Of a stretch of 64,000 nucleotides of DNA, positions 1 through 64,000 are shown piece by piece; positions within the stretch are counted from its first letter, which is position 1, and each line of letters begins with the position of its first letter. The notes beneath the pieces are model-generated. The model worked only from the letters and a program-made list of their open reading frames with translations, did no database searches and had not been told where the DNA came from. The stretch comes from Amoebophrya sp. A120 (taxonomy: Eukaryota > Protista > Dinoflagellata). Made by a program: the position numbers and the translations under genes. The stretch spans positions 3,034,158 through 3,098,157 of the forward strand of contig CAJINV010000013.1 in assembly GCA_905178155.1 (NCBI GenBank), in the 5' to 3' direction.

Positions 1-60
1 ACGGCTTCCACCGACACCAGACCTCTGGGCCGCTGGTTCCGACTAGTGCCGAGCTACCCG

Positions 61-2904
61 ATGTGGAGCACATCAAACAACGTCGCCGGAGGAACAAGAA
101 GTGGGTTATTTACCCAGGTCCCGCCAAGAAGTAGTAGATCTTCATATCGTCGCTCTTTTGTCTACAACGAGGACATCAGCAGCAAACAGCACCGTCGAAA
201 AAACTCGAGCAGTTCCAGCTCCTCCGGCCACAGTCCCAGCAAACACCACGACCAAGAATTCATCCATGTGATGCGCACGGCGCGCGAGCTGCCGACCGCG
301 AGCGAGATTTTCGAAGCCCTAGACGCCAACGAGGACGGCACGGTGTCGGCAAAGGAGCTGGACAAAGCGCTGCGAAAAATGGGAAAGTCGGAACGCGTGC
401 GGGAAATCTTGCTGCAGCGAGTCTTCAGCTACCAGGGGGCGAAAGTCTCTGAGAGTGGTGGGACGAGAAATAGAGATGAATCTAGCGGTGGTATGACTTC
501 TGGTGCAGCTGCTGGTGGTTCTACCTCTCCATCTTCTGCAACAGCAACAACCTCACCGCGCCGCTGGAGCAACAGAAAGAGGTTTCCGGACGAGCAAGCG
601 GCGGATCATCAAGGTGATTCTGAGCCCGACCCGCCACCACTCTCTAGAAGGTTACAGAGCATCGTGAACGGTGCGGGCCCTTCTGCCGCGAGAGGACAGC
701 AACACACGCATAATAAAACCTCAGGACAAGTACATCAAAGCGCCAATCTGGACAAGGACCACCGGAAGACCACCCCGTTGCCGCCGTCAAACGTGACGTT
801 TGCGGAGTTCGAGCGGTACTATGAATCGAGGAAAGCGGAACTAGAGCGGGTGTACCACATGCTGACCCACCAGAACAAGAATGATTTGAATTACCCGAGC
901 AACGCGAAGTCCACTTTGGATACGAACAAAATGCGAAAATTGCTGCAACTGGTCGGGAAAAAAGTTTCCGACGAGGAGATCCGGCTGATTTTGCACATCG
1001 CGGAAACGGAGAACAACGGAGTTTTGACCTTCACGGAGTTTGCGCATTGCTGCTTCTTTGCGCCAGACGTGAACCCCGCGGCGGTCTTCGACAACTTCGA
1101 AAAGGACACGTTTTACGAGGCGGACGACAGCGCCAGTTCGGTGCCGAGTAGGCTGGATTACGGTCTGAACAAGGTGACGAAAACGGAGACAGGGGAAGTG
1201 CTTGACAATATCGTGAGGAAAAATCCCCCCCTCCCCATATCGGAAAGGAAATTTGTGATGCTGCATTTGCGTACACAAATTAATCAGTTTGTATTGGTAG
1301 AAGGTCAACAGACGCAGTTGCGGCCTTAACTGCAAGCAATTTTTCATGCTGTTCCCCATTTCGAGTTGCCTCCTGTCATGCTGAAGATGCAAGGCTTTCC
1401 CACACCGCCCAGCACTACAGTCCACTTCTTTTGCCTTCTAGCATGACAACATGACATGTAGTCGCAAATCATGCTACACAAATCCCCTCTTTGATATGGG
1501 GAGGGGGGATTTTTCATTTGGATAGACAATCAGAGCTACGACGAAGTGGTGCGGAAGCTGCTCTGCGGCATGGTGGCGGGAGCGACCTCGCGGACCGTGA
1601 CCGCGCCGATCGAGCGCGCGAAACTGATCATGCAAGCCACGCCGATGAGCACGACGGGCGCGCGGTCGACGTTTTTGGATACGTTCACGCGCATTTACCG
1701 ACACGGGACGCTGTACGACTACTTCCGCGGGAACGGGGCGAATTGCGTGAAGATCGCGCCGGAAACGGCGCTGAAATTTCTGTTGTTCGAGAACCTGAAG
1801 AAGCGGATCGCCCAGGAAACGGAAAACCCGACCACCGTCGAGCGGTTCTTCGCGGGCGGGCTGGCCGGGGCATTAGCCGGCGCGGCGATTTACCCACTGG
1901 AGATTTCCAAAACAAGATTGACCCTCGCGCCGCCGAAAAAGTACAATGGGGTGCTGCATTGTTTGCAGAAGGTGCTCTACCAGGAGGGGATTAAGAACGG
2001 GCTGTACAAGGGGCTGTCCGCTTCGACCATCGGCGTGATTCCCTACGCCGGGATAGATTTGGGCGTAAACTCCCTCCTCCGCGACTACTACAGTCTCAAA
2101 TACGAAGAGCTAAACGAGGAACCCTCCATCGCCGTCATGCTGATGTGCGGGATGATCAGCAGCTCGGTCGCGATGACGTTCACCTACCCACTGAATCTGG
2201 TGCGGACCCGGATGCTATTGCAAGGAAAAATCCCCCCTCCCCATACTTAATGAAAAGGTATAGTTTTGGAAATTTGTGATGCTGATTTGTGGTAGCAAAT
2301 CGCGTCTGTCTTGCAAGAAGGCAACTCCGCAGGCTCCTCCGCATTGTGCAGGCGGTTTGTCATGCTGTTCGGCCTACAGCGCGGACGTTTACCATGCTAA
2401 GCGCCTAAGCCAAAACCTCGCCACTCACCCCTGGCGTGGGCCCTCAGTGCTTTCCAGCAAGACAGCTCGGATTTGTGTACACAGATCCAGCGTCAGAAAT
2501 TTCGCTTCGGTATGGGGAGGGTGGATTTTTCCTTTCAATAGATGCAGATGAGCGGCTTGACGGAGATTTTCACGGAGCGAGTCGCGCGCGGCGAACACTA
2601 CACGAAAATGGAGCAGATAGGCAGTAGTACGATGGGATATAGGAGTACTTCTTCTACTTCGGCGAGTCGTGCAGGATCCTCGGCAGCTGGAGGAGGAGTA
2701 CCACCACCCTCCAATGCGTCCGTCTCTGCCTTTCAAGTCTTCAAACACATATACACCACCGCGGGTGCTCGAGGACTCTATCGCGGCTTCTTCGCGAATT
2801 TGCTCAAAGTAGCCCCGGCGACCAGTGTGAGCTACACCGTGTACGGGTATCTGGACCACTGGTTTGGCTCCGGGGGGAGTGGCGGAATGGTGTCCAGGAG
2901 GTGA
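61..2904 (+). CDS. Ca2+-binding (EF-hand) mitochondrial carrier, SCaMC/ATP-Mg:Pi carrier type; 3 exons split by two introners; frame is open from base 1, so the true start may lie upstream
   Basis: EF-hands (LDANEDGTVSAKEL, AETENNGVLTFTEF) then three carrier repeats (APIERAKLIMQ, YPLEISKTRL, YPLNLVRTRMQ, GLYRGFFANLLKVAP). Removing elements 1209-1524 and 2216-2540 plus one TSD each gives in-frame EVLDNQSYDEVVRKL and LVRTRMQMSG. Confidence 0.9.
1209..1524. mobile_element. Introner, family B
   Basis: TIR tatcgtgaggaaaaatcccccc-ctccccatatc / gatatggggaggggggatttttcatttggata; TSD gacaa (1204-1208, 1525-1529); removal restores frame. Confidence 0.93.
2216..2540. mobile_element. Introner, family B
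   Basis: TIR tattgcaaggaaaaatcccccctccccatac / gtatggggagggtggatttttcctttcaata; TSD gatgc; removal restores the carrier motif RTRMQ. Confidence 0.93.
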
Positions 2905-3424
2905 TGGCCGAGACAAATTTTCCGAGAAATGATGACTGCGGTCGTGAACAAGCGCAAATTGATAGCGCCAGCACGCTCGCAGCAGATAGTCTCAGATAGT
3001 AGAGAACTACCTTCATCACTTCCTCTGCGAGTACTATTGACGTTCTTTTTTCTACAACTGCATGAGAATACAAGTTGTGCATTTCTAAAGTAGGCTTTCA
3101 TCTCATTATTCGAGAGAAGCAAATGCAAAATTCGAGCACTCTTTTCCCTCATTGTTCTCGGCCCGTAGTTGCGCTTCATCTTCTCTTGGGGTTCTTTCGA
3201 CATGTTTTCTTCACGCGAGCGGTCGTGGCGTAGGTTTAGCTCATCTTGACGGTTGCGTTTGGTAGTGGACGCGAGGAGTTGAAGATTGCAGTGTGGGTGA
3301 TGTTTTCTGAGCGAAGCCGGAGGGTATATAGGTACCCCTTTTTTCAACATCCGAGGTTTCAAACCGACACCCAAGGTGGGTAGTTCCAGATTTTCAAAAC
3401 CTACCAAATCTAGATGGCTATCGC

Positions 3425-4640
3425 ATGGTAGCAGCAACAGAAGACCCCTCACCTGGTGAGGGGGAGGAAAAAAATAAGGCAACGCCATTGTCCACTCCTC
3501 CTGCGACAGGAGCAGGAGTAAAAGAGAAGCCGGACGACCACGAGGATCGCTTGGAGCACGATACTTGTAAACCCGAGGAACCAGCACGAGAACAACTAGG
3601 AGAGCCTTTACAACATAACGCAAAAGTGAGCGATAAGCACAGCAAGGCGAAGGCAGAAGCTGCAAGAGAACTACTACGTCGGCAACACGCTCCATCCTGC
3701 TGCCACTTTTGTTGTCCGGGCAGACCGTATCAAATGTAAAAATGTCTGGGTCTGGAAGAATGCAACTTGTGATGCTGCGTCTGCATTATCCAAAAAAGCT
3801 GTATTGCATGAACAGCAAAAGAGGTCTGGTTTTGGTCACGGCGAGAGGGCATTTCTCATGCGGTATAGGCATCAGAAAGCCCTCACAAGATCTGTGATGC
3901 TAGGGCATGCATCGCAGACATCAGGAGTCATGCAAAATGTGCATGACAAACCTTGCACCCTTCCAGACCCAGACATTTTTGCATTTGATAGACCGCTGTG
4001 TTTCCTGATTTTTCTTTTCCTCCTCGTCTTTGCAAGTCTATCCTTCTACGCCAAGCACTTGCAGCGAAAGCACGCCTTCTACGACGAAGGGCCGATCTTG
4101 TTGGGTCGTAGAAAGCGGGTCTTCCATCATGGCAGGCGCGGGCGGCACGGTGGAACGGTAAGAAATTTTCAAGCAAAGCACCAGTTTTTGAACAGAATCG
4201 ATGACGACGCAGATGACGAGGAGCAGCAAGGGGAAGCTGAAACACGTGGTCGTCCAGGAGAGGGAGCAAGCACACCCGATCTTCCGGCAGAAGATGAGAC
4301 CAACATCAACTACGAATACGACCACCAGGATCGGGAAGACGAAAATGAAAATGCGCCAGCAGAGCCGCAACCCCCGCCACGGTACTTTCACCGTCGGCAC
4401 CTCCGTTCGGAACAGCCGACCGTGAACCCGAATAAGCTGAAGGGCTTCGACTACCTCCTTGCCGTGGATCACAAGCAACAGAAGCAGCTCGACAATGCTT
4501 ACTGGGACATGATGGGCAGCGACGATCCCGATGAGATCGACGACCAGATGCACAGCGCGTGGCAGAAAATGCAAAGAGAAGACGCGTTGGTTCTGAAGAG
4601 AACGGCACCAAAAAAGGTGGTCGATGACGATTCAGATTAA
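3425..4640 (+). CDS. Hypothetical single-pass membrane protein (2 exons)
   Basis: ORFs 3425 and 3804 fuse in frame (CCPGRPLCFLIFLFLLVFASLSF) after removing element 3728-3990; one hydrophobic segment. Confidence 0.7.
3728..3990. mobile_element. Introner, family A
   Basis: TIR tatcaaatgtaaaaatgtctgggtctggaag / cttccagacccagacatttttgcatttgata; TSD gaccg. Confidence 0.95.
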
Positions 4641-5878
4641 ACGAATAAACATCTGATGAGCACTCTCGTTGTATGTTGTAGTACTTTTTTCCGCGACCAC
4701 TCGCAATTGCATTTCAGTTGGTTCTTTTTCTCAATCTCATCTCGGCGCAGGAAAAAAGAAAAAGATCATCATGCCGAATTCAGCCTCGAAGAGGTGCGAG
4801 CTCTTTGCACAACGCTTGTGCCGCTATTCATGATGTGTAGGCATCAATTTCAGACTTCCGTCATTCCTGTCATTTCGTCCGCAAGGTTTTTTTCATCTTA
4901 GTCTTGCCGGAGACCGAGAGGAGCAAGCGGATTCGAAGAGATTGTACTTACTTTCGCATCTAATTTTCAAAGAAAAACTTGAGCTGACTGTTTTTCCAAA
5001 TTCTTTATGGTAGCTCTGAGTGAAGGTAGGACTACGAGCATCACAGGCGAACAATGAACGGCCAGCACTCGGTAGAGGAGAGGTCAGGCACTGATATTGT
5101 CTAACTTGGTGGATGGGGGTGGGGGCAAATCGAGAGAGTAGTTCAGCTTCTGTGCGACCATCAAATGCGTACATTGATTCCTACAGAAAATGCAAATGTT
5201 TTGCTCTTCGATGAATCGAGGAAAAAAAAGAGGTATAAAAATTCGAAAGTAGAAAGACCGCATAAATATAGAAGTAGGTCGTGCGTAATTAGCCACCGCC
5301 GGCGCCGGTGAGAATCACGAAGAGTGTGCTTGATTCTCCGGGTCCTCGACTGGTGAGAAGAGACCTGAAGTCGCGGCCACAGCGCACAGGCACAACGGAA
5401 ACGCCAAACCGCGACGGACTAGCTTCGGAAAGGGTCCGGGAGGACGCTGAAACACTGCATCCTCTTCCACATCCACCTCGGTGCTACCCGAAAATTAATT
5501 GTTCCGAAAGAGCTCCTGCCACAGGATGAAGCTAATCCACCGCATACGGGCCCCCGAAGAAACGAGGAATGACTTCTGAATACTTCTTCTTCATCTGATC
5601 CCTAGGGAAGAACAAGAAGTATACTGTGGTGCAGTTCATCTGGACGAGGAGCTGACTAGAGCTAGTGCGCTGCATTTATCGGAAAGCAGTTACCTAGAAG
5701 CGGCACAGCAACCTGATCGAACTCGTACTCGAGCAGCTCGTGCATGGGTGATGCCATTCTGCCGGGCTTGATCAGAGAAAAGGAAGTGAAGGCGACACCG
5801 GTTATTTTGAAAGCAACTAGCGGAACAAATATCTTCAATCCGAACAAAAACCCTCAACAAGCGGCGCATATCAGCAAG

Positions 5879-7819
5879 ATGAGCTCCAATACAAAACCGA
5901 AGCCCCTCACGGAGGTCGAGGGCGCCAATGGCGCGATGTGGAAAATCAACAAGAAGCTGGGATGTATAGCGTTTGCGTGTTTCGTCATTGGATAGGGTCG
6001 GTTGGAATTATTGGAATTCTTTCATGTTCATCTCAATTGTGCTACGTGTCCCACTGTGTTGTATCTATTCACTTTACCACCTACGTTCTTTCGCACATGA
6101 TTTATTACGGGAAAAAAAAATACTATCAGCCGGGAGTTTTGGAGAAGTGTTTCTCGCAACGCAGACATCAGAACGACCACTCGAGCCAGGGACCGAAGTA
6201 GCAGTGAAAGTAGAAGGCATAAAAACGGCACACCCACAACTGGCGTACGAAGCACGACTTCTCTCACTTTTGAGGGGGAACACGGGCATAAGTCAAGTTT
6301 ACCACTCAGGAATGCAGAAAGGGTATGATAAGACTTAGCTTGTTCTTCACGAGTTTTATTACCGTGCTGCAAGAAGGGAGTAAGCCTGGATATCGATCAA
6401 TCAACTCTCTGTCTCTACTAATCGTTTCTGTTTTGAAACAACAAATAAGTACTTACAAAAATCAGCTACAACGTGCTCGTAATGGAGCTTCTGGGCTACT
6501 CTCTGGAAGACCTGGTGGTGATGTGCCACGGAAAGTTCTCGCTGAAAACGTGCCTGTTAGTCATGGACCAGCTCCTGTCAAGAATCGAAGACCTGCACGC
6601 CGCGGGCTTCATCCACAGAGACATAAAACCGGAGAATTTTCTCCTCGGACGAGCGGACAAGGCAAACGTGGTGCACATAATCGATTTCGGTTTGAGCAAA
6701 AAATACTGCGACGGTAGAACGCAGGACCACATACCCTACAAGGACAACAAAAGTCTCACCGGGACGGCACGGTAAGTAGAGTGAGAGATGAATCGCCGTC
6801 GGCATCTTCGTGCATGACAAAAATCAACCTGTTTCAGAATCTAAGTCCATGACAAGCTTACCCATTTTTATCAGGTATGCGTCAATTAACGCCCACAGAG
6901 GGGTGGAGCAGAGCAGGCGAGACGATTTAGAAGCCATCGGGCACATGATGTTTTACTTCCTCAGGGGAAACCTCCCGTGGCAGGGGCTCCCTGCGAAAAC
7001 GAAAGACGAAAAGTAATGAATCAATAAATTCACGTGCTCCACATGGTCAGAGCGTTGTCTTGTTCATAATGTTGTGCTAGCAGCTTCCCACAATTTGATG
7101 GAAAAGAAAGCCACTTGTAGTGATCATGATTACAACATGACCCTTTCCCAGGTACCGAAAGATAAAAGAGAAGAAGATAGAGACTAGCATAGACTTGCTC
7201 TGCAGCGGGTTTCCGGAAGAGTTCGCCACCTACCTGCAATACGTGCGCAGCCTGCGGTTCCAGGTACGATAGGTTTAATACATGGCACGATTTTGGTGTC
7301 TCTCGGAGTTGATGTGCTTGCAGGGCTGATTTTAGTACTTTTTTACTTGTACAATCGGCGGCTTCGGGATCGCATGCAAGGACATGATCTGTGCATGTTA
7401 GACGAAAACAAATCTCAGGATCGACCGGATTATGCCTACTTGCGAGGATTGTTTCAGGAGAGGTACATCGCGGAGGGGTATCACAATGAACCAAAGGACT
7501 TCGATTGGACCGCGAAATTAGCACAGAAACAAGCCAACGAGGCCCAGGCGGCACAGAGCCGAGATAATCGCCCACCACCCAATTCCACCAACGCACTGCA
7601 AAGCAGAGGTATAGAATTTTGTTGTGAATAAATGATGACGTAACGACACGTACTACAACAACTTACGCGTTCTTGTTTTCAAGTTGAAGCGAAAAAAACG
7701 CATGACAGCGTAACATTCGAACTGAAAAAGGTGGCGAGCCGGCGAACAAGCAGGATGGCGTGGTGGCGCAGCCGAAGAGCCGTATGCGAAAGCTTTTTGC
7801 GCTCTGCTCCAAGGGCTAA
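5879..7819 (+). CDS. CK1: Casein kinase 1; about 7 exons, canonical GT-AG introns only
   Basis: Spliced motifs [101 protein letters not shown]. Introns 5964-6129, 6323-6465, 6772-6874, 7013-7151, 7264-7418 and one from 7609; last exon uncertain. Confidence 0.95.
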
Positions 7820-9097
7820 ATGTAATTACAGCTGAAGGTGGTAGTACGGTATCAAGACCAAAAAAAAAGTCTTGGCCCCCCTAGAATGATCCTTTTTTTA
7901 TCACAAAACTACGCAGAGTGAAAGTCAATACTTTGAACACCATTTGAGCAAAATTAAACACCTTTTAGTTTATCGAAGAACGCTGTCAGGAGGAAACACG
8001 GATTCGACTGCGGTCGACTTTCGGCAATTTTGAGATAGTTATCCATTTACGCAATAGAATCGATGCAGCGCGAACTACTTCCGGCTTCGGTGGATTTGTG
8101 AGAGCTCTGTCGCAGCGACCACGAGAAGCAAGGGAGGTGCCCATGCAAACAAGGAGCCCGGAAAATAGTTTCGCGAATCTGCAGTAAGCGATACGTTTAT
8201 GACTTACTTTTTAGACTGAACAATAAATTTAGCGATAGGTCGTGTCTTTCCTAACCGATTTCCCTCATCATGTCCTCTGTGTATGATGTAGCTTATGTCA
8301 CAGTAGTTTTTCCAGAATGTTGAAAAATTCCGTTCCTGTTTGCTGCAATTTTTGAGTATTGCAACACAACAGATACAAGGATCCATTTATTGGTTAATGC
8401 ACAATTGACTTTTTATGTATAGTTTTCAGAGTAGTTGTTTCACTTTCATCTACACGAGCAAACTTGTACCCCATAGAAAGCCTTTCGATCCGGAATGTTG
8501 ATTGCTACCTGTTGTTGACACTACGCACAGGGAGGTCGAATTTGATTCATAGGTTTCAGACACTCACCTAGTAAACCATAGGAATCACCGATTATTAAAC
8601 ACAAAATGCAATTTGCTACTTCAAATTTGGTCACACTTGGAACAACTTATCTTCATTCTGAGCCGCATTAAAACCGGACTCCAGAAAGGATTTGCAATGT
8701 CTGACGTCCATTGTTGAAAATCTCTGCATTGGAGCACTTTGTTCTGAAAAGCCACTTTTGGCAGAAGATCTTTCTCAGCATTCATTGTCAATGCCATGCC
8801 GTCCATAAGTTCACGATCATCAGAGGACTGTACGACCACTTTCTATTTGTCGTGGAAAGATCATGCTTTTTTTACACACTGACTGACACTCCAGCACATG
8901 TTTTGCTCGTAACAAAGACAAACTTGATGTTGATCGAAGCTGTGTAGCACCTAAGTGGAGCACGGAAAGTTTTCCAAGTAGCGACATAAAAAAAAAAGTT
9001 CTTGGTTAGTCCTTGTCCTCTTTTAAGTGCTCCTCTGTTCTTCCCCAAGAACTTTCTCATCTACGAAAAGTACTAATAAATCCAAAAACCCACCAGC

Positions 9098-10709
9098 ATG
9101 GCGACCCAAGCAGCATCCTCTTCCGCTCATCCCGGCGGACCTCAAGACGACAACCCGGCAACAAGCAACCTGACCCCGCAGGACGCGGCTTTTCTTCGGG
9201 AGCACGCGTACCTGGCGAAATTAGCGGAGAAGGAGAGGGAGATCCAGAAGTACAAGCAAATCGCGAATGACGTGCAGAACCGCTTCGAGGACAATTTCGA
9301 GAAAACTTCGCTGCGGTTCGCAATGGTGGACCCGGCGGTGAACATGGAGATTTTGCTATTACAGTGAAAAATGCCCCCACCCCCAAAGTTGCACAAATTT
9401 GTGATGCGAAGTTTCCAAATGAAAACTTTTTGTCATGCATGAAAGGAGTATTTGTATGAATCTTTCTGATGCAGAGTCTAGGCGTGTATCGCATCGCTTG
9501 CATGACAAGCGCCACTCTTGCTGGGATCTTTTGCAATGCAAATTTTTTCTATTCACGATTGGAAGTCTGTGATGCTGATAGATGCAAGAGGGCGGATGTT
9601 TCATTTGGAAAGATTTGCAATACAAATTTCCCCAAGTTCGGGGGTGGGGGCATTTTTCCTCTCAATATCTGCGGCTACGGCAAAAAATACGCTCCCAGGA
9701 CGAGGAAATCGACGCACTGAAAATGGAACTGAAAGCGACACAGTTTAAGCCGACGAGGTAGACATAGTTTCATGTGTAAGTAAGTATTCCTTTATTGCAC
9801 CCTGTAGAAGTTTTGCTTGCAATCTGTGTATTGCATCTACTTTCGTTTCCATCACAAAAGATCAGAAGCATTACACTTCCAATACTATTCTTTCACCCCT
9901 GAATATGAATTAACAGTATCTCCGGGCAAAAGCTGATGAAGAAGTGCCGCGCTCTTTTGGAAGAAAACCAGTCGCTCGGCCGCCAGATTTCCGAGGGCCC
10001 GATTCAGGATCTGCTGGTTGCGCTCGGGTATGAAATGCAAAAATGTCTGGGTCTGGGAACTTGTGATGCTACTTTGTCAATGGTGGGCGCATTGCAATAT
10101 GCAGCCACGCATGACAAGTTTTTGAACTTCTGTGTGTTTCGCTTTCCGCATGACAAACTGCATATTGGCATGACAGGAGAGAGGGCCTTTTTCCTGCTCG
10201 TGCATTACAGATTTAAGAGTCGTGTGACGCAAGCACGACAAACTTGCACTCTTCCAGACCCAGACATTTTTGCAATCCATATCGGGAGCGAGAGGCAAAC
10301 GGTGAAACAGTTGAAGGAGAAGCTGAAGCAGTCGGAAACCGCGCGACTTGAACTTGATAACGAGTGCGAGCGGCTGTGTGCCCTGGTGGAGTCAAACGGG
10401 GGCATTAGTGAGCTCCCCGCGATGGAAAACCCGATGTACAGCGAGATGATGTCCGGCTTGGGGTACAACAATTCATCCGCTGGTGTCGCGGGCGGTGGGA
10501 CCCACTCCGCGTCTTCTAACGGAAACGAGAATTTCGAGAAGGAGGACGGCACGACGAAGTCGAAGAAATCCTCTACGGGAGAGAAGCGGTCCGGGAATGA
10601 TAAGAACGGGGAAAATGGGGTGGACAAGAAAAAGAAAGACCGAAAACGAAGAAAGGTCAGTCCCGGGGCCAGCGGGGCGGTGGAAGAGAAAGAGGAACGG
10701 AGTAAATAA
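9098..10709 (+). CDS. WTAP: WTAP/FIP37/Fl(2)d-family m6A writer regulatory subunit
   Basis: Reconstructed MVDPAVNMEILRLRQKI...ATQFKPTSISGQKLMKKCRALLEENQSLGRQISEGPIQDL matches the WTAP core (LLDPAIN...FTPDSQTGKKLMAKCRMLIQENQELGRQLSQG). Two introners plus one GT-AG intron (~9758-9917). Confidence 0.85.
9357..9667. mobile_element. Introner, family D, imperfect TSD
   Basis: TIR tattacagtgaaaaatgcccccaccccc / gggggtgggggcatttttcctctcaata; TSD tttgc / tctgc; internally the reverse complement of 53212-53517. Confidence 0.9.
10029..10281. mobile_element. Introner, family A
   Basis: TIR tatgaaatgcaaaaatgtctgggtctgg / ccagacccagacatttttgcaatccata; TSD tcggg; removal gives ALGSERQTVKQL. Confidence 0.93.
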
Positions 10710-11582
10710 CAGTTCGTAATGAACGGCTGGATATGAATGTGTTGAGCAGCGCGACATATCTACAAGACAATTCCGATTTTCACTGACAGCTTTTCACTAC
10801 ACAATAGACTGAACAGTTTGAGTCTTAAACAGAAATGTCTAGCAACGAGCTGAGTATCCTCTCTCAGAGAACTGAAGTAGCGCGCTCTACGGCTGTTTTC
10901 TCGATCGTCTGGCGTGAATTTTGTTCGCTTGTGGAACTGGATGGTTTGTATTTGTGCCTTCTAGTTCTATCAAATCAAAAGCGTGAAGCTACCTGCTACT
11001 CTTTCGTATAGTTAGTTGTCCACGCAGGTCTTCGTCTTTCTTTTTCGTCAATGTGATCTTCATCTTGCATTCGGTGCAGCCTCTCATGCTTCGTCCCTGT
11101 CGTTGTGGCTCTGTCAGGGAAACAAAAGAAGAGAAAGTCGGCAAGGTTCTTCGGTTTGCAAGGGTCGGTTGGGCTTGGGTACTTATTTGGGTCTGCATTA
11201 GGAACAAAGAGTTACACTCCTGCTCGGCCTGGGCATGCAAGAAATGTACGTCGGAATTCGTCAAACAATGTAAATGAAATCGTCCAGAATGTAATTTAGC
11301 GCTGTTTTTTTACTAAGTAGTTGATGTCCAGACAATTCAACCCAATTTAAGTAGGCTCGCTACATTTTGGCACATCTACCTACAACCTATCAATTTTCAT
11401 CATAGGGTGGAGCCGCAGGGCAAGGTTGCTGGGGCGGATGTTTTTTTGAAAGTATGGGATATTAGCTACATACTTGTACATCAGTATTTGATGATGTTGA
11501 AGACTTTTTAGTGTTACCAGCTTCAGCATTTTTACAACTTGAAATCTTGGCTGATATAAGTACCATACTACAGAAGTTTAAA

Positions 11583-14500
11583 ATGTCGACCACTCTACTA
11601 CGGCAACAGCAGCGTCAGCACGACGACATGGAGGCGGAGATTTTCGAGGATATGTGCTCCATGACGATGACGAGTACTTCCTTGAATCTGGCCGAGAAGG
11701 GTTTTGACATTGACAAACTCGCGAACCAGGCTTTTTTTGAAGAGGACCTCCCGGGTTTCGCCCACTTTGACGTCGTGGAGCATGACCAGCACGGGACGAA
11801 CACTATCAACGACTCGAGCTCGCTATGCATTGCAAATATGTCTGGGTCTGGAAGTCGATAACTTGTGATGCTGTCTTTGGATTCCAAAAAAATCTGTATT
11901 GCATGACTAGCAAGAGGAGTCCAGTTTGTGCCACGCGGGAAGGGCGTTTCTCATGCAGAATAGGCATCAGGAAGCCCCCTAAAAATCAGTGACGCTAGTA
12001 GGGCATGCATTACAGGCGTCGCGGGTCATGCAAAATATGCATGACAAACCTTTGGCAATCTTCCAGAGCCAGACGTATTTGCATTTCATACTCGCCCAAC
12101 CGCTACATCTACAACGAGGCGGAACTGCAGAGAGAGCAGGAAAGACGAATGCGGCAGCAACAAAATATTAACCATCAAAGCCAGAACAACCAGCAGGTGA
12201 ACAACAACTATTCCCAATCGACAAACAACTTCAGTCTAAACATGGCAAATCGACAGCAAGAATCACTTATCAAATGTAAAAGTGTCTAGGTCTGGAAGAA
12301 TGCAACTTGTCATGCTGTCTTTGGATTCCAAAAAAATCTGTATTGCGTGACCAGCAACAGGAGTCCAGTTTGTGTTACGCGGAGAGGGAGTTTCTCATGC
12401 GGAATAGGCACTAGGGAGCCCTCTAAAAATCTGTGATGCTAGATCATGCATTACATGCATCATGGATCATGCAAAATCCCGAAGTCTTCCAGACCCAGAC
12501 ATTTTTGCATTTGATATCACTCTCCTTTCTGCGTGACCCGAGCTACACCCGCACGGTGTCGACCTATCCTGTGCAAAAGTATCGTACTCGTAGTAATTGC
12601 ATTTATGCATTACAAATCTCTTTCTCAAGGTAAATCAGCACTACAAATTCAATTTGTAATGCTGGGCTAATTTGTAATGCAATTTATACTAGTACGATGC
12701 TTCTGCATTTCATACGACCGCGCACCAGACGACGCTGCTGTTTAGTCAGGAAAACGAGGACGAGGAGGCGTTGTCAGGTGAAGACGAAGAGAATATGCCC
12801 GGTGGTCATAATGCAGCAGCTGTAGAGCGAGAGCAGCAGGACCATGATCTTCACAGGGACGTCTACTCTTCGGATGACGACCTTAGGCGGATTGCTGCGA
12901 AGGCCGCCCCAGAGAACAACCGGAATATAATTAACAAAACTACCAGTCCCAAATCTAGGGCAAGCCAGAGTTATGAGGGCGAGCATGGAGATTCGCTGAA
13001 GAAAACGTCAACAAACAACAGCAACACAACGCATGAGCAGGACCACTTGCAGGGGACTCAGCAGGACACACAGATCCTCAACGACACGCTTTCCTCTCTG
13101 GGACAGCTCGACAACGCAGATCGGCCGAAGAACGACAGCTGCGCAAGCGAGTACCAGGTCCGGAGTCCGCCGAGGAGTCCGAAACAGGGAGCATTAAGGA
13201 ATGACGAGGTCGGAGGTGACGTGCCGAATATCAACACCAGCCAAAAAAAGCAGCTACAGAGACCCGGGTCCGCGCCGTGCCTCCCGAGTCGGATCCGCTA
13301 TTTAGTTCAGCTACCGAACAACAAGAAGGAGAACCACGTCGCGCTGGCCAACGGGCATTTGTCGAGGAAAACGAAGGAGAACTTGAATCTCGAACCCGAA
13401 GACTACCACCGCGCGTTAGACCACAACAGCCGAGTGCACGATTTGCAGGAGTTGTTGCTGAAGCAAAACATGAAAACGTCGAAGAAATACCACGCCTTCG
13501 TGGAGATGCTGAAGGACCGGAAGAGGAACGAAGCCAGCCGGTTCCCCCGACGGTGTGACCTGATGCAGATCGAGACGTTTTTCAACCTACGCGACTACAG
13601 CAGTTCCGAAGGGCCAAACATCGACTTGGCGGACTACAACGCAAGGTTCAAGCGGGACAAGCCCGGGACGCTGCAGATGATCTTTGTTTTCTACGCGAGG
13701 CTCTACACGGTGTTGAAGAACATTGAGGAATACCAAATCCGGCTGGGGTTGAACAACTACGACAGCAGCAAGGAATCGACCTCCTTTTTCCTGCCTTACG
13801 ACATGAGCAAACACTCCTTGACACTGCGGGAGATCAAGGATTTCTGGCTGGACTTCAACCTGAAAAAGCACATCAACTGGTACAAGTGCACCCAGATCTA
13901 CCAGGCGGTGAACACGAGGCCGACTTTGGACAGTCAGAACCGGGTTGGGTTGACCCTCGAGGAATTCGTGAAGTTTTTGGTCCTGATCGCACAGGAAATT
14001 TACCGATTTCAAATCGTCAAGCCGCACAAACGGGTGCAGACCTTGGTTTCCTTTTTGAACCTCCACAGGTGGGACAGCGTGAAATCCCATTTGCGGAACT
14101 GTTTCCGGTATGCATTGCAAATATGTCTGGGTCTGGAAGAGTCAAAACTTGTGATGCGCATTTCACAACACATGAAAATCTCTCATGCACAGGCAGCAAA
14201 AATTTCCCACCTTCTGTCACCAAAATGGGGCATTCGTGATGCGGATTCGGCATTGCGGAAGCTTCTCGAAAGCTGTGATGCTAGAACTCGTCCCATGCCA
14301 GACCTTCTGTGCCATGCAAAAGCAGCATTACTCGTCCAGACCCAGACATATTTGCATTTGATATCCGGGACCACCACCTGCAGAAGTACGATGAGTTGAC
14401 GGATTATGGAAGTGTCAGAATCGGAATTGACAAAATCGAAAAATTTGCGATGCATAAAATCGATACCAGTTGGAGCCTCAGTTTGTAACTGGCGCATGAC

Positions 14501-17500
14501 AAATTTCGGGAGCACCCAAATCCAGTCTGTCATGCTGTTTGGGCAAAGAAGACTCCTCCTTTCGTGCTACTCTGGCAGCGCATTTTATACCTCTAAACAG
14601 GCTTACAATCGGTCTCATTTCTTTGCCTGCTCCCCAATGCAGTCCTTACGTGCCCTACAATTTATGCATCACAAGTAGTTTTTCGATTTTGTCGATTTCG
14701 ATCCTGGCACTCCCATACGGATTTTGCGGTCGTGGCGAAGCGGTTGTGGTTGTTAACGAAAGCGGCGAAGATATCGAAGAAAAAAAGTTCGTCACGATCA
14801 CTCATGCGCATTCTTGCAATACAAAATTGTTTGTCATGCGTAAAAATGCATCACAGCCAAACTTCATTAGGGATTTCCCTAGTGTTTCTGCAATACAAGG
14901 AAAGTTTGTGATGCTGAGAAAATTTGTAATGCAAAGCCTGCAAGTTAGTGACTGTGACAAACTTTTTTCTCTCCATAGAAGACGACACCAAAGTTTGACG
15001 ACGTGAAGATGTTCGACAAGCAGAATGGAATTGACGTGAAACGGTTCGGGCTATCAAACGTAAATATGTCTGGGTCTGGAAGAGTGCATGCTTGTCATGC
15101 TTGTCTGGCATGACTCTCAAATCTGTCATGCACGTTACCCAAGAGCGCTACTTTTCTGTCATGCAGAAACGCAGTTTGTCGCGCCGAATAGGCAACACCT
15201 AGAAGCTCAGAAACTTGTCATGCTAAGCCAGCACTTGTGGCCTCCTCCTCATGATACGCCACCGAGCATCACAAGTTTCCAGACCCAGACATATTTGCAT
15301 TTGATACGGGCTGCACAAGTATCTGTGGTTAAATGTGGAGAAATATCAAATGTAAAAATGTCTGGGTCTGGAAGATTGCGAGACTTGTCGTGCATATTTC
15401 GGATCACGCAAATGGCGTCTGATGTAGGCAAAAGCATCACAGGTTTTGAGCACGCCTCATGATGCCTGTCCCGCATGAGAAACTTCCTACTTGCTTGCCA
15501 AGAAATGGACAGCTTCTGGTGCGCATGCAACACAACTTTTTGTGTGTTCCAGAGTTTGCATCACAAGTTCCAACCCTTCCAGACCCAGACACTTTTACAT
15601 TTGATAAGAAAGAGTGGGTGAAGTTCACGGAGCAGAATAGCTACGCCAACGGAATTAACATGCCGCGGTTCGACTACGCGAACGCGAAATCTTTCAACTG
15701 CTCGGTGCTGCCGTTTCTGGACTGCGGGATCATCTCGATCGGAGAGACGAAGCACTTCAAAATCAAGGTGAAAAACCTCTGCAACCACAAGGCGTCCTTC
15801 AAAATGGAGCCGGATTACCACAACTGTCCGACCTTCGTGTCTGTGACGTACCAGTGTCCGCGAGGGGGCGTGGCGCAGGGCGGCTTCATCGAGGGCGTGG
15901 TCAAGGTCGCGCCGGATTTCGTCAAGGAAGCGGTCGGCAGCTTGGTGGTGTGGCAGAAGTCCAGTGCTGGGGAGTAGGATAGTGTTTCTGTTTGATAATT
16001 TTTTTTTAGTTCCGACGTTCTTTCGCCATGAAGTAGATCGATGTGCCGTGGTGGTCTCGGCAGGAATACATCAAGTTTGCAAGAAAACCTCCAAAGTGAA
16101 AAAGTCTGGACCTCTTCAATCTCACTGTCAGGTTCCGCGAGGCCCGCATTCCACTGTACGTGAAAGCCGTCGACATGGAGATGTGGCATGAAGGGGATCC
16201 GTACCCGTCGAAGTATCACACGCAAATCGGCACCGAAATACCCGCGACCGACGACAAGCTCCGGACGAATTGCCTCCCGGCGACCATCCCGCCCGCGTTC
16301 CACCGCGCGGACACGAATGCGGTGAAAATGCGACGGGAAATAAAATTTTCTTTGAACAAAAAGATTTGCCGCAACGACGACATCCTCCCGAAAGACGGGG
16401 CCAAGCCGGACAAGAAGGTCTACTCGAAGCAGAAAGTAACGAAGCTGCAGCAGAAGCCGGCGAACCGGGCGAGCGTCACGATGGGAAACTTGGGCGTGAG
16501 GACGGAATTCAAGATGCAGACGGAAATGGGCACGTTTTTGGACAACGAACCGGTGAACGCACAGAACTTCGGGGGGATAAGAAATAGCACGCGGCCGAGC
16601 ACGGCGGGAGGGGTTGGGAGTAGCGGAAGCACTGCAGCTGCCTCTCCTGCTGGGATGAGGCAGCTGCCTCTCCGGACACTGCAACGACCGCAGTCCAGCG
16701 CTGGGATGATGACGATGAACGAACAGGCCCGGTTCGACAACCTGAATCGCATCCAGGCCGCCACTATCAAATGTTAAAATGTCTGCGTCTGGAAACTTGT
16801 GATGCTGCGTTGGGAATAGTGAATGCTCTGTAATGCACAGCCAAGCATGAGAAATCAAATATCTGCGCTTCTTTGTGTGGCGTTTTTCGCATGACAAACT
16901 GCGTTTCTGCATGACAGGCAAAGGGGTCTCTTCTTGGACACGCATCACAAACTTTTTGGTCATCCCAGACAAGCATGACAAATCTTGCATTCTTCCAGAG
17001 CCAGACAATTTTGCATTTGATAGCCACGTCAGTGCCGCGGGTTGTCGGCCCGAAGCGGAGGTTTCTGGGATTTTCGCAGGAAGAATTAGAAGAGAAGCAC
17101 AACACGCGGGAGAGGATCGAGAAGCAACGACAAAACCAGAAGGCCACAGGCGTGATCAGCGGAAAACGGATCAAGCACTGCCGACCCGAGGACCCGACCC
17201 TGTTCGGAACGGCTTTCGAGCTGGACACCGAACTCCGAGATAGCGATGAGGAGCCTTTTGCGGAAGAGGAGAAAAAGCCGCCAAGTAGAATGAACGCTTG
17301 GTCGTCGGTGCCGCTTCTGCGGTTGACGAAATCGGACGCTTTAGAGAAGGAGCAGTACTTGAAACAGCGAAGACACGACTCAACGATTTCCAGGAACCGG
17401 CTGCGCAACCGGCAGATCGTGCAAAACTCCAAATTTTACAACTCGATGGACACGGCGATCAACGGGGAGCAGCAAACGTTGTCGACTGTCAATCTAGCTG

Positions 17501-18712
17501 CGGGAGAAATGATGAATACAACCTCCAATGCAGGAATAAAGAACAACGACCCTCATCAAGTGGATGACAAAAATTTCGCATGGAAAAAATCAATCCCGAC
17601 GAAGGAGGAGCAGCAAGTCCGGGAAATCTTGACGGCAAATAGCAGGCCACAAAAAGTGTTGCACTACCCGGAACTGAAATTGTCAAATAGCAGTTTGACC
17701 TCGTCTTCGGGGGAGCAGCAGCAGCAGCGAAACAAGCAGCAAGCAGGAGGTAACTACAAGCAAGGAGGAGATTCATCGTCCGTGCATCAGTTTTACCCGG
17801 AGCAACAAGTAGACGATGATAACGACGAGCAGGCCCTTGCTGAGCAGGCTGCAGCACAGGGCACGAAGATACAACGACATGTTGGGCAAGTAGATCACGC
17901 AATGAAACTACAAAACCAGAAGCAAAAACCACCAGGGACTCAGCCTCCAAAGCGGCTCATTCTCGGGGAGGCGAGTGTTGTATCAAATGTAAAAATGTCT
18001 GGGTCTGGAAGAGTCATGCTGTTTTTGCATGACACAGAAGGTCTGGCATGGAAGCTCTAGCATTACAGGTTTCGAGAAGCTTCCGCAATGCCGAATCCGC
18101 ATGACAAATCCCCCACTTTGGTGACAGAAAGTGGGCAGCTTTTGCTACCCATGCATGAGAGATTTTTCTGCGTTCTGAAATGTGCATCACAAGTTCGGAT
18201 TCTTCCAGACCCAGACATTTTTACATTTGATATGTTGCGACGCCGGACGATGAGCAATCGCGGGAAGAACTGTTTTATCAAATGTAAAAATGTCTGGGTC
18301 TGGGAGCTTGTCATGCTGGGTAGCGTCTCATGATGAGGCTACAAATGCTGGCTCAGCATGACAAGTTTCTGAGCTCCTAGCTGTTGCCTATTCTGCATGA
18401 CAAACTGCGCTTCTGCATCACAGAAAAACGCAGCTCTTGGGTAACGTGCATGACAGATTTAAGAGTCATGCCAGAGAAGCATGACAAACATGAATTCTTC
18501 CAGACCCAGACATTTTTGCATTTGATATGTTTTCGCAGAAGTTTCTGTGCGGGCCGGGCGCGGGACCAGCGGGGGGAGTTTCTTCCGGGCAGCTCGGCGG
18601 CTTTGGAATGAACAAAAAAGTGGTGCAGTGTATGGAATGGGGAACTTTTATTTTTTCGGGATTATGGATTTGCGATCTCACTCTTTGTTGTGCAGCCGTA
18701 GTTCATACATGA
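11583..18712 (+). CDS. Large hypothetical protein with a possible ASH/MSP-like Ig segment; 11 introners plus at least one canonical intron; 3' end uncertain
   Basis: A continuous frame is recovered after removing 11 elements and GT-AG intron ~15974-16131. FLDCGIISIGETKHFKIKVKNLCNHKASFKM resembles ASH-domain starts (tentative). Confidence 0.7.
11824..12090. mobile_element. Introner, family A
   Basis: TIR tatgcattgcaaatatgtctgggtctggaag / cttccagagccagacgtatttgcatttcata; TSD ctcgc. Confidence 0.93.
12268..12516. mobile_element. Introner, family A
   Basis: Family A TIRs; TSD tcact; close reverse-complement relative of 60008-60275. Confidence 0.93.
12565..12714. mobile_element. Introner, family H (150 bp, shortest)
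   Basis: TIR tatcctgtgcaaaagtatcgtactcgta / tactagtacgatgcttctgcatttcata; TSD cgacc; removal gives VSTAHQTTLLFSQENEDEEALSGED in frame with ORF 12771. Confidence 0.88.
14109..14363. mobile_element. Introner, family A
   Basis: Family A TIRs; TSD tccgg; reverse-complement relative of 17981-18232. Confidence 0.93.
14405..14717. mobile_element. Introner, family E
   Basis: TIR tatggaagtgtcagaatcggaattgacaaaatcgaaaaa / tttttcgattttgtcgatttcgatcctggcactcccata; TSD cggat. Confidence 0.9.
14772..14977. mobile_element. Introner, family F
   Basis: TIR tatcgaagaaaaaaagttcgtcacgatcact / agtgactgtgacaaacttttttctctccata; TSD gaaga. Confidence 0.88.
15052..15306. mobile_element. Introner, family A
   Basis: Family A TIRs; TSD cgggc; reverse-complement relative of 18276-18527. 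Confidence 0.93.
15344..15606. mobile_element. Introner, family A
   Basis: Family A TIRs; TSD agaaa; removal gives WLNVEKEWVKF. Confidence 0.93.
16765..17022. mobile_element. Introner, family A
   Basis: Slightly diverged family A TIRs; TSD gccac. Confidence 0.92.
17981..18232. mobile_element. Introner, family A
   Basis: TIR tatcaaatgtaaaaatgtctgggtctggaaga at both ends; TSD tgttg. Confidence 0.94.
18276..18527. mobile_element. Introner, family A
   Basis: Family A TIRs; TSD tgttt. Confidence 0.94.
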
Positions 18713-19950
18713 CATGACAAGGTACGGCAAATCGATTCTGTATGTCATGTGCAGTCGGGAGGCTCAGAGTCAGAAGCAGACGAAGACACCCCTGTCAGCA
18801 TGCTCTAGTCGCCGAGTGAGTTCTGCAATGCAAGATCGCAAATCCCGGATTTCCGTGTTTTTTCGTTTGCACACAGCTTCTCCGGCCGGAAGATTCGTCG
18901 TACATATCCGCATGAGAGGTGGGGCGCCGGCATAATGCGAAAAGCGCAAGAAGAACTTGTACAAGTTTATTTCTATCTTTGTTCGGTTTCATCTTTTTAT
19001 TCACACATATTTACAGTACGCCAGCCAGCTCTAGCGCTAATCAAGTAAACTCTTTTTTGTGACAAATCAGTGCTGATGAATGTATACATAGAGGAACACT
19101 TCTGTAATTTGAACTTCAGCTCAGGCTTACGCTTACACCTTTTTGTTTCCTTTTTCTGTCAGCCATTTGGCATCATCATGCTGCATGCAACGTGCAAGGC
19201 CGAGCTTGGCGGTCTTTCCACTGGGGATGCATTGCCTTCGCATGATTGACAGCGACAAGACGCTTCTTTCGGTTGTTTCGGCTTGTAAAAATGCAGCGGG
19301 TTAACTATTGGTGGCGCCACTCAGACTGCAAGTTTATTTTTACTGTAGAATTTTGGACAACATCAAAAAGATAGATCTAAAAGTGCCGAGGCACGCGCAA
19401 ATGCAGGGTTGGAAAGAGCTCAGGGTTCTTGAAGATCGATGTTTTTGTACATGTCCAAAGGGAACAAGATCAAGATCACGGACAGATCCACCTCTACTTA
19501 TCGAGTAAGTAGCAGGACCCGCGCGCCTGTCTACAGGCAGAGGCAGACGACCCGTTCCTAAGACTGGCACAAGATCTAGTTTTGGACCGCCTATCAGGAT
19601 CCACGTCAGATCAGTATCTCTGTCTTGCCTAGTTAGTAGCAGAATTTGCACGGTTTGCGGAGAACAAAAGGTCGGTAGTAGCGGTGCTCTACTGCGGAAA
19701 CAAGTGTTATTCCAATCAGCGAAAGCGAAATAAAGAAGAAGAAAGCTATGATTGAATGTTTTTTTGTCCTGAAGAAGTACCATCAAAATCCACATTACCA
19801 CCGCAATATGAGAACACGACGTTACCGCTTCAGTTTTTCTAGAATCTAGCCAGCCTAAGACTCTATGTATCAGCAGAAATCAGCCACTTATACTTCGTGA
19901 TCTTCTCGTCCTGTCGTGTCAGAAAGTAATCCCGACGCATTGAAGGAGCA

Positions 19951-20928
19951 ATGACGCGGTTATTTTCTAGCCCCTCCTGCGCAATAAGAGCCGGACCGGC
20001 TTTTTTCTTGACTGTACTACTTTTATTTTCCAGCGACAGTGGCACTTCTGTTCGTTCGGTCCGCATGGTGATCAACGGGCCGGTCGGCGGACAAGCGCGA
20101 GATTTTCTTCAGCCGCCAGGAAACCCTCCTCCGCAGCAACAAGACATGGGCGACGCCGCTTTGCGCGGGGAGTTACAACAGCAATTCTCGACGCCCGGCG
20201 GCAGCACGACCAGCGGGGATCTTCATCGTGGCAGGACGACGATTCTGAGGCCGATGACTGTGACCGACACTTCATCCTCCGAGTTGTTTAATCAGAATTC
20301 GTGTTGCCTGCTTTTCAAGTCGGATGTGACCGATTGCATTCCCGACCAGCGTGCGACGTGGCTGCAGACGCTAGGCATCGAGCCCGACACGGACATTGCC
20401 TTCGGGCCGGACCATGAAGGCAACGAGCGTGGCTGCCAGATGGCGAAAGCCTGCATGGCGCAGGCGTTTCGCTTTGCCCCGACGCTCTCGGCAGGCACGT
20501 TTTGCGTTGCGGCGATGTGTCATTCGGATCAGGCATATGGTGCCGCCACGGCGGTACTATATCCGAGTCTGGTGTTGAGTAGCCTCTCCGGAGCCATGTC
20601 GTTTTACACCGCGTGCGCCTGCTGCTCGCTGCGGTGCGTGTATTACCAGTGCTTACAGATACAGCCCGACCAACGGGTGGTCGTGAGTGAGGCAGACTGT
20701 GTCTGTTGCGAGGGTCTCTGCGTGCTAAAGAGCGGACACTGCCTGCCGCGGTTGCAGCGGGCCATCGAGATTCCCTTGTACGGGCGACGACCGGTGCCGC
20801 TTTTGACCCGGAGCGACATACATAGAAGCGACATACATGTCGGAGCACGCTCGGCCTCCCTTTCTCCAGCAACGGATTGGTCCACACCGTTCCCGCCCTT
20901 TCTGAGTCCGCGCGATGGGGGGCCGTAG
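19951..20928 (+). CDS. Hypothetical Cys-rich protein with signal-like N-terminus and hydrophobic segments
   Basis: 325-aa uninterrupted ATG-initiated ORF; no family recognised. Confidence 0.55.
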   Translation: MTRLFSSPSCAIRAGPAFFLTVLLLFSSDSGTSVRSVRMVINGPVGGQARDFLQPPGNPPPQQQDMGDAALRGELQQQFSTPGGSTTSGDLHRGRTTILRPMTVTDTSSSELFNQNSCCLLFKSDVTDCIPDQRATWLQTLGIEPDTDIAFGPDHEGNERGCQMAKACMAQAFRFAPTLSAGTFCVAAMCHSDQAYGAATAVLYPSLVLSSLSGAMSFYTACACCSLRCVYYQCLQIQPDQRVVVSEADCVCCEGLCVLKSGHCLPRLQRAIEIPLYGRRPVPLLTRSDIHRSDIHVGARSASLSPATDWSTPFPPFLSPRDGGP

Positions 20929-22230
20929 CAGAGGACGCCTAGAAAATATATCAATGAATTACTTACGATCCAAGTGTAACTACCTTGTTTGCCAAGGGCG
21001 GGTTGCAGTGGGACACCATACATAGTCGTGACCGAGGACATATGGGAGTCGCCGTCGGGTTCAAACGTATGAAATAAGAAGACTACATCAAGAATCACGT
21101 ATAAAAGGCATGTTCTTGTTTGACTTTGACCCGCACGACCAGGAGGTCCAAAGTCAATCACATCATCAGGCTCGCGCTCATCGCATTTTGAGCAGACCAG
21201 GTCCACGTGACACGATAGATACTTAGCGACTTTTTGAGGTGCCTCTGGAGATCGAGCTGTTTCTCAAATTTTGAAAATCAGGTTCTGTACTTTTTACCGA
21301 GAACGAAGCTGGCCACTGTAGTTTGTAAAAGGCGTTTTTGTTATTACATTTCGATTTCAGTTGTAGCAAAAACTGAAACCAGTAATTTTGTCTGTATCGC
21401 CATCGCGTCAGCAGGGTCAGCTATGACTTTTGGTACCTGTGCTCTGCTCTGCAAATCATGCGAAAGGCAAACATTCAGACTCTCTCCCTTGACGGCCCTT
21501 TCAGATTTGATTTATTGTTTCGCTACCTCTTTGACTTTTTCTTTGATCTATCATGAACTGCATGACCTAGGAGTAGGTTGTCCTCGTCTGCACTCACTCA
21601 TCGCATATCGACGAGAAGTGTTCTTGAGCTGATTATAACACAGCACTACATCTTTCGCTGTGCATCGTCCGCCCACCCACCGCAGCGTTCGATGCTGATA
21701 TTCGTTCGCAGCTGTCTTGAAGTAGTATCCATCACCGTTGTCGGTCGTTCATCACGATTCGCTTTCATCGTACAGAGCCGAGCGACCTCCATTTCTCATT
21801 CGTTCAGCCAGTAATGTAAAGAACTCAGTTCATGATCTAGTCGAACAACTCGCAACACTTCATAGAGTGACGGGGAGTAGTCTATAGTCCAGGGCACTAG
21901 TCATTTTCTCTTCGGGACCAGATCACGACGCGGTTTTTTTTTGAACCATTTTCCTTCACAGTCAGCATCCAAGAAGCAATTCTATTCATTGATTGCCACC
22001 ACCGAAACCCAAATCTTATATACATAGCCTCAGGCGTTGCTTATTAGGTACAAACGCATAGAAACAGCCAGAAACACGAGGCCTCTTGTAGAGGTTACTC
22101 AGACGCATCCAAGAGGGCTGAGTGGAAGACAAGTAGATCGCTCGGTACAAGAGGGGGCCTTCAGTTTGACTCCGAACTTTGCGTTTATTGCGAAAACAAC
22201 ACTCGACACCTACCCAAACCCACTCGCACG

Positions 22231-23104
22231 ATGGACATTGAGAGCCTTCGAAAAAATCCGACCGCGAATCAGCGGCGGATCGGGGAACTGAAAAAGCAGC
22301 AGAGGGACCTGTTTCGCGAACAGAGGACAGTAGCGCAGGAATGGAATAAAGCGCTGGAGCCAGGTACGGAGACTTCTAATAGGTTTGTTCTTGCGACTTC
22401 TGGATAGACTATGATGAAACCAAATGCACTACATACTTACTAACTTTTGTGAAGATGCAATCGTTTCGCACACTGAGACCACCTAAAAAACAGAGAACAA
22501 AGTGCAGACGAGTAATATCCGGCGTATGCGCGTCGCGGTGTTTCTGAGCACACAACCTGGGCAGATTGAGTACGGGCAGACGCCGCCGGATTTATCTCAG
22601 GCGTCCCGCTACAGACGAAGGACGACGCAGATTGAGCAGCTGCAGAAGCAAATAGAGGGCTGTACTGAGGAGATAAAGAGGCTGGAAAATGAAGAAAGAA
22701 AACAAAACGCCGAGAAAGCTTCCGGAACGAAGATGGGGTCGATACAAGAGTGGAATCGAGCCTACGGGATGGCCAAGAGGACGATGAGTATAAATATGGA
22801 AATTTGCCGTGACCTCGACCTGTTTGTGTTTTGCTCAGTCGAATTTTGATCATGATCTTGTTTGTGCATCGCTAAGTGTGCATGACACCGCAACGAACTG
22901 CTTTTCTCTAGCGTTTCCAGTGCCTGAGAGTTCTTCAATTTTCGAAAACAAATTAATTTTCCAGGTAAAACGGAGCGGTGGCTCTCCTACGTCAAACCGC
23001 CTTCGCAGATCATTTCTGGGGCGGAGAGCAAGGACGGAACAGTAAAGTTTCCGGGAAGCTTGAGCCAGGCGCTGCCGATGCGACGCGGGATGCTGACAGA
23101 TTGA
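22231..23104 (+). CDS. Small coiled-coil hypothetical protein, 3 exons
   Basis: MDIESLRKNPTANQRRIGELKKQQ joins ORF 22502 via a GT-AG intron from 22363; a second intron from 22788 leads to a final exon ending TGA at 23104. Confidence 0.55.
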
Positions 23105-23696
23105 GCTGATGAAAGAGGTGTTGCTGTGCAATACGGGACCGATTGAATGGTGCCATTCGAATCATTCTTTCCAACATTCGAAATCTTCGAAATGCAAGGT
23201 TATCGACGAGAATACTCGTCACTGTAGAATTGGAAGGAGACGAATGAAACTTGTTTCTGTTTCATCAACAACGCACCTGCAGGACGGAAGACGGTCGTAC
23301 TTCTGAGACGAGCCTTAAGTTGATCCATCGGCAGAAACTTCAGAGCAATAAGTAAGTACTTACAAAAAGCGTGAGTCGTCCACCGTGGCGCGACGAACGC
23401 TGAATCTGTTCCTGGAAAGCATTCCCTGTTCTGCCTCACAGGACGAGGCGGTCGAGAGAAACAAACCTGAAGATCATCAAGTTTGAAAAAGCAAATGCAA
23501 AAAATTATCTGGATGAAGTTCTAATACGCTTTAGTGGTGGCCGAGGCCGAGAGATAAACACGACTGCGAGGGTAAGTACGTCGAGAGGAGTGGCTTGTGG
23601 GGTCTGATCTTCAAAACAGCTGGTGCGCGGCGGCTTAGTATTCCTAGAAAAACAAGCAAAACTCCGACGTTCATCTTCTTCACTGCGTGAAACTGA

Positions 23697-26600
23697 ATGT
23701 CCCAGGAGCTGTTCACCTGGGGCAGCGGCGCCTACGGGCGCCTCGGCCTGGGTGGGTTGGAGGACCACGGGGTCCCGCAGCGGCTCGGCGGGATCTGCAA
23801 CGGGCGGCAATTCGCGAACGGGTCTTGCGGGTGGTACCACTCTGCTTGTGTCACCACGTCCGGGGAAGTTCTCATGTTCGGTACGAACGTGACCGGGTGT
23901 CTCGGCTTGGTCGCCACGAACGAGTACGGGAGCTTCGACAAGAACTCCGGCGAAATCTCCGGCTACAACAGCTTTTCGTCCGACACGAGTTCGTCGGGCT
24001 CGGATGACGAAGACGAGTCGGATGATATCATGTGTAAAAACATCTTCCAAAAATCTGCTAGACAAATCAACAAGCTTTGCGTTGATGTCGCGCATGATAC
24101 GTTTGGGCGCGCAGTGTGGTGCACAGCTGGCGTAGCAGCAACACAGATCAAGCCTCTCATCCTGATTTAAGCATGACAAATTCCAAATCACAACTAGAAA
24201 ATGCTTCATAGGCCTGCGCATTAGAAACATTTCATCAGGCATGCAGATTCTTGCATGACAGCTCGTTTTTATTCGGCATAGATGACGAGCTGCTGCAGCA
24301 ATCGGACGACGATTACACCGAGCTGCAGAACATCAAAACAAAGAACAAAAGATTAGAGCGGAAGAAGCGGAAGCAGGCGCTGAAGAAGCAACAGTACAAC
24401 GAGCGCACGACGGAGACGTTCGTGCCGAAGTTGTTGAAGATCTCGAACAAGTTGAACAGCCAACCGAGCCGCAAGATGATCATCGTGCAGGTCAGTTGCG
24501 GGGGCGACATGCTGGGCGCGCACACACTCGCGTTGACGCAGTTTGGCAGACTGTACAGCTGGGGCTACGGGCCCGCGACCGGGCTTGGGAAGGCCAGCGA
24601 AATCGTGCGAAAACCCACACTGGTCAAGCAGTTCTACGGGTTCGCGAGCAACAGCGGAAAATACGTGGAGCAGATCGGGCACACCAACGGCGTCGAGGAG
24701 ATCCAGCGGGGGTTCGGGAGTTTCAGTCGCAAGGGAAAATGGCTCACGAAGGCGCTGAACTCCGGCGGCGCGCGGGCGGGGCTGCAGATGCTGTCCCCAA
24801 GAATCGTGAAGATCTCCGCCGGCGGGAGCTTCTCCATCGCCTTGAGCTACGACGGGCAGGTGTTCACCTGGGGTTTGTCCGCCGGGGGAAGATTGGGGTT
24901 CCGCACCAGGTTTCGCGCGCAGTTGAAGCCGCGGAGGCTGGAGTCGGTTTCGTTGCTACTCCAGGACGGCGGAATGAACTCCTCTGCTTCGGTGAACGTC
25001 GCAACCTCGATGGGCATATCGACGAGCGGGTCGTCGACGCAGCTGCAGCAAAACATCTTCAACCCTCTGTCCAGGTCGGACGGGGAGTACGCGAAGATCA
25101 TCGATATCGCCGCCGGGAACGCTTTCGGCTTGTTGCTGTCCGGGCCGAATTCCGGGTCGAAGGTGTTCGCGTTTGGCGAAAACAGCAAGGGGCAACTGGG
25201 TGTGGGGCATCTGATGGACTGCTACGAGCCCACGATGGTGTTTTCCTCGCCGTTCGGCCAGAAGACATCGCTGTACCAATTGTCCCAAATTGCCTGCGGC
25301 GACGCCCATTCGTTGGCGCTGGACATGAGCGGCAACGTCTACTCTTGGGGCGCGCTTGGCGGGCCGGCCACCGGACACGGGTTTCCGAACCCAAACGCGT
25401 TGGTGGGCGGGGTCTCGGCGGTGTATTCGAGAAGGAAGTTGGACTTGCAGCAGTACAAACTGTACTTGGAAGAGTTGGAAAAGGAGGAGAAAATGGATGG
25501 GGAAGGGGTATAGGATTTTGCAAGTGATCCGATTTTTTCCCCATCTCTTCTTTCAGCATAATAAATAATCGATCCATTTATGCAGTGTATGCGACGAGAT
25601 GTTGCTCTTTATTCTGGTGCATGAGAAACATGCTTGAATTAGAATTACTTAATACTTCAGACCCCCACGTCCTCCTCGATGAAAAATCGCAATATCGCGG
25701 ACCCGGTCGCGAGACTAAACACCGAGGAGAAGTTCGGCAACCTCGACGGCATGGACAATTTCGGGCAGATGGTCTCCCTATCCACCCAGTTTCGCCTCCG
25801 CTCCGTTCCTTTCTGGTGGACGCGCCCCCGGAACATTCTGCACCTGAACAACGTGGTCCAGATCCAGGCCGGGTTCGCGCACTCCATGGCATTGACAAAA
25901 GACGGGCTGCTCTACCAGTGGGGCACCCAGCCGGCATCGACCGCGGCAGACGCGAATTTTCCGCTCTTTCAACTCCCCCCGCGGACGACTTTGCCCGGGA
26001 CGTTGGCCGGGTACTTTCACAACGAGGAGCAGTTTCAAGACGTGGAAAATCACCAGGGGTTTACGTTCACGAAGATGCTGAGGCGGAAGTTGCAGAAAGA
26101 TGGAAAGTTGTACGGGTACGACTGGATCGGCAAGCACTTCCAGGAGGAAGAAGATGGAGGTGGCAATGGAGGGAGCTCCTCTGCGCAGGAACAGCCTTCG
26201 ACGCCGAGCACTTCTCGGAACAAGTTAGGTTCCGGCGGGTCGTCCTCATCCTCCTTGGAGAAACAAACAAACTCAACAACCGCCTCCTCCATCGCGTCTG
26301 ATATGATGTTCGGAGGTGCATCAAATCCAAACGCGACTACGAATCAAACAGCGAAAAATCTTAGACCACCGGCGCAGCAGCAGCAGCAGCAAGTGGTCCC
26401 GCGGGGAAGTGCGAAGATCACCGCGGTGAGTAAACGGGCGGAGGCCTACTGGATTCCACGATTGGTAAACTTCACCCCCCACTGCCCCCTGCTCTCCATC
26501 GAAAACGCGACGGCCGGCGGCTGGCACAGCATGGGCATGGCAAAGTACGAGACGTTCTTTCTGAAGAATCTAGCGGTCGGAAAACTGAACGAATTCTGCG

Positions 26601-29600
26601 ACGGATACTTGAAATGCCGAGGGGTGAACCTTCCTGTTTGCTCCGCGTTATTGGAAGCGAGGTTGAAGACCAAGGAAGCGGCCGCGTTCGGGGCTTGGGA
26701 GTGGGTGGCGGCGCAGATTGTGTCGAAGCGGGAGCTGAACGAAGAGGAGACGTTGTGCGATATGCTATTTCAGCAGAACAAAAAACTATATGGTGCTTCT
26801 GCGGGTTCGAATCTGAATCTCTCTACCTCTAGCACAACCGGGGGACATAAGCCCCTCTCCATGTCTCAACCGGTGTCCGTGAAGAGCTACGCAGACTCCC
26901 CCGCGAGCATCAACTACGGTGCGTCTTTCGCATCCACGCAGAGCCGCGTGCAGCACTTCCAGTTAAACAGTGCAGACGACGAGGACTTGTCGCCAAGAAG
27001 CAACTCGGTTCTTCCAGGAAATACAAATAAACAGGCGCGACCAAAGGAGATTGTCTTCACGTCCTCCTCCGAAGATGAGTCGGACAAGGAGGTCACCGCG
27101 AGTTCCAGCCGCGGACCTCAATCGGGTGGAGGACGGTCCAGATCCGGGCACAAGAGCGCGCGATCATCGAGCAAGCCGCCCAGAATCCAGAAGAAAAATG
27201 TGCCCGCCGTCCCGGACTTCGCGCAGCTTTCCGCCGCCGTGGTGGCGACGTTTCTCCACTTCATTTACATGGATCGGCTCGAATTCGAACTGATTGACGA
27301 CGACGACGAGGCGTTTGTGGTGGAGGAAGCGTCTGGCCCCGACGGGACCCGGGCGAATGAGCGGTTACTGATCTACGACGAAGTGGTGCAGCTGAAAGCG
27401 TTGGCAGACAGGCTGGGCATCGACCGATTGGCGAATTTGGTCGAGCAGAAACTGTTGCAGATTGTGGAACCCGCGAAGGTAAGTTCCTCGGGAAAAAGTG
27501 GCAGTAAAGCGAGTTCTTTGACTGCTTCGGGAACTACAAGTAAAACTGCAGCGACATCAAACCTGCCGCCTCTGTTCGTCGCAGCTTCCGACTTGCACGC
27601 GGCTTTGCGGCGGCTGTTCTTGCAGACCTTCGACCGGTTCAGGATCTACACATTTTTGGTCCACCACCAGAACTTGGCGAATTACAAGATCCAGCAGCAG
27701 CAGCAGCTTTCTAGTGCGGGCCCAAGCGGAGACATTGTGTCCAGTACGAGCTCCAGCTCGATGAATAACCCGATGAACAAAGTGCAAACAAAAAGCTTGA
27801 TCCAGCACGTGCAGCTCTTGGAAAACGAAGAAGGTTTTGGATCAGGTTCTTCTGCGGCTTCAAGTTCTTCCCTAAACTGCCTGATCCAGTGCGGCCCGGT
27901 CAAATATTGCCCGAGCTCGCACGCAGACAAAATCTTCTCGACCTCAACATCAACTGCGCTCACCGACACCATTCTAGCCGCGCACGCTGCAGTGTTGGTC
28001 GGAGAGTGTGAGGGGGGGTGCAACTTGGTGGAGCGGAGCTTGAGCGAAGAGATCAAATCGCCCGTGCACAGGGCGGTGTTGGGAGATGAAGATGACGAAG
28101 ACGAAATGGACGAAGACGCGGAAAACAAGTACAGTTTGCAGAAAAATAGGATCCATAATTTTCGGCTGCGCGTGAGAAAGACCATTGAACATGTTCATCA
28201 TTGTGCATTTACGTAACTGCTTCTTGTACATAGCAAGTGCGCCAAAAGAAGAAGAGACATCACGCCCTCATTTACTATCAGATACTACTTCCTGGACGTC
28301 TCCGACACCCCCCTCGACGTCGTCTTTACCGGTCTGTCCTTTCTTTACACGCAAGAGTTCGCCGACGTCGCGATGCCGTTTGTCCGGCCGCCGGTTTACA
28401 AGGACGAAAACCAACTGCTGGAGCAATTCTTCTACAACAGTGAGGAACTTTGGAACAGCCTGGATTTGGTCTCCACAGAGTACAACAACAAATCAAATTC
28501 CGACGACAATAACTCCGCCGATTATGGCGCCTCTAGCTCGTCTCGCAAGTCGCCGAACAAAATGCCGACGATTTTGACGAAAGAACAACAGCTGGAGAAG
28601 GCCATCAACATGCTGGATACCTACCGGACCAAGTTTATGTGGCCGCAGGAGCGGAAAATCAGTTTTTTCCTAGATCTCTTCACTTTCGCCGTGAAAATCA
28701 ACGCGGTGGCGCTGAAAATTTACACGGAAGACGTCCTGATCGGGCTACTCGCGGACAATTGTTGGGCGGACATGTGGGTGTTTGCGGACGAGATCGGGTC
28801 TGCTTCGAACCAGCTCACGCAGCAGAAGGAGGCACTGAAGCTGAAGGAGGCTGCCATTCAGTTCGGCTTGCGGCAGATCGCGCCCTTTGCATTTTTGCGG
28901 TTTTTTGGTAAGAACGTGGGGAAGCGGAACAAAAACTTCGTCGACAACGAGAGGAAGAGGAACGTTACTCTGCTGAAAAACGACAAAAGTGTAGTTGATC
29001 CATCACTCACCACCCAGGGGGATGCAACGCCACGGAACAACGCGAAGGGCAATCCTTCCGGAACGACCAAACAGAAAACTCCGGAGACGGCAAGCCCGAG
29101 TAATAGGAATAGGAAAAATAAGAGCGGAGGTGGTAAGAAAGACACGACGAGCAAAATGAATACTTCTTCACTGGACGATGAGGAGGAGCCCACGGAGTTG
29201 TTTTTCTCCCATCAGTCACAATGGTTCAAATCGAACGCGCTCGAGAAATTCCTGTTCGACTTGGATCTACCGCACATCTCCCCGAGCGAGAATTGGACGC
29301 CGATTTTGCAGGAGCACTTCAACTCCAATTTGATGCAGGAGGTGAAAAAGCGCCGCCCGGTCCAGTGGAACGAGTTCAAAGAACGCTTAGTGCAGCTACT
29401 CGTGGAGTTTGAGAAGGTGGAGTACAATCTGGACCTGATTTTGTCTAAATCCGTCTTCCACAACGACAACGATGATTTACAAGAACTGTTTTCCGTCGCA
29501 AAGAAGGGGTTTTCGTCGTTTTTCTTCAAGTCCACGGGCAAAGTGCCGGAGAAGGTGGTGGATCTGAACGACGCCAACGCGATCAACAAGTTATCCGTGA

Positions 29601-30163
29601 ACGAGCAGAACAAAATGCTTTTGCAAACCGAAGACGACTCGATCACGAAGGAGCAGCAAAATTTCATCCAGTTGACGAAGAACCAGAAGGGGAAATCCGG
29701 AAAAAATTCCTTCATCATTCGCTCGCGGGAGAAAATTTTGCCCATCTACCTCCTCGCAAAATACTTCTGGGAGTTCCTGGTTTTACTTGTCGCGATCTTC
29801 ATGTACCGATACCGGGACGCGCTGCAGGACCGAATTCTCTTGGTCAACGCGGTTCGCTATTTCTCCACCGAGTTCTTCGCGAACGCCTTTGTCTCGACCG
29901 CGGAGGAAGCGGATTTTTTGGAAAATCTGCACGCGCTGCGCACGGTCGACATCATGATTCGGAACTTCTTAGGGGCGCAGGAAGTTGTGCACAAACAGAG
30001 TGATTTGCCGGTTTTGCTGCGGCTCTACGACTATTTCACGCTTTTGCTGACGTATTTGCACTCCTTGTCCGTGGCGATCAAACTGAACCCGTATTTTGTC
30101 ATTATGGCGTTTAACGCGTTTTTGATCATTTCGGTGGTAGTTGCGTATGTGAAGTACGTGTAA
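23697..30163 (+). CDS. RCC1-repeat protein with BTB-like segments and C-terminal hydrophobic helices
   Basis: RCC1 repeats (LFTWGSGAYGRLGLG, SCGWYHSACVT, ISAGGSFSIALS..VFTWG, IACGDAHSLALD..VYSWG, IQAGFAHSMALT); BTB-like ATFLHFIYMD and ILAAHAAVL...FTGLSFLYT. One introner plus GT-AG introns 25508-25660 and 28129-28281. Confidence 0.8.
24026..24280. mobile_element. Introner, degenerate family C-like
   Basis: Ends tatcatgtgtaaaaac / gtttttattcggcata; TSD gatga; internal similarity to 35902 and 52877; removal gives DESDDELLQQ. Confidence 0.85.
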
Positions 30164-30927
30164 AGGAGGCTCGAAGAATCGATGATAATTTTACGACATG
30201 AAGCTGCTGCTGACTGTGGAAACGATGTGAATATTTATCATCAACACTGGCAATCATGCAGCTCCTTGCATTTATTTTTCATTTTCGACTGTTTCACAAC
30301 AAGAAACCTTTCACAACAAGTGTTGAGAAGATGCGATCAAAGTTGATTGCAGCTTTCTGCATCATATGAACCGAAGAACGACGGAGGTCGGATAAAATAA
30401 ACAAAAGACGCCAACCGAAAATTGAAATGACTGTTCCCCGTCTGCCAGCGCTACTGCAGTGCTACAAATAAGATCAACTACTACCGCTTTTTCAGAAAGT
30501 TGATCCATCTCTTGTTCGAGATTTTTCCTTCTGCTCTATGCTTCTTGCACCCCCTGTTTCTGCAGAGACCTTTTTTTTCCATATTTCAAGCGACCAATAG
30601 TTCGACCCGTTTGTAAATACTTATGATTCTTTTTCCCATGTTCATACCAAAATTTTCCGTTTGAACAACGAGATAGCGACCGAGCCCATTGCCTCGCAGT
30701 AGCGCTTCGCTTTGACTGAATTTATTTTGATTTTCATCCATTCCTTTCATACATTCCCGCATGAAATAAATTCTCAATTGTACTAGGTAACAAGTAAGAT
30801 ACAACTCAAGTGAAGAACCAAACTTCCGCATTTTTACATCTTCCGTTCGATACATTCTCTGGAAAACGGCACACACACACGTCCATGTCGTACGAGACCT
30901 CCTTCTTTGAAAAAGTTGCCTCCTAAA

Positions 30928-33731
30928 ATGACGCTGTTCGCCGCGACAGCGTCATCGGTGCTTTCTTTGACTACTTTTACGAGAAATTCTAGAACCCCCG
31001 CGGCCACCATGGGAGCAGCAGCTGCCCCACGCGGCGCGGGACAGCACTCGAGCAGAGCGGCGATTTTCAGCAGCTCGCTATGCTTCCTGCTTCACCTTTT
31101 CGCAACCGTCAGATCCCAGCTCGTCGGTCCCGGCGGCATGGTACCCTACGGGTCTGGCGGGGGCGGGAGACGGGTCAGCTACGGGGTGGTGCGAGACGCC
31201 AGCAAGGGGTTTTTCGTGGGCGGGTCCGCTATTGAAGACCTGAATGGCGTGTACGAGCGGGTCGGCGGGTTGCCGCGAAACTCGAAACACGTGGGAATTC
31301 ACTACAAGGACGGCTCGTTGACCTACTTGAACGAAGCGACTGGTTGGTTCATGGCCATGGTCGACGCCAGTCCAGACGATGGGCAGGACCCGGGAGTAGA
31401 TCCCATGACGGGGGAGCCGAAGCGAAAGGTAATGTATTGATTCACACGACCTGGCGGGTTTTGCTTTTGACATACATCATTTGTGTTACTGGTTCTTGCG
31501 GAAACGCGTTTGTCATGGATGAACTGCCAATCCCGACAATGAAAATCTCTAATCACAGATCGCCAGCCGCACCGAGTGGGTCTTCATTGATGAGAACGGC
31601 AAAGACCGTTTCTGGCACGAAGGTGAAACCATTCTCCCGGGCAGCGGCACCTCCTGGAAACACAAGCCAGCGAAGAGTGCCGGAGAGCGTGGCGCATTGT
31701 ACTGATTCATTTTTGGCTTCAACAGTTTTATGATTGTGTGCGCGGAAAATTCATTCTGATGTGGACAAGTATAAAATTTGCGTAGTTGTTGAGTTTGGTT
31801 CCTTTCCTGTCGTGAAGCTGCAGCATCTTCCACACTCAAAAACAGCGCCGACATTTTCGACGACATCTTTCCTGTGGCCACTGCCGAGGACAACTTCGTC
31901 GATCTGGACGAGCTCCCATGGCAGGTCATCGGCGTAATGGACCCCGATATGCTGCACCGACTGAAATACCACAAGCGGTACCACCAGCACACGATCAAGC
32001 GCGCGCTTTCCGGTGGGGATTTGCCGCAGCTTGCGGGCCACTCCGGCAACGGCTTTGTTTCCTTCGATATCGAGATGCCAAAGGTTTTGGAAAAATACTT
32101 CGATGTCAGGAACATCTTCCGCGTTACGGATAACAGCAATTTTGGCGAGAACGGGGAACTGCTTGAACAATCCGCGCAACAACTACAACAGCCGAAAGAA
32201 GTCGACGAGGTCTTGACAAAGAAGATCGAGATCGACGAGTCCCTCCACGTCTTCACGAAGGCGAACGTGGAGGTTTTGGAAAAGGTTCGGGATTTGATCC
32301 TGAAAATTCGCACCGAGATCCAGGAAAAGCCGACGAGCTTTTACGAGGACGTGAATGATATTTTGGAGCAGTTTCTGAAAGATAACGAGGGTGTGCTTCA
32401 GTTCGAAGCCAACCGGAACCGGTTGATTCTCTACGCCTGGATTGAAGCCGGGATTTTGAAACTGCAGTCCTTCTTCCTGCGCAGGGTCAACAGCTTGACC
32501 GATCCGGCAAAGTTGTCCAAAGAGGCGAAGGGAAAGGTCGAAAAGGCACTCGCGATGTTTCCGCGATGGAATGCGGGGCTGTTGGAAAACGCAATGGTGC
32601 AATTCGACTTGGGAGAACCGGGGAGGGCAAGGGTAAGTACTAAATTAGAGCGTAAATCATGACACGGTTTATTTGTTGTCCTGCTTGAGGTCGTGCTAAT
32701 TTTCGCACTGCGGGTAGTTTTGGTCCTGTGTAAAAATCGTAAATCCGTACTGTCTACTCGCGCTGTCTACTTTCCTTCTACGGCTTCATCAAAAAGTACT
32801 TTTCAAAAACAGCACTTCCTGGAGCAGATTCTGCGTTCCAACCGCAAGTACCCCGAGCTGTTTTCCTGGCTTTTGATCGCCCACACGCACGACAAGCGGC
32901 AGTGGGAGGCGCAGGTGGAGTACCCGGCGCCGAAATTTGGCGGGCTGTTGACGGACGAAAAGGAGAAGTCCAATTTTGACGACGAAAAGTCGTCGGATTC
33001 CAGTCGCGGGTCCTCAGGCAACAAACTGAAGAAAATCGAGAACCCGCAGCAGTTTCTTCGGGAGAAATCCAACTACTACCGCTTGCTCGCCGTCCCGGTC
33101 GATTTACTGTCCCCCGTGGAGGATGAGTTCCTGAAGAAGCAGTACCGACAGCTCTCCAAGGCGACCCACCCGGACAAACACGGAATCGAGTACAAGGAGC
33201 TGTTCCAAAAAATCGCGAAGGGGTACGAGACCCTGCAGTCCACGCAGAAGCGCCCGGAGTACGACGACGGGCAGGATTTGAGCGATTTGAAAGCGCAGCA
33301 CCAAGTCGAAGACGAAGACGGGCACAAAACGAAAACTCTCAAGGAAGAAGTGTCCGAGAATTACTTCCCAGAGAAGTATTGGATGTTTGAAGCTGTTTTT
33401 ATGGACTTTTTGGATTGCGCATGGATCATGCGCTACATTATAAATGAAAATATGGTTTTGTAGTTTGCATGAAATGATCTGTAAACTGCAGCAGGACTCC
33501 TGCAGTGCTACTTACCACCCTTCCCTTTCGCAATACAGGCACGGTTTTCACCCCTTCGGCGACCCCTTTGAGAGGAAAAAACACGAGGGGTACGGCGACA
33601 GTTACACGGGGTACAAGAAAACCAAAAACCCCGAGGAGTACACGGAGAAGACTCCGGTCAGGTACGCCTTCCCGCTGTTTCAAACCGGCGGAAACGACAA
33701 TCCCGACCTGGAAAGACGGGCGGAGTTGTAA
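30928..33731 (+). CDS. J-domain (DnaJ/Hsp40-type) protein with hydrophobic leader; canonical introns
   Basis: NYYRLLAV...LKKQYRQLSKATHPDKHG...FQKIAKGYETL...KRPEYD with HPD motif; GT-AG introns near 31429, 31677, 32633 and 33376. Confidence 0.85.
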
Positions 33732-34143
33732 GAACACGGCGTGGCATTGGCATAATATTTTTGACGATGAGTATTGGTTCCTGCTCGTCGTCGTGTTTTT
33801 CTTTTTTACGCCGGCTCTGGTGTCGTACCTTCAAATCTTACCTTCACCAACGCAGGCTCTCTCATACGTCTCTCTCCAGCGAACCACTATTTTGAGAGCC
33901 GTTGTATCAACATCATGTATGTATTCATTGTAAGTATCTGTCTATCTGTCAGTATGTAAATTTCCAACACGAACATCAATTTTCCAACGCACAACGCGCG
34001 CGACTTTTTTGTATACGAGTGTTACTTCTCATCTTTATTTCGCGCAGCGAAACCAGGGCAAGGAACAAAGAACTTTCCTCAACGCAGATCGGAGATTGCT
34101 ACCTCCAGGGGAGACGGTGAAAATAGCCTGCTCTTCCTTGTGG

Positions 34144-34189
34144 AACGACAGGAAAAATTTCTACTAAACGACAGAAAAAATTTCTACTA
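34144..34189. repeat. 23-bp tandem duplication
   Basis: aacgacaggaaaaatttctacta followed by aacgacagaaaaaatttctacta. Confidence 0.8.
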
Positions 34190-34738
34190 GCTGTGAATAT
34201 TAATCGTAGGAGGACAATCAGGTGTAAAATTTTGTCTCGGCAAATTGTTCCGACTACAAGTTATATTTTAGGCTGTACAAGGGGTTGCTGTTTTCTTTTA
34301 TCCTCGTTCAAATGCTTACTTCATCGAGCTTGGGTTTGTTTAAATGATTTTCCACGAAAAGAGCAACAACTACAACTACAAATGTTTCGGACGATGAAAT
34401 AATCCAGAGTGTATGTAGAGAAATTATATCAAGGTCCTACAAGTTTTGTGAAACGTGCAGAAACTGCACTTTCTCTTTCGTCTGTTCGTGGTTTTTCACT
34501 GCTTTTCGCGTTGTTTCCAACTCTCGATCCCAAAGGGAATAAACAGGTCGCGTCTTTAAAAGTATCTATTGTGTGGACATTTTTAATATTTTTTGCATTG
34601 AGATGACACTGTACTTTCACTTTGCTGCGAATTTTCATTTGTTTTGCTCCTGCTCACTGACTTGTTTTAAGTGTCAGAAAATCTTCGATCTTATTTTGCC
34701 TCGTGCATCTAGAATATTTTCTGTTTCTCCCTTTCTAA

Positions 34739-37110
34739 ATGCTTTTCCTTGCAAAACATGTGCTTGGTGTGGAGCTTTTTCCCGAGCACGCCAAGTGGAA
34801 TAATACTTCAGGGGAGCAGCATGGTTCAGCTAAAACCTTCGCGGAAAAGCGAGAAGAAGTTGACCAGATACTGCACTTTTTTGAAACCGAGTTGGAAAAC
34901 AAATACGAGGGGTATTTGTCTTCGTCGTCGGGGAGCAGCGGGGGTGAGGAGGAGGAACATAACGGAAGGAAAGCCTCCACAACGGCGAGAGCGCCTGCAT
35001 CTGCCGTAACGCAAGACAAAGCTGATGCCAGCAACCCCAGCACATCATCATCTTCATCGTCCTCTCCCACCAACGAGGATGCGACGGCAGGTACTATGAA
35101 AACGCGACTAGTACCAGCGAAGACCACGAGGAGGTTCAAACGGCACAAGCTAGCCTCCCTGCGCACAGATTACTACAACGCGATCAATGCGGCCGATTTT
35201 TCCGACGAGGTTTTGACCAATTTGATCGAGGACGAGTACCTGATCGCCAAGAAACTGACCCAGGCAATCCAGAACGACGAGATTCCAAGAATTAAGAATG
35301 CGCGGGCCGACTTGGTGAAAACGGTGGACGCGGTGCTGAAGGCCGTGGAGTACCAAGTCGTGGCGAAGAACGTCCCGCCGATACTGCTCGCTCTCAACGG
35401 ACACGACGTCCGCGAGTTGAACCGCCAAGCAGATTTAGCCGGAGCGGTCTCCAACTGCCGGGACTGCTACCACGAGTTTTTGGAGGTGCTGGCTACGGAT
35501 TGGATCCCACTTGTCGGCAAAATCGCGGACAAGATTAATAAGGCAAGCAACTTCGCAATCTCGGCGGAGCACAGGGATTTTCTCGCGAAGGGGTGTTGTG
35601 GGGCGAAGGGGTTCTACTCCGGGCTGAAAATCCTGACAACTTCGGTAGTTCTTGGATCAGCGTCTGCGAAAGCCTCAAACAAATCTTCGTCCAAGGCCAG
35701 TGCTAGTAGTTCTTCGTCTGCGCGTGCTGCTCGTGGTCTGTCCAAAACCAACACCGGCCCGGATTCCTGGCTTTCCCTGCTCACGCGGATGGCAACATCA
35801 TCTTCAAGGGCAACAGGAGCTGCTACATCCTCGACAGCTTCTTCGTTCTCCTCGTCAAGCGAGACACAACGACCTGCAGATCATGACAATCTGGGGGAAG
35901 ATATCCTATGTAAAAACGTCCCCACCCCATAGTCAAGATGGGGAATCGGCTAGACAAGTCCACGAGTTTTGGCTGTTTCGCATGACAGATTTGGATTCGT
36001 AGTGTAGTGCTTTTTGAGCTAGCTTAGCAGCATCACAGACCTAGCAACTCATGCTGATTGGAGCATGACAAATTCCAAAACACGGATAGAAAGTGCTTCT
36101 CATGGGGCTCCGCATGAGAAACATTTTCAGCATGCAGATTTGCATGAAAAATATGTGCTGGGGACGTTTTTAAATACGATAGAAGAAGACCACTTAACTG
36201 CCGCAGCGGAGATTTTTCACAAGTTCCTCAGAGACGAGGCGATCTTCTCGCAGGTGTTAGAGCATCATTTATCGTACGGAAAAATCCCCCCTCCCCATAC
36301 TGAATAGGTATATTTTTGGAAATTTCTGATGCTGATTTGTGGCCACAAACCGTGTCTGTATTGCAAGACAGCAACTCCGCAGGCTCCGCCGCACTATGCC
36401 GGCGGCTTGTCATGCTGTTGGGCCTACAGTGCGGCTGTTTTTCATGCTAAACGCCTAGGCCAGAGCCTCCCTGCTCACACTTGGTATGGGCCTGCAGTGC
36501 TCTCCAGCAAGACCGCTCGGATTTGTGTACACGAACCCAGCTTCAGAAGTATCGTTTTGATGTTGGGGGGGATTTTTCCTTTTGATATCATTCCCGGTCC
36601 AAGGAGATTAACCCTCTGAACCTAAACCCGTCCTTTCTCCAGTTTGTGCAGCACAACGTCGTAAGCAACTTGCTGCAGACGTTCTCGAAACTGTTCACGA
36701 TCCTGAACAGCTATTTGAACCAGCTCCGGCTAGACATCGGCGACCGCAAAGCGAAGCGGAATTTCAACGAGATGAGAAGAAAGGAAATCGCCGTGGAATT
36801 GCGGCCGATGATTGAACACGTCATGCTCAGGCGATTTTTGGCGAGGGGGGCGGAGGAATTTGCAGAAGCGGCAGCAAGGGCGAACGGCGTTCAACAAAGC
36901 AGAGGTGCAAGAACAGATGAGGCAAAGATGAAGTACACTCAGGCTGGACCTGGTAGTAACAAGGACCATGATCATGATAGTCGAAGTTGTACTGCAGGTG
37001 GAAGTGCGGAGATTCCGAAAAATCTAGACAGTAGCATCACAGCCACGACGACTCGAAGACGAAAACGGTATACAGACGCCGAGTTGTCTGCTCTGCTCAA
37101 CGACGATTAA
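34739..37110 (+). CDS. Hypothetical protein, two introners; start uncertain
   Basis: ORF 34739, exon 36187-36269 and exon 36593-37110 join in frame (LGEEDHLTAAAE; LEHHSRSKEINPL). Confidence 0.7.
35902..36181. mobile_element. Introner, family C
   Basis: TIR tatcctatgtaaaaacgtcccca / tggggacgtttttaaatacgata; TSD gaaga; highly similar to 52877-53156. Confidence 0.92.
36270..36587. mobile_element. Introner, family B
   Basis: TIR tatcgtacggaaaaatcccccc / gggggggatttttccttttgata; TSD tcatt; highly similar to 2216-2540. Confidence 0.92.
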
Positions 37111-37579
37111 ACGCCCAATAATCTCTGCGCCCTGCGGAGCGAGGTGCAGAACTTCGTGATTGCAGCAATGCTGCTGGTGCTGCATGTTGACGCTAATGGA
37201 TGTTCGTTTGTTTTTTCCAATACGGTGGGCATACGCGTACGTAAAGAAGTACGATCCTAGTCAGGGGTCTTCGGTTTAGTTTCACTTTGAGAGAAGATGA
37301 ACTGCACTTAAAACTACTCTGGGTCCGCCCTGGCGGCCATCTTATATGCAGGAACTAGACCTACTCCTAGTCCTACCCTGTCGTAGTGTTCGAGCTCCGG
37401 CTCACCTTTTCGACGATATTTTTGCAGGTGTTTGTTGCAATAATAGAGAGCGTTTTCATCATCTCGATCGAGGTGGTGTCCCCCACTTGAAGTTTTTTTT
37501 GTCAGTTTTGAGCGACAAAAATACCACCGATAGTAAAAACTGCGTCTAGAATAGATTATACCATCTACTGCGACAAAGA

Positions 37580-38096
37580 ATGACTCGCATCGACCGGTAC
37601 CCCTTGCTGCCGGGCGTTTTCGCGTCGGTGTACCCGAATCCAAAATCCGAAACCGCCCACGATACGAGCAAATCTGACCCCGCGCCACCGCCGAACGCGA
37701 AGTGCAGTGCAGCCGATGTCGCGGCGATGGTGGCTAAGCTGGAGCACGCGGCGCCAGGTAGTCTACTTTGTTGAGATTGATGTTACCATGCTGCATGACA
37801 GACCAATGTTTCTGATGTAGAACATCTACTGCTTTTGGTCATCAAGATCAAGACCAACATCTTCAGTTGTAACATTTTATCAAACTTCAACAGGACCGCA
37901 GTACGAGGCCAACCTTTCGTTGTTGAAGCGGTGTGTCTGGCTTCAGAGCAAATCAAGCGACGAGGGCTGGGTGCAGTTGCGTGCGGAGCTGGGGCCGAAG
38001 GGGACGGACTTTATGTCGCTGAACCGAAAGGATCCCCGGGTGGATTTGCTTACCTACGGAAAGCCGCCAAATACGTTGTCGAAATTCGGGTTGTGA
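37580..38096 (+). CDS. Small hypothetical protein, 2 exons
   Basis: MTRIDRYPLLPGV...EHAAP joined by GT-AG intron (~37758-37892) to GPQYEANLSLLKRCVW...SKFGL-stop. Confidence 0.5.
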
Positions 38097-38907
38097 TTTT
38101 TTACCAATCCTGATAGATTTGGTGTCGTTTCATCTCCTCGCGTGAAGACATCAGCCGCGCTTCGGTCTTGTTTGGGATTCAGATGAAAAGACGGCATCAT
38201 CGTACTTTTCAAGCGAAATATTAGGGAATCCTGACGGAAGAAATAGAAACGCGACAAACGAGCGGGCTTTCGCCTTTGAAACAAGGTGATACACTTGCGC
38301 CGTGTTCCACTCTGCATGCTTTGCTAGGAAGCGGTACACCTAAGAACCTGCTTCACCTTCCTGCTCCTATGTTGTTTCAGTTCTGAACAAAGCACAGCTT
38401 TTGTTTTTAACGCGTGGTAAATTGAGCGAAGCGACACGAGAACGATGGAGAGTGAGAGCTGCGCGGGTGTTATTCGCGCTCGCACCACACACATTAAGGA
38501 TCAAAGTCGAAGAGAATCTCTCTTCACATTTGATCTTCTCAAGAACAGCTTCCGCAAGGACGAGAGGTTCTGACTTTCTAGCAGCGGATGGCGTGTTGCA
38601 ATATCAGAGTAGATGACGTCTATGATGAAATGATGAAAAATCATAATGAACCGCTTCCGGCTGAACCTAGCCCGAAACTCTCGTCCTCTATTTTCCTTTC
38701 AGAAAAGTGCAAAGCGAAGTGTCTCGCCGGATTCGTCTGGACGGGATGCGCTGTGCGGCTCGGAATGTCCCAGTATATGTGATGGTCCTTTTTTATGTTC
38801 TGTTTCCGTCCTGATCCTTCCATGATGCGCAGCATGTTTCTATTGGTGTTTAGATTCGTCGTTTTTACAGTAGATTGCTATGTAACTGGAAACATCGTAT
38901 GAAAAAG

Positions 38908-41900
38908 GTCTTCTGGGCACGCCGCGCCGGGAAATTTCCGGTTCGTCAGACGAGAACAATCCCGCCGGACCGGGGGCGGCAGGAGAAATTTATCCGAATA
39001 TCGGCCGTGGTCCGAGTAGCAAAACAAAAGGTGTAGTTTCAACAGCATCTTCGCAACACTACAATCAAGTCATCGCAGCTGCTGCGCCATCCTCCTCGAC
39101 GCCTCGGAATCATAAGAACAGCCCTGGTCCTCACCAGCACAACAAGCCTTCTCTGCTCCAGTCGCTTGCCACAAGAGACGTCCCCGTGCCTCTAGCCAAT
39201 GAGACAAATTCTATTTTTGCGAGTAAGAAGATTTTTGGGGAGAAAGATGGCGCGGAAAGAACAAATCACCTGACCAGCTCCGACGGACGCGATGGTGGAA
39301 ATGACTCGTCGGCGACGTCCGACGAAGCGGCAGCGGCCGGACCGACAACGAACGCCGCGACCAACCGCATTCACCAGGCTCTGATGGATGATCCGGCCTT
39401 TGACGATTCGGTCTCGACCGGGCGCTCCGGGGATATGGAAAGTTTCACCACTTCGCAGAACAATCGGACAACTAGAGGTGGACCTCCACGGGCTACTAAC
39501 AACGGTAGAAGTGCAGCAGCAGCAGCTAGGGCGGAAAACAATAACAACACCAATCTAGTGCTCAATAACAGCCGCAATCAATTACATCAGCAAAGCCAAA
39601 GCTCTAGCCCGGGGCAGACCACCAGCGCGCGGAACTCGCCCCACAACATGAGCACCAGTCGGAGCACGAAGGCGACCAGCGCAACGCGCCACATCCTGGC
39701 CGACGCCGCGGCGGCAACCGTATCCGAGTGTGAAACTTCCCCATCCCCCTTCATTTGACAGGCATGATGAGTAGCAACACAGCAAACATTGGTGGAAATT
39801 ATGTGGCTTCCGCGTGACAATGACAAATCTTCACATCGATTGGGCGGTGCTGTTTGAGAAGATTTTTTCAATTTTGCCATCCTGCAGACTGTGGTCAGAA
39901 GCTGCACGCTGTGGATTTGGTATTTTTTAGTACAAATGTTGAGCGGGACGACGATGGGGAGTTGTGCACTTTCATAAACCGCAACGGCGCTGTATGCTGC
40001 GAGGGCGGAACGCGAGTACGGCTACAGTAGCTACAGCAACCGGTTCGACTCGCACTACAACATATGCATTGCAAATATGCTGTGGTCTGCAGTAAACTTG
40101 TGATGCCAGATTGTGAATGAGTACTTAAGATGACAGTCCCAGTAGCTGCATCCATGACAAGTTTTCGGGACGCTTGGTTCTCGTGTTTAGAGCGCAGCAC
40201 TTTTATTTCAGTGCGAGCCCTTCCTTTGTCGAAAAAATAAAAACTACGCTCTTTTCGGTCACATGCAATACAGATCCTGCAGGACTGCAGGACACACGCA
40301 AGACAGATCCCGCTTTTATTGCAGACCCAGAGGACACAAATTTGCACTTGATATTACAACCTCTCAGATGACAATACATCTTCCTCGTCCGGAAGAGTGA
40401 ATCAGTCCAGCTCAAACCCCAACCCCAATAGCAACTCCCAGTCCGGGACTGCGACGCAGCAGAATCAGAACCACCAGATGAACCCGCAAGCAGGCGGCGC
40501 TTTCGATAGTTTCAACTACGTCCGAAGAATCGGAAGTGGAGGTGGAACTAGTAGCAACCCTCTCGTTGCCCATAGCCACTCGCTGACACACTCCGCCGCG
40601 CTCCGGTCTTCCGGCGAGTTCAGCAATACTGCTCTCCGTGCGTCGGGCGGGTTGCTGAGTAATGACACATCGATTTCGATTTCGGAATTGCCTACCAGGG
40701 TGAAGAATAGTCTTCCCCCAACGCGGACCATTTCGGGGCGAATGATCGCCGACGGCGAGGAAGCGGATGGTGGCGGTACTACAGCGAGGCAGGTGCAGCT
40801 TCAACAAGGACGTGCTACTAGTGGAAATGTTCGAGGTTCATCTCCCCGGCCTAGCAAAGCAAGTCCGTCGAAGGGTATCGACCAAAGTAAGACTACCACC
40901 GTGACAACCTCTAACAGCCACAGCTCGACGGACACTAGTAACCGAATGCAGCAGAACTCAAACAAGAGTTTTTTCACAACGATGCTCGGCGGTGGGGGCG
41001 GAATAAAGCATAGGAATTCGCAGGATAAGCTTCTGAACAACGCCGCAGCTACGTCATCTACACCAGGTGCCAACGCACCAGTGGCAGCTGGCGGTGCCTC
41101 GCGCCGCGGCAGTCTCGCCTCGTTGTGGCTTCCATCCGAAGTTTGTCCGAGCCAGTCCGATCACGGCACTGCTGACGATCAAGGCTCCTCGATTCTTGGC
41201 GATATCGGAACAACTACGGCTGGACGACATCATGACAAAGAAGCCAGTACGTCGCCGCAAGACAGCGCTGCAGATCATCTGCAAAATCCATCCACACCTG
41301 CTGCGACTACCTTGCGAAAATTATTCTTCGGAGGAGGACCCGGGGGATCATCTTCAGGCAACACTAAGGACCACTCCGCAAGAACGGATCATACCGTCGC
41401 TGCACCAGGAGCTACTTCGCGTACAAAATATAGCGGCAAAAACAGTACGAGCACGTCCGGCAATATTAAAGCACAATCGATCCTGCAGCAGCCGGAAGAA
41501 TATTTGGTAACCACTCCGAGTGACGCCTTTTATTCGACGAGTGTCGAACCGGCATCGAACGTGTTGAAGCAGATGGACGATGAGGCGACGGATTTGTTGA
41601 TAGAGAAGATGAAGATGCGAACGGACAATCAGTTTCAAGCGCGAAAAATGGCGGATGACGATTTGTTTGAAGTAGACGAAGAGCGAGGAATTAGAAACAC
41701 GAAGAAGATGAGCGGGACCGGCACTACCGCCTCCCCTATCACGGCGCGCCGCATACAGTCACATGTCGGGGAGCATCATGAGGATGAACACCAAAGAAAC
41801 TACAACGAGAATTACATCGAAGGAGATGAGTTGTACGGGAATCTGCGTCCGACGTCAGGCGTCCAGGGCGTTATGCAGGGAGGTGGCCGCGGAACCACGC

Positions 41901-42022
41901 CGGTGGTTTTGAGTACTGGAAGTCGGCCAGCGTACCGGGAACTGGACTGGGACAGCTCCTCCGGATCGGATCACACCTACTACTCCGAAAACGCGTTTGC
42001 ACAAATTCCTAATGGGAGGTGA
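38908..42022 (+). CDS. Low-complexity Ser/Thr/Gly-rich hypothetical protein, two introners; first exon probably near 38590-38710
   Basis: Open frame from 38908 through ORF 39186, micro-exon ~39982-40062 and ORF 40397 after element removal. Confidence 0.65.
39721..39976. mobile_element. Introner, family G
   Basis: TIR tatccgagtgtgaaacttccccatc / gatggggagttgtgcactttcata; TSD aaccg. Confidence 0.85.
40063..40353. mobile_element. Introner, old degenerate family A-like
   Basis: Ends tatgcattgcaaat / atttgcacttgata; TSD caaca / ttaca (alternative reading: 6-bp tacaac around 40062-40354); either removal is in frame. Confidence 0.8.
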
Positions 42023-43625
42023 GCATTATTGAGCACTTGCCGTTGTGGTCTTTCAGCCATCTGGAAGATCTGTGCCTGCTAATTATATCAGGAGCAAGAA
42101 CGGGGGCTGCAAAAGCCAAAACTGCACGGGAAAATTGAACAAAACGGTGTGGATAGTACTAGTACCGACATGATCAGTGATCAAGCTGATGTATTAAAAA
42201 TTCACTGAAAAAGTAATGATGTTGATGGCGCAAAGCTATCGGCGGGCAGTAAAAAAAGGAGTCTAGGAAAAAAATGGGCAAAATATTAAGAAGAGGAAAA
42301 ACAACACATAGAATACACTCAGTCTCAAGCTTATACAGACCATATCCTCGTCGAGTGACACACGGAGTCATTGTCATTACTTAAAATGATTGCTGTTGAA
42401 AGGATTTACTTCTTCTGACCGCATGATCACTCAGTGACTTACAAGTGTACCAATCAAATGAAATTGGGTTTTCGTTATTGTGTGTTTGGTGTGCATTTTG
42501 AGAAAAAAAAGCGCTGTGCTATTGAAAAGTGTGACGTCGAGCACAACATGCTCGCGGAGGTTTTGCCTGGTATTCCCATTGTGTCGCCTGTGAATCACGA
42601 TATGGAGGCTCCGCGAAGAAATATGTTTTGTGTCGAAGGCGTGGTTGGAGGAAATCAACTGTATAAACACAAGTAAGTACGGTTCAACGTGCTGCGCCGC
42701 TCGAGCAAAAGAAAAACCAACTTTATGCTGTTCTGATGCGGGTGATGGCATATTTTATTTTGAAAACGCGGACTTCGATTTTTTTCTTTTTTACGGTTGT
42801 TTTTTTTGTTGGCTCACCTTGAGGAGGTCGTCTGTATTTTTCGGGTTGCGGTGGGACTCTGATTTTTTTTTTTATTTGAGACTGGAGTAAGCAAATCTAC
42901 CTACAGCGAGAGCGAGACGAGAGGCCGCCTACCAGCTGTTTTCATGTCGTGCTTATGTGTGTTTTTTATCTTTTCCTCCGAAAGGGATGCGAATCTCCCG
43001 AGCACTTCGAGTGGGCTTCTCTTTGAGTTTGCTTTTTCCGGACGGGCTGACATTCTGTTTGTTTCTTTACCTGCTGTTTTTTTACAAAAATTTTTCTTGT
43101 ATTCAGTATGCAAGATCAACGACGTACAACGCAACAACATCTCGGCAGGCGAAGAAGAGGCCAGGCGGGCCAAGATCTTCCCATAGCTATCTCAATCTGT
43201 GTAGGGAATTAAACCGCATGTAAAAAGCAAAAGAGATTGATGAAGTCTGTTTCGTGTCTTGTTTAATAGGTGGCAGCGACTTTTTTTGTGAAAATAGTCC
43301 TGTAGTTACAACGTGTAAGTGTAACTCATGTGTCACAAGCACAGCCACATTGTCGGTCGTCAAACAAAACTTGTAAATATCGGTGTTGATGAGGGTTGTG
43401 AATTTGAAAAGCAGAAAAAAACCTTATGCTTTCTTGATGGATACCTGTTGTGTTTATCTTGAATTAAGTACTTTATATCTAAGTACCATGCGGAGATGAA
43501 TCTAGTCAAAACGTTTTTAGCAACTTAGGAAGTTTGCAGAAATCTTCAAGAATTCACTTTCTTTACCGCTGCGACTTTTCCTAGCGTCATGAAATAACCC
43601 TTTTCAGCTCTGTACGTCTAGCATT

Positions 43626-46280
43626 ATGATTTCGGAAAACTACAGCGGTGCTGGACCGGATACCCACGCTGCAGACACGGCGGAGGGAAACAAGAACACT
43701 GCTTTATTACAATGAAAAATGCCCCCTCCCCATATCAAAACGGAAATCTGTGATGCAGATTTGTGGTCACAAATGACAAATCAGCTTTGTGATGCTAGAA
43801 GGCAAAAGATGCGGACTGTAGTGCTGTCCGGCGTGGGAAAGCCTTACAGCTCCAGGATGACAAAAGGCAACTGGAAGTGGGAAACAGCATGACAGATAGC
43901 CTGCAACTTAGGCCGCAGCTTCGTCTCTTGGCCTTCTAGCAATACAAGTTGATTTGTGTACTCAAATACAGCATCACAAATTCGCGCATCTTCCGTTTCC
44001 GATATGGGGTGGGGGCTTTTTTCAGTTTGATATGCTTCCACAACATCATCAATCACACCAGTAGCTCGTGGTCGTCTCCGAGCAGAAGATGGTGCAACGA
44101 CGACGGCTACAGAGATTTTTCAGGCCGAGAAACAAATATCCATCCCAAGAGAGGACCACAACTACGACGGCAGTACTAGTTCCGGTGCGGCTACAGCAAC
44201 CTACTCTTCCAAGTCTCCACCGGGCGCCACTCTTTTAGAAGAGTTCGCGTTGCAACAGGACGTCGGATCCACAGGAGTCATAGACTTCCATATTTCACTG
44301 CCGGACGAGCAGCAGGGAGGACAGGCGCTGCATCCAGTTGACAATAGTACAGAGATGAACAATACGAGAGCGCCGGGCCTGTACGGCTTGATCTACTATT
44401 CCACGATCAGCGTTGCGGACGACCTAACTGCGACGAAGAACAGCACGTCGACCGCGCGCGACCCGTTGTTGTGTAGCTCCAGTTGTGTGATCCTGCAAAG
44501 ACAGCGGACAAACAACAGCACAGCAAGCCGTGGAGCAGGAGACCAAGAGCTGCATCAAGGCAGTTGTACCAGCCACGTGGTACTGCACGACCACCTCGTC
44601 CCACAGGGAACAACGACCACGACGTCAAAATCAAAAAGTAGTAACATCAACACTTTGACGACCAGTTTTGTGCTCCCTGAAACAAGCGGCTCGCAGTTGC
44701 TACAACAGGATGCAGTTCACGATCATCAGCAGAGTCTGCAGCGACACAGCTTCGCCAACAAACTGCGGGAAAAACTGATCCCCACGGCTTTGCGCCGTGA
44801 GAACGAGCTTTATGCGAACAACGAAAGTAGCTCTGGTTCCTCCTGTCGGTCCAGTATGTTGGAGGAAAGCACCACCTGTCGGCAAATGCAGCGCTCCGTC
44901 CCCGGCCCAACGGGGAGCAGCAGCAGTTTCGGCACCGTGAGGAAAGTGCCGAAGCCGCTCGAGTTTTCGGATTTGGACCAGTCCGACCACACTTACCACT
45001 CACACGACCACGACAGTCAGAAGTCGGACTCGTCCTCGCAATTCACGCTTCCGGATCAACATTCCGCGCCCCGGTCCGTGCCGCGCTCGAGACAAATCAG
45101 TAGTACGGAAAATTCGTCGGCTCAACTCATGTTGACCACGCCCGTGCTCTCGGACTATTGTTCTGCATTGGAGCAACAGGAATATATTCTTGCCCGGGTG
45201 GCACAGTACAAAGAGCCGAAGATGACCAAGAGCCAGCGTGTCTTGATGCAACAGAGGCTGGACATCCAAGCCTACCAGCGCTGGTTACGGGGTCCGGGAA
45301 GGAGCAAGTCGGCGAATCTACCGATTGGAGCGAAGGCGGAAGTGCCAGTGCCGGTGCATCCCATACCAAACTTCTAGCCCAGAGAAAAAAGCTGTTACAC
45401 CAACATGGCAGTCTTTTGATACCAAAAGAACAAGCGAGGAAGAAAACAAATATGAGAGAAACAAAAACGTCGGTCTTGCATAGTGCCTCAAATTATCGCA
45501 TGCCACGGGCTACTGGCCCACGACAAGAATTTTTGTGCTGGAATATTTGCTTATGACATCATTAGCAAAAAATTACGGTACGCTGGCTTTTTTCTGTGTG
45601 ATACGTTCGGGTCCGGGGCACCGATTTTTCAGAGCAAGACAGCGCCGCCGGCTCACGCAAAGTCTTCCTCCTCGTCAGCGCGCAGGGTAAACAACTGGAC
45701 CGGCTACGAACAGGGGGAAATACGCCCGCAAATGACCCCAGCGCCTGTTGTCGGCAGAAATCCACGAGACGCCGTGGCCCCTCCTATCATGACCACCAGC
45801 CAGCAGCGAGACGTTTTGAATGAGTCTGACCTCATATGCGAGAAATAAACTGTGAATGATAATGGAGGTCCTCCTGGGAGTCGTGACAGCATGACAAAAA
45901 TTTTGTTCCGGCATGTCAGATGAAGCCAGTCAGGCACATCTACTTAATGCTTGAAAACACATGTGAAAGATGACTTCAAGGCTGGCCAGAATAGCAATTG
46001 CAACTGTGATGATGTAGCGTGCTTCACATTTTCAGACTGACACTTGAACATACACAATTTTTTTGTTGCATACCTCAGTTGTGGCACGTCGCGCAGCATC
46101 GAATCGGTGGAAGGCCGGGCCTCGGTTGTCGCCTTTTCTCTACCCGTGAGGGATCAAGATGATCCGCCGCCACCCAACCAGCTGCACGCAAACCGAGCGT
46201 TCAACATCCCGGATGTGCAACGACGAGCGCACGATCCTAGCAGAAGTAGCGAGGATGGCGATGGTCTGCGAGGATGGTGA
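43626..46280 (+). CDS. Low-complexity hypothetical protein, three introners
   Basis: MISENYSG...KNTASTTSS, ...HPIPNFGSGAPIFQ..., ...ESDLSCGTSRSIES join in frame after removing three elements. Confidence 0.7.
43705..44032. mobile_element. Introner, family B (opposite orientation to 1209-1524)
   Basis: TIR tattacaatgaaaaatgccccctccccatatc / gatatggggtgggggcttttttcagtttgata; TSD tgctt. Confidence 0.92.
45375..45603. mobile_element. Introner, degenerate family J (left end TAG)
   Basis: TIR tagcccagagaaaaaagc / gcttttttctgtgtgata; TSD acttc / cgttc; removal restores frame. Confidence 0.75.
45835..46072. mobile_element. Introner, family I
   Basis: TIR tatgcgagaaataaactgtg / cacaatttttttgttgcata; TSD cctca; removal restores frame. 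Confidence 0.85.
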
Positions 46281-49200
46281 ACTACCTGCCGACAGTGATG
46301 TTAGAACGTGAAATAAAACGATGAACACGAGCCGGTGGAGTAGTGGAACGTACAGTAAGTAGTAGGTGGCAAATTATGTCATACTGCTGATCGTTGTGAT
46401 TCTGATACTGATTGGTTTACTAGGTACAGCTGGGATTCGACTTCTGGAAGACCTACAAACAGGGGTCTTCGTCTTGTTGCATGGAAATTCCCAGACCCAC
46501 CAGTAGAGTAAACTAATAATTATTCCGGTATGGGATGTCCAATTTATTGCAAGTATTGGAGTGTGTGACGTTATCGTTCCTACAAGAAGTTCATAGATGC
46601 ATTTTTAACACAAAAATGAGTGCCTACTTATAGTAAATTTCACTTTCAGTGGCACTTTGCCAGCCGAAACGTGCGTAATTCGCTTCGGTTGAGATCAGCG
46701 CTGCTGTACAAAATTTCGTAAAGTAGAAGTAGGGCTTGCACCTCCACTTTAGGAATTCGTTTCACACACGTCAGAGAACTGGAAAGTAGGTAGAAATAGA
46801 AGTTTTAGCGACGACAGAGCGAGTAGCAGATCTTGAGTTGAAAACAAAAGTAAGTATGAAAAAGGTGTGAAACTATAAAAAAATAAACAAAAAGACGATG
46901 AGTAAAGGACATAGGCATAGCTATAGCAAGAAGGGCTCCCGACACCACGATATCTTTTACCGGCTGTGTCTTACTTTGACAAAGAACGGTAATAGCCGTT
47001 TTTGGCTTGGCATTCGTTGGCACCTGTCAACGCATCACAATCCGGTCTTGAAAGGAAGATGCAGCAGTTCCGCTGGTGACTCAGTAAACACGAGGAGGCG
47101 TGGTCACTTTGCGGAATTTGGAGGTAGAAGTCGTGAACTGCAGACAAAAATCGACTTGTACTGCAACTACTGTCAATGTTGAAGATAGCGAACGTATGTA
47201 AGAGGACAGGAAAGGAATGTATCTTTTATGGAAAAGACGTGTGGACCGGAGTAAGGAATCAATAGGTCGGAGCTATTTCTTGTCATCTATGTCGTGTGGT
47301 ACCCACTAGGGAAGAAATTGAAAAGTTTTTGTGACCCACCTGTATATAGGTCGTTCGAGATAAAATCTATGTAAAAACTCATCATCATCTCAAGATCCGA
47401 TGTATTTCTTATGATTCGATTTGGAAGCTTCTCGCCGCATCCGCAAGTTCGCATACGTTCTGCACAACACGGACGTGCCACGGCCGCGATAGAACGACCT
47501 CGTCACCTTCTACCTGTTCTCTCCTGTTGTAAGTACACGCCCGAGCTAGTGTCGCAGATTCCACCGGTTCCACCTCCACCGGCTCGCCTCCGCCAAGGGA
47601 CCCCGACAGGAGTAAGACAAGCAAAACAAAAACTACAAACGACAAAAGTACCACCGCGGGCGGTAGCATGAGAAGTAGTTTCGATGCAGCTTCATCGATT
47701 GCTCGCAGTCAGGAACTCCCGCAAAAGAGGAACTCCTGTGCTGCTGGCCACACTCCCGTGGAGATCCTGCCGCAGATTGTCGGCGAAATGATCACTGCAC
47801 ACGAGCAGCACCACTATCTTTTGGGACAGCTGTGAGGAAAAAGAAGAGAGTATTTGTGCTGCTCCTCTCGTATAGATAGTATGATGCAGATTGGATTAGG
47901 AATAAGGAGTTTTTTCCTTGACGAGGACAAAGGTTAATATTGAAGCTGAAACAAGTTGAAGTAACGGGCTACTTATGTGAAAAATTTGCTGACCGCGCAC
48001 TAGACATTGATAACATTGTTCTTGAGATTAGCTAAAATGCGAGGCCCTTCGTCGAAAACAAGCGAAAGATGCCCGAGTCTGTGATGATAGACAGTGATAG
48101 AATTATGCCGCATTGCAATACCTACGACTAGCTCCCGCGGCATCAAAGCCGTTTGATTTTTTCTCTCTTTTGATGGGATCGGATTAAAGAGACATATGAA
48201 TTACTCTTCTCATGTGGATTCGCGATCGTTTGCAGCATGTATGTAGCGGGAAATAGTGCACTTTATCATATGGAATATGTACAATAATTTGTTGACAGAG
48301 ACAGGTCCGTCATCTGGATCGTTACAGTATCGAACTAATACACCTGCTGCAGTTTGTGTTATCAAATTTTATCTCATTTTCCCATGACGGCAAGACCACA
48401 GCGCAGGGCTAGTACGTCAGAAGTAGCATATGAATCTTATCCCCAAAGAACATCACAGATTTGTGAAAAACCGCACGGTGTGATAGTATATGCAGGCAGG
48501 AGTTTTTATTTCCGCCATAGGTGGTTTTTCAGAGTATTGCACTGCTACTGAGTCGTGTCGTCCCAATAGTCATATTTCTATCTGTGTATGAAATCGAAAT
48601 AGTTTCTGGTTGCCGCCATGCTTTCTAAAGACTAGTGAGTGACCTTTTACATTTTGCTAAATTCTGGCTGACGCTAGCGAGGGGCGAATCGGAATCTATC
48701 ATGCGATAGACCTGGTTCATATTGAAGCCTTGTTGACAATTTTGACTTTATGCGCAGAGAGAATCCCAACACTAGATCATTCCATGCACGACACTCGATG
48801 AAGCGTACATCCATATCTATGAAAAAGGTCGGAGATGTTACGGCTTCTTGCCAGCACTTTTGAAGCGGTAGTAGAGTACTGAGTTGCGATATTGCTCTTG
48901 CCACAGCAGAACTACCAGGCTGCAGCCATGTATGATGGATGAACCTAGCACCCTTCTGCCTTTCCCAAGCGGACTACGAAAATGGATGTAGCAGACCCGC
49001 CACTTTTCGATGCGATACTGCGTCGGACCTAATGGCCGGCGACGTAAACGACACACAGAGCCCTTTTCTTGCTTCTTCCCATTGAATGATGCTTTTTTGC
49101 TTTCCGGCACGGATAATTCCAACCAACACGCCGTTACTTTTGACGATAAATGAAGATGAACGAGAAGAGAAACAATATTCTCTTGAGGCAGACGGGCTTA

Positions 49201-49535
49201 GTACTCCGCGTCCTATGATTCATTTGTTCCGACAGGTCATTCATTCTACAAGTACAACTACATACGACTATATGACGAAAGAGATCCCTCCCAGGTGTTG
49301 AGTAAGTAATATGATCGGAGCTCCGAACAGAAAGACCAAGATCATCACCACGACCCATGTCTGAACTTATTTACTTCAATCCATCGGTGTGCAGTAAGTA
49401 GCACGCACACACCAAGAAGAACAAAAAGGTTCTGTTCTGGTTGCTGGACAAAGAAACTGCATAAATTTAAACCTCCTGCTCGGCAAGGATTTCATTCGAA
49501 AGAAGTATTGACAAGGTGGACATATCAATCGTTGA

Positions 49536-50648
49536 ATGACAATGGCCGCCGAACAAACTCCTGGCGTCGACGCAAACGCGGACGACGAGGACGGCAGCTA
49601 TCTGATAAAGGAAATCGACATCGACGATGATATCTGTTGCACGACTGAACGGGAGGGGAGTTGTGGCGCGACATCAAAGCGAACGATCAAAATCCATCAG
49701 GTCTTTTCGAACTCCCGAACAAATGCAGTTGTCTGGGACGCGGGCCTGGTTTTGGCGCACTTTTTGATGCGAAGCCGTTCTCTCGTGGAGGGCAAGAATG
49801 TCCTGGAGCTCGGCGCGGGCACAGGGATCGTCGGCTTGGTCGCTGGTTTCGTGGGCGCACGAAAAGTTTGCCTGACCGATTTGCCAGATGCGATTGCCTT
49901 GCTGCGGAGGAATGTGGAGCGGAATCATCTACATCACAGTGGGCGGAGTTCTTTTTCGGTTCCTTCTTCATCATATTCTTGTGCGGATGGGCTCGGCAGC
50001 GGAGGCGCAAGTGACGAAAAGGAGAAGGGAAGTGGTGCGCTCGCGGCGGCCTCATCGGTAGGCGTAGAAGGGAACACGAAGGACAAGAATGCCGCTTCAG
50101 TGCAGGATCCCGGTAGCTCCTCCTGCTCCAAATCATATCACGTGGCGCCGCTAGTTTGGGGCAAGGAGCATTTGGCAGGTCACAGTCGACATTTTTCTGG
50201 TATTGTTGATTTCTTCTGCAACGACGAGTATGAGACGAGCGTCGGAAGGATTTCCACCGAGAAAGTAGAAGCAATGGATATAGAGCAGAAAACAACGCCG
50301 CAGCCTCAGCCTAGCCTGAGTGTCGACGTTGTTCTCCTCGGCGACTGCCTTTTCGAGCCGGAAGGAGTGGAAGCGTTGATAGAAACCTTGGTTGAATTGA
50401 GGGCCCGAGCGCAACACAGCCCCAAGCCACTGGAAATTCTGTGTGCGTACGAAGTGCGCACCGAGGGGCAAAATAGAGGGCTAGAGAGGGGATTTTTGGA
50501 GGCGATGGCGAAAGATGGCTTGTTTGTCGCTGAAAGAATAGAACTCGCAAAGCTGCATCCAGACTATTGCTGCGAAGACATTCCGGTGTGGAGGTTAGTG
50601 AGCCGCAGCAAAGATGTTGTCAACGAGAACGAGCGAAAAGAAATTTGA
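49536..50648 (+). CDS. METTL21/VCPKMT-like protein-lysine methyltransferase (Methyltransf_16 family)
   Basis: VWDAGLVLAHFL, VLELGAGTGIVGL (SAM motif I), VCLTDLPDAIALLRRNVERN, LVWG, DVVLLGDCLF. Confidence 0.9.
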   Translation: MTMAAEQTPGVDANADDEDGSYLIKEIDIDDDICCTTEREGSCGATSKRTIKIHQVFSNSRTNAVVWDAGLVLAHFLMRSRSLVEGKNVLELGAGTGIVGLVAGFVGARKVCLTDLPDAIALLRRNVERNHLHHSGRSSFSVPSSSYSCADGLGSGGASDEKEKGSGALAAASSVGVEGNTKDKNAASVQDPGSSSCSKSYHVAPLVWGKEHLAGHSRHFSGIVDFFCNDEYETSVGRISTEKVEAMDIEQKTTPQPQPSLSVDVVLLGDCLFEPEGVEALIETLVELRARAQHSPKPLEILCAYEVRTEGQNRGLERGFLEAMAKDGLFVAERIELAKLHPDYCCEDIPVWRLVSRSKDVVNENERKEI

Positions 50649-50791
50649 AAAATGTTGGAGAAAGAGCAGCAGCCGTTCCTATTTCTTTGGGGTTAAGCTG
50701 CAGGCATGTTCTGGGCGAGCAAGTGGAAGGCTTGTGTTCACCGCGGGCATTTTTCTTGAGCTCATTTGACTCCGCCACGGAGATGAGTGAT

Positions 50792-52235
50792 TGAACTTCG
50801 TAACCGACGCGAGATATCCAAGCGACTGTCTTTGCTTGGTAGGCCGCAGGAAACGCCGACGGCGACGACCCCACTCCGCGGCCTGGGACGCGCCCGAGGA
50901 ACGACGTGCAGGGGGCCGGGTGGTTGTTGGGAGTCTGCCAAAAGTGCGAACCCCGGCCGCTGGTGACGACGAAGGCCCGGCGATCGCCATCGCAGCCGGC
51001 CCGCATATGCAGCGCGGACGGCTTTGGCTGTGCAGCGCCGGCCCGCGCACGCAGCGGGCCCGGGGGCTTCGCCGGTTGACATCCGCGGGGCGCCTTTGGG
51101 CTGGTGTGCCAGCCTTTGGGCTTTCGGCCACCGGCCGGCCTCTTTTGCGCTCGCCCGCCCCGGCCTTGGGGGGGGGGGGCGGGGAGAAAAGGGGCAGCGG
51201 TCTCCCGCGCAGCCTGCTTGGTTCCCCGTGCGGTTGGCGAGCTCAAAACCCCGCAGCCGGGCTGCCAAATACACCCACCAACAGCGCGACGGACTGACTT
51301 GGGAGCAGCCGCCAAGCGCCCTGCTGCTTTTGCGAAGTTGCGCCCTGCGAGGAGATCTGCCCGCCCGCTTACGAGCCCGGACGGCCAGACGTGCCGTTGC
51401 CCCCCCGGCAACCAAGCGCCTGCAGCCGTCCCGCGGGCAATTTCCGCCGGCGGACGTTCGGGGCCCGCCGAACGACTGGGCCAGCGTGCTGGCGGAGCTG
51501 ATACAGCAGGCGCGCAGCAACGCGCACGCATTGGGTGGCCATTCTGGTGGAAAGGGAAGCGGCCGCGGTCGGCAAGCGGATCCCGTGTGGAAAAGGGGCC
51601 CGCGGCCGTTGTGCGGGCAGCAAGCCCAGGAAGAGTGTCCCGGAGAGCCGCACGGTGATCCAGCGAGCTGCGTCATTCGGCCGGGCGTGCCACGCCGCTG
51701 CCTGCCGCAGCCACCGGCGCAAACTTCGGAGCCTGGCGCATGGCTTTCGTGGCGGTCGAAGGCGGTCCGGTGCGCCGGATTGGGCCACTACGATACGGAT
51801 AACGGCGCGGGGTTTGGCGGCGTTGGGATGTTTGGGGCTAAGTGGTTGGCCCGCCGCGAGCGACGCAGGAACGCGCGCGGGCAGTTGGGCGCCTGGCGTG
51901 TCGCATTGCTTGGCTGTGTCCTCGCCAAGTCGCTGCCGCGGGACGGCGCTCGCCTTTTGTTCCAGCGGGCTGGCCAGACGTTATGGAGGAGCATCACAGA
52001 CCGACGGGGCGCCCGGCGGGTGGTTTCCAAGGCCCCCGGCGCCGTTTCATCGGGCCCAGCTAGCGCTCGGCCGCGGCCGGCGACAGCCCGTGGCTGCATG
52101 CGAAGCAGCCAGTGCCGCCAGCAGCTCGGGCGTACGCCCGCTAAGTTTATGCACCAAGGTACCGGCAGCGTTGCCGTCACCGGGCGGGACGGCTCCGACC
52201 GTCGTATCCGGCGCTCTGTTGCGAGCTCGTGAACT
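50792..52235 (+). mobile_element. GC-rich island; probable decayed Ty3/gypsy-type pol (integrase) fragment
   Basis: About 70% GC with sharp edges; frameshifted remnants RIGWPFWWKG (FWW at 51542), GAPD..TDNGAGF (51795), GQLGAWRVALL..LAK and GRTPAKFM (52128) in integrase order; flanking direct repeat tgaact. Confidence 0.6.
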
Positions 52236-52478
52236 CAGCTGCGGCTCCCTTTTGACACAGCGGGCCTGGGTCATGGCTCCGTAAGTAGCGTGCTTCGCTT
52301 TACGTGTTGTACGTCATCGTGTTCGGTGTTTTTCTGTTTCCGAGTCAATGGGAGAGTGAGGCAGACAAGTTGTGCACCTCGGGAGATCGGTGAGTGAGAG
52401 CTACAATATCTGAAAACAAGGCTAAGAGTAGAGCGCGCGGTCTTCAGGGTTTATTTTTCCGCAAGCAACCTCGTCAAG

Positions 52479-53674
52479 ATGGCGGCTCCTTCTATGGCTT
52501 TCCCGCTTCTGTTCTTCCACTTCAACCGGAACAAGGTTTGGCACCGCGACAAGCGGCTGACCCGCGAGGAATTACAACAGTTCCCCGAGATCTGGACGAC
52601 TTGGGAGAGGCGTTGCTACCGCCAATTCCTCGACGAGGCCAAAGACTGGAACGCCAGCAAAAAAGATCAGCAGCCCAAAGTGCACATCCACTACAACAAA
52701 AACAAAGGCTCCTCCAGTTCTTCCTCCACTTCCAACATCGGGCGAGATAGCGAAAGCACCGAGCTGGGCGAGATGGAGCTGAAGCAGCAGCAGCTGCAGA
52801 AGATTTTTCCGCAAGAACACATCTACCACACTTTGCAAGAAGACGTGAAGAAGTGCCGAAAACGGATGCACTCCAATATCCTGAGTAAAAACGTACCCAC
52901 ACCAGAGTCAAGTTGGGGAATCAGCTAGACAAATCCACAAGTTTTGGCTGTTTTGCATGACAAATTTGGATTCGTAGTGTAGTGCTGCTTGAGCTAGCTA
53001 GACAGCATCACAGATCTAGCATACCATGCTGATTGGAGCATGACAAATTGCAAAACACGACTAGAAAATGCTTCTCATGGGGCTCCGCATGAGAAACATT
53101 TTCAGCATGCAGATTTGCATTACAACTCTGGTGTGGGTACGTTTTTACTCAGGATATCCAACGCGACACTGGAGTCCGCGCACGAGTGTCACTACCGGAT
53201 CAAGGAGCTGATATTACAATGAAAAATGCCCCCACCCCCGAACTTGAAAGCATTTGTATTGCAAATCTTTCCAAATGAAACATTCGCCCTCTTGCTTGTA
53301 TCAGCATCACAGATTTCCGATCGTGAATAGCAAAAATTTGCATTGCAAAAGATCCCAGCAAGAGCGGTGCTTGTCATGCAAGCGATGCGAAACACGACTA
53401 GAATCTGCATCAGAAAGATTCTTACTCCTTTCATGCATTACAAAAAGCTTTCATTTGGAAACTTCGCATCACAAATTGTTGCAATTTCAGGGGTGGGGGG
53501 CATTTTTCACTCTGATAGCTGACGGACGTATGTCTGTACGCCGGGGTGCACTTCGCAGACAGCGCCGCACCGGTGTTCGACGATACTGAGTTCCACAGGA
53601 TAGCGGCGACGGCCTTCCAAAGGTTGGAGGAAGGGAGGGGAAGGCATGAGATCATGGGGGTAAGGGGGAAGTAG
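52479..53674 (+). CDS. Hypothetical protein, two introners
   Basis: ORF 52479, micro-exon 53162-53211 and exon from 53523 join as RMHSNATLESAHECHYRIKELTDVCLYAG. Confidence 0.7.
52877..53156. mobile_element. Introner, family C
   Basis: Perfect TIR tatcctgagtaaaaacgtacccacaccagagt; TSD tccaa. Confidence 0.95.
53212..53517. mobile_element. Introner, family D
   Basis: TIR tattacaatgaaaaatgcccccacccc / ggggtggggggcatttttcactctgata; TSD gctga. Confidence 0.93.
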
Positions 53675-54126
53675 TAAGTACTTACTACAATTCGCTGATG
53701 AAGAGAGTGAAGACCTCGCTTATTTCTTCTATCCTGGATGCGAGTTGCATTCGTATTCGTTCTCCTTTGCACGCACATGCATGTTCGGCGTCTGATGCGC
53801 ATACAATTATAGCCACTGCGCTTTGTAAGTAGACTGAGCAGCGTGCGTCTCTGCTAAATGTGCAGTTCTTGATGCCCACTTCTTTGAATTGCAGTGCCTC
53901 GGTCCTGTTCAAGTGCGTGGTAGATTTAAGTTGAGAGAGGGATGGGAAACAAGATCCAAGAGAAGATAGTTAAAGCTTCTGATGCGATCTTGCCGGTGAT
54001 TGTCAGTCTGTAAGGTGCGCTGGCTTGAGAGAACGCACGCGGCGGCCCGGAGAGCGATGTTGAATGTGGGGACCTGATATATATAATCTTGTTCTTGCGC
54101 GGCTGTTGTACCAAGAGCAACACAGA

Positions 54127-57100
54127 ATGAAAGTCGTTGGGAGCAGCGACGCCACTGCAGCATCATCTGCATCGTCCTCCCCCGCTGTTGAGAGTAGGAG
54201 CCGCGGAGTTTTTACTCGTCGCGTGACTACCGCAGCCCCTCTGCAGACCGCAGCAACGGCCGTTGCCCCCTGTGCAAAGCAGTTTCGCGTCCTTTTGTTA
54301 CACGACACTGCTCGTCGTTCCTGCTGCTGTGAAGCAAGGATAGAAGGAGCAGCCAAGAGAAAAGAACCGCCGAACGTGAAGACCACTACGCCAGCGCTCG
54401 AGAAGTCACGAGCCAAAACTCGCTGGAAGCAGCGCTGGAAACAAGGTGGTGGGACGTCGAGTCGTCTTGAGACCTGTGTCCATTTATGCAGGAAGAATCT
54501 ACTCTTTCGCGCAGCGCCCGCGATATGTTGTCTTCTCTGGAACTACATCAACTTTTTCTTCCTTTTGTCCTTCGCGAAGATCGAAAGCAAAAACAACACT
54601 CCGGTGGAGAAGAAGGTCACCGTGAAAGAGACCGTTTTTGACTCTCCGATAGATCGCATGGAGTGGTGCGGGGACGACAACGAAGTGGTGCTGATTTTAA
54701 CCCGGAGGGGCAGACTCCATCGCTCTTCAGACGGCGGCGTTCGATGGGACGACATCACCGCGCAGCTCGGCGACGCGAACGACAACTCGTTCGACTCTTT
54801 CTTGGTCTCGCCGGCGGATAAAAGGGTATAAGTAAGGACCACGTATCACCAGTACAATAGACGACTATCACTTGATGTTGAGACCTATGTCTCCGACCGT
54901 ATAGATACTTGCGTTTCATCATCCCAGGCCAGGGAGCCTCCCCTTGGTTGTGAGTGCATGTAAAAATTTTCGCCCTAGGTAGTCGCGCAAAACAAAAAAG
55001 TGCACTGCTTAAGTTGAACTTGCCTCACGATTTCATACACAGTATCTCGTCGCCGTGGGTACTTCCAAATCCCATTTCGTGTCTTCCGACGCTGGCAGAT
55101 CGTGGCGGAAGTTGAAGCAAAAGGCAACGATCCACACCTTCGTGTTCCACCCAACCAAAGGGCAATGGGCTCTCCTCTCTAGTTGGACGGACAGTTGCAA
55201 CGATAGCGCCGCAGAAAAGCGGACCAGCGCCGGGAGCAAGGCGGAAAAGGCGCTCAGCGGACGGGGGGGAAGTCAACAGCCGTGTGTGCATAACTTGTTC
55301 GTCACCAAAGACCTCGGTATTTTATATTCGATTGATGCGTGCACAAGCGGTCTTTCTTTTCACTGTACGTAGTAGAAGAGTGGTAGTAAGTACCATGATA
55401 TCCTTGCCGGAGTCAGCACTAGGACTAAAATGGAAGGCAGCACGACCAGGCAGCGCAATTCGTTCTTTCGTTCAAACAAACTCCTCCAGGCGTTACCTTC
55501 ACCCTCGTGAGTTCCTACGTGGTTCAATTCGCTTGGGGCGAAGTAGAATCCGCAGCCTCGACATCAACTTCGCAGCCACAAGGCGGAACGTCCGCAAGCT
55601 CCCCCCAGCAACTCCCTCCTTCCGGAAAGGAAAACCTCATTTACTTCTCCCATTTCAACCAAAAATCCGGCAACCAGCCGAAATTGCTCGCCTGGTCGCT
55701 CGGGGTCGACTTCTGCGTCACCGAGGACTTCGGCAGGAATTACCAGACCCTCGTCCCCGCCGGGAATAAGTTTGGCATCTTCACCGGGTACATTTTCGTC
55801 GCGAAACTGGACAACGCGGCCACGCAGAACGTCGCACTGATGGTGTCCACTGATGACGGAAAAAGTTTCGGTCGGGCGAAGATCGGCGAGCAATTGGAGG
55901 AGTATCAAGTGTAAAAATGTCTGGGTCTGGAAGATTCTGACACTTGTCATGCACGTTTTGCATGAGCCCTGATGTCTGTGATGCATACCCTAGCAATACA
56001 GTTTTTTTGAGGGCTTCTTGATGCGTATTCCGCATGACAAATGCCTTCTCCGCGTAGCAGAAATTACATTCCTTTTGGTACTCATGCAATACAGATTTTT
56101 TTGGAATCCAAATGCAGCATCACAAGTTGCATTCTTCCAGACCCAGACATTTTTACATTTGATAAGGAGAAGTCGTACACAATTCTCGACACGTCCGAGG
56201 GCGCGGTTGTGCTCCACGTCCACCTATCAAATGTAAAAATGTCTGGGTCTGGAAGAATGCAAGATTTGTGATGCAGTTTTTCCATGACCCGTAACCCCTG
56301 GAATGCAGCACCTAGCATGACAAACGCTGCGAGGCGTCTATCATGCCTATTCTGCATGAGAAACTCCCTGTCAAACTGTTCAAAAGTGGACATCTTTTGG
56401 CAATCATGCAACACAAATTTTTGCATGCTTCAGATTCAGCATGACAAGTTGCATTCTTCCAGACCCAGACATTTTTACAGTTGATACCACCACGGCCACA
56501 TCGGCGACACGGACGTGGGTCACGTGTACATTTCTGATGCGAAGGGGCTGCGATACACCAAGTCCCTCTCCGCCAACGTGCGGAGTAACGATGGTACGTG
56601 TGACTTCGACAAGGTGGGCGGTATCGACGGGATCTACATGGCAAATCAGGTGGACACGGACGAGTTGTATGGGAACGACAACGCCGAGGACTTGCGGGAA
56701 GACGTCGCCGACGCGGAAGAGGAAATCGCCAACAAAAATATCGCGGGAGGTGCGGGACCCAGTGCGATGAAAAAGGGGAAGAGCGAATCCAGGGTGCGGA
56801 CGGTCATATCCTTTGATAAGGGAGGCACCTGGAGCGTCATTGCGCCGCCGGAGTTTGATAGTTTGGGTACAAGAACTTCTACGCATAGATAGTTAGGTCC
56901 TTTCAGATAATTACCCTGTTTTCGCTTTTTGTTTTTTCTGTTCAGTGTTCGCAAAGACTTACCGGCTCTTCTTGTCATGGTAGATGTAGGCTGCGGATGA
57001 ATTTGTACCACGCCTAAAATTTATATCAAGGTCAACGCGTCGACGCCTGTGACCAGCTCCGAATACAACAATCGTCCACTTCCTCCCCACAATCCTGCAG

Positions 57101-59036
57101 TCTGCATCTCCACGGCACCACGAGTGCGCTGATGGGGACGAATTTTGCGCCCTTCTACTCCATGCCCTCCGCGGCCGGGATTATTCTCGGCACGGGTAAC
57201 GTGGGCCCCTACCTGCGGTACGAAGACGCGAACACCTTCATTTCCATCGACGGCGGGCTCACCTGGATCGAAGCGCACAAAAAACCCTACATCTACGAGA
57301 TCGGAGACCACGGGGGGCTGATCGTGATGGCCCCCAGTACGAAGAAAACCCGGGAGGTCATTTTTAGCTGGAACGAGGGGACCAGTTGGTTTGAGTTCGA
57401 GATGGCAAAAAGCCGGATTGAGGTGGACAACATCGTGACGGCGCCGAATTCCGTGACCACATCGTTTCTGGTGCACGGAGCGCGGGGGACGTCAGGGGTG
57501 GTGTACCACATGGACTTCGCCGCTCTGGGTACTAGTTGAAAGGGTTTTTTCTTGCTGAAAATCGACGCTTGCTTCTTCGATAATGCAAACACTAACTGAG
57601 TTGTGCCAACATCAAGAAGTCCTGAGTGCGCAACAAGTTTGTCATATTACACAGCAGGACATGGTCCATTTCTGACATTCATTCTGGTTTACTACCAAGG
57701 TATGCCGACCTGCGTCAACCCTTTCGGCGCTGGCACTGTGGCGAGCGACTACTACAAGTGGAGCCCGAGCGATAACGGCGGTGCGGCTGCGACTGCCGCG
57801 ACGACCCAACAGAGCCAGAACAACCCGAAGAAATGTTTGCTAGGAAAGCAAGTCATCATCACCCGGCGGAAGCCGACCTCGGAGTGCTTCAACGGGGAAA
57901 AGTTCGAAAGACCCGTTTTTCAGAAGAACTGCGAGTGCAGCCAAGTGAACTTCCAGTGCGAAATGGGGTTTCAAAGGGCGGTGATGAAAAACAGCTATGG
58001 AGGAGGTGGGCAGGGCGGTTATAACCCTGCTGGCGGGCCGCAGGTGGCTGAGTGTCTTTTAGAGGATCCGGAGCTCGCTGCGCCGGACGACTGTGAAAGT
58101 GGCAGGGTAATAACGCTGGACGCGTATAGGAAAACGCCGGGGGATACCTGTGAGGGAGGCTGGTAATGATAATGTTTCTAAGTAGGCTTGTTTCACTAGC
58201 AGTGCGAATACTTAATAGGATAAGCAACCACGACGCAACACACTGACTATGCCTGCACGATGTACGGCAAGAAATACAAAGCAGTACGTTGAGACTGGTT
58301 CTGGTCTTTATCATGACTCCGAAATAAAAAAGCTCCAACCCTTAAATAAACTAACAGGAAACCTGCCCCCGTCCAGATGACGTGTCCTAGCGGGAAGTCG
58401 TGGCTCTCGTTCACCACTCTGTTCCAGCTTTTCCTCTTCTGCACCGTCCTCTACTGCGCCTACCACTACCTACCCCCCGAATTCGTCTTTTTCCTGACCG
58501 ATAAGTGCCACACGGTTTTCCAAGTCCTGCAGGTGATTCGGCACGGAAACCAGCACAAGTTTGGCGGTATCACAACATTCAACGACGTCAAATACGGCAA
58601 CATCCAGCTGGACCAGCTCCCCGAGTCCGCGGCCGAGTCGGTCGGCACCCGGTGGGATTACGAGGGCACGATCGACGACGATTTCCTGGCCGACCCAACG
58701 GGGAACTCCCCCATGGAAGACGCCCCGACACTGATGCACTTCGACGCGCCGAAAGTAACGGAGGATATCCTAAACGGCGCGGAGCCGGTCCGGATCAGTC
58801 GCGGCTTAACGAGCGCCGCGACCTCGGTGCCGCGGTTAGATGCCCCGTTGGGGATGAGTAGTGCTGGAGGTGGAGCAGGTGGGGCATCACTGCAGCCGGG
58901 TTCTTTTGGAGCTGTGACCGCATCAACTGCTATATCCGCGGGTTTGAACAGCAGTAGTGGCTTCAATGCAAACGACGAAGACATCTTCAAAAGCGGCTCC
59001 TCCAGTCTAGGGGGCACTTTTGACGATTTGTTGTGA
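54127..59036 (+). CDS. Sortilin/VPS10-domain sorting receptor; start uncertain
   Basis: BNR/Asp-box repeats (RSSDGGVRW, SSDAGRSW, STDDGKSF, ISFDKGGTW, ISIDGGLTW, SWNEGTSW), YTILDTSEGAVVLHV, CSLHLHG, Cys-rich 10CC region (CLLGKQ..RRKP..ECFNG..CEC..FQCEMGF..YRKTPGDTCEGG), TM helix, acidic dileucine tail FDDLL. Confidence 0.92.
55903..56164. mobile_element. Introner, family A
   Basis: Family A TIRs; TSD aggag; removal gives QLEEKSYTILD. Confidence 0.94.
56225..56486. mobile_element. Introner, family A
   Basis: Family A TIRs; TSD ccacc; removal gives LHVHHGHIGD. Confidence 0.94.
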
Positions 59037-59802
59037 GCAGGAGAGGCTTGCGCTCATTTCTGTGTTGAACAAGAAGTAGAAACACAACTAACTTATTTAG
59101 CTGCTTATAGCTTTATTTTAGTCCTCTAATTAGTTTTTGCTGGTGCTAATTTGATGTTTTTGTCACTGAGATACTGAGAATGCAAAAATGTCGCATGTGA
59201 TTACTTGATTTCAGGAAATGAGAGAGCCCCTGGCGTGCCACTTTTCCCGTCTGGGCACGAAAAAGAGGCCCTTTACAACATGGTAATTTTGCAATTTTCG
59301 CATGCACTTTTGGTTGCGCTTTTCGTTTTCCATGTATGACTCGAACAAGGAATGAAAATTCAGCACAAGATTCTTGATGTAAGTGGGAGGCGTTATTGTG
59401 GCAGGTATAAATAAAAACCCGCAGAGTTGTTTGTTCCTCGCGTCATCATTCCTACTTTTGTTGAAAGTCGTGTAATCTGCAAGAACGTGCTCAAAGTCGC
59501 CCCCCAAAGAAAAACCGGAATCATTCAAAAACGCACCAGGTTGTTGAGGGTGTGCTGCTGCCAAGGACGAAATCGAAAGCCAAATTTATTGATAAGACAC
59601 TGCTTCGTCATGTTTCTTCGTCAAGCAGCTGGCTGCCTGGACCGGACCTTCCAAAGTTTGCTACAGTGCTTTTATCAGATCAAAGCAATTTTCAAAGAAG
59701 ATGAAGATTTCGTTCACCAGCTGGAATTTACGCTTTAGGATTTTGCTGAATGAACATCAATCTGACCAAAATCACCTAGTTATTTCACTACCTGTTGCCA
59801 AA

Positions 59803-62800
59803 ATGGTTGCAAAAGCTGGCTCTAAGGCTGCGAAGAAGAGCAGCAAGAAAGTTGCGCAGAAAGGCAGGGCAAGCAAATCTTCTGCCTCTCAGGGTGCTGC
59901 TACAACCATTAGAGGTGCAGGTGCAACTGCGTCAAGTAAAAAACTGACGAAGCAGACATCCAAGTCGAGCAGTGCCACGTCCACCGCTTTCGACGATGAG
60001 GATGAAGTATCAAATGCAAAAATGTCTGGGTCTGGAAGATTCCGGGATTTGTGTTGCATATTTTGTATGGTCCATGATGCATGTAATGCATGATCTAGCA
60101 TCACAGATTTTTAGAGGGCTTCCTGATGGTGATGCCTATTCCGCATGAGAGATGCCCTCTCCGTGTAACACAAACTGGGCTCCTGTTGCTGGTCACGCAA
60201 TACAGATTTTTTTGGAATCCAAAGACAGCATGACAAGTTGCAATCATCCAGACCCAGACATTTTTGCAATCCATATGAAGACATGTTGGAGCTGCAGCAC
60301 TTGCCCCATTTCAACGACCTGGTCGATATGAACAACCTGGAGCAGAACAGCGACGCGCAAGTATCCTGAGTAAAAACGTCCCCACACCAGAGTTGTCATG
60401 CAGATTTGCAAGCACAGGAACATTTGTAATGCGCATCGCCAGGAGAGGCATTTTTAGTCGTGTTTTGGAATTTGTAATGCTGTAAACAGGATGAGCAGAT
60501 GGATTTCTGATGCAGCTGGCCTTGCGAACCTGCACTACACTACGGACTGCAACTTGTGATGCGTGACCCCCAAAAGTTCTAGGTTTGTGTTGCAAAATCC
60601 CCATCTTGACTCTGGTGTGGGGATGTTTTTACTCAGGATAGCAAGATGACGAGCAGGACGAAATTGATCTCGAGGGATTTGTTGTTGATGATGAACAAAC
60701 CGCCAGCCAGCCGCGGCGCTCCTGGCGCTTCAACGTCCGGGAGTACGACGGGACGAGGACGGTTGTCGTGGATTTCGGCGGGGCGAACAAGAGCCCCGCA
60801 GACGAGTTGGCCGCGAGGGAGAAAAAAGCCGCTAAGAAGGCGGAGAAGAAAAAAATGAAAGCGATGAAAATGAAATCTAAGGGGGCCGCTAGTACTGCTG
60901 GGCGAGCAAATAAGGGAAATAACAAGAAAACAGTTACTTGTGACTCTGATTCGGACGATCTGGAACAAGATTCTGATGAAGATGATTTGGGGAAGGAAGA
61001 AGAGGAGGCAGAGGCGATCGAATTCGGTGTCGGGGACGCAATTTTGTACACACAGCTAGTACAACCAAGTGACCCGGATTGCAACGGCAAAAATTCATCG
61101 TCGTCAACTGTCTCCTTCAACGATCTCTACCTGAATCCCCGCGATTCGGAGAAAGTGCAGTTAGGTTTCGTCATGGGCTTTGTTTCGGCAGGCAGTACTA
61201 GCGATGACGAGATGGAGGATCTGCACGCAAGCAAATCCAGCAAACGAAAATCCTCTAAAGCTTTTTCGACGAGGACGAAAGAGAAGAAGAAGAATGCGAA
61301 AAACCACGACGCAAAATCAACATCCGACAACGGCAAATCAGACCTCTTCATCAAAGTCCGCCGATTTGCGCATTCCGGCCAGCTCAACAAGCTGTTCACC
61401 ACGAAGAAGGAAAAAGACGCGTTTGAAATGCACGATCAGGAACTAATTTTCACGGAGTGGGAAGAGGTGGTGTCTTTTCACCAAGTGGAAAATACCTGCG
61501 TGATCTACTCCGCAGAGGAATTTTTTGACGACAAAACCCCCGACGGTGCGATCGCGGAGACGGCGGACGTTTTGCTAGAGTTTTTCTGCCGCCGGGGTTT
61601 CACGGAAAGCAGCCAGAGACTATCACATGTAAAAATGTCTGGGTCTGGAAGAGTGCCAGACTTGTCATGCAGATTTTACATGACATATGACGTCTGTAAT
61701 GCATAACCTGGCATCACAGATTTTTAGCGGGCTTTCTGATGCCTATCCCGCATGAAAAATACCCTCTCCATGATGTAGCACAAACTGGACCCCTCTTGCT
61801 GGTCATGCAATACAGATTTTTTTAGAATGCAGAGACCGCATCACAAGTTGCAATCTTCCAGACCCAGACATTTTTGCATTTGATAGAGACGGGGGTTTCC
61901 CGATTTGGAGTGGAATACGGTCAGCGAACTATTGTGAGGAAAATCCCCCCCTCCCCATATCGAACAGGCATGCTTCCGAAAATTTGCGTTGCTGATTTGA
62001 GGTCACAAATCACATCTGTCTTGCAAGAAGACAAGGGCAAAAGCTTCGCCCCCATTATGGAGGCGGTTTGTCATGCTGTTGGGCCTAAAGGGGAGCCGTC
62101 TGCCATTCTGAACAACTAGACCGATACGCCCCTGCATAGCCGGGGGATCTGGCCGCGATGCCTTCCTGCAATACAAAGCCGATTTGTGTACACAAATCCC
62201 GCATCACAGATTTCCATTTCGATACGGGGTGGGGGGATTTTTTCTTTTGATACGAACAGATCGTGAAGCATTTAAGGGAGATGAGTGACACGGCTAGTAC
62301 CGGTGACACAGCACTACAAGCTGGCGCGGGAACATCATCTTCAAAAAGTGGAAATAAAGATAGAAGCAAGAAAACTAACACTACAAAAGAGCACAAGAAG
62401 CTGAAAGTCCTGACGAAAGTTTTCGCCGACGACCACGACGAAATGTCCGACGATTCCGACACGGAGGAGGACGAAGCGGACAACTTTTCCTACCTGGACA
62501 AAATTTACAACAACGAGAAACAAATGAAGCAACTGTTCCCGACCTGGTTTCAGCGAATGATGGAAGCACGGAAGCAGTTGTTGCCAAGCAGTATCCCGGA
62601 AGTGCTGCCCTGCCGGGAGAAGGAGAAGGAGGAAATCTACGCGTTTTTGCGGATGGCGCTGGAATCCGGGGACTACGACCACAACAAGGTGATGTTCATC
62701 GCCGGACTGCCCGGAACGGGCAAGACCGCGATCGTATCCGAGATTTTAAACGAGATGGCATCTTCTTCGACTTCATCATCGTCAGCTTCAAGTTCATCTT

Positions 62801-64000
62801 CGAATGCTGGGATAAAAAATACTTCATCTTCGGCGGGCATTCTGTGTGCTTCAAGCCCAGCACGAGAACAACCTCTTGGTGGTAATAATTCGTCGTTGTT
62901 AAAGAACACCTTCCGAGCTGCAGGCGGTGGACCCAGCAACTCAGTATTTTCCATGCCGGGGAACCGGATTATGCGGTGCAACTGCTTGAAACTGTTTGGC
63001 ACCTACAGCCTTTACCTGGAAATGCTGATGCACCTGCAACAGTTGAAGAAGCGCCCCCTGCCGAAGAAGGCACTGTCGTTGCTCGAAAAGGCGTTCCTGA
63101 AATACAGCACGAGGAAAGAGAAACTGATTTTATTTCTCGACGAGCTGGATGCGTTGAAGCAGAATTTACTGTACCGAGTTCTCGAATGGACCCTGAAATT
63201 CCCGAATTTGATTCTGATCACCATCAGCAACACACTGAATCTCCCCGAAAAGCTCGCACCGAGGGTGTACAGCCGCCTGCGACCGAAAAGATTGCAGATC
63301 CAACCGTACAGCTACGCGCAGCTGCGGGAGATCATCCAGAAGAGGTTAGACACGCTGAAGTGTTTCCAGCCAAACACGATCGAGCTCTGCGCGGTCCGAA
63401 TCGCGGCGGAAACCGGAGACGTAAGGAAGGCGTTGCAGGTGTGTCGCGCGAGCGTGGACTACAAAATGTTGGAAAACAAGAAGAGAATGCGCGAGCAGCT
63501 GGAGATATTGGAAAATAAGGAACACGAAGATGATGAAGGTGAAAGTGAAATAAACAACAACAAATCAAAACAAGTGGAAAAGTCTTCGGTCGAGATTTTG
63601 AAGCTGGACAAGGAAAAAAACCTACTGCAGAAGTACTTGAAAGCGGAGAACAAGAGACCCAACGACGTGTTTCAAATCACGCTCACCGACATGAACCACG
63701 TGGAGTCCGGGATTCTTCGTTCGAACTACAAGCTTCAACTGATCGAACAGCTACCCGTCAACGTCCGCTGGTTTCTCGTCGCGTTTGTGCACGAGCTGGA
63801 GCAGAGCTTCAACACTTCCAACGCCAACAGGACGAACGGAAACGCTCTCGACATGGAGGACGCGAGCTCCTTAGCGACCACCATTCTCGCGATTCGCAGC
63901 CAGATGACGGGGAGTCTGAACGACCTGAGCCTGGACAAATCGATTCAGACGTTTAACCACCCGTTGCTGAATTTTTCTGAGAGCGGGAACAAGTTCCACT
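59803..64000 (+). CDS. ORC1: Origin recognition complex subunit 1 (BAH-like + ORC1/CDC6 AAA+), 3' truncated by window; four introners
   Basis: LPCREKE..IY, Walker A GLPGTGKT (62704), Walker B LFLDELD, ITISNTLNLPE, YSRL, PYS..QLREII..RL, GDVRKALQVCR; upstream BAH-like ELIFTEW...FFCRRGF. Confidence 0.88.
60008..60275. mobile_element. Introner, family A
   Basis: Family A TIRs; TSD tgaag. Confidence 0.94.
60362..60640. mobile_element. Introner, family C
   Basis: TIR tatcctgagtaaaaacgtccccacaccagagt / actctggtgtggggatgtttttactcaggata; TSD gcaag. Confidence 0.94.
61621..61885. mobile_element. Introner, family A
   Basis: Family A TIRs; TSD gagac. Confidence 0.94.
61930..62252. mobile_element. Introner, family B
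   Basis: TIR tattgtgaggaaaatcccccc-ctccccatatc / gatacggggtggggggattttttcttttgata; TSD cgaac. Confidence 0.93.

Follow-up and report, generated by a model that had tools for sequence, protein, structure and literature searches.

Coding sequence in the window (the whole 64,000-nt stretch of DNA analyzed) is interrupted by 31 insertions of 150-328 bp with TAT...ATA ends, inverted repeats and a 5-bp target duplication, and at all three junctions shown by RNA-like contigs (elements 1209, 2216 and 3728, named by their first position) the element is missing together with exactly one copy of the duplication. They are MITE-like DNA transposon insertions without coding capacity and belong to the A120-type introner class; as such they are already published and of no new kind. 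Regarding their removal from pre-mRNA, our best explanation is an end-reading, ruler-type RNA cut-and-join process outside the normal spliceosome, an account that we judge to be evenly poised between right and wrong.

Anatomy and orientation of the elements

Elements were called by their TAT...ATA ends, an exact 5-bp duplication and an arm identity of at least 13/25, a combination found in 29 of the 31 and expected 0-1 times by chance (30 order-2 Markov resamples of the window); the two elements with imperfect duplications, 9357-9667 and 40063-40353, were added (Table 1). The initial annotation had counted 32 elements with a 5-bp duplication at each. Scans of the window for other termini yielded no 32nd element and the duplication is exact in 29 and imperfect in two; the span given there (1204-62257) was correct, and the observation of the insertions overall is confirmed. 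The candidates 3802-4434, 25105-25567, 46554-46925 and 47195-47491 were dropped at an arm identity of 5-9/25, and 42515-42765 was likewise dropped as an element.

TAT is present at 60/60 profiled ends and positions 11-15 are A in 85-96%, the symmetric end motif being TAT-N5-G-N-AAA. The elements form repeated families without coding capacity, with interiors that are unrelated between families; an internal motif, TGTNATGC, is common to unrelated families in both directions, and 39721..39976 is the sole element of the window without it. Terminal inverted repeats, a fixed-length duplication, the lack of an ORF and a high copy number (DNA-like depth on elements of up to ~120,000, vs 45 on the flanks) all agree with a MITE. 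A cognate autonomous element was found in none of 144 loci, the longest being 972 nt without a long ORF, and the literature is conflicting on an autonomous element sharing these ends. The end pattern had no matches in viral and prokaryotic collections, and Rfam had none in the window; no conserved catalytic core of group I/II or other Rfam self-splicing type was seen, the interiors being unrelated between families and present in either orientation. Neighbouring elements cluster at 30-100 nt spacing, and the short gaps between them have no significant periodicity (P=0.15).

Family members are paired 285 times in the same and 305 times in the opposite orientation (23:20 in the largest family), and the end profiles do not differ between 5' and 3'. 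The elements insert into coding sequence in either orientation, with a 5-bp duplication. Since orientation and duplication sequence are irrelevant, the removal signals appear to reside in the element ends, as expected from the earlier claim that the element itself is recognized rather than classic splice sites.

In the predicted fold, the arms of 30 of the 31 elements pair on the sense strand. Nothing points to selection on this RNA fold: pairing at arm positions 4-10 is no commoner than with shuffled partners, the sense strand carries no excess of G.U (119) relative to A.C (102; P=0.28), fold energy has no sense/antisense asymmetry, covariation in the arms is null, and the branch-like YTRAY has no sense-strand excess (90 vs 93 of 149). 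In appearance, the conserved signals could be DNA-binding sites just as well as RNA signals.

Table 1. Elements and a canonical intron in the window; elements lie inside + strand ORFs.
Feature	Position	Strand	Duplication	Remarks
Element	1209..1524		GACAA	EF-hand mitochondrial carrier gene; gone, one copy left, in RNA-like contig
Element	2216..2540		GATGC	Within carrier motif RTRMQ; missing from RNA-like contig
Element, largest family	3728..3990		GACCG	Missing from RNA-like contig
Element	9357..9667		TTTGC/TCTGC	One mismatch, synonymous; WTAP gene
Canonical GT-AG intron	9758..9916	+		WTAP gene, same as elements 9357 and 10029
Element	10029..10281		TCGGG	WTAP gene; RNA-like contig piece begins at 10282
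Element	11824..12090		CTCGC
Element	12268..12516		TCACT
Element, shortest (150 bp)	12565..12714		CGACC
Element	14109..14363		TCCGG	Orientation opposite to 17981
Element	14405..14717		CGGAT
Element	14772..14977		GAAGA
Element	15052..15306		CGGGC	Orientation opposite to 18276
Element	15344..15606		AGAAA
Element	16765..17022		GCCAC
Element	17981..18232		TGTTG
Element	18276..18527		TGTTT
Element, degenerate arms	24026..24280		GATGA	RCC1-repeat gene
Element	35902..36181		GAAGA
Element	36270..36587		TCATT
Element, degenerate arms	39721..39976		AACCG
Element	40063..40353		CAACA/TTACA	Two mismatches; left copy kept in gene model P0001
Element, longest (328 bp)	43705..44032		TGCTT
Element	45835..46072		CCTCA
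Element	52877..53156		TCCAA
Element	53212..53517		GCTGA	Orientation opposite to 9357
Element	55903..56164		AGGAG	VPS10/sortilin gene; orientation opposite to 3728
Element	56225..56486		CCACC	VPS10/sortilin gene
Element	60008..60275		TGAAG	ORC1/Cdc6-like gene
Element	60362..60640		GCAAG	ORC1/Cdc6-like gene
Element	61621..61885		GAGAC	ORC1/Cdc6-like gene
Element	61930..62252		CGAAC	ORC1/Cdc6-like gene

Reading frame and junctions

All 31 junctions fall inside + strand ORFs of at least 100 aa, a single ORF holding up to eight elements, and a protein of the window is 100% identical over 553 aa to the Amoebophrya sp. A120 gene model P0001. As had been proposed, deletion of an element with one duplication copy restores the frame: when the element + 5 nt is removed, the shorter side has a median of 137 open codons, vs 42-46 at the offsets compared (+0, +3, +4, +6 and +7, all outside the frame that +5 shares with +2 and +8), and retention of the element would disrupt the frame in 116/117. 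The conserved junction motifs were recovered as peptides for the carrier, WTAP and VPS10, and for ORC1/Cdc6 the support is limited to frame continuity, the Pfam domains of that gene being downstream of the junctions. For WTAP, colinearity with Pfam is exact across element 9357, and the L101 junction is exact to the residue when compared with an 83% identical orthologue; the orthologue search for L064 found none. The host genes are intact and conserved, contrary to the pseudogene alternative.

The RNA evidence consists of the three junctions, in contigs of one run (X3) whose RNA status is a guess; one X3 contig is free of six GT-AG introns, exactly 828 nt in total, and X3 is therefore taken to be a spliced sample. 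Removal was seen directly at these 3 of the 31 junctions, and the size of an RNA-like contig at element 9357 appears to agree with removal; the raw-read RNA runs X9 and X10 placed 5 and 3 reads, respectively, too few to be informative. In X3, element sequence is also joined to other flanks (which could be pre-mRNA or DNA), with an implied element depth of ~2-3, all copies summed, vs 13.4 for exons. The DNA-like run X1 passes from flank into elements at a depth of 42-45, near flank depth, and DNA-like contigs retain the elements. Because the elements remain in the DNA, the contrast previously drawn with DNA-transposon excision, which usually leaves a footprint, is beside the point.

The claim that removal is seamless, with one duplication copy in the message, agrees with 3/3 RNA-like junctions. 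Use of cryptic nearby GT/GC and AG sites by the normal spliceosome, with small protein changes tolerated, is hardly credible: an in-frame GT/GC-AG pair does lie within ~30 nt of the ends of 30/31 elements, but the three junctions contain 0 other letters and the L101 junction is residue-exact. Moreover, at element 1209 a GT-AG pair that would excise the same length in frame lies 4 nt off and is unused, and classic sites are thus ignored even where on offer, in line with the initial annotation.

On the sense strand, none of the 31 window elements has a duplication register that would yield GT-AG or GC-AG, which upholds a further claim; as 1.8 would be expected by chance (P(0)=0.15), canonical sites are unselected rather than avoided. 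Such pairs are possible in 7/101 cases on the sense and 4/101 on the antisense strand, at a chance rate of ~5.9%. GA-AG is possible at element 55903 and a mixed-register AT-AC at 40063, and as a set the elements lack the GT/GC-AG or AT-AC ends of U2/U12 introns. Spliceosomal chemistry uses fixed dinucleotides at both intron ends; no single register provides them here (16-96 combinations, 130 elements), and no duplication position has a base preference. The duplication is sequence-neutral and the elements insert without target preference.

The position of mismatches in the duplications has no sense-strand bias (4,2,2,2,2). Single mismatches lean synonymous (10/13, 9/14 and 12/18, vs 34-46% expected were one copy to evolve freely as intron), an excess that depends on the threshold (P between 0.003 and 0.12 for singles and as high as 0.39 when all changes are counted). 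Two weak sites hint at a cut in the middle of the 5 nt, and elements with differing duplication copies could reveal the cut position and its fixity.

A template-switch artefact at direct repeats around a hairpin, with elements kept in the mRNA and ribosomes hopping duplicated codons, or with dead genes, is very improbable. One class of reverse-transcriptase artefact is reportedly linked to direct repeats. The anatomy seen here resembles that class as described in PMC8240250, a 5-nt repeat always contains one complete in-frame codon (by arithmetic), and the RNA evidence is wholly cDNA-derived; however, the low element depth relative to exons, the intact and conserved host genes with their multiple elements, and a duplicated in-frame codon altered at position 1 or 2 in 7/18 mismatched sites (one 8-bp case excluded) speak against it.

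Possible routes of removal

In the cut-and-join account, an integrase-like transposase acting in trans may have made the insertions, a factor would recognize the symmetric end motif, the long stem behind the end motifs would probably bring both ends together, and cuts would fall in the flanks at distances totalling 5 nt, followed by exon ligation. With flank cuts summing to 5 nt, the protein would be unchanged regardless of the duplication letters, and the reported 'no clear splicing signature' reduces to a single rule, element + 5 nt. Euglena offers a precedent, with hairpin-ended introns, a spacer rule and circular products (PMC12501133, PMC11282704). Neither an enzyme nor an excised product was observed. 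If an end-reading, orientation-blind machine exists, this eukaryote would have a second mRNA-processing system, any insertion would leave the protein unharmed, and the invasion would thereby be explained.

The main rival, possible though doubtful, is a retooled spliceosome, in which an end-binding adaptor would replace U1/U2AF and position the U2/U5/U6 core, with a lariat that branches within the 3' arm. In A120 no U1 snRNA was detected (PMC7789003), and nearly all spliceosomal proteins, including U1 proteins, are kept; the same genes hold GT-AG introns, and a U-run with adenosines is always found in the 3' arm, in either orientation. Additionally, in the tunicate Fritillaria, non-canonical introns that have inverted repeats and duplications are excised by the spliceosome, but those introns retain dominant dinucleotides such as AG-AC, whereas here no register yields non-random sequence at both intron ends, YTRAY lacks the sense-strand excess, and the GT-AG option at 1209 is ignored. 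Since symmetric ends could present spliceosomal signals either way, the present data do not single out a dedicated machine over a retooled spliceosome, and spliceosomal algal introners are likewise reported to insert in both orientations (PMC10228655). Seamless removal and non-GT-AG, end-located signals therefore stand from the earlier interpretation, and its dedicated machinery does not stand apart from this rival.

It is also conceivable, if unlikely, that inserts in the tens of thousands are passed over by a strand-blind, transposon-derived end-binding machine, which would reseal the message at any point of the 5-nt repeat. This could happen by RNA recombination guided by microhomology or by a polymerase that jumps across a looped-out element; splice sites and a lariat would be absent, excised intron RNA might be too, and eukaryotes would have a new gene-to-mRNA route.

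Skipping at the level of DNA or transcription, where a transposase-like protein would synapse the ends and the polymerase or a transient DNA copy would rejoin in the 5-nt repeat, making no intron RNA, is a distinctly unlikely reading. The fully strand-symmetric signals without RNA-fold asymmetry, the motif shared in both directions within unrelated families, and the synonymous lean of the mismatches, as if both copies could reach mRNA, are compatible with it. That lean varies with threshold, the elements are near full depth in DNA-like contigs, and X3 contains element sequence joined to other flanks. We know of no germline-soma split in Amoebophrya, a marine parasite, and of no eukaryotic precedent for such skipping.

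Comparison with known systems

Ciliate internal eliminated sequences are transposon-derived inserts in coding sequence that are removed precisely, leaving one direct repeat, and are excised from somatic DNA, whereas the elements described here are still present in the DNA-like run X1. The nonconventional introns of euglenids (PMC12501133, PMC11282704) share non-GT-AG ends, terminal inverted repeats and a MITE-like origin, likewise occur alongside spliceosomal introns, and have a spacer separating the pairing motif from the cut. Euglena introns, however, follow a directional code, N3CDG...CH'GN5-6|R, with an exon-start purine preference and known circular products, whereas CDG...CH'G and the purine preference are absent here and the TAT...ATA ends are fully symmetric, with unbiased flanks.

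Fritillaria introns (PMC11282704, PMC13326754) are likewise transposon-derived, with inverted repeats, target duplications and mostly non-GT-AG ends, but differ in having dominant dinucleotides (e.g. AG-AC), a target preference and a removal ascribed to an altered spliceosome; neither such dinucleotides nor a target preference were seen in our elements. The introners of Micromonas and Aureococcus, as described in PMC11282704, PMC10228655 and PMC9860276, share a MITE-like make-up, inverted repeats, duplications of which one copy is removed, both orientations and an insertion spacing bias; they differ in that GT/GC and AG are carried or co-opted and removal is spliceosomal, whereas the duplication here is unconstrained.

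As already reported by Farhat et al. 2021 (PMC7789003), and recognized in the initial annotation, Amoebophrya carries non-canonical introner elements. In that paper their ends are given as TAT-N7-AAA and an alternative splicing mechanism is proposed; those of A120 are defined by TAT, seven variable nt and at least 3 A, with a direct repeat of 3-5 nt at the exon-intron boundary (PMC7789003). That paper terms them strain-specific relative to A25. We find the same families in a second (sister) genome, where the 5-bp duplication is exact in 161/193 and sister loci contain full-length relatives of 28/31 window elements; the invariance of TAT and A11-A13 in that set is partly built into the detection pattern and was excluded as evidence. 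In the literature searched, we found no report of insertion in both orientations within families, duplication neutrality, sister-genome families, the shared TGTNATGC motif or the 30-100 nt clustering.

The inverted-repeat start, the direct repeat, the non-canonical removed boundaries, the non-coding families and the host type of A120 introners are all found in the window. The ends, inverted and direct repeats and non-canonical junctions are shared (PMC7789003, PMC12130899, Gozashti et al. 2025), as are the ~250 bp size and the absence of an internal transposase (PMC7789003, PMC12130899), and there is no difference in kind. To the A120 reports, the present analysis adds the strict 5-bp duplication, random orientation, the internal motif, clustering and a second genome.

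Elements of the window and their published counterparts

A scan for TAT...ATA ends, an exact flanking 5-bp duplication and arm identity of at least 13/25 positions detected 29 elements in the window; a control on 30 Markov-resampled versions of the window yielded 0 or 1 element each. Two further elements have imperfect duplications (see the table). The window thus holds 31 elements in place of the 32 counted in the initial annotation, and the 5-bp duplication beside inverted repeats, which had been ascribed to all of them, is exact in 29. As had been proposed, deletion of the element plus one copy of the duplication restores the frame at all 31 junctions, within + strand ORFs of at least 100 aa (72% of the window after element removal). 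When the element and 5 nt are deleted, the shorter junction side keeps a median of 137 open codons, compared with only 42-46 for deletion of the element plus 0, 3, 4, 6 or 7 nt. The host genes encode an EF-hand mitochondrial carrier, WTAP, an RCC1-repeat protein, VPS10/sortilin and an ORC1/Cdc6-like ATPase; the WTAP pieces align to Pfam positions 4-54 and 84-116 and are separated by exactly 29 residues. All predicted genes of the window lie on the + strand, an arrangement like the co-oriented gene blocks reported in Amoebophrya.

Amoebophrya has been reported to have more than 60% non-canonical introns; in A120 the inverted repeats start with TAT, followed by seven variable bases and at least three A, and the direct repeats are 3-5 nt long (Farhat et al. 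2021, PMC7789003). The same authors detected no U1 snRNA and left the removal mechanism unresolved. According to Gozashti et al. 2025 (PMC12130899), most A120 families seen, in 22 of the 58 A120 supplement rows, are TIR DNA transposons, and an integrase-like ORF was noted in one family. Given these published descriptions, the window elements are a rediscovery; the elements were already known, and the constraints added here make their removal easier to test.

Features with their coordinates (window positions unless a sister locus, L, is named)
Feature	Position	Description
Element	9357-9667	Imperfect duplication
Element	40063-40353	Imperfect duplication
Kinase gene	5237-8656	Pfam Pkinase; presumably casein-kinase-1-like from its motifs; six GT-AG introns, no element; best-covered gene displayed in the RNA-like run
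Gene region	11466-18709	11 elements, no Pfam matches; micro-exons of 37-74 nt between hairpins
Gene	38886-42019	One exon 100% identical over 553 aa to P0001, a gene model whose source labels it Amoebophrya sp. A120
G+C-rich island	50800-52280	67-70% G+C, flanked by a methyltransferase gene and the gene that follows it; five long frames gave nothing in Pfam, nor did Rfam give a match; terminal repeats not evident
Single internal-motif copies	6812, 7700, 9868, 22880, 37793	Within actual or apparent GT-AG introns; may be remnants of old elements
Sister element, L045	1829-2108	Duplication of 8 bp instead of 5 bp; deleting element + 5 would stay in frame
Long variant, L049	1501-2472	972 nt; usual ends, exact 5-bp duplication, unrelated filler, no long ORF
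Long variant, L031	571-1051	481 nt; otherwise as L049
Long variant, L051		496 nt; otherwise as L049

RNA-like and DNA-like contigs

The contig run X3, whose RNA status is presumed, is spliced material, because its record 11 lacks 828 nt, the exact sum of the six GT-AG introns of the kinase gene. Record 9 covers 1-1203, 1525-2210 and 2541-3066, and record 10 covers 3039-3721 and 3990-4690, both with no other letters. The resulting skips of 321, 330 and 268 nt equal the element plus 5 at 3/3 junctions displayed in full (16 of about 20,500 pieces and 15 of 670 joints listed), so that one duplication copy stays, as had been expected for RNA. A reverse-transcriptase artefact (PMC8240250) combined with ribosome hopping is a very improbable source of such skips. 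Use of cryptic GT-AG sites is the least credible explanation. An in-frame GT-AG pair of equal length does lie 4 nt off element 1209, where it is bypassed in X3. As previously claimed, none of the 31 elements can be placed in a sense-strand register with GT-AG or GC-AG ends, but chance alone would give only 1.8.

The run X1, presumed to be DNA-like, has even depth across intergenic DNA. Eight of its contigs enter 11 elements from the flank, 22-69 nt deep, at a depth of 42-45 (45-54 in element-free bins); 4/15 flank-element crossings meet the 31-letter standard, the contigs omit rare variants, and X1 may itself be the source of the window. Skipping of the elements at the transcription or DNA level is considered improbable.

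Sister loci, orientation and spacing

A search of metagenome contigs with the end motif gave 144 loci which, judging from a flanking exon that shares only 83% identity with P0002, its orthologue in A120, stem from another genome. At one of them (L101), deletion of the element and 5 nt gives a residue-exact match to P0002. The loci contain 193 distinct elements; an exact duplication is seen at a length of 5 bp in 161 of them, but at lengths of 3, 4, 6 and 7 in only 0-1. The host strand was confidently called for 118 of the 160 elements with enough flank (42 were left out) by a window-trained codon model, which in the window itself was correct for 29/31, training overlap included. Among 101 elements with exact duplications, no base preference was found at any duplication position, and a GT-AG or GC-AG reading is available for 7 on the sense and 4 on the antisense strand. 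Across the window and the sister loci, insertions are spread unequally over the three codon phases (58, 31 and 28 of 117), to which the model's frame call may contribute.

Relative to host transcription, close pairs among 149 elements are in the same orientation 285 times and in opposite orientations 305 times, the largest family is split 23:20, and the profile of the 5' end resembles that of the 3' end. In the window alone, where all hosts are +, elements 3728, 11824 and 12268 are opposed to 55903, 56225, 60008 and 61621. We found no discussion of orientation in the main text of PMC7789003 and PMC12130899, whose figures or supplements may cover it, or in a literature search. Since spliceosomal algal introners have also been reported in both orientations (PMC10228655), orientation by itself cannot exclude the spliceosome. 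Removal by a retooled spliceosome, as in tunicates (PMC13326754), is a serious if doubtful alternative.

Gaps of 32-83 nt account for 12/30 in the window, where shuffling within ORFs predicts 3.4 (P=5e-5). In the sister loci, counting both ends, the density of next-element starts is 2.9-3.6 per kb over distances of 30-100 nt, 0.6-1.3 beyond that range and 0.25 under 30 nt. As adjoining elements are frequently of different families or subfamilies, the clustering looks more like target choice next to an element already present than like tandem duplication.

Signals, cut position and removal

What families with unrelated interiors share is TAT-N5-G-N-AAA at the ends and TGTNATGC/GCATNACA inside, the internal motif being present in 30/31 window elements in both directions (98 copies in 8.4 kb of elements, 10 in the 55.6 kb outside). 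Predicted sense-strand folds pair the arms in 30/31 elements. Such pairing need not reflect selection as RNA: pairing at arm positions 4-10 is no commoner than with shuffled partners, G.U and A.C number 119 and 102, and fold energies are strand-symmetric, all of which counts against a purely structural reading.

Any given register, that is, placement of the junction within the duplication (N1-N5), fixes at most one intron end. At 40063 the transcript-based model P0001 has the bases of the left copy at N1-N2, and at L101 the orthologue's lysine would indirectly agree with the right copy at N4; on these two sites, the cut may fall after N2 or N3. Single mismatches between copies are synonymous in 11/14 cases (10/13, 9/14 and 12/18 at three thresholds), where 34-46% is expected if one copy is free intron (P 0.003-0.12, rising up to 0.39 with double mismatches), a threshold-dependent lean that would fit mixed registers. 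NT-NN, the commonest A120 splice sites in Farhat's Table S4 (PMC7789003), are what results when four bases of the duplication stay upstream of the junction, so the tabulated variety may arise from one slidable geometry.

From the 5-bp duplication and the literature, insertion would be due to an integrase-like transposase acting in trans; the 144 sister loci yielded no autonomous copy. Removal would involve an RNA cut-and-join machine that reads the element ends and uses a 5-nt ruler, the reading we favour, at about even chances. Another Amoebophrya splices canonically (PMC12005148), offering a comparative route to the removal factor. End-reading cut-and-join may resemble in its working the removal of euglenid nonconventional introns (PMC12501133, PMC11282704), although A120-type elements stand outside that family; with algal introners they have both orientations in common, whereas the unconstrained duplication distinguishes them.

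Follow-up and report, generated by a model that had tools for sequence, protein, structure and literature searches.

Amoebophrya introners and their closest relatives

How the marine parasite Amoebophrya moves its non-canonical introns, which number in the tens of thousands, and removes them precisely was left as a question by Farhat 2021, in which neither a transposase of strain A120 nor a U1 snRNA was found (PMC7789003). A120 introners are described as inverted repeats with TAT at the start and an A run at the end, with 3- to 5-nt direct repeats, non-canonical junctions, and family lengths of ~107, 149, 209, 256 to 261, 305, and 320 nt (PMC7789003, PMC12130899), and one A120 family is listed in Gozashti 2025 with integrase-related homology, a 5-bp TSD, and TA/TA termini (PMC12130899). 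The elements studied here are these published introners: they share the TAT inverted repeats with an A run about ten bases in, the short direct repeats, and removal from mRNA at non-canonical junctions. In the portions available, the published descriptions stop at terminal and direct repeats; an internal word, a rule for its spacing, and a phase are not among their contents, and a TSD that is always 5 bp, with exactly one copy removed, is not stated (PMC7789003, PMC12130899). We found no earlier report of the putative internal code described below, while the elements themselves are published.

In hAT elements, repeated subterminal words modify transposase activity; Ac, Tol2, Hermes, and Kat1 carry several short polar words inside their ends for end recognition, and Kat1, a domesticated hAT, has kept such an array for a host function (PMC4763223). 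The introners likewise hold multiple short, conserved repeats that are oriented with respect to the ends. They differ from hAT elements, whose TSD is 8 bp, in their 5-bp TSD, in the use of one word across families with unrelated TIR cores, in a strict lattice covering the entire element, and in the persistence of the word in ordinary introns. The ends of Tn7 and Mu are also multi-site. IS3EU and GingerRoot share TA..TA termini with the introners, but their TSD is usually 6 bp rather than 5 bp (one copy in our window reads 6 bp), and while Ginger2/TDD has a comparable TSD of 4 to 5 bp, Ginger1 and Ginger2 have TGTNR termini instead of TAT ends (PMC10045372, PMC2836005). Euglenid nonconventional introns resemble the introners in their TIR hairpin, TSD-like repeats, non-canonical junctions, and probable MITE origin, but their CAG/CTG signature differs from the introner end consensus, and the available part of their description mentions no internal phased code (PMC11282704).

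Pfam scans of 19 ORFs from the window and 106 locus ORFs (drawn from 261 nonoverlapping ORFs of at least 170 aa) returned no transposase family, and no DDE integrase-like transposase was detected among these 125 ORFs. A 6.2-kb candidate autonomous element in L066 proved to be an artefact of two short elements, and a TIR search of viral contigs gave no match.

A word shared by the 13 introner families

The window, by which we mean the whole 64,000-nucleotide stretch of Amoebophrya DNA analysed, contains 31 TAT…ATA inverted-repeat introners (Table 1), which sum to 8,399 nt and leave 55,601 nt outside. Each lies in a coding exon and is flanked by 5-bp target duplications, with a single exception of 6 bp, and gene models were open after element removal in 17 of 17 cases. 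Among the 15 joints listed, at least six window elements are skipped in RNA contigs, each skip comprising the element plus one duplication; these contigs derive from two RNA-type runs of one sample, and no listed run is on record as RNA. Partial reads were all that came from the raw-read RNA runs X9 (5 reads) and X10 (3 reads), and they speak neither for nor against removal. A larger set, combining the window with 591 kb of one related assembly, comprises 394 elements, among which there are 13 families. The end consensus of 384 elements has a TAT start, which was itself a search criterion, and A at 70 to 93% in positions 11 to 15. An exact 5-bp TSD of random sequence was present in 219 of 277 high-TIR copies, and 6 or 7 bp in none. 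A reversed-sequence control of the element search gave 29 hits and, not being a clean null, was left out.

Table 1. Introner elements of the window and copies of the word in its GT-AG introns
Feature	Position	Strand	Remarks
TAT..ATA element, family 5	1209..1524	.	5-bp TSD; mitochondrial carrier exon; 4 relaxed sites
Element, family 4	2216..2540	.	Taking out element + 5 nt gives RTRMQ, matching orthologues
Element, family 0 (family A of the original prediction)	3728..3990	.	Sites 3768, 3800, 3854, 3869, 3893, 3941; RNA skip 268 nt = element + 5
GCATGACA	6812..6819	+	40 nt into RNA-confirmed GT-AG intron 6772-6874, without terminal repeats
GCATGACA	7700..7707	+	RNA-confirmed GT-AG intron 7609-7730
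Element, family 11	9357..9667	.	Within WTAP-like gene
GCATTACA	9868..9875	+	Inferred GT-AG intron 9758-9916; 41 nt from its 3' end
Element, family 0	10029..10281	.	Sites 10062, 10109, 10148, 10168, 10202, 10233
Element, family 0	11824..12090	.	
Element, family 0	12268..12516	.	
Element, family 1	12565..12714	.	150 nt
Element, family 0	14109..14363	.	RNA skip 260 nt = element + 5; no strict sense-strand site
Element, family 6	14405..14717	.	RNA skip 318 nt = element + 5
Element, family 10	14772..14977	.	
Element, family 0	15052..15306	.	
Element, family 0	15344..15606	.	
Element, family 0	16765..17022	.	RNA skip 263 nt = element + 5
Element, family 0	17981..18232	.	RNA skip 257 nt = element + 5
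Element, family 0	18276..18527	.	Sites 18309, 18356, 18395, 18415, 18448, 18479; RNA skip 257 nt = element + 5
GCATGACA	22880..22887	+	Inferred GT-AG intron 22788-22964
Diverged element, family 2	24026..24280	.	Within RCC1-repeat gene
Tolerated variant GCATGAGA	25619..25626	+	Inferred GT-AG intron 25508-25660; 34 nt from 3' end
Element, family 2	35902..36181	.	
Element, family 4	36270..36587	.	
GCATGACA	37793..37800	+	35 nt into inferred GT-AG intron 37758-37893
Diverged singleton element	39721..39976	.	No strict site
Diverged singleton element	40063..40353	.	Reads as 6-bp duplication, one extra base per end
Element, family 5	43705..44032	.	
Diverged singleton element	45835..46072	.	One site
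Element, family 2	52877..53156	.	
Element, family 11	53212..53517	.	
Element, family 0	55903..56164	.	Within Vps10/sortilin gene
Element, family 0	56225..56486	.	
Element, family 0	60008..60275	.	
Element, family 2	60362..60640	.	
Element, family 0	61621..61885	.	
Element, family 4	61930..62252	.	Just beyond the span of the original prediction

The original prediction, made by eye, held that one octamer is common to the element families and scarce elsewhere, and the counts bear this out. Searched on both strands of the window, TGTNATGC gave 108 matches against 8.33 ± 2.66 in 100 shuffles, of which 98 fall inside the 31 elements and the remaining 10 in the 55,601 nt outside. After masking, elements held 10.06 sites per kb, predicted introns 1.04, the remaining noncoding DNA 0.24, and CDS 0.09, which removes the objection that the word might be equally frequent outside elements. 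Of 20 coordinates quoted for it, 15 are exact octamers and four are one-base variants (10233 GCACGACA, 3800 TGTATTGC, 3854 TCTCATGC, and 3869 GCATCAGA), while 3834 (GGTCACGG) is no match. Two further details had to be corrected: the window maximum is 6 strict or 7 relaxed copies per element rather than about 9, and the variable position takes G, C, or T, GCATAACA having no match in the window.

The octamer is the core of an 11- to 13-bp site, GCAWBACARR(T), carried by all 13 families found among the 394 elements, with 4 to 9 conserved sites per family and 2 in the shortest; a strict site is absent from 13 of 384 elements. Six core positions are 91 to 99% invariant, and the variable position excludes one base. 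Sites span the whole element interior, beyond the end-proximal zones, and with motifs masked the interiors of different families barely align (2 weak matches among 13 consensuses). Counted in 179 elements embedded in exons, with insertions in both directions, sense sites numbered 241 and antisense sites 269. The 5hmU motif of other dinoflagellates was rejected as a match, since it is a TG-rich repeat different from the introner word.

In nearest-neighbor pairs from four identity classes, motif columns differed at 2.7, 3.5, 5.2, and 7.8% versus 4.4, 8.7, 16.9, and 31.0% for spacers, so that the motif changes more slowly in every class and the objection that it might be no better conserved than the spacers falls too. 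These figures come from the symmetric version of the comparison; defining motifs from one sequence per pair would favor motifs. Motif columns were also more conserved than TIR positions 11 to 30 in 4 of 4 classes, although the evidence from the closest class is weak (P = 0.05 versus spacer and 0.15 versus TIR). The variable base of the word changes at a spacer-like rate. In 54 copies with damaged ends, the difference was 12.4% in motifs versus 28.7% in spacers, with the caveat that HMM detection favors intact motifs.

Spacing, helical phase, and ordinary introns

A conserved spacing lattice had been proposed from gaps in one family. The quoted gaps are real, but the 39- and 20-bp gaps carry no signal: the 39-bp gap is limited to its family and off-phase, and gaps of 18 to 21 bp numbered 3 versus 3.4 expected and so are not enriched. 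The dominant cross-family gap between same-direction sites is instead 31 to 33 bp, with 20 same-direction gaps of 29 to 35 bp versus 5.1 expected. Opposite-direction gaps are 15 to 17, 34 to 35, and 45 to 50 bp, half a turn off. A period of 10.5 bp is the peak in all three pair classes and fits better than 11, and phasing held at P ≤ 0.031 in 18 of 18 subsets with one family per layout; same-direction phasing is carried mostly by the 31- to 33-bp class (cos 0.02 to 0.39 once that class is removed). Since the families share ancestry, the spacings are partly inherited. Some families (4/5/11 and 7/9/12) have shared layouts.

The element ends belong to the same arrangement. The first inward site lies 32 to 33, 40 to 44, or 53 to 55 bp from the end, and among 26 family ends 19 offsets group at 3, 4, and 5 turns (R = 0.83), although the period is not sharp (R = 0.78 to 0.84 across 10 to 12 bp). 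This clustering recurs in 28 singleton-element ends (R = 0.58). Element length against multiples of 10.5 gave R = 0.35 in the 13 families. In all 13 families, a conserved core word stands in helical phase with its sibling sites and with the element ends.

The word also occurs in ordinary GT-AG introns, which are ~100 to 220 nt long; most of those counted below are parser predicted without RNA support. In predicted GT-AG introns without terminal repeats, intact sites were ~7-fold enriched (43 versus 5.5 to 6.2 expected), broken variants showed no excess, and 61 high-confidence introns held 12 sites versus 1.3 expected. In a set of 86 such introns we counted 15 strong sites versus 0.87 in shuffled sequence, with pair gaps of 33, 33, and 48; six of the 15 lie 30 to 45 nt from the 5' end (P = 0.009), and 65 of the 86 introns are siteless. 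Outside elements generally, same-direction gaps were 31 to 34 in 8 of 28 cases and "<>" gaps 14 to 15 or 48 in 5 of 5, while intergenic DNA beyond 400 nt had 0.17 sites per kb. Simulated neutral decay to undetectability predicts 2.5 to 5.6 broken sites per intact site; the observed ratio is 0.03 to 0.5. Scores for a hidden TIR/TSD around nonelement sites were control-like, bar a few missed elements, and no TIR remnant was found at canonical intron ends.

What might read the word

The reading that we favor, at about even confidence, is that the word forms a putative double-stranded DNA binding lattice for one protein, likely end organising and probably part of an integrase-type mobilisation machinery, under continued host selection. 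The TAT..ATA ends and random 5-bp TSDs fit integrase-type transposons. Protomer pairs would bind three turns apart on one helix face and bend or wrap the 110- to 320-bp element, bringing both of its TAT ends together for cut-and-join with a 5-bp stagger. The host may now depend on the same protein, in which case sites would stay selected after an element stops moving. Against this reading count the lack of a transposase family in the 125 scanned ORFs and in the published A120 search, and the spread of sites through the whole interior rather than near the ends alone. A pure transposase role leaves unexplained the intact sites in introns without terminal repeats and in copies with damaged ends. 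The original prediction, in which a single DNA-binding factor common to the families, possibly a transposase, a chromatin protein, or a removal mark, would bind putative sites in helical phase, agrees with the conservation, the 10.5-bp phase, the end phase, the strand neutrality, and the lack of pairing covariation.

That the word acts at the RNA level, whether by forming a hairpin stem, by binding protein, or by serving as a rewired branch point, is very unlikely. GCAUNACA resembles the yeast branch point UACUAACA, standard YTRAC is depleted, and a branch point was prompted by 5 sense and 0 antisense words in the 23 GT-AG introns of the window; it was dropped when 38 independent predicted introns reversed the bias (1 sense, 6 antisense) and elements showed 241:269. 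Element 14109 is moreover removed despite having no strict sense site, and A is almost absent from the variable position. The pattern predicted for a rewired U2 had 0 exact matches in metagenome contigs, where exact matching would miss a diverged U2, and the 7 loci scanned of 145 gave no Rfam match. Elements do form strong predicted hairpins (z = −10 for 18276-18527), with 78% of motif bases paired versus 62% of spacer bases, but pairing failed as a conserved property: one copy folds so, yet the arms of opposite-direction pairs show no covariation, and in the outermost family 0 pair the variable base is complementary in 40 of 169 copies versus 73 when shuffled. Without strand bias or base-pair covariation, the branch-point and hairpin readings therefore fail, the DNA-helix period of 10.5 fits better than 11, and action on RNA is largely refuted.

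At the DNA level, a tentative competitor is an intron mark set at a fixed distance from the intron ends by a chromatin or other DNA-binding factor of the host, which would then pass the nascent transcript to a splicing machinery with relaxed requirements; by amplifying this mark, the elements would have secured their precise removal without GT-AG. It would account for sites being enriched in introns and hardly at all in CDS or far intergenic DNA, for element-like gaps and end distances in introns without terminal repeats, and for the scarcity of broken sites relative to neutral decay. However, it is at odds with the siteless majority of those introns, with the elements lacking a strict site, and with the predicted status of most supporting introns; we know of no precedent for a DNA-level host intron mark. 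It is very unlikely that the lattice instead loops the element out on DNA, by bypass in transcription or by excision from a transcribed DNA copy with the 5-bp repeats joined, so that the "intron" would need no splice sites. The code does have a DNA geometry tied to element ends, and removal takes the element plus exactly one random-sequence TSD in at least six junctions, but contigs of RNA-type runs contain loose element ends joined to other flanks and so do include elements (DNA carry-over possible), and euglenid hairpin introns offer a post-transcriptional precedent (PMC11282704). A DNA-bending or nucleosome/DVNP-positioning pattern of a generic kind, which no factor reads sequence-specifically, would suit the 10.5-bp phase and the length of ordinary introns, but the invariant core and the excluded base point to base-specific reading and make it very unlikely. 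Least credible is an unselected relic of one repeat-rich ancestor: it would explain the common layouts of some families, but motif columns change ~1.6 to 4 times more slowly than spacers around a spacer-like variable base, which refutes it unless mutation spares these bases.

If the favored binding lattice exists, the shared phased word would offer a specific bait with which to catch the missing protein, and changes of core bases, or spacer shifts of 5 bp versus 10 bp, could separate mobility from removal. A bolder possibility, which we consider less likely than not, is that Amoebophrya defines its introns on DNA, with one sequence-specific protein, possibly a domesticated transposase, reading a phased code three or four turns inside the ends and ensuring that inserts without a splice-site consensus, in their tens of thousands, are removed exactly. 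Such a mark, if true, would replace the missing U1 recognition step, and the survival of the word in ordinary introns suggests a route from transposon signal to host intron signal. As a lead only, ApiAP2 proteins may bind TGCATGCA-like words.

Elements of the window and of the enlarged sample

The window holds 31 elements of 150 to 328 nt that start with TAT, end with ATA and carry terminal inverted repeats (TIRs). All 31 lie in coding exons, and the target-site duplication (TSD) is 5 bp in 30 of them (with a 4/5 match in one) and 6 bp in the other. The elements themselves are already published as introners (Farhat 2021; Gozashti 2025, PMC12130899), and their ends match those of the strain A120 introners in the portions consulted of Farhat et al. 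2021 (PMC7789003). In a Pfam scan of ORFs, all window genes were on the + strand; their products include a calcium-binding mitochondrial carrier (nearest named relative in Amoebophrya sp. A25, 75% identity), a protein kinase, a WTAP-like protein, an RCC1-repeat protein, DnaJ and Vps10. Excision of an element with one TSD reopened the reading frames, leaving 17/17 hand-built gene models without stops. Contigs from two RNA-type runs on a single sample skipped at least six elements, each as exactly the element plus 5 nt, and at least six GT-AG introns, among the 15 joints listed.

Metagenome contigs scanned with the main TIR gave 151 matches in 145 loci, merged into 130 stretches (590,901 nt, one assembly) that hold 384 further elements. 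An exact 5-bp TSD, random in sequence, was found in 219 of the 277 strong-TIR elements among these. Coding exons were the position of 179/302 classed copies, as called by a parser that labels 42% of element-free DNA coding. After 21 elements with a TSD match of ≤3/5 were dropped, clustering of 394 elements, the window's 31 included, gave 13 families with 366 copies and left 28 singletons; this set covers a small part of the families in the genome.

Features observed in the window and in three metagenome loci (L013, L016 and L068); window elements are named by start coordinate
Location	Feature	Observation
Window, 2216	Element	Excision of element plus 5 nt restores RTRMQ, as in orthologues
Window, 3728-18527	Six skipped elements	Each skip covers exactly the element and one 5-bp TSD copy, irrespective of TSD sequence, and restores the pre-insertion exon; cut position within the repeat ambiguous
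Window, 5964-6129	GT-AG intron	Example of 23/23 window GT-AG introns starting GTA (6 RNA-confirmed, 17 hand-picked)
Window, 18630-18877	248 nt skipped by RNA contigs	GT..GC ends; no direct repeat or TIR; several motif-like words
Window, 45835	Element	One ORF reopened by excision, beyond the 17 models
Window, 50800-52280	GC-rich island	70% GC in 51001-52000; overlapping ORFs on both strands, without Pfam match
Window, 60531-60538	Variant GCACTACA	Example; conserved at interior positions in families 2, 5, 7 and 12
L013:2625-6080	C-5 cytosine DNA methyltransferase gene	In the same element-bearing assembly
L016:505-1608	1,104-nt element	Family-6 ends; 3' part a GC-rich degenerate repeat; ORF without Pfam match
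L068:11014-11985	972-nt family-0 element	Perfect 30-bp TIRs, 5-bp TSD; ~700 nt of foreign DNA flanked on each side by a copy of a short repeat that contains the motif; lies next to an exon for the RNA polymerase II largest subunit

The shared word and its spacing

The octamer of the original prediction, searched as TGTNATGC, proved to be concentrated in the elements as claimed (108 matches in the window vs 8.3 expected, 98 of them inside elements) and to be common to the families, occurring in 13/13. The full site reads (T/A)GCA(T/A)(G/C/T)ACA(A/G)(A/G)T. In nearest-neighbour pairs from four identity classes, motif columns differed by 2.7, 3.5, 5.2 and 7.8%, TIR positions 11-30 by 4.2, 5.4, 9.1 and 15.5%, and spacers by 4.4, 8.7, 16.9 and 31.0%; in the comparison that the prediction itself had proposed, the motif was thus more conserved than the spacers in all four classes, while its variable base changed like spacer. 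With the sites masked, only two weak alignments were found among the 13 family consensuses. Unrelated introner families share this DNA code, which is real, under strong selection and in phase with the helix.

At the family level, same-direction gaps of 29-35 bp numbered 20 vs 5.1 expected. Same-direction pairs were in phase at 10.5 bp, both opposite-direction classes were half a turn off (15-17, 34-35 and 45-50 bp), and the periodogram peaked at 10.5 in all three pair classes. The phase signal was kept in 18/18 subsets with one family per shared layout (p ≤ 0.031), and the same-direction signal was weak once the 29-35 class was left out. Measured from the element end, the first inward-facing site lay at 32-33, 40-44 or 53-55 bp for 19 of the 26 family ends; among the 28 singleton ends scored, 24 had it at 31-34 or 40-43 bp. 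The lattice probably arises from sites lined up along a single face of B-DNA. The 39- and 20-bp gaps that had been quoted for it are real but are not the shared spacing rule.

Sites in ordinary introns and the level of the signal

The scarcity of the word elsewhere, judged by eye in the prediction, was borne out after masking: the core reached 10.06 per kb in elements, against 1.04 for predicted introns, 0.09 for CDS and 0.24 for the remaining noncoding DNA; more than 400 nt from genes the density was 0.17. The code is echoed in ordinary introns. Non-element introns (39.9 kb), most of which are predictions without RNA support, held 43 perfect cores vs 5.5-6.2 expected, with non-tolerated one-mismatch variants at background level (91 vs 82-90); the corresponding counts in 61 high-confidence introns were 12 vs 1.3 and 26 vs 20.7. 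In a set of 86 GT-AG introns without TIRs, 65 carry no site, and a few "intron" sites turned out to be missed elements. Simulated neutral decay, run until BLAST lost the element, left 2.5 to 5.6 broken sites per intact site, and no TIR remnants were found in the non-element introns. Pair gaps in these introns, from small pair counts, were 33, 33 and 48. Damaged-end copies kept the word better than spacers, a pattern toward which HMM detection is biased.

Elements are inserted both ways, and the sites in 179 exon-embedded copies number 241 in sense and 269 in antisense orientation. The elements fold as hairpins; no covariation was found between the arms of opposite-direction pairs, and in family 0 (family A of the prediction) only 40/169 copies had complementary variable bases in the outermost pair. 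Pairing is not the property conserved by the word. A rewired branch point was suspected because the window's 23 GT-AG introns contain five sense and no antisense sites, and was rejected because 38 high-confidence introns from independent loci (38/267 predicted there with a window-trained parser) contain one sense and six antisense. The YTRAC branch word was itself depleted on both strands of the window's GT-AG introns (5 vs 17.9 expected, sense), as in the loci introns (12 vs 29.6).

A candidate DNA-binding factor

A single putative protein would bind the word in double-stranded DNA as pairs separated by three turns, and might so shape the short element that its ends meet. The TA..TA termini, a 5-bp TSD of random sequence and sites at a fixed phase relative to the TAT ends point to integrase-type transposition machinery, with perhaps an even chance that this factor belongs to it; continued selection on the sites suggests use by the host as well. 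No transposase was found by Pfam among 125 ORFs scanned, and a single long candidate autonomous element was an artefact. The main rival, a host factor by which introns would be marked for removal at the DNA level, seems to us possible and rather less probable. The integrase-type and host-mark readings would merge if the factor were a domesticated transposase.

In the literature passages and supplement text compared, nothing relevant turned up on a motif or phased code within the interiors of the elements. Among other strains, A25 has TTA-ended elements and AT5 has canonical introns. From the descriptions consulted, IS3EU/GingerRoot resembles them in its ends and differs in its 6-bp TSD, Ginger differs in its TGTNR ends, and the site array may work in the manner of hAT subterminal repeats. 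At the element ends, the arm-to-arm match was poor at positions 4-7 (0.44-0.73), so the hairpin would be loose directly beside the junction, and was highest at positions 11-13 (0.95-0.96).
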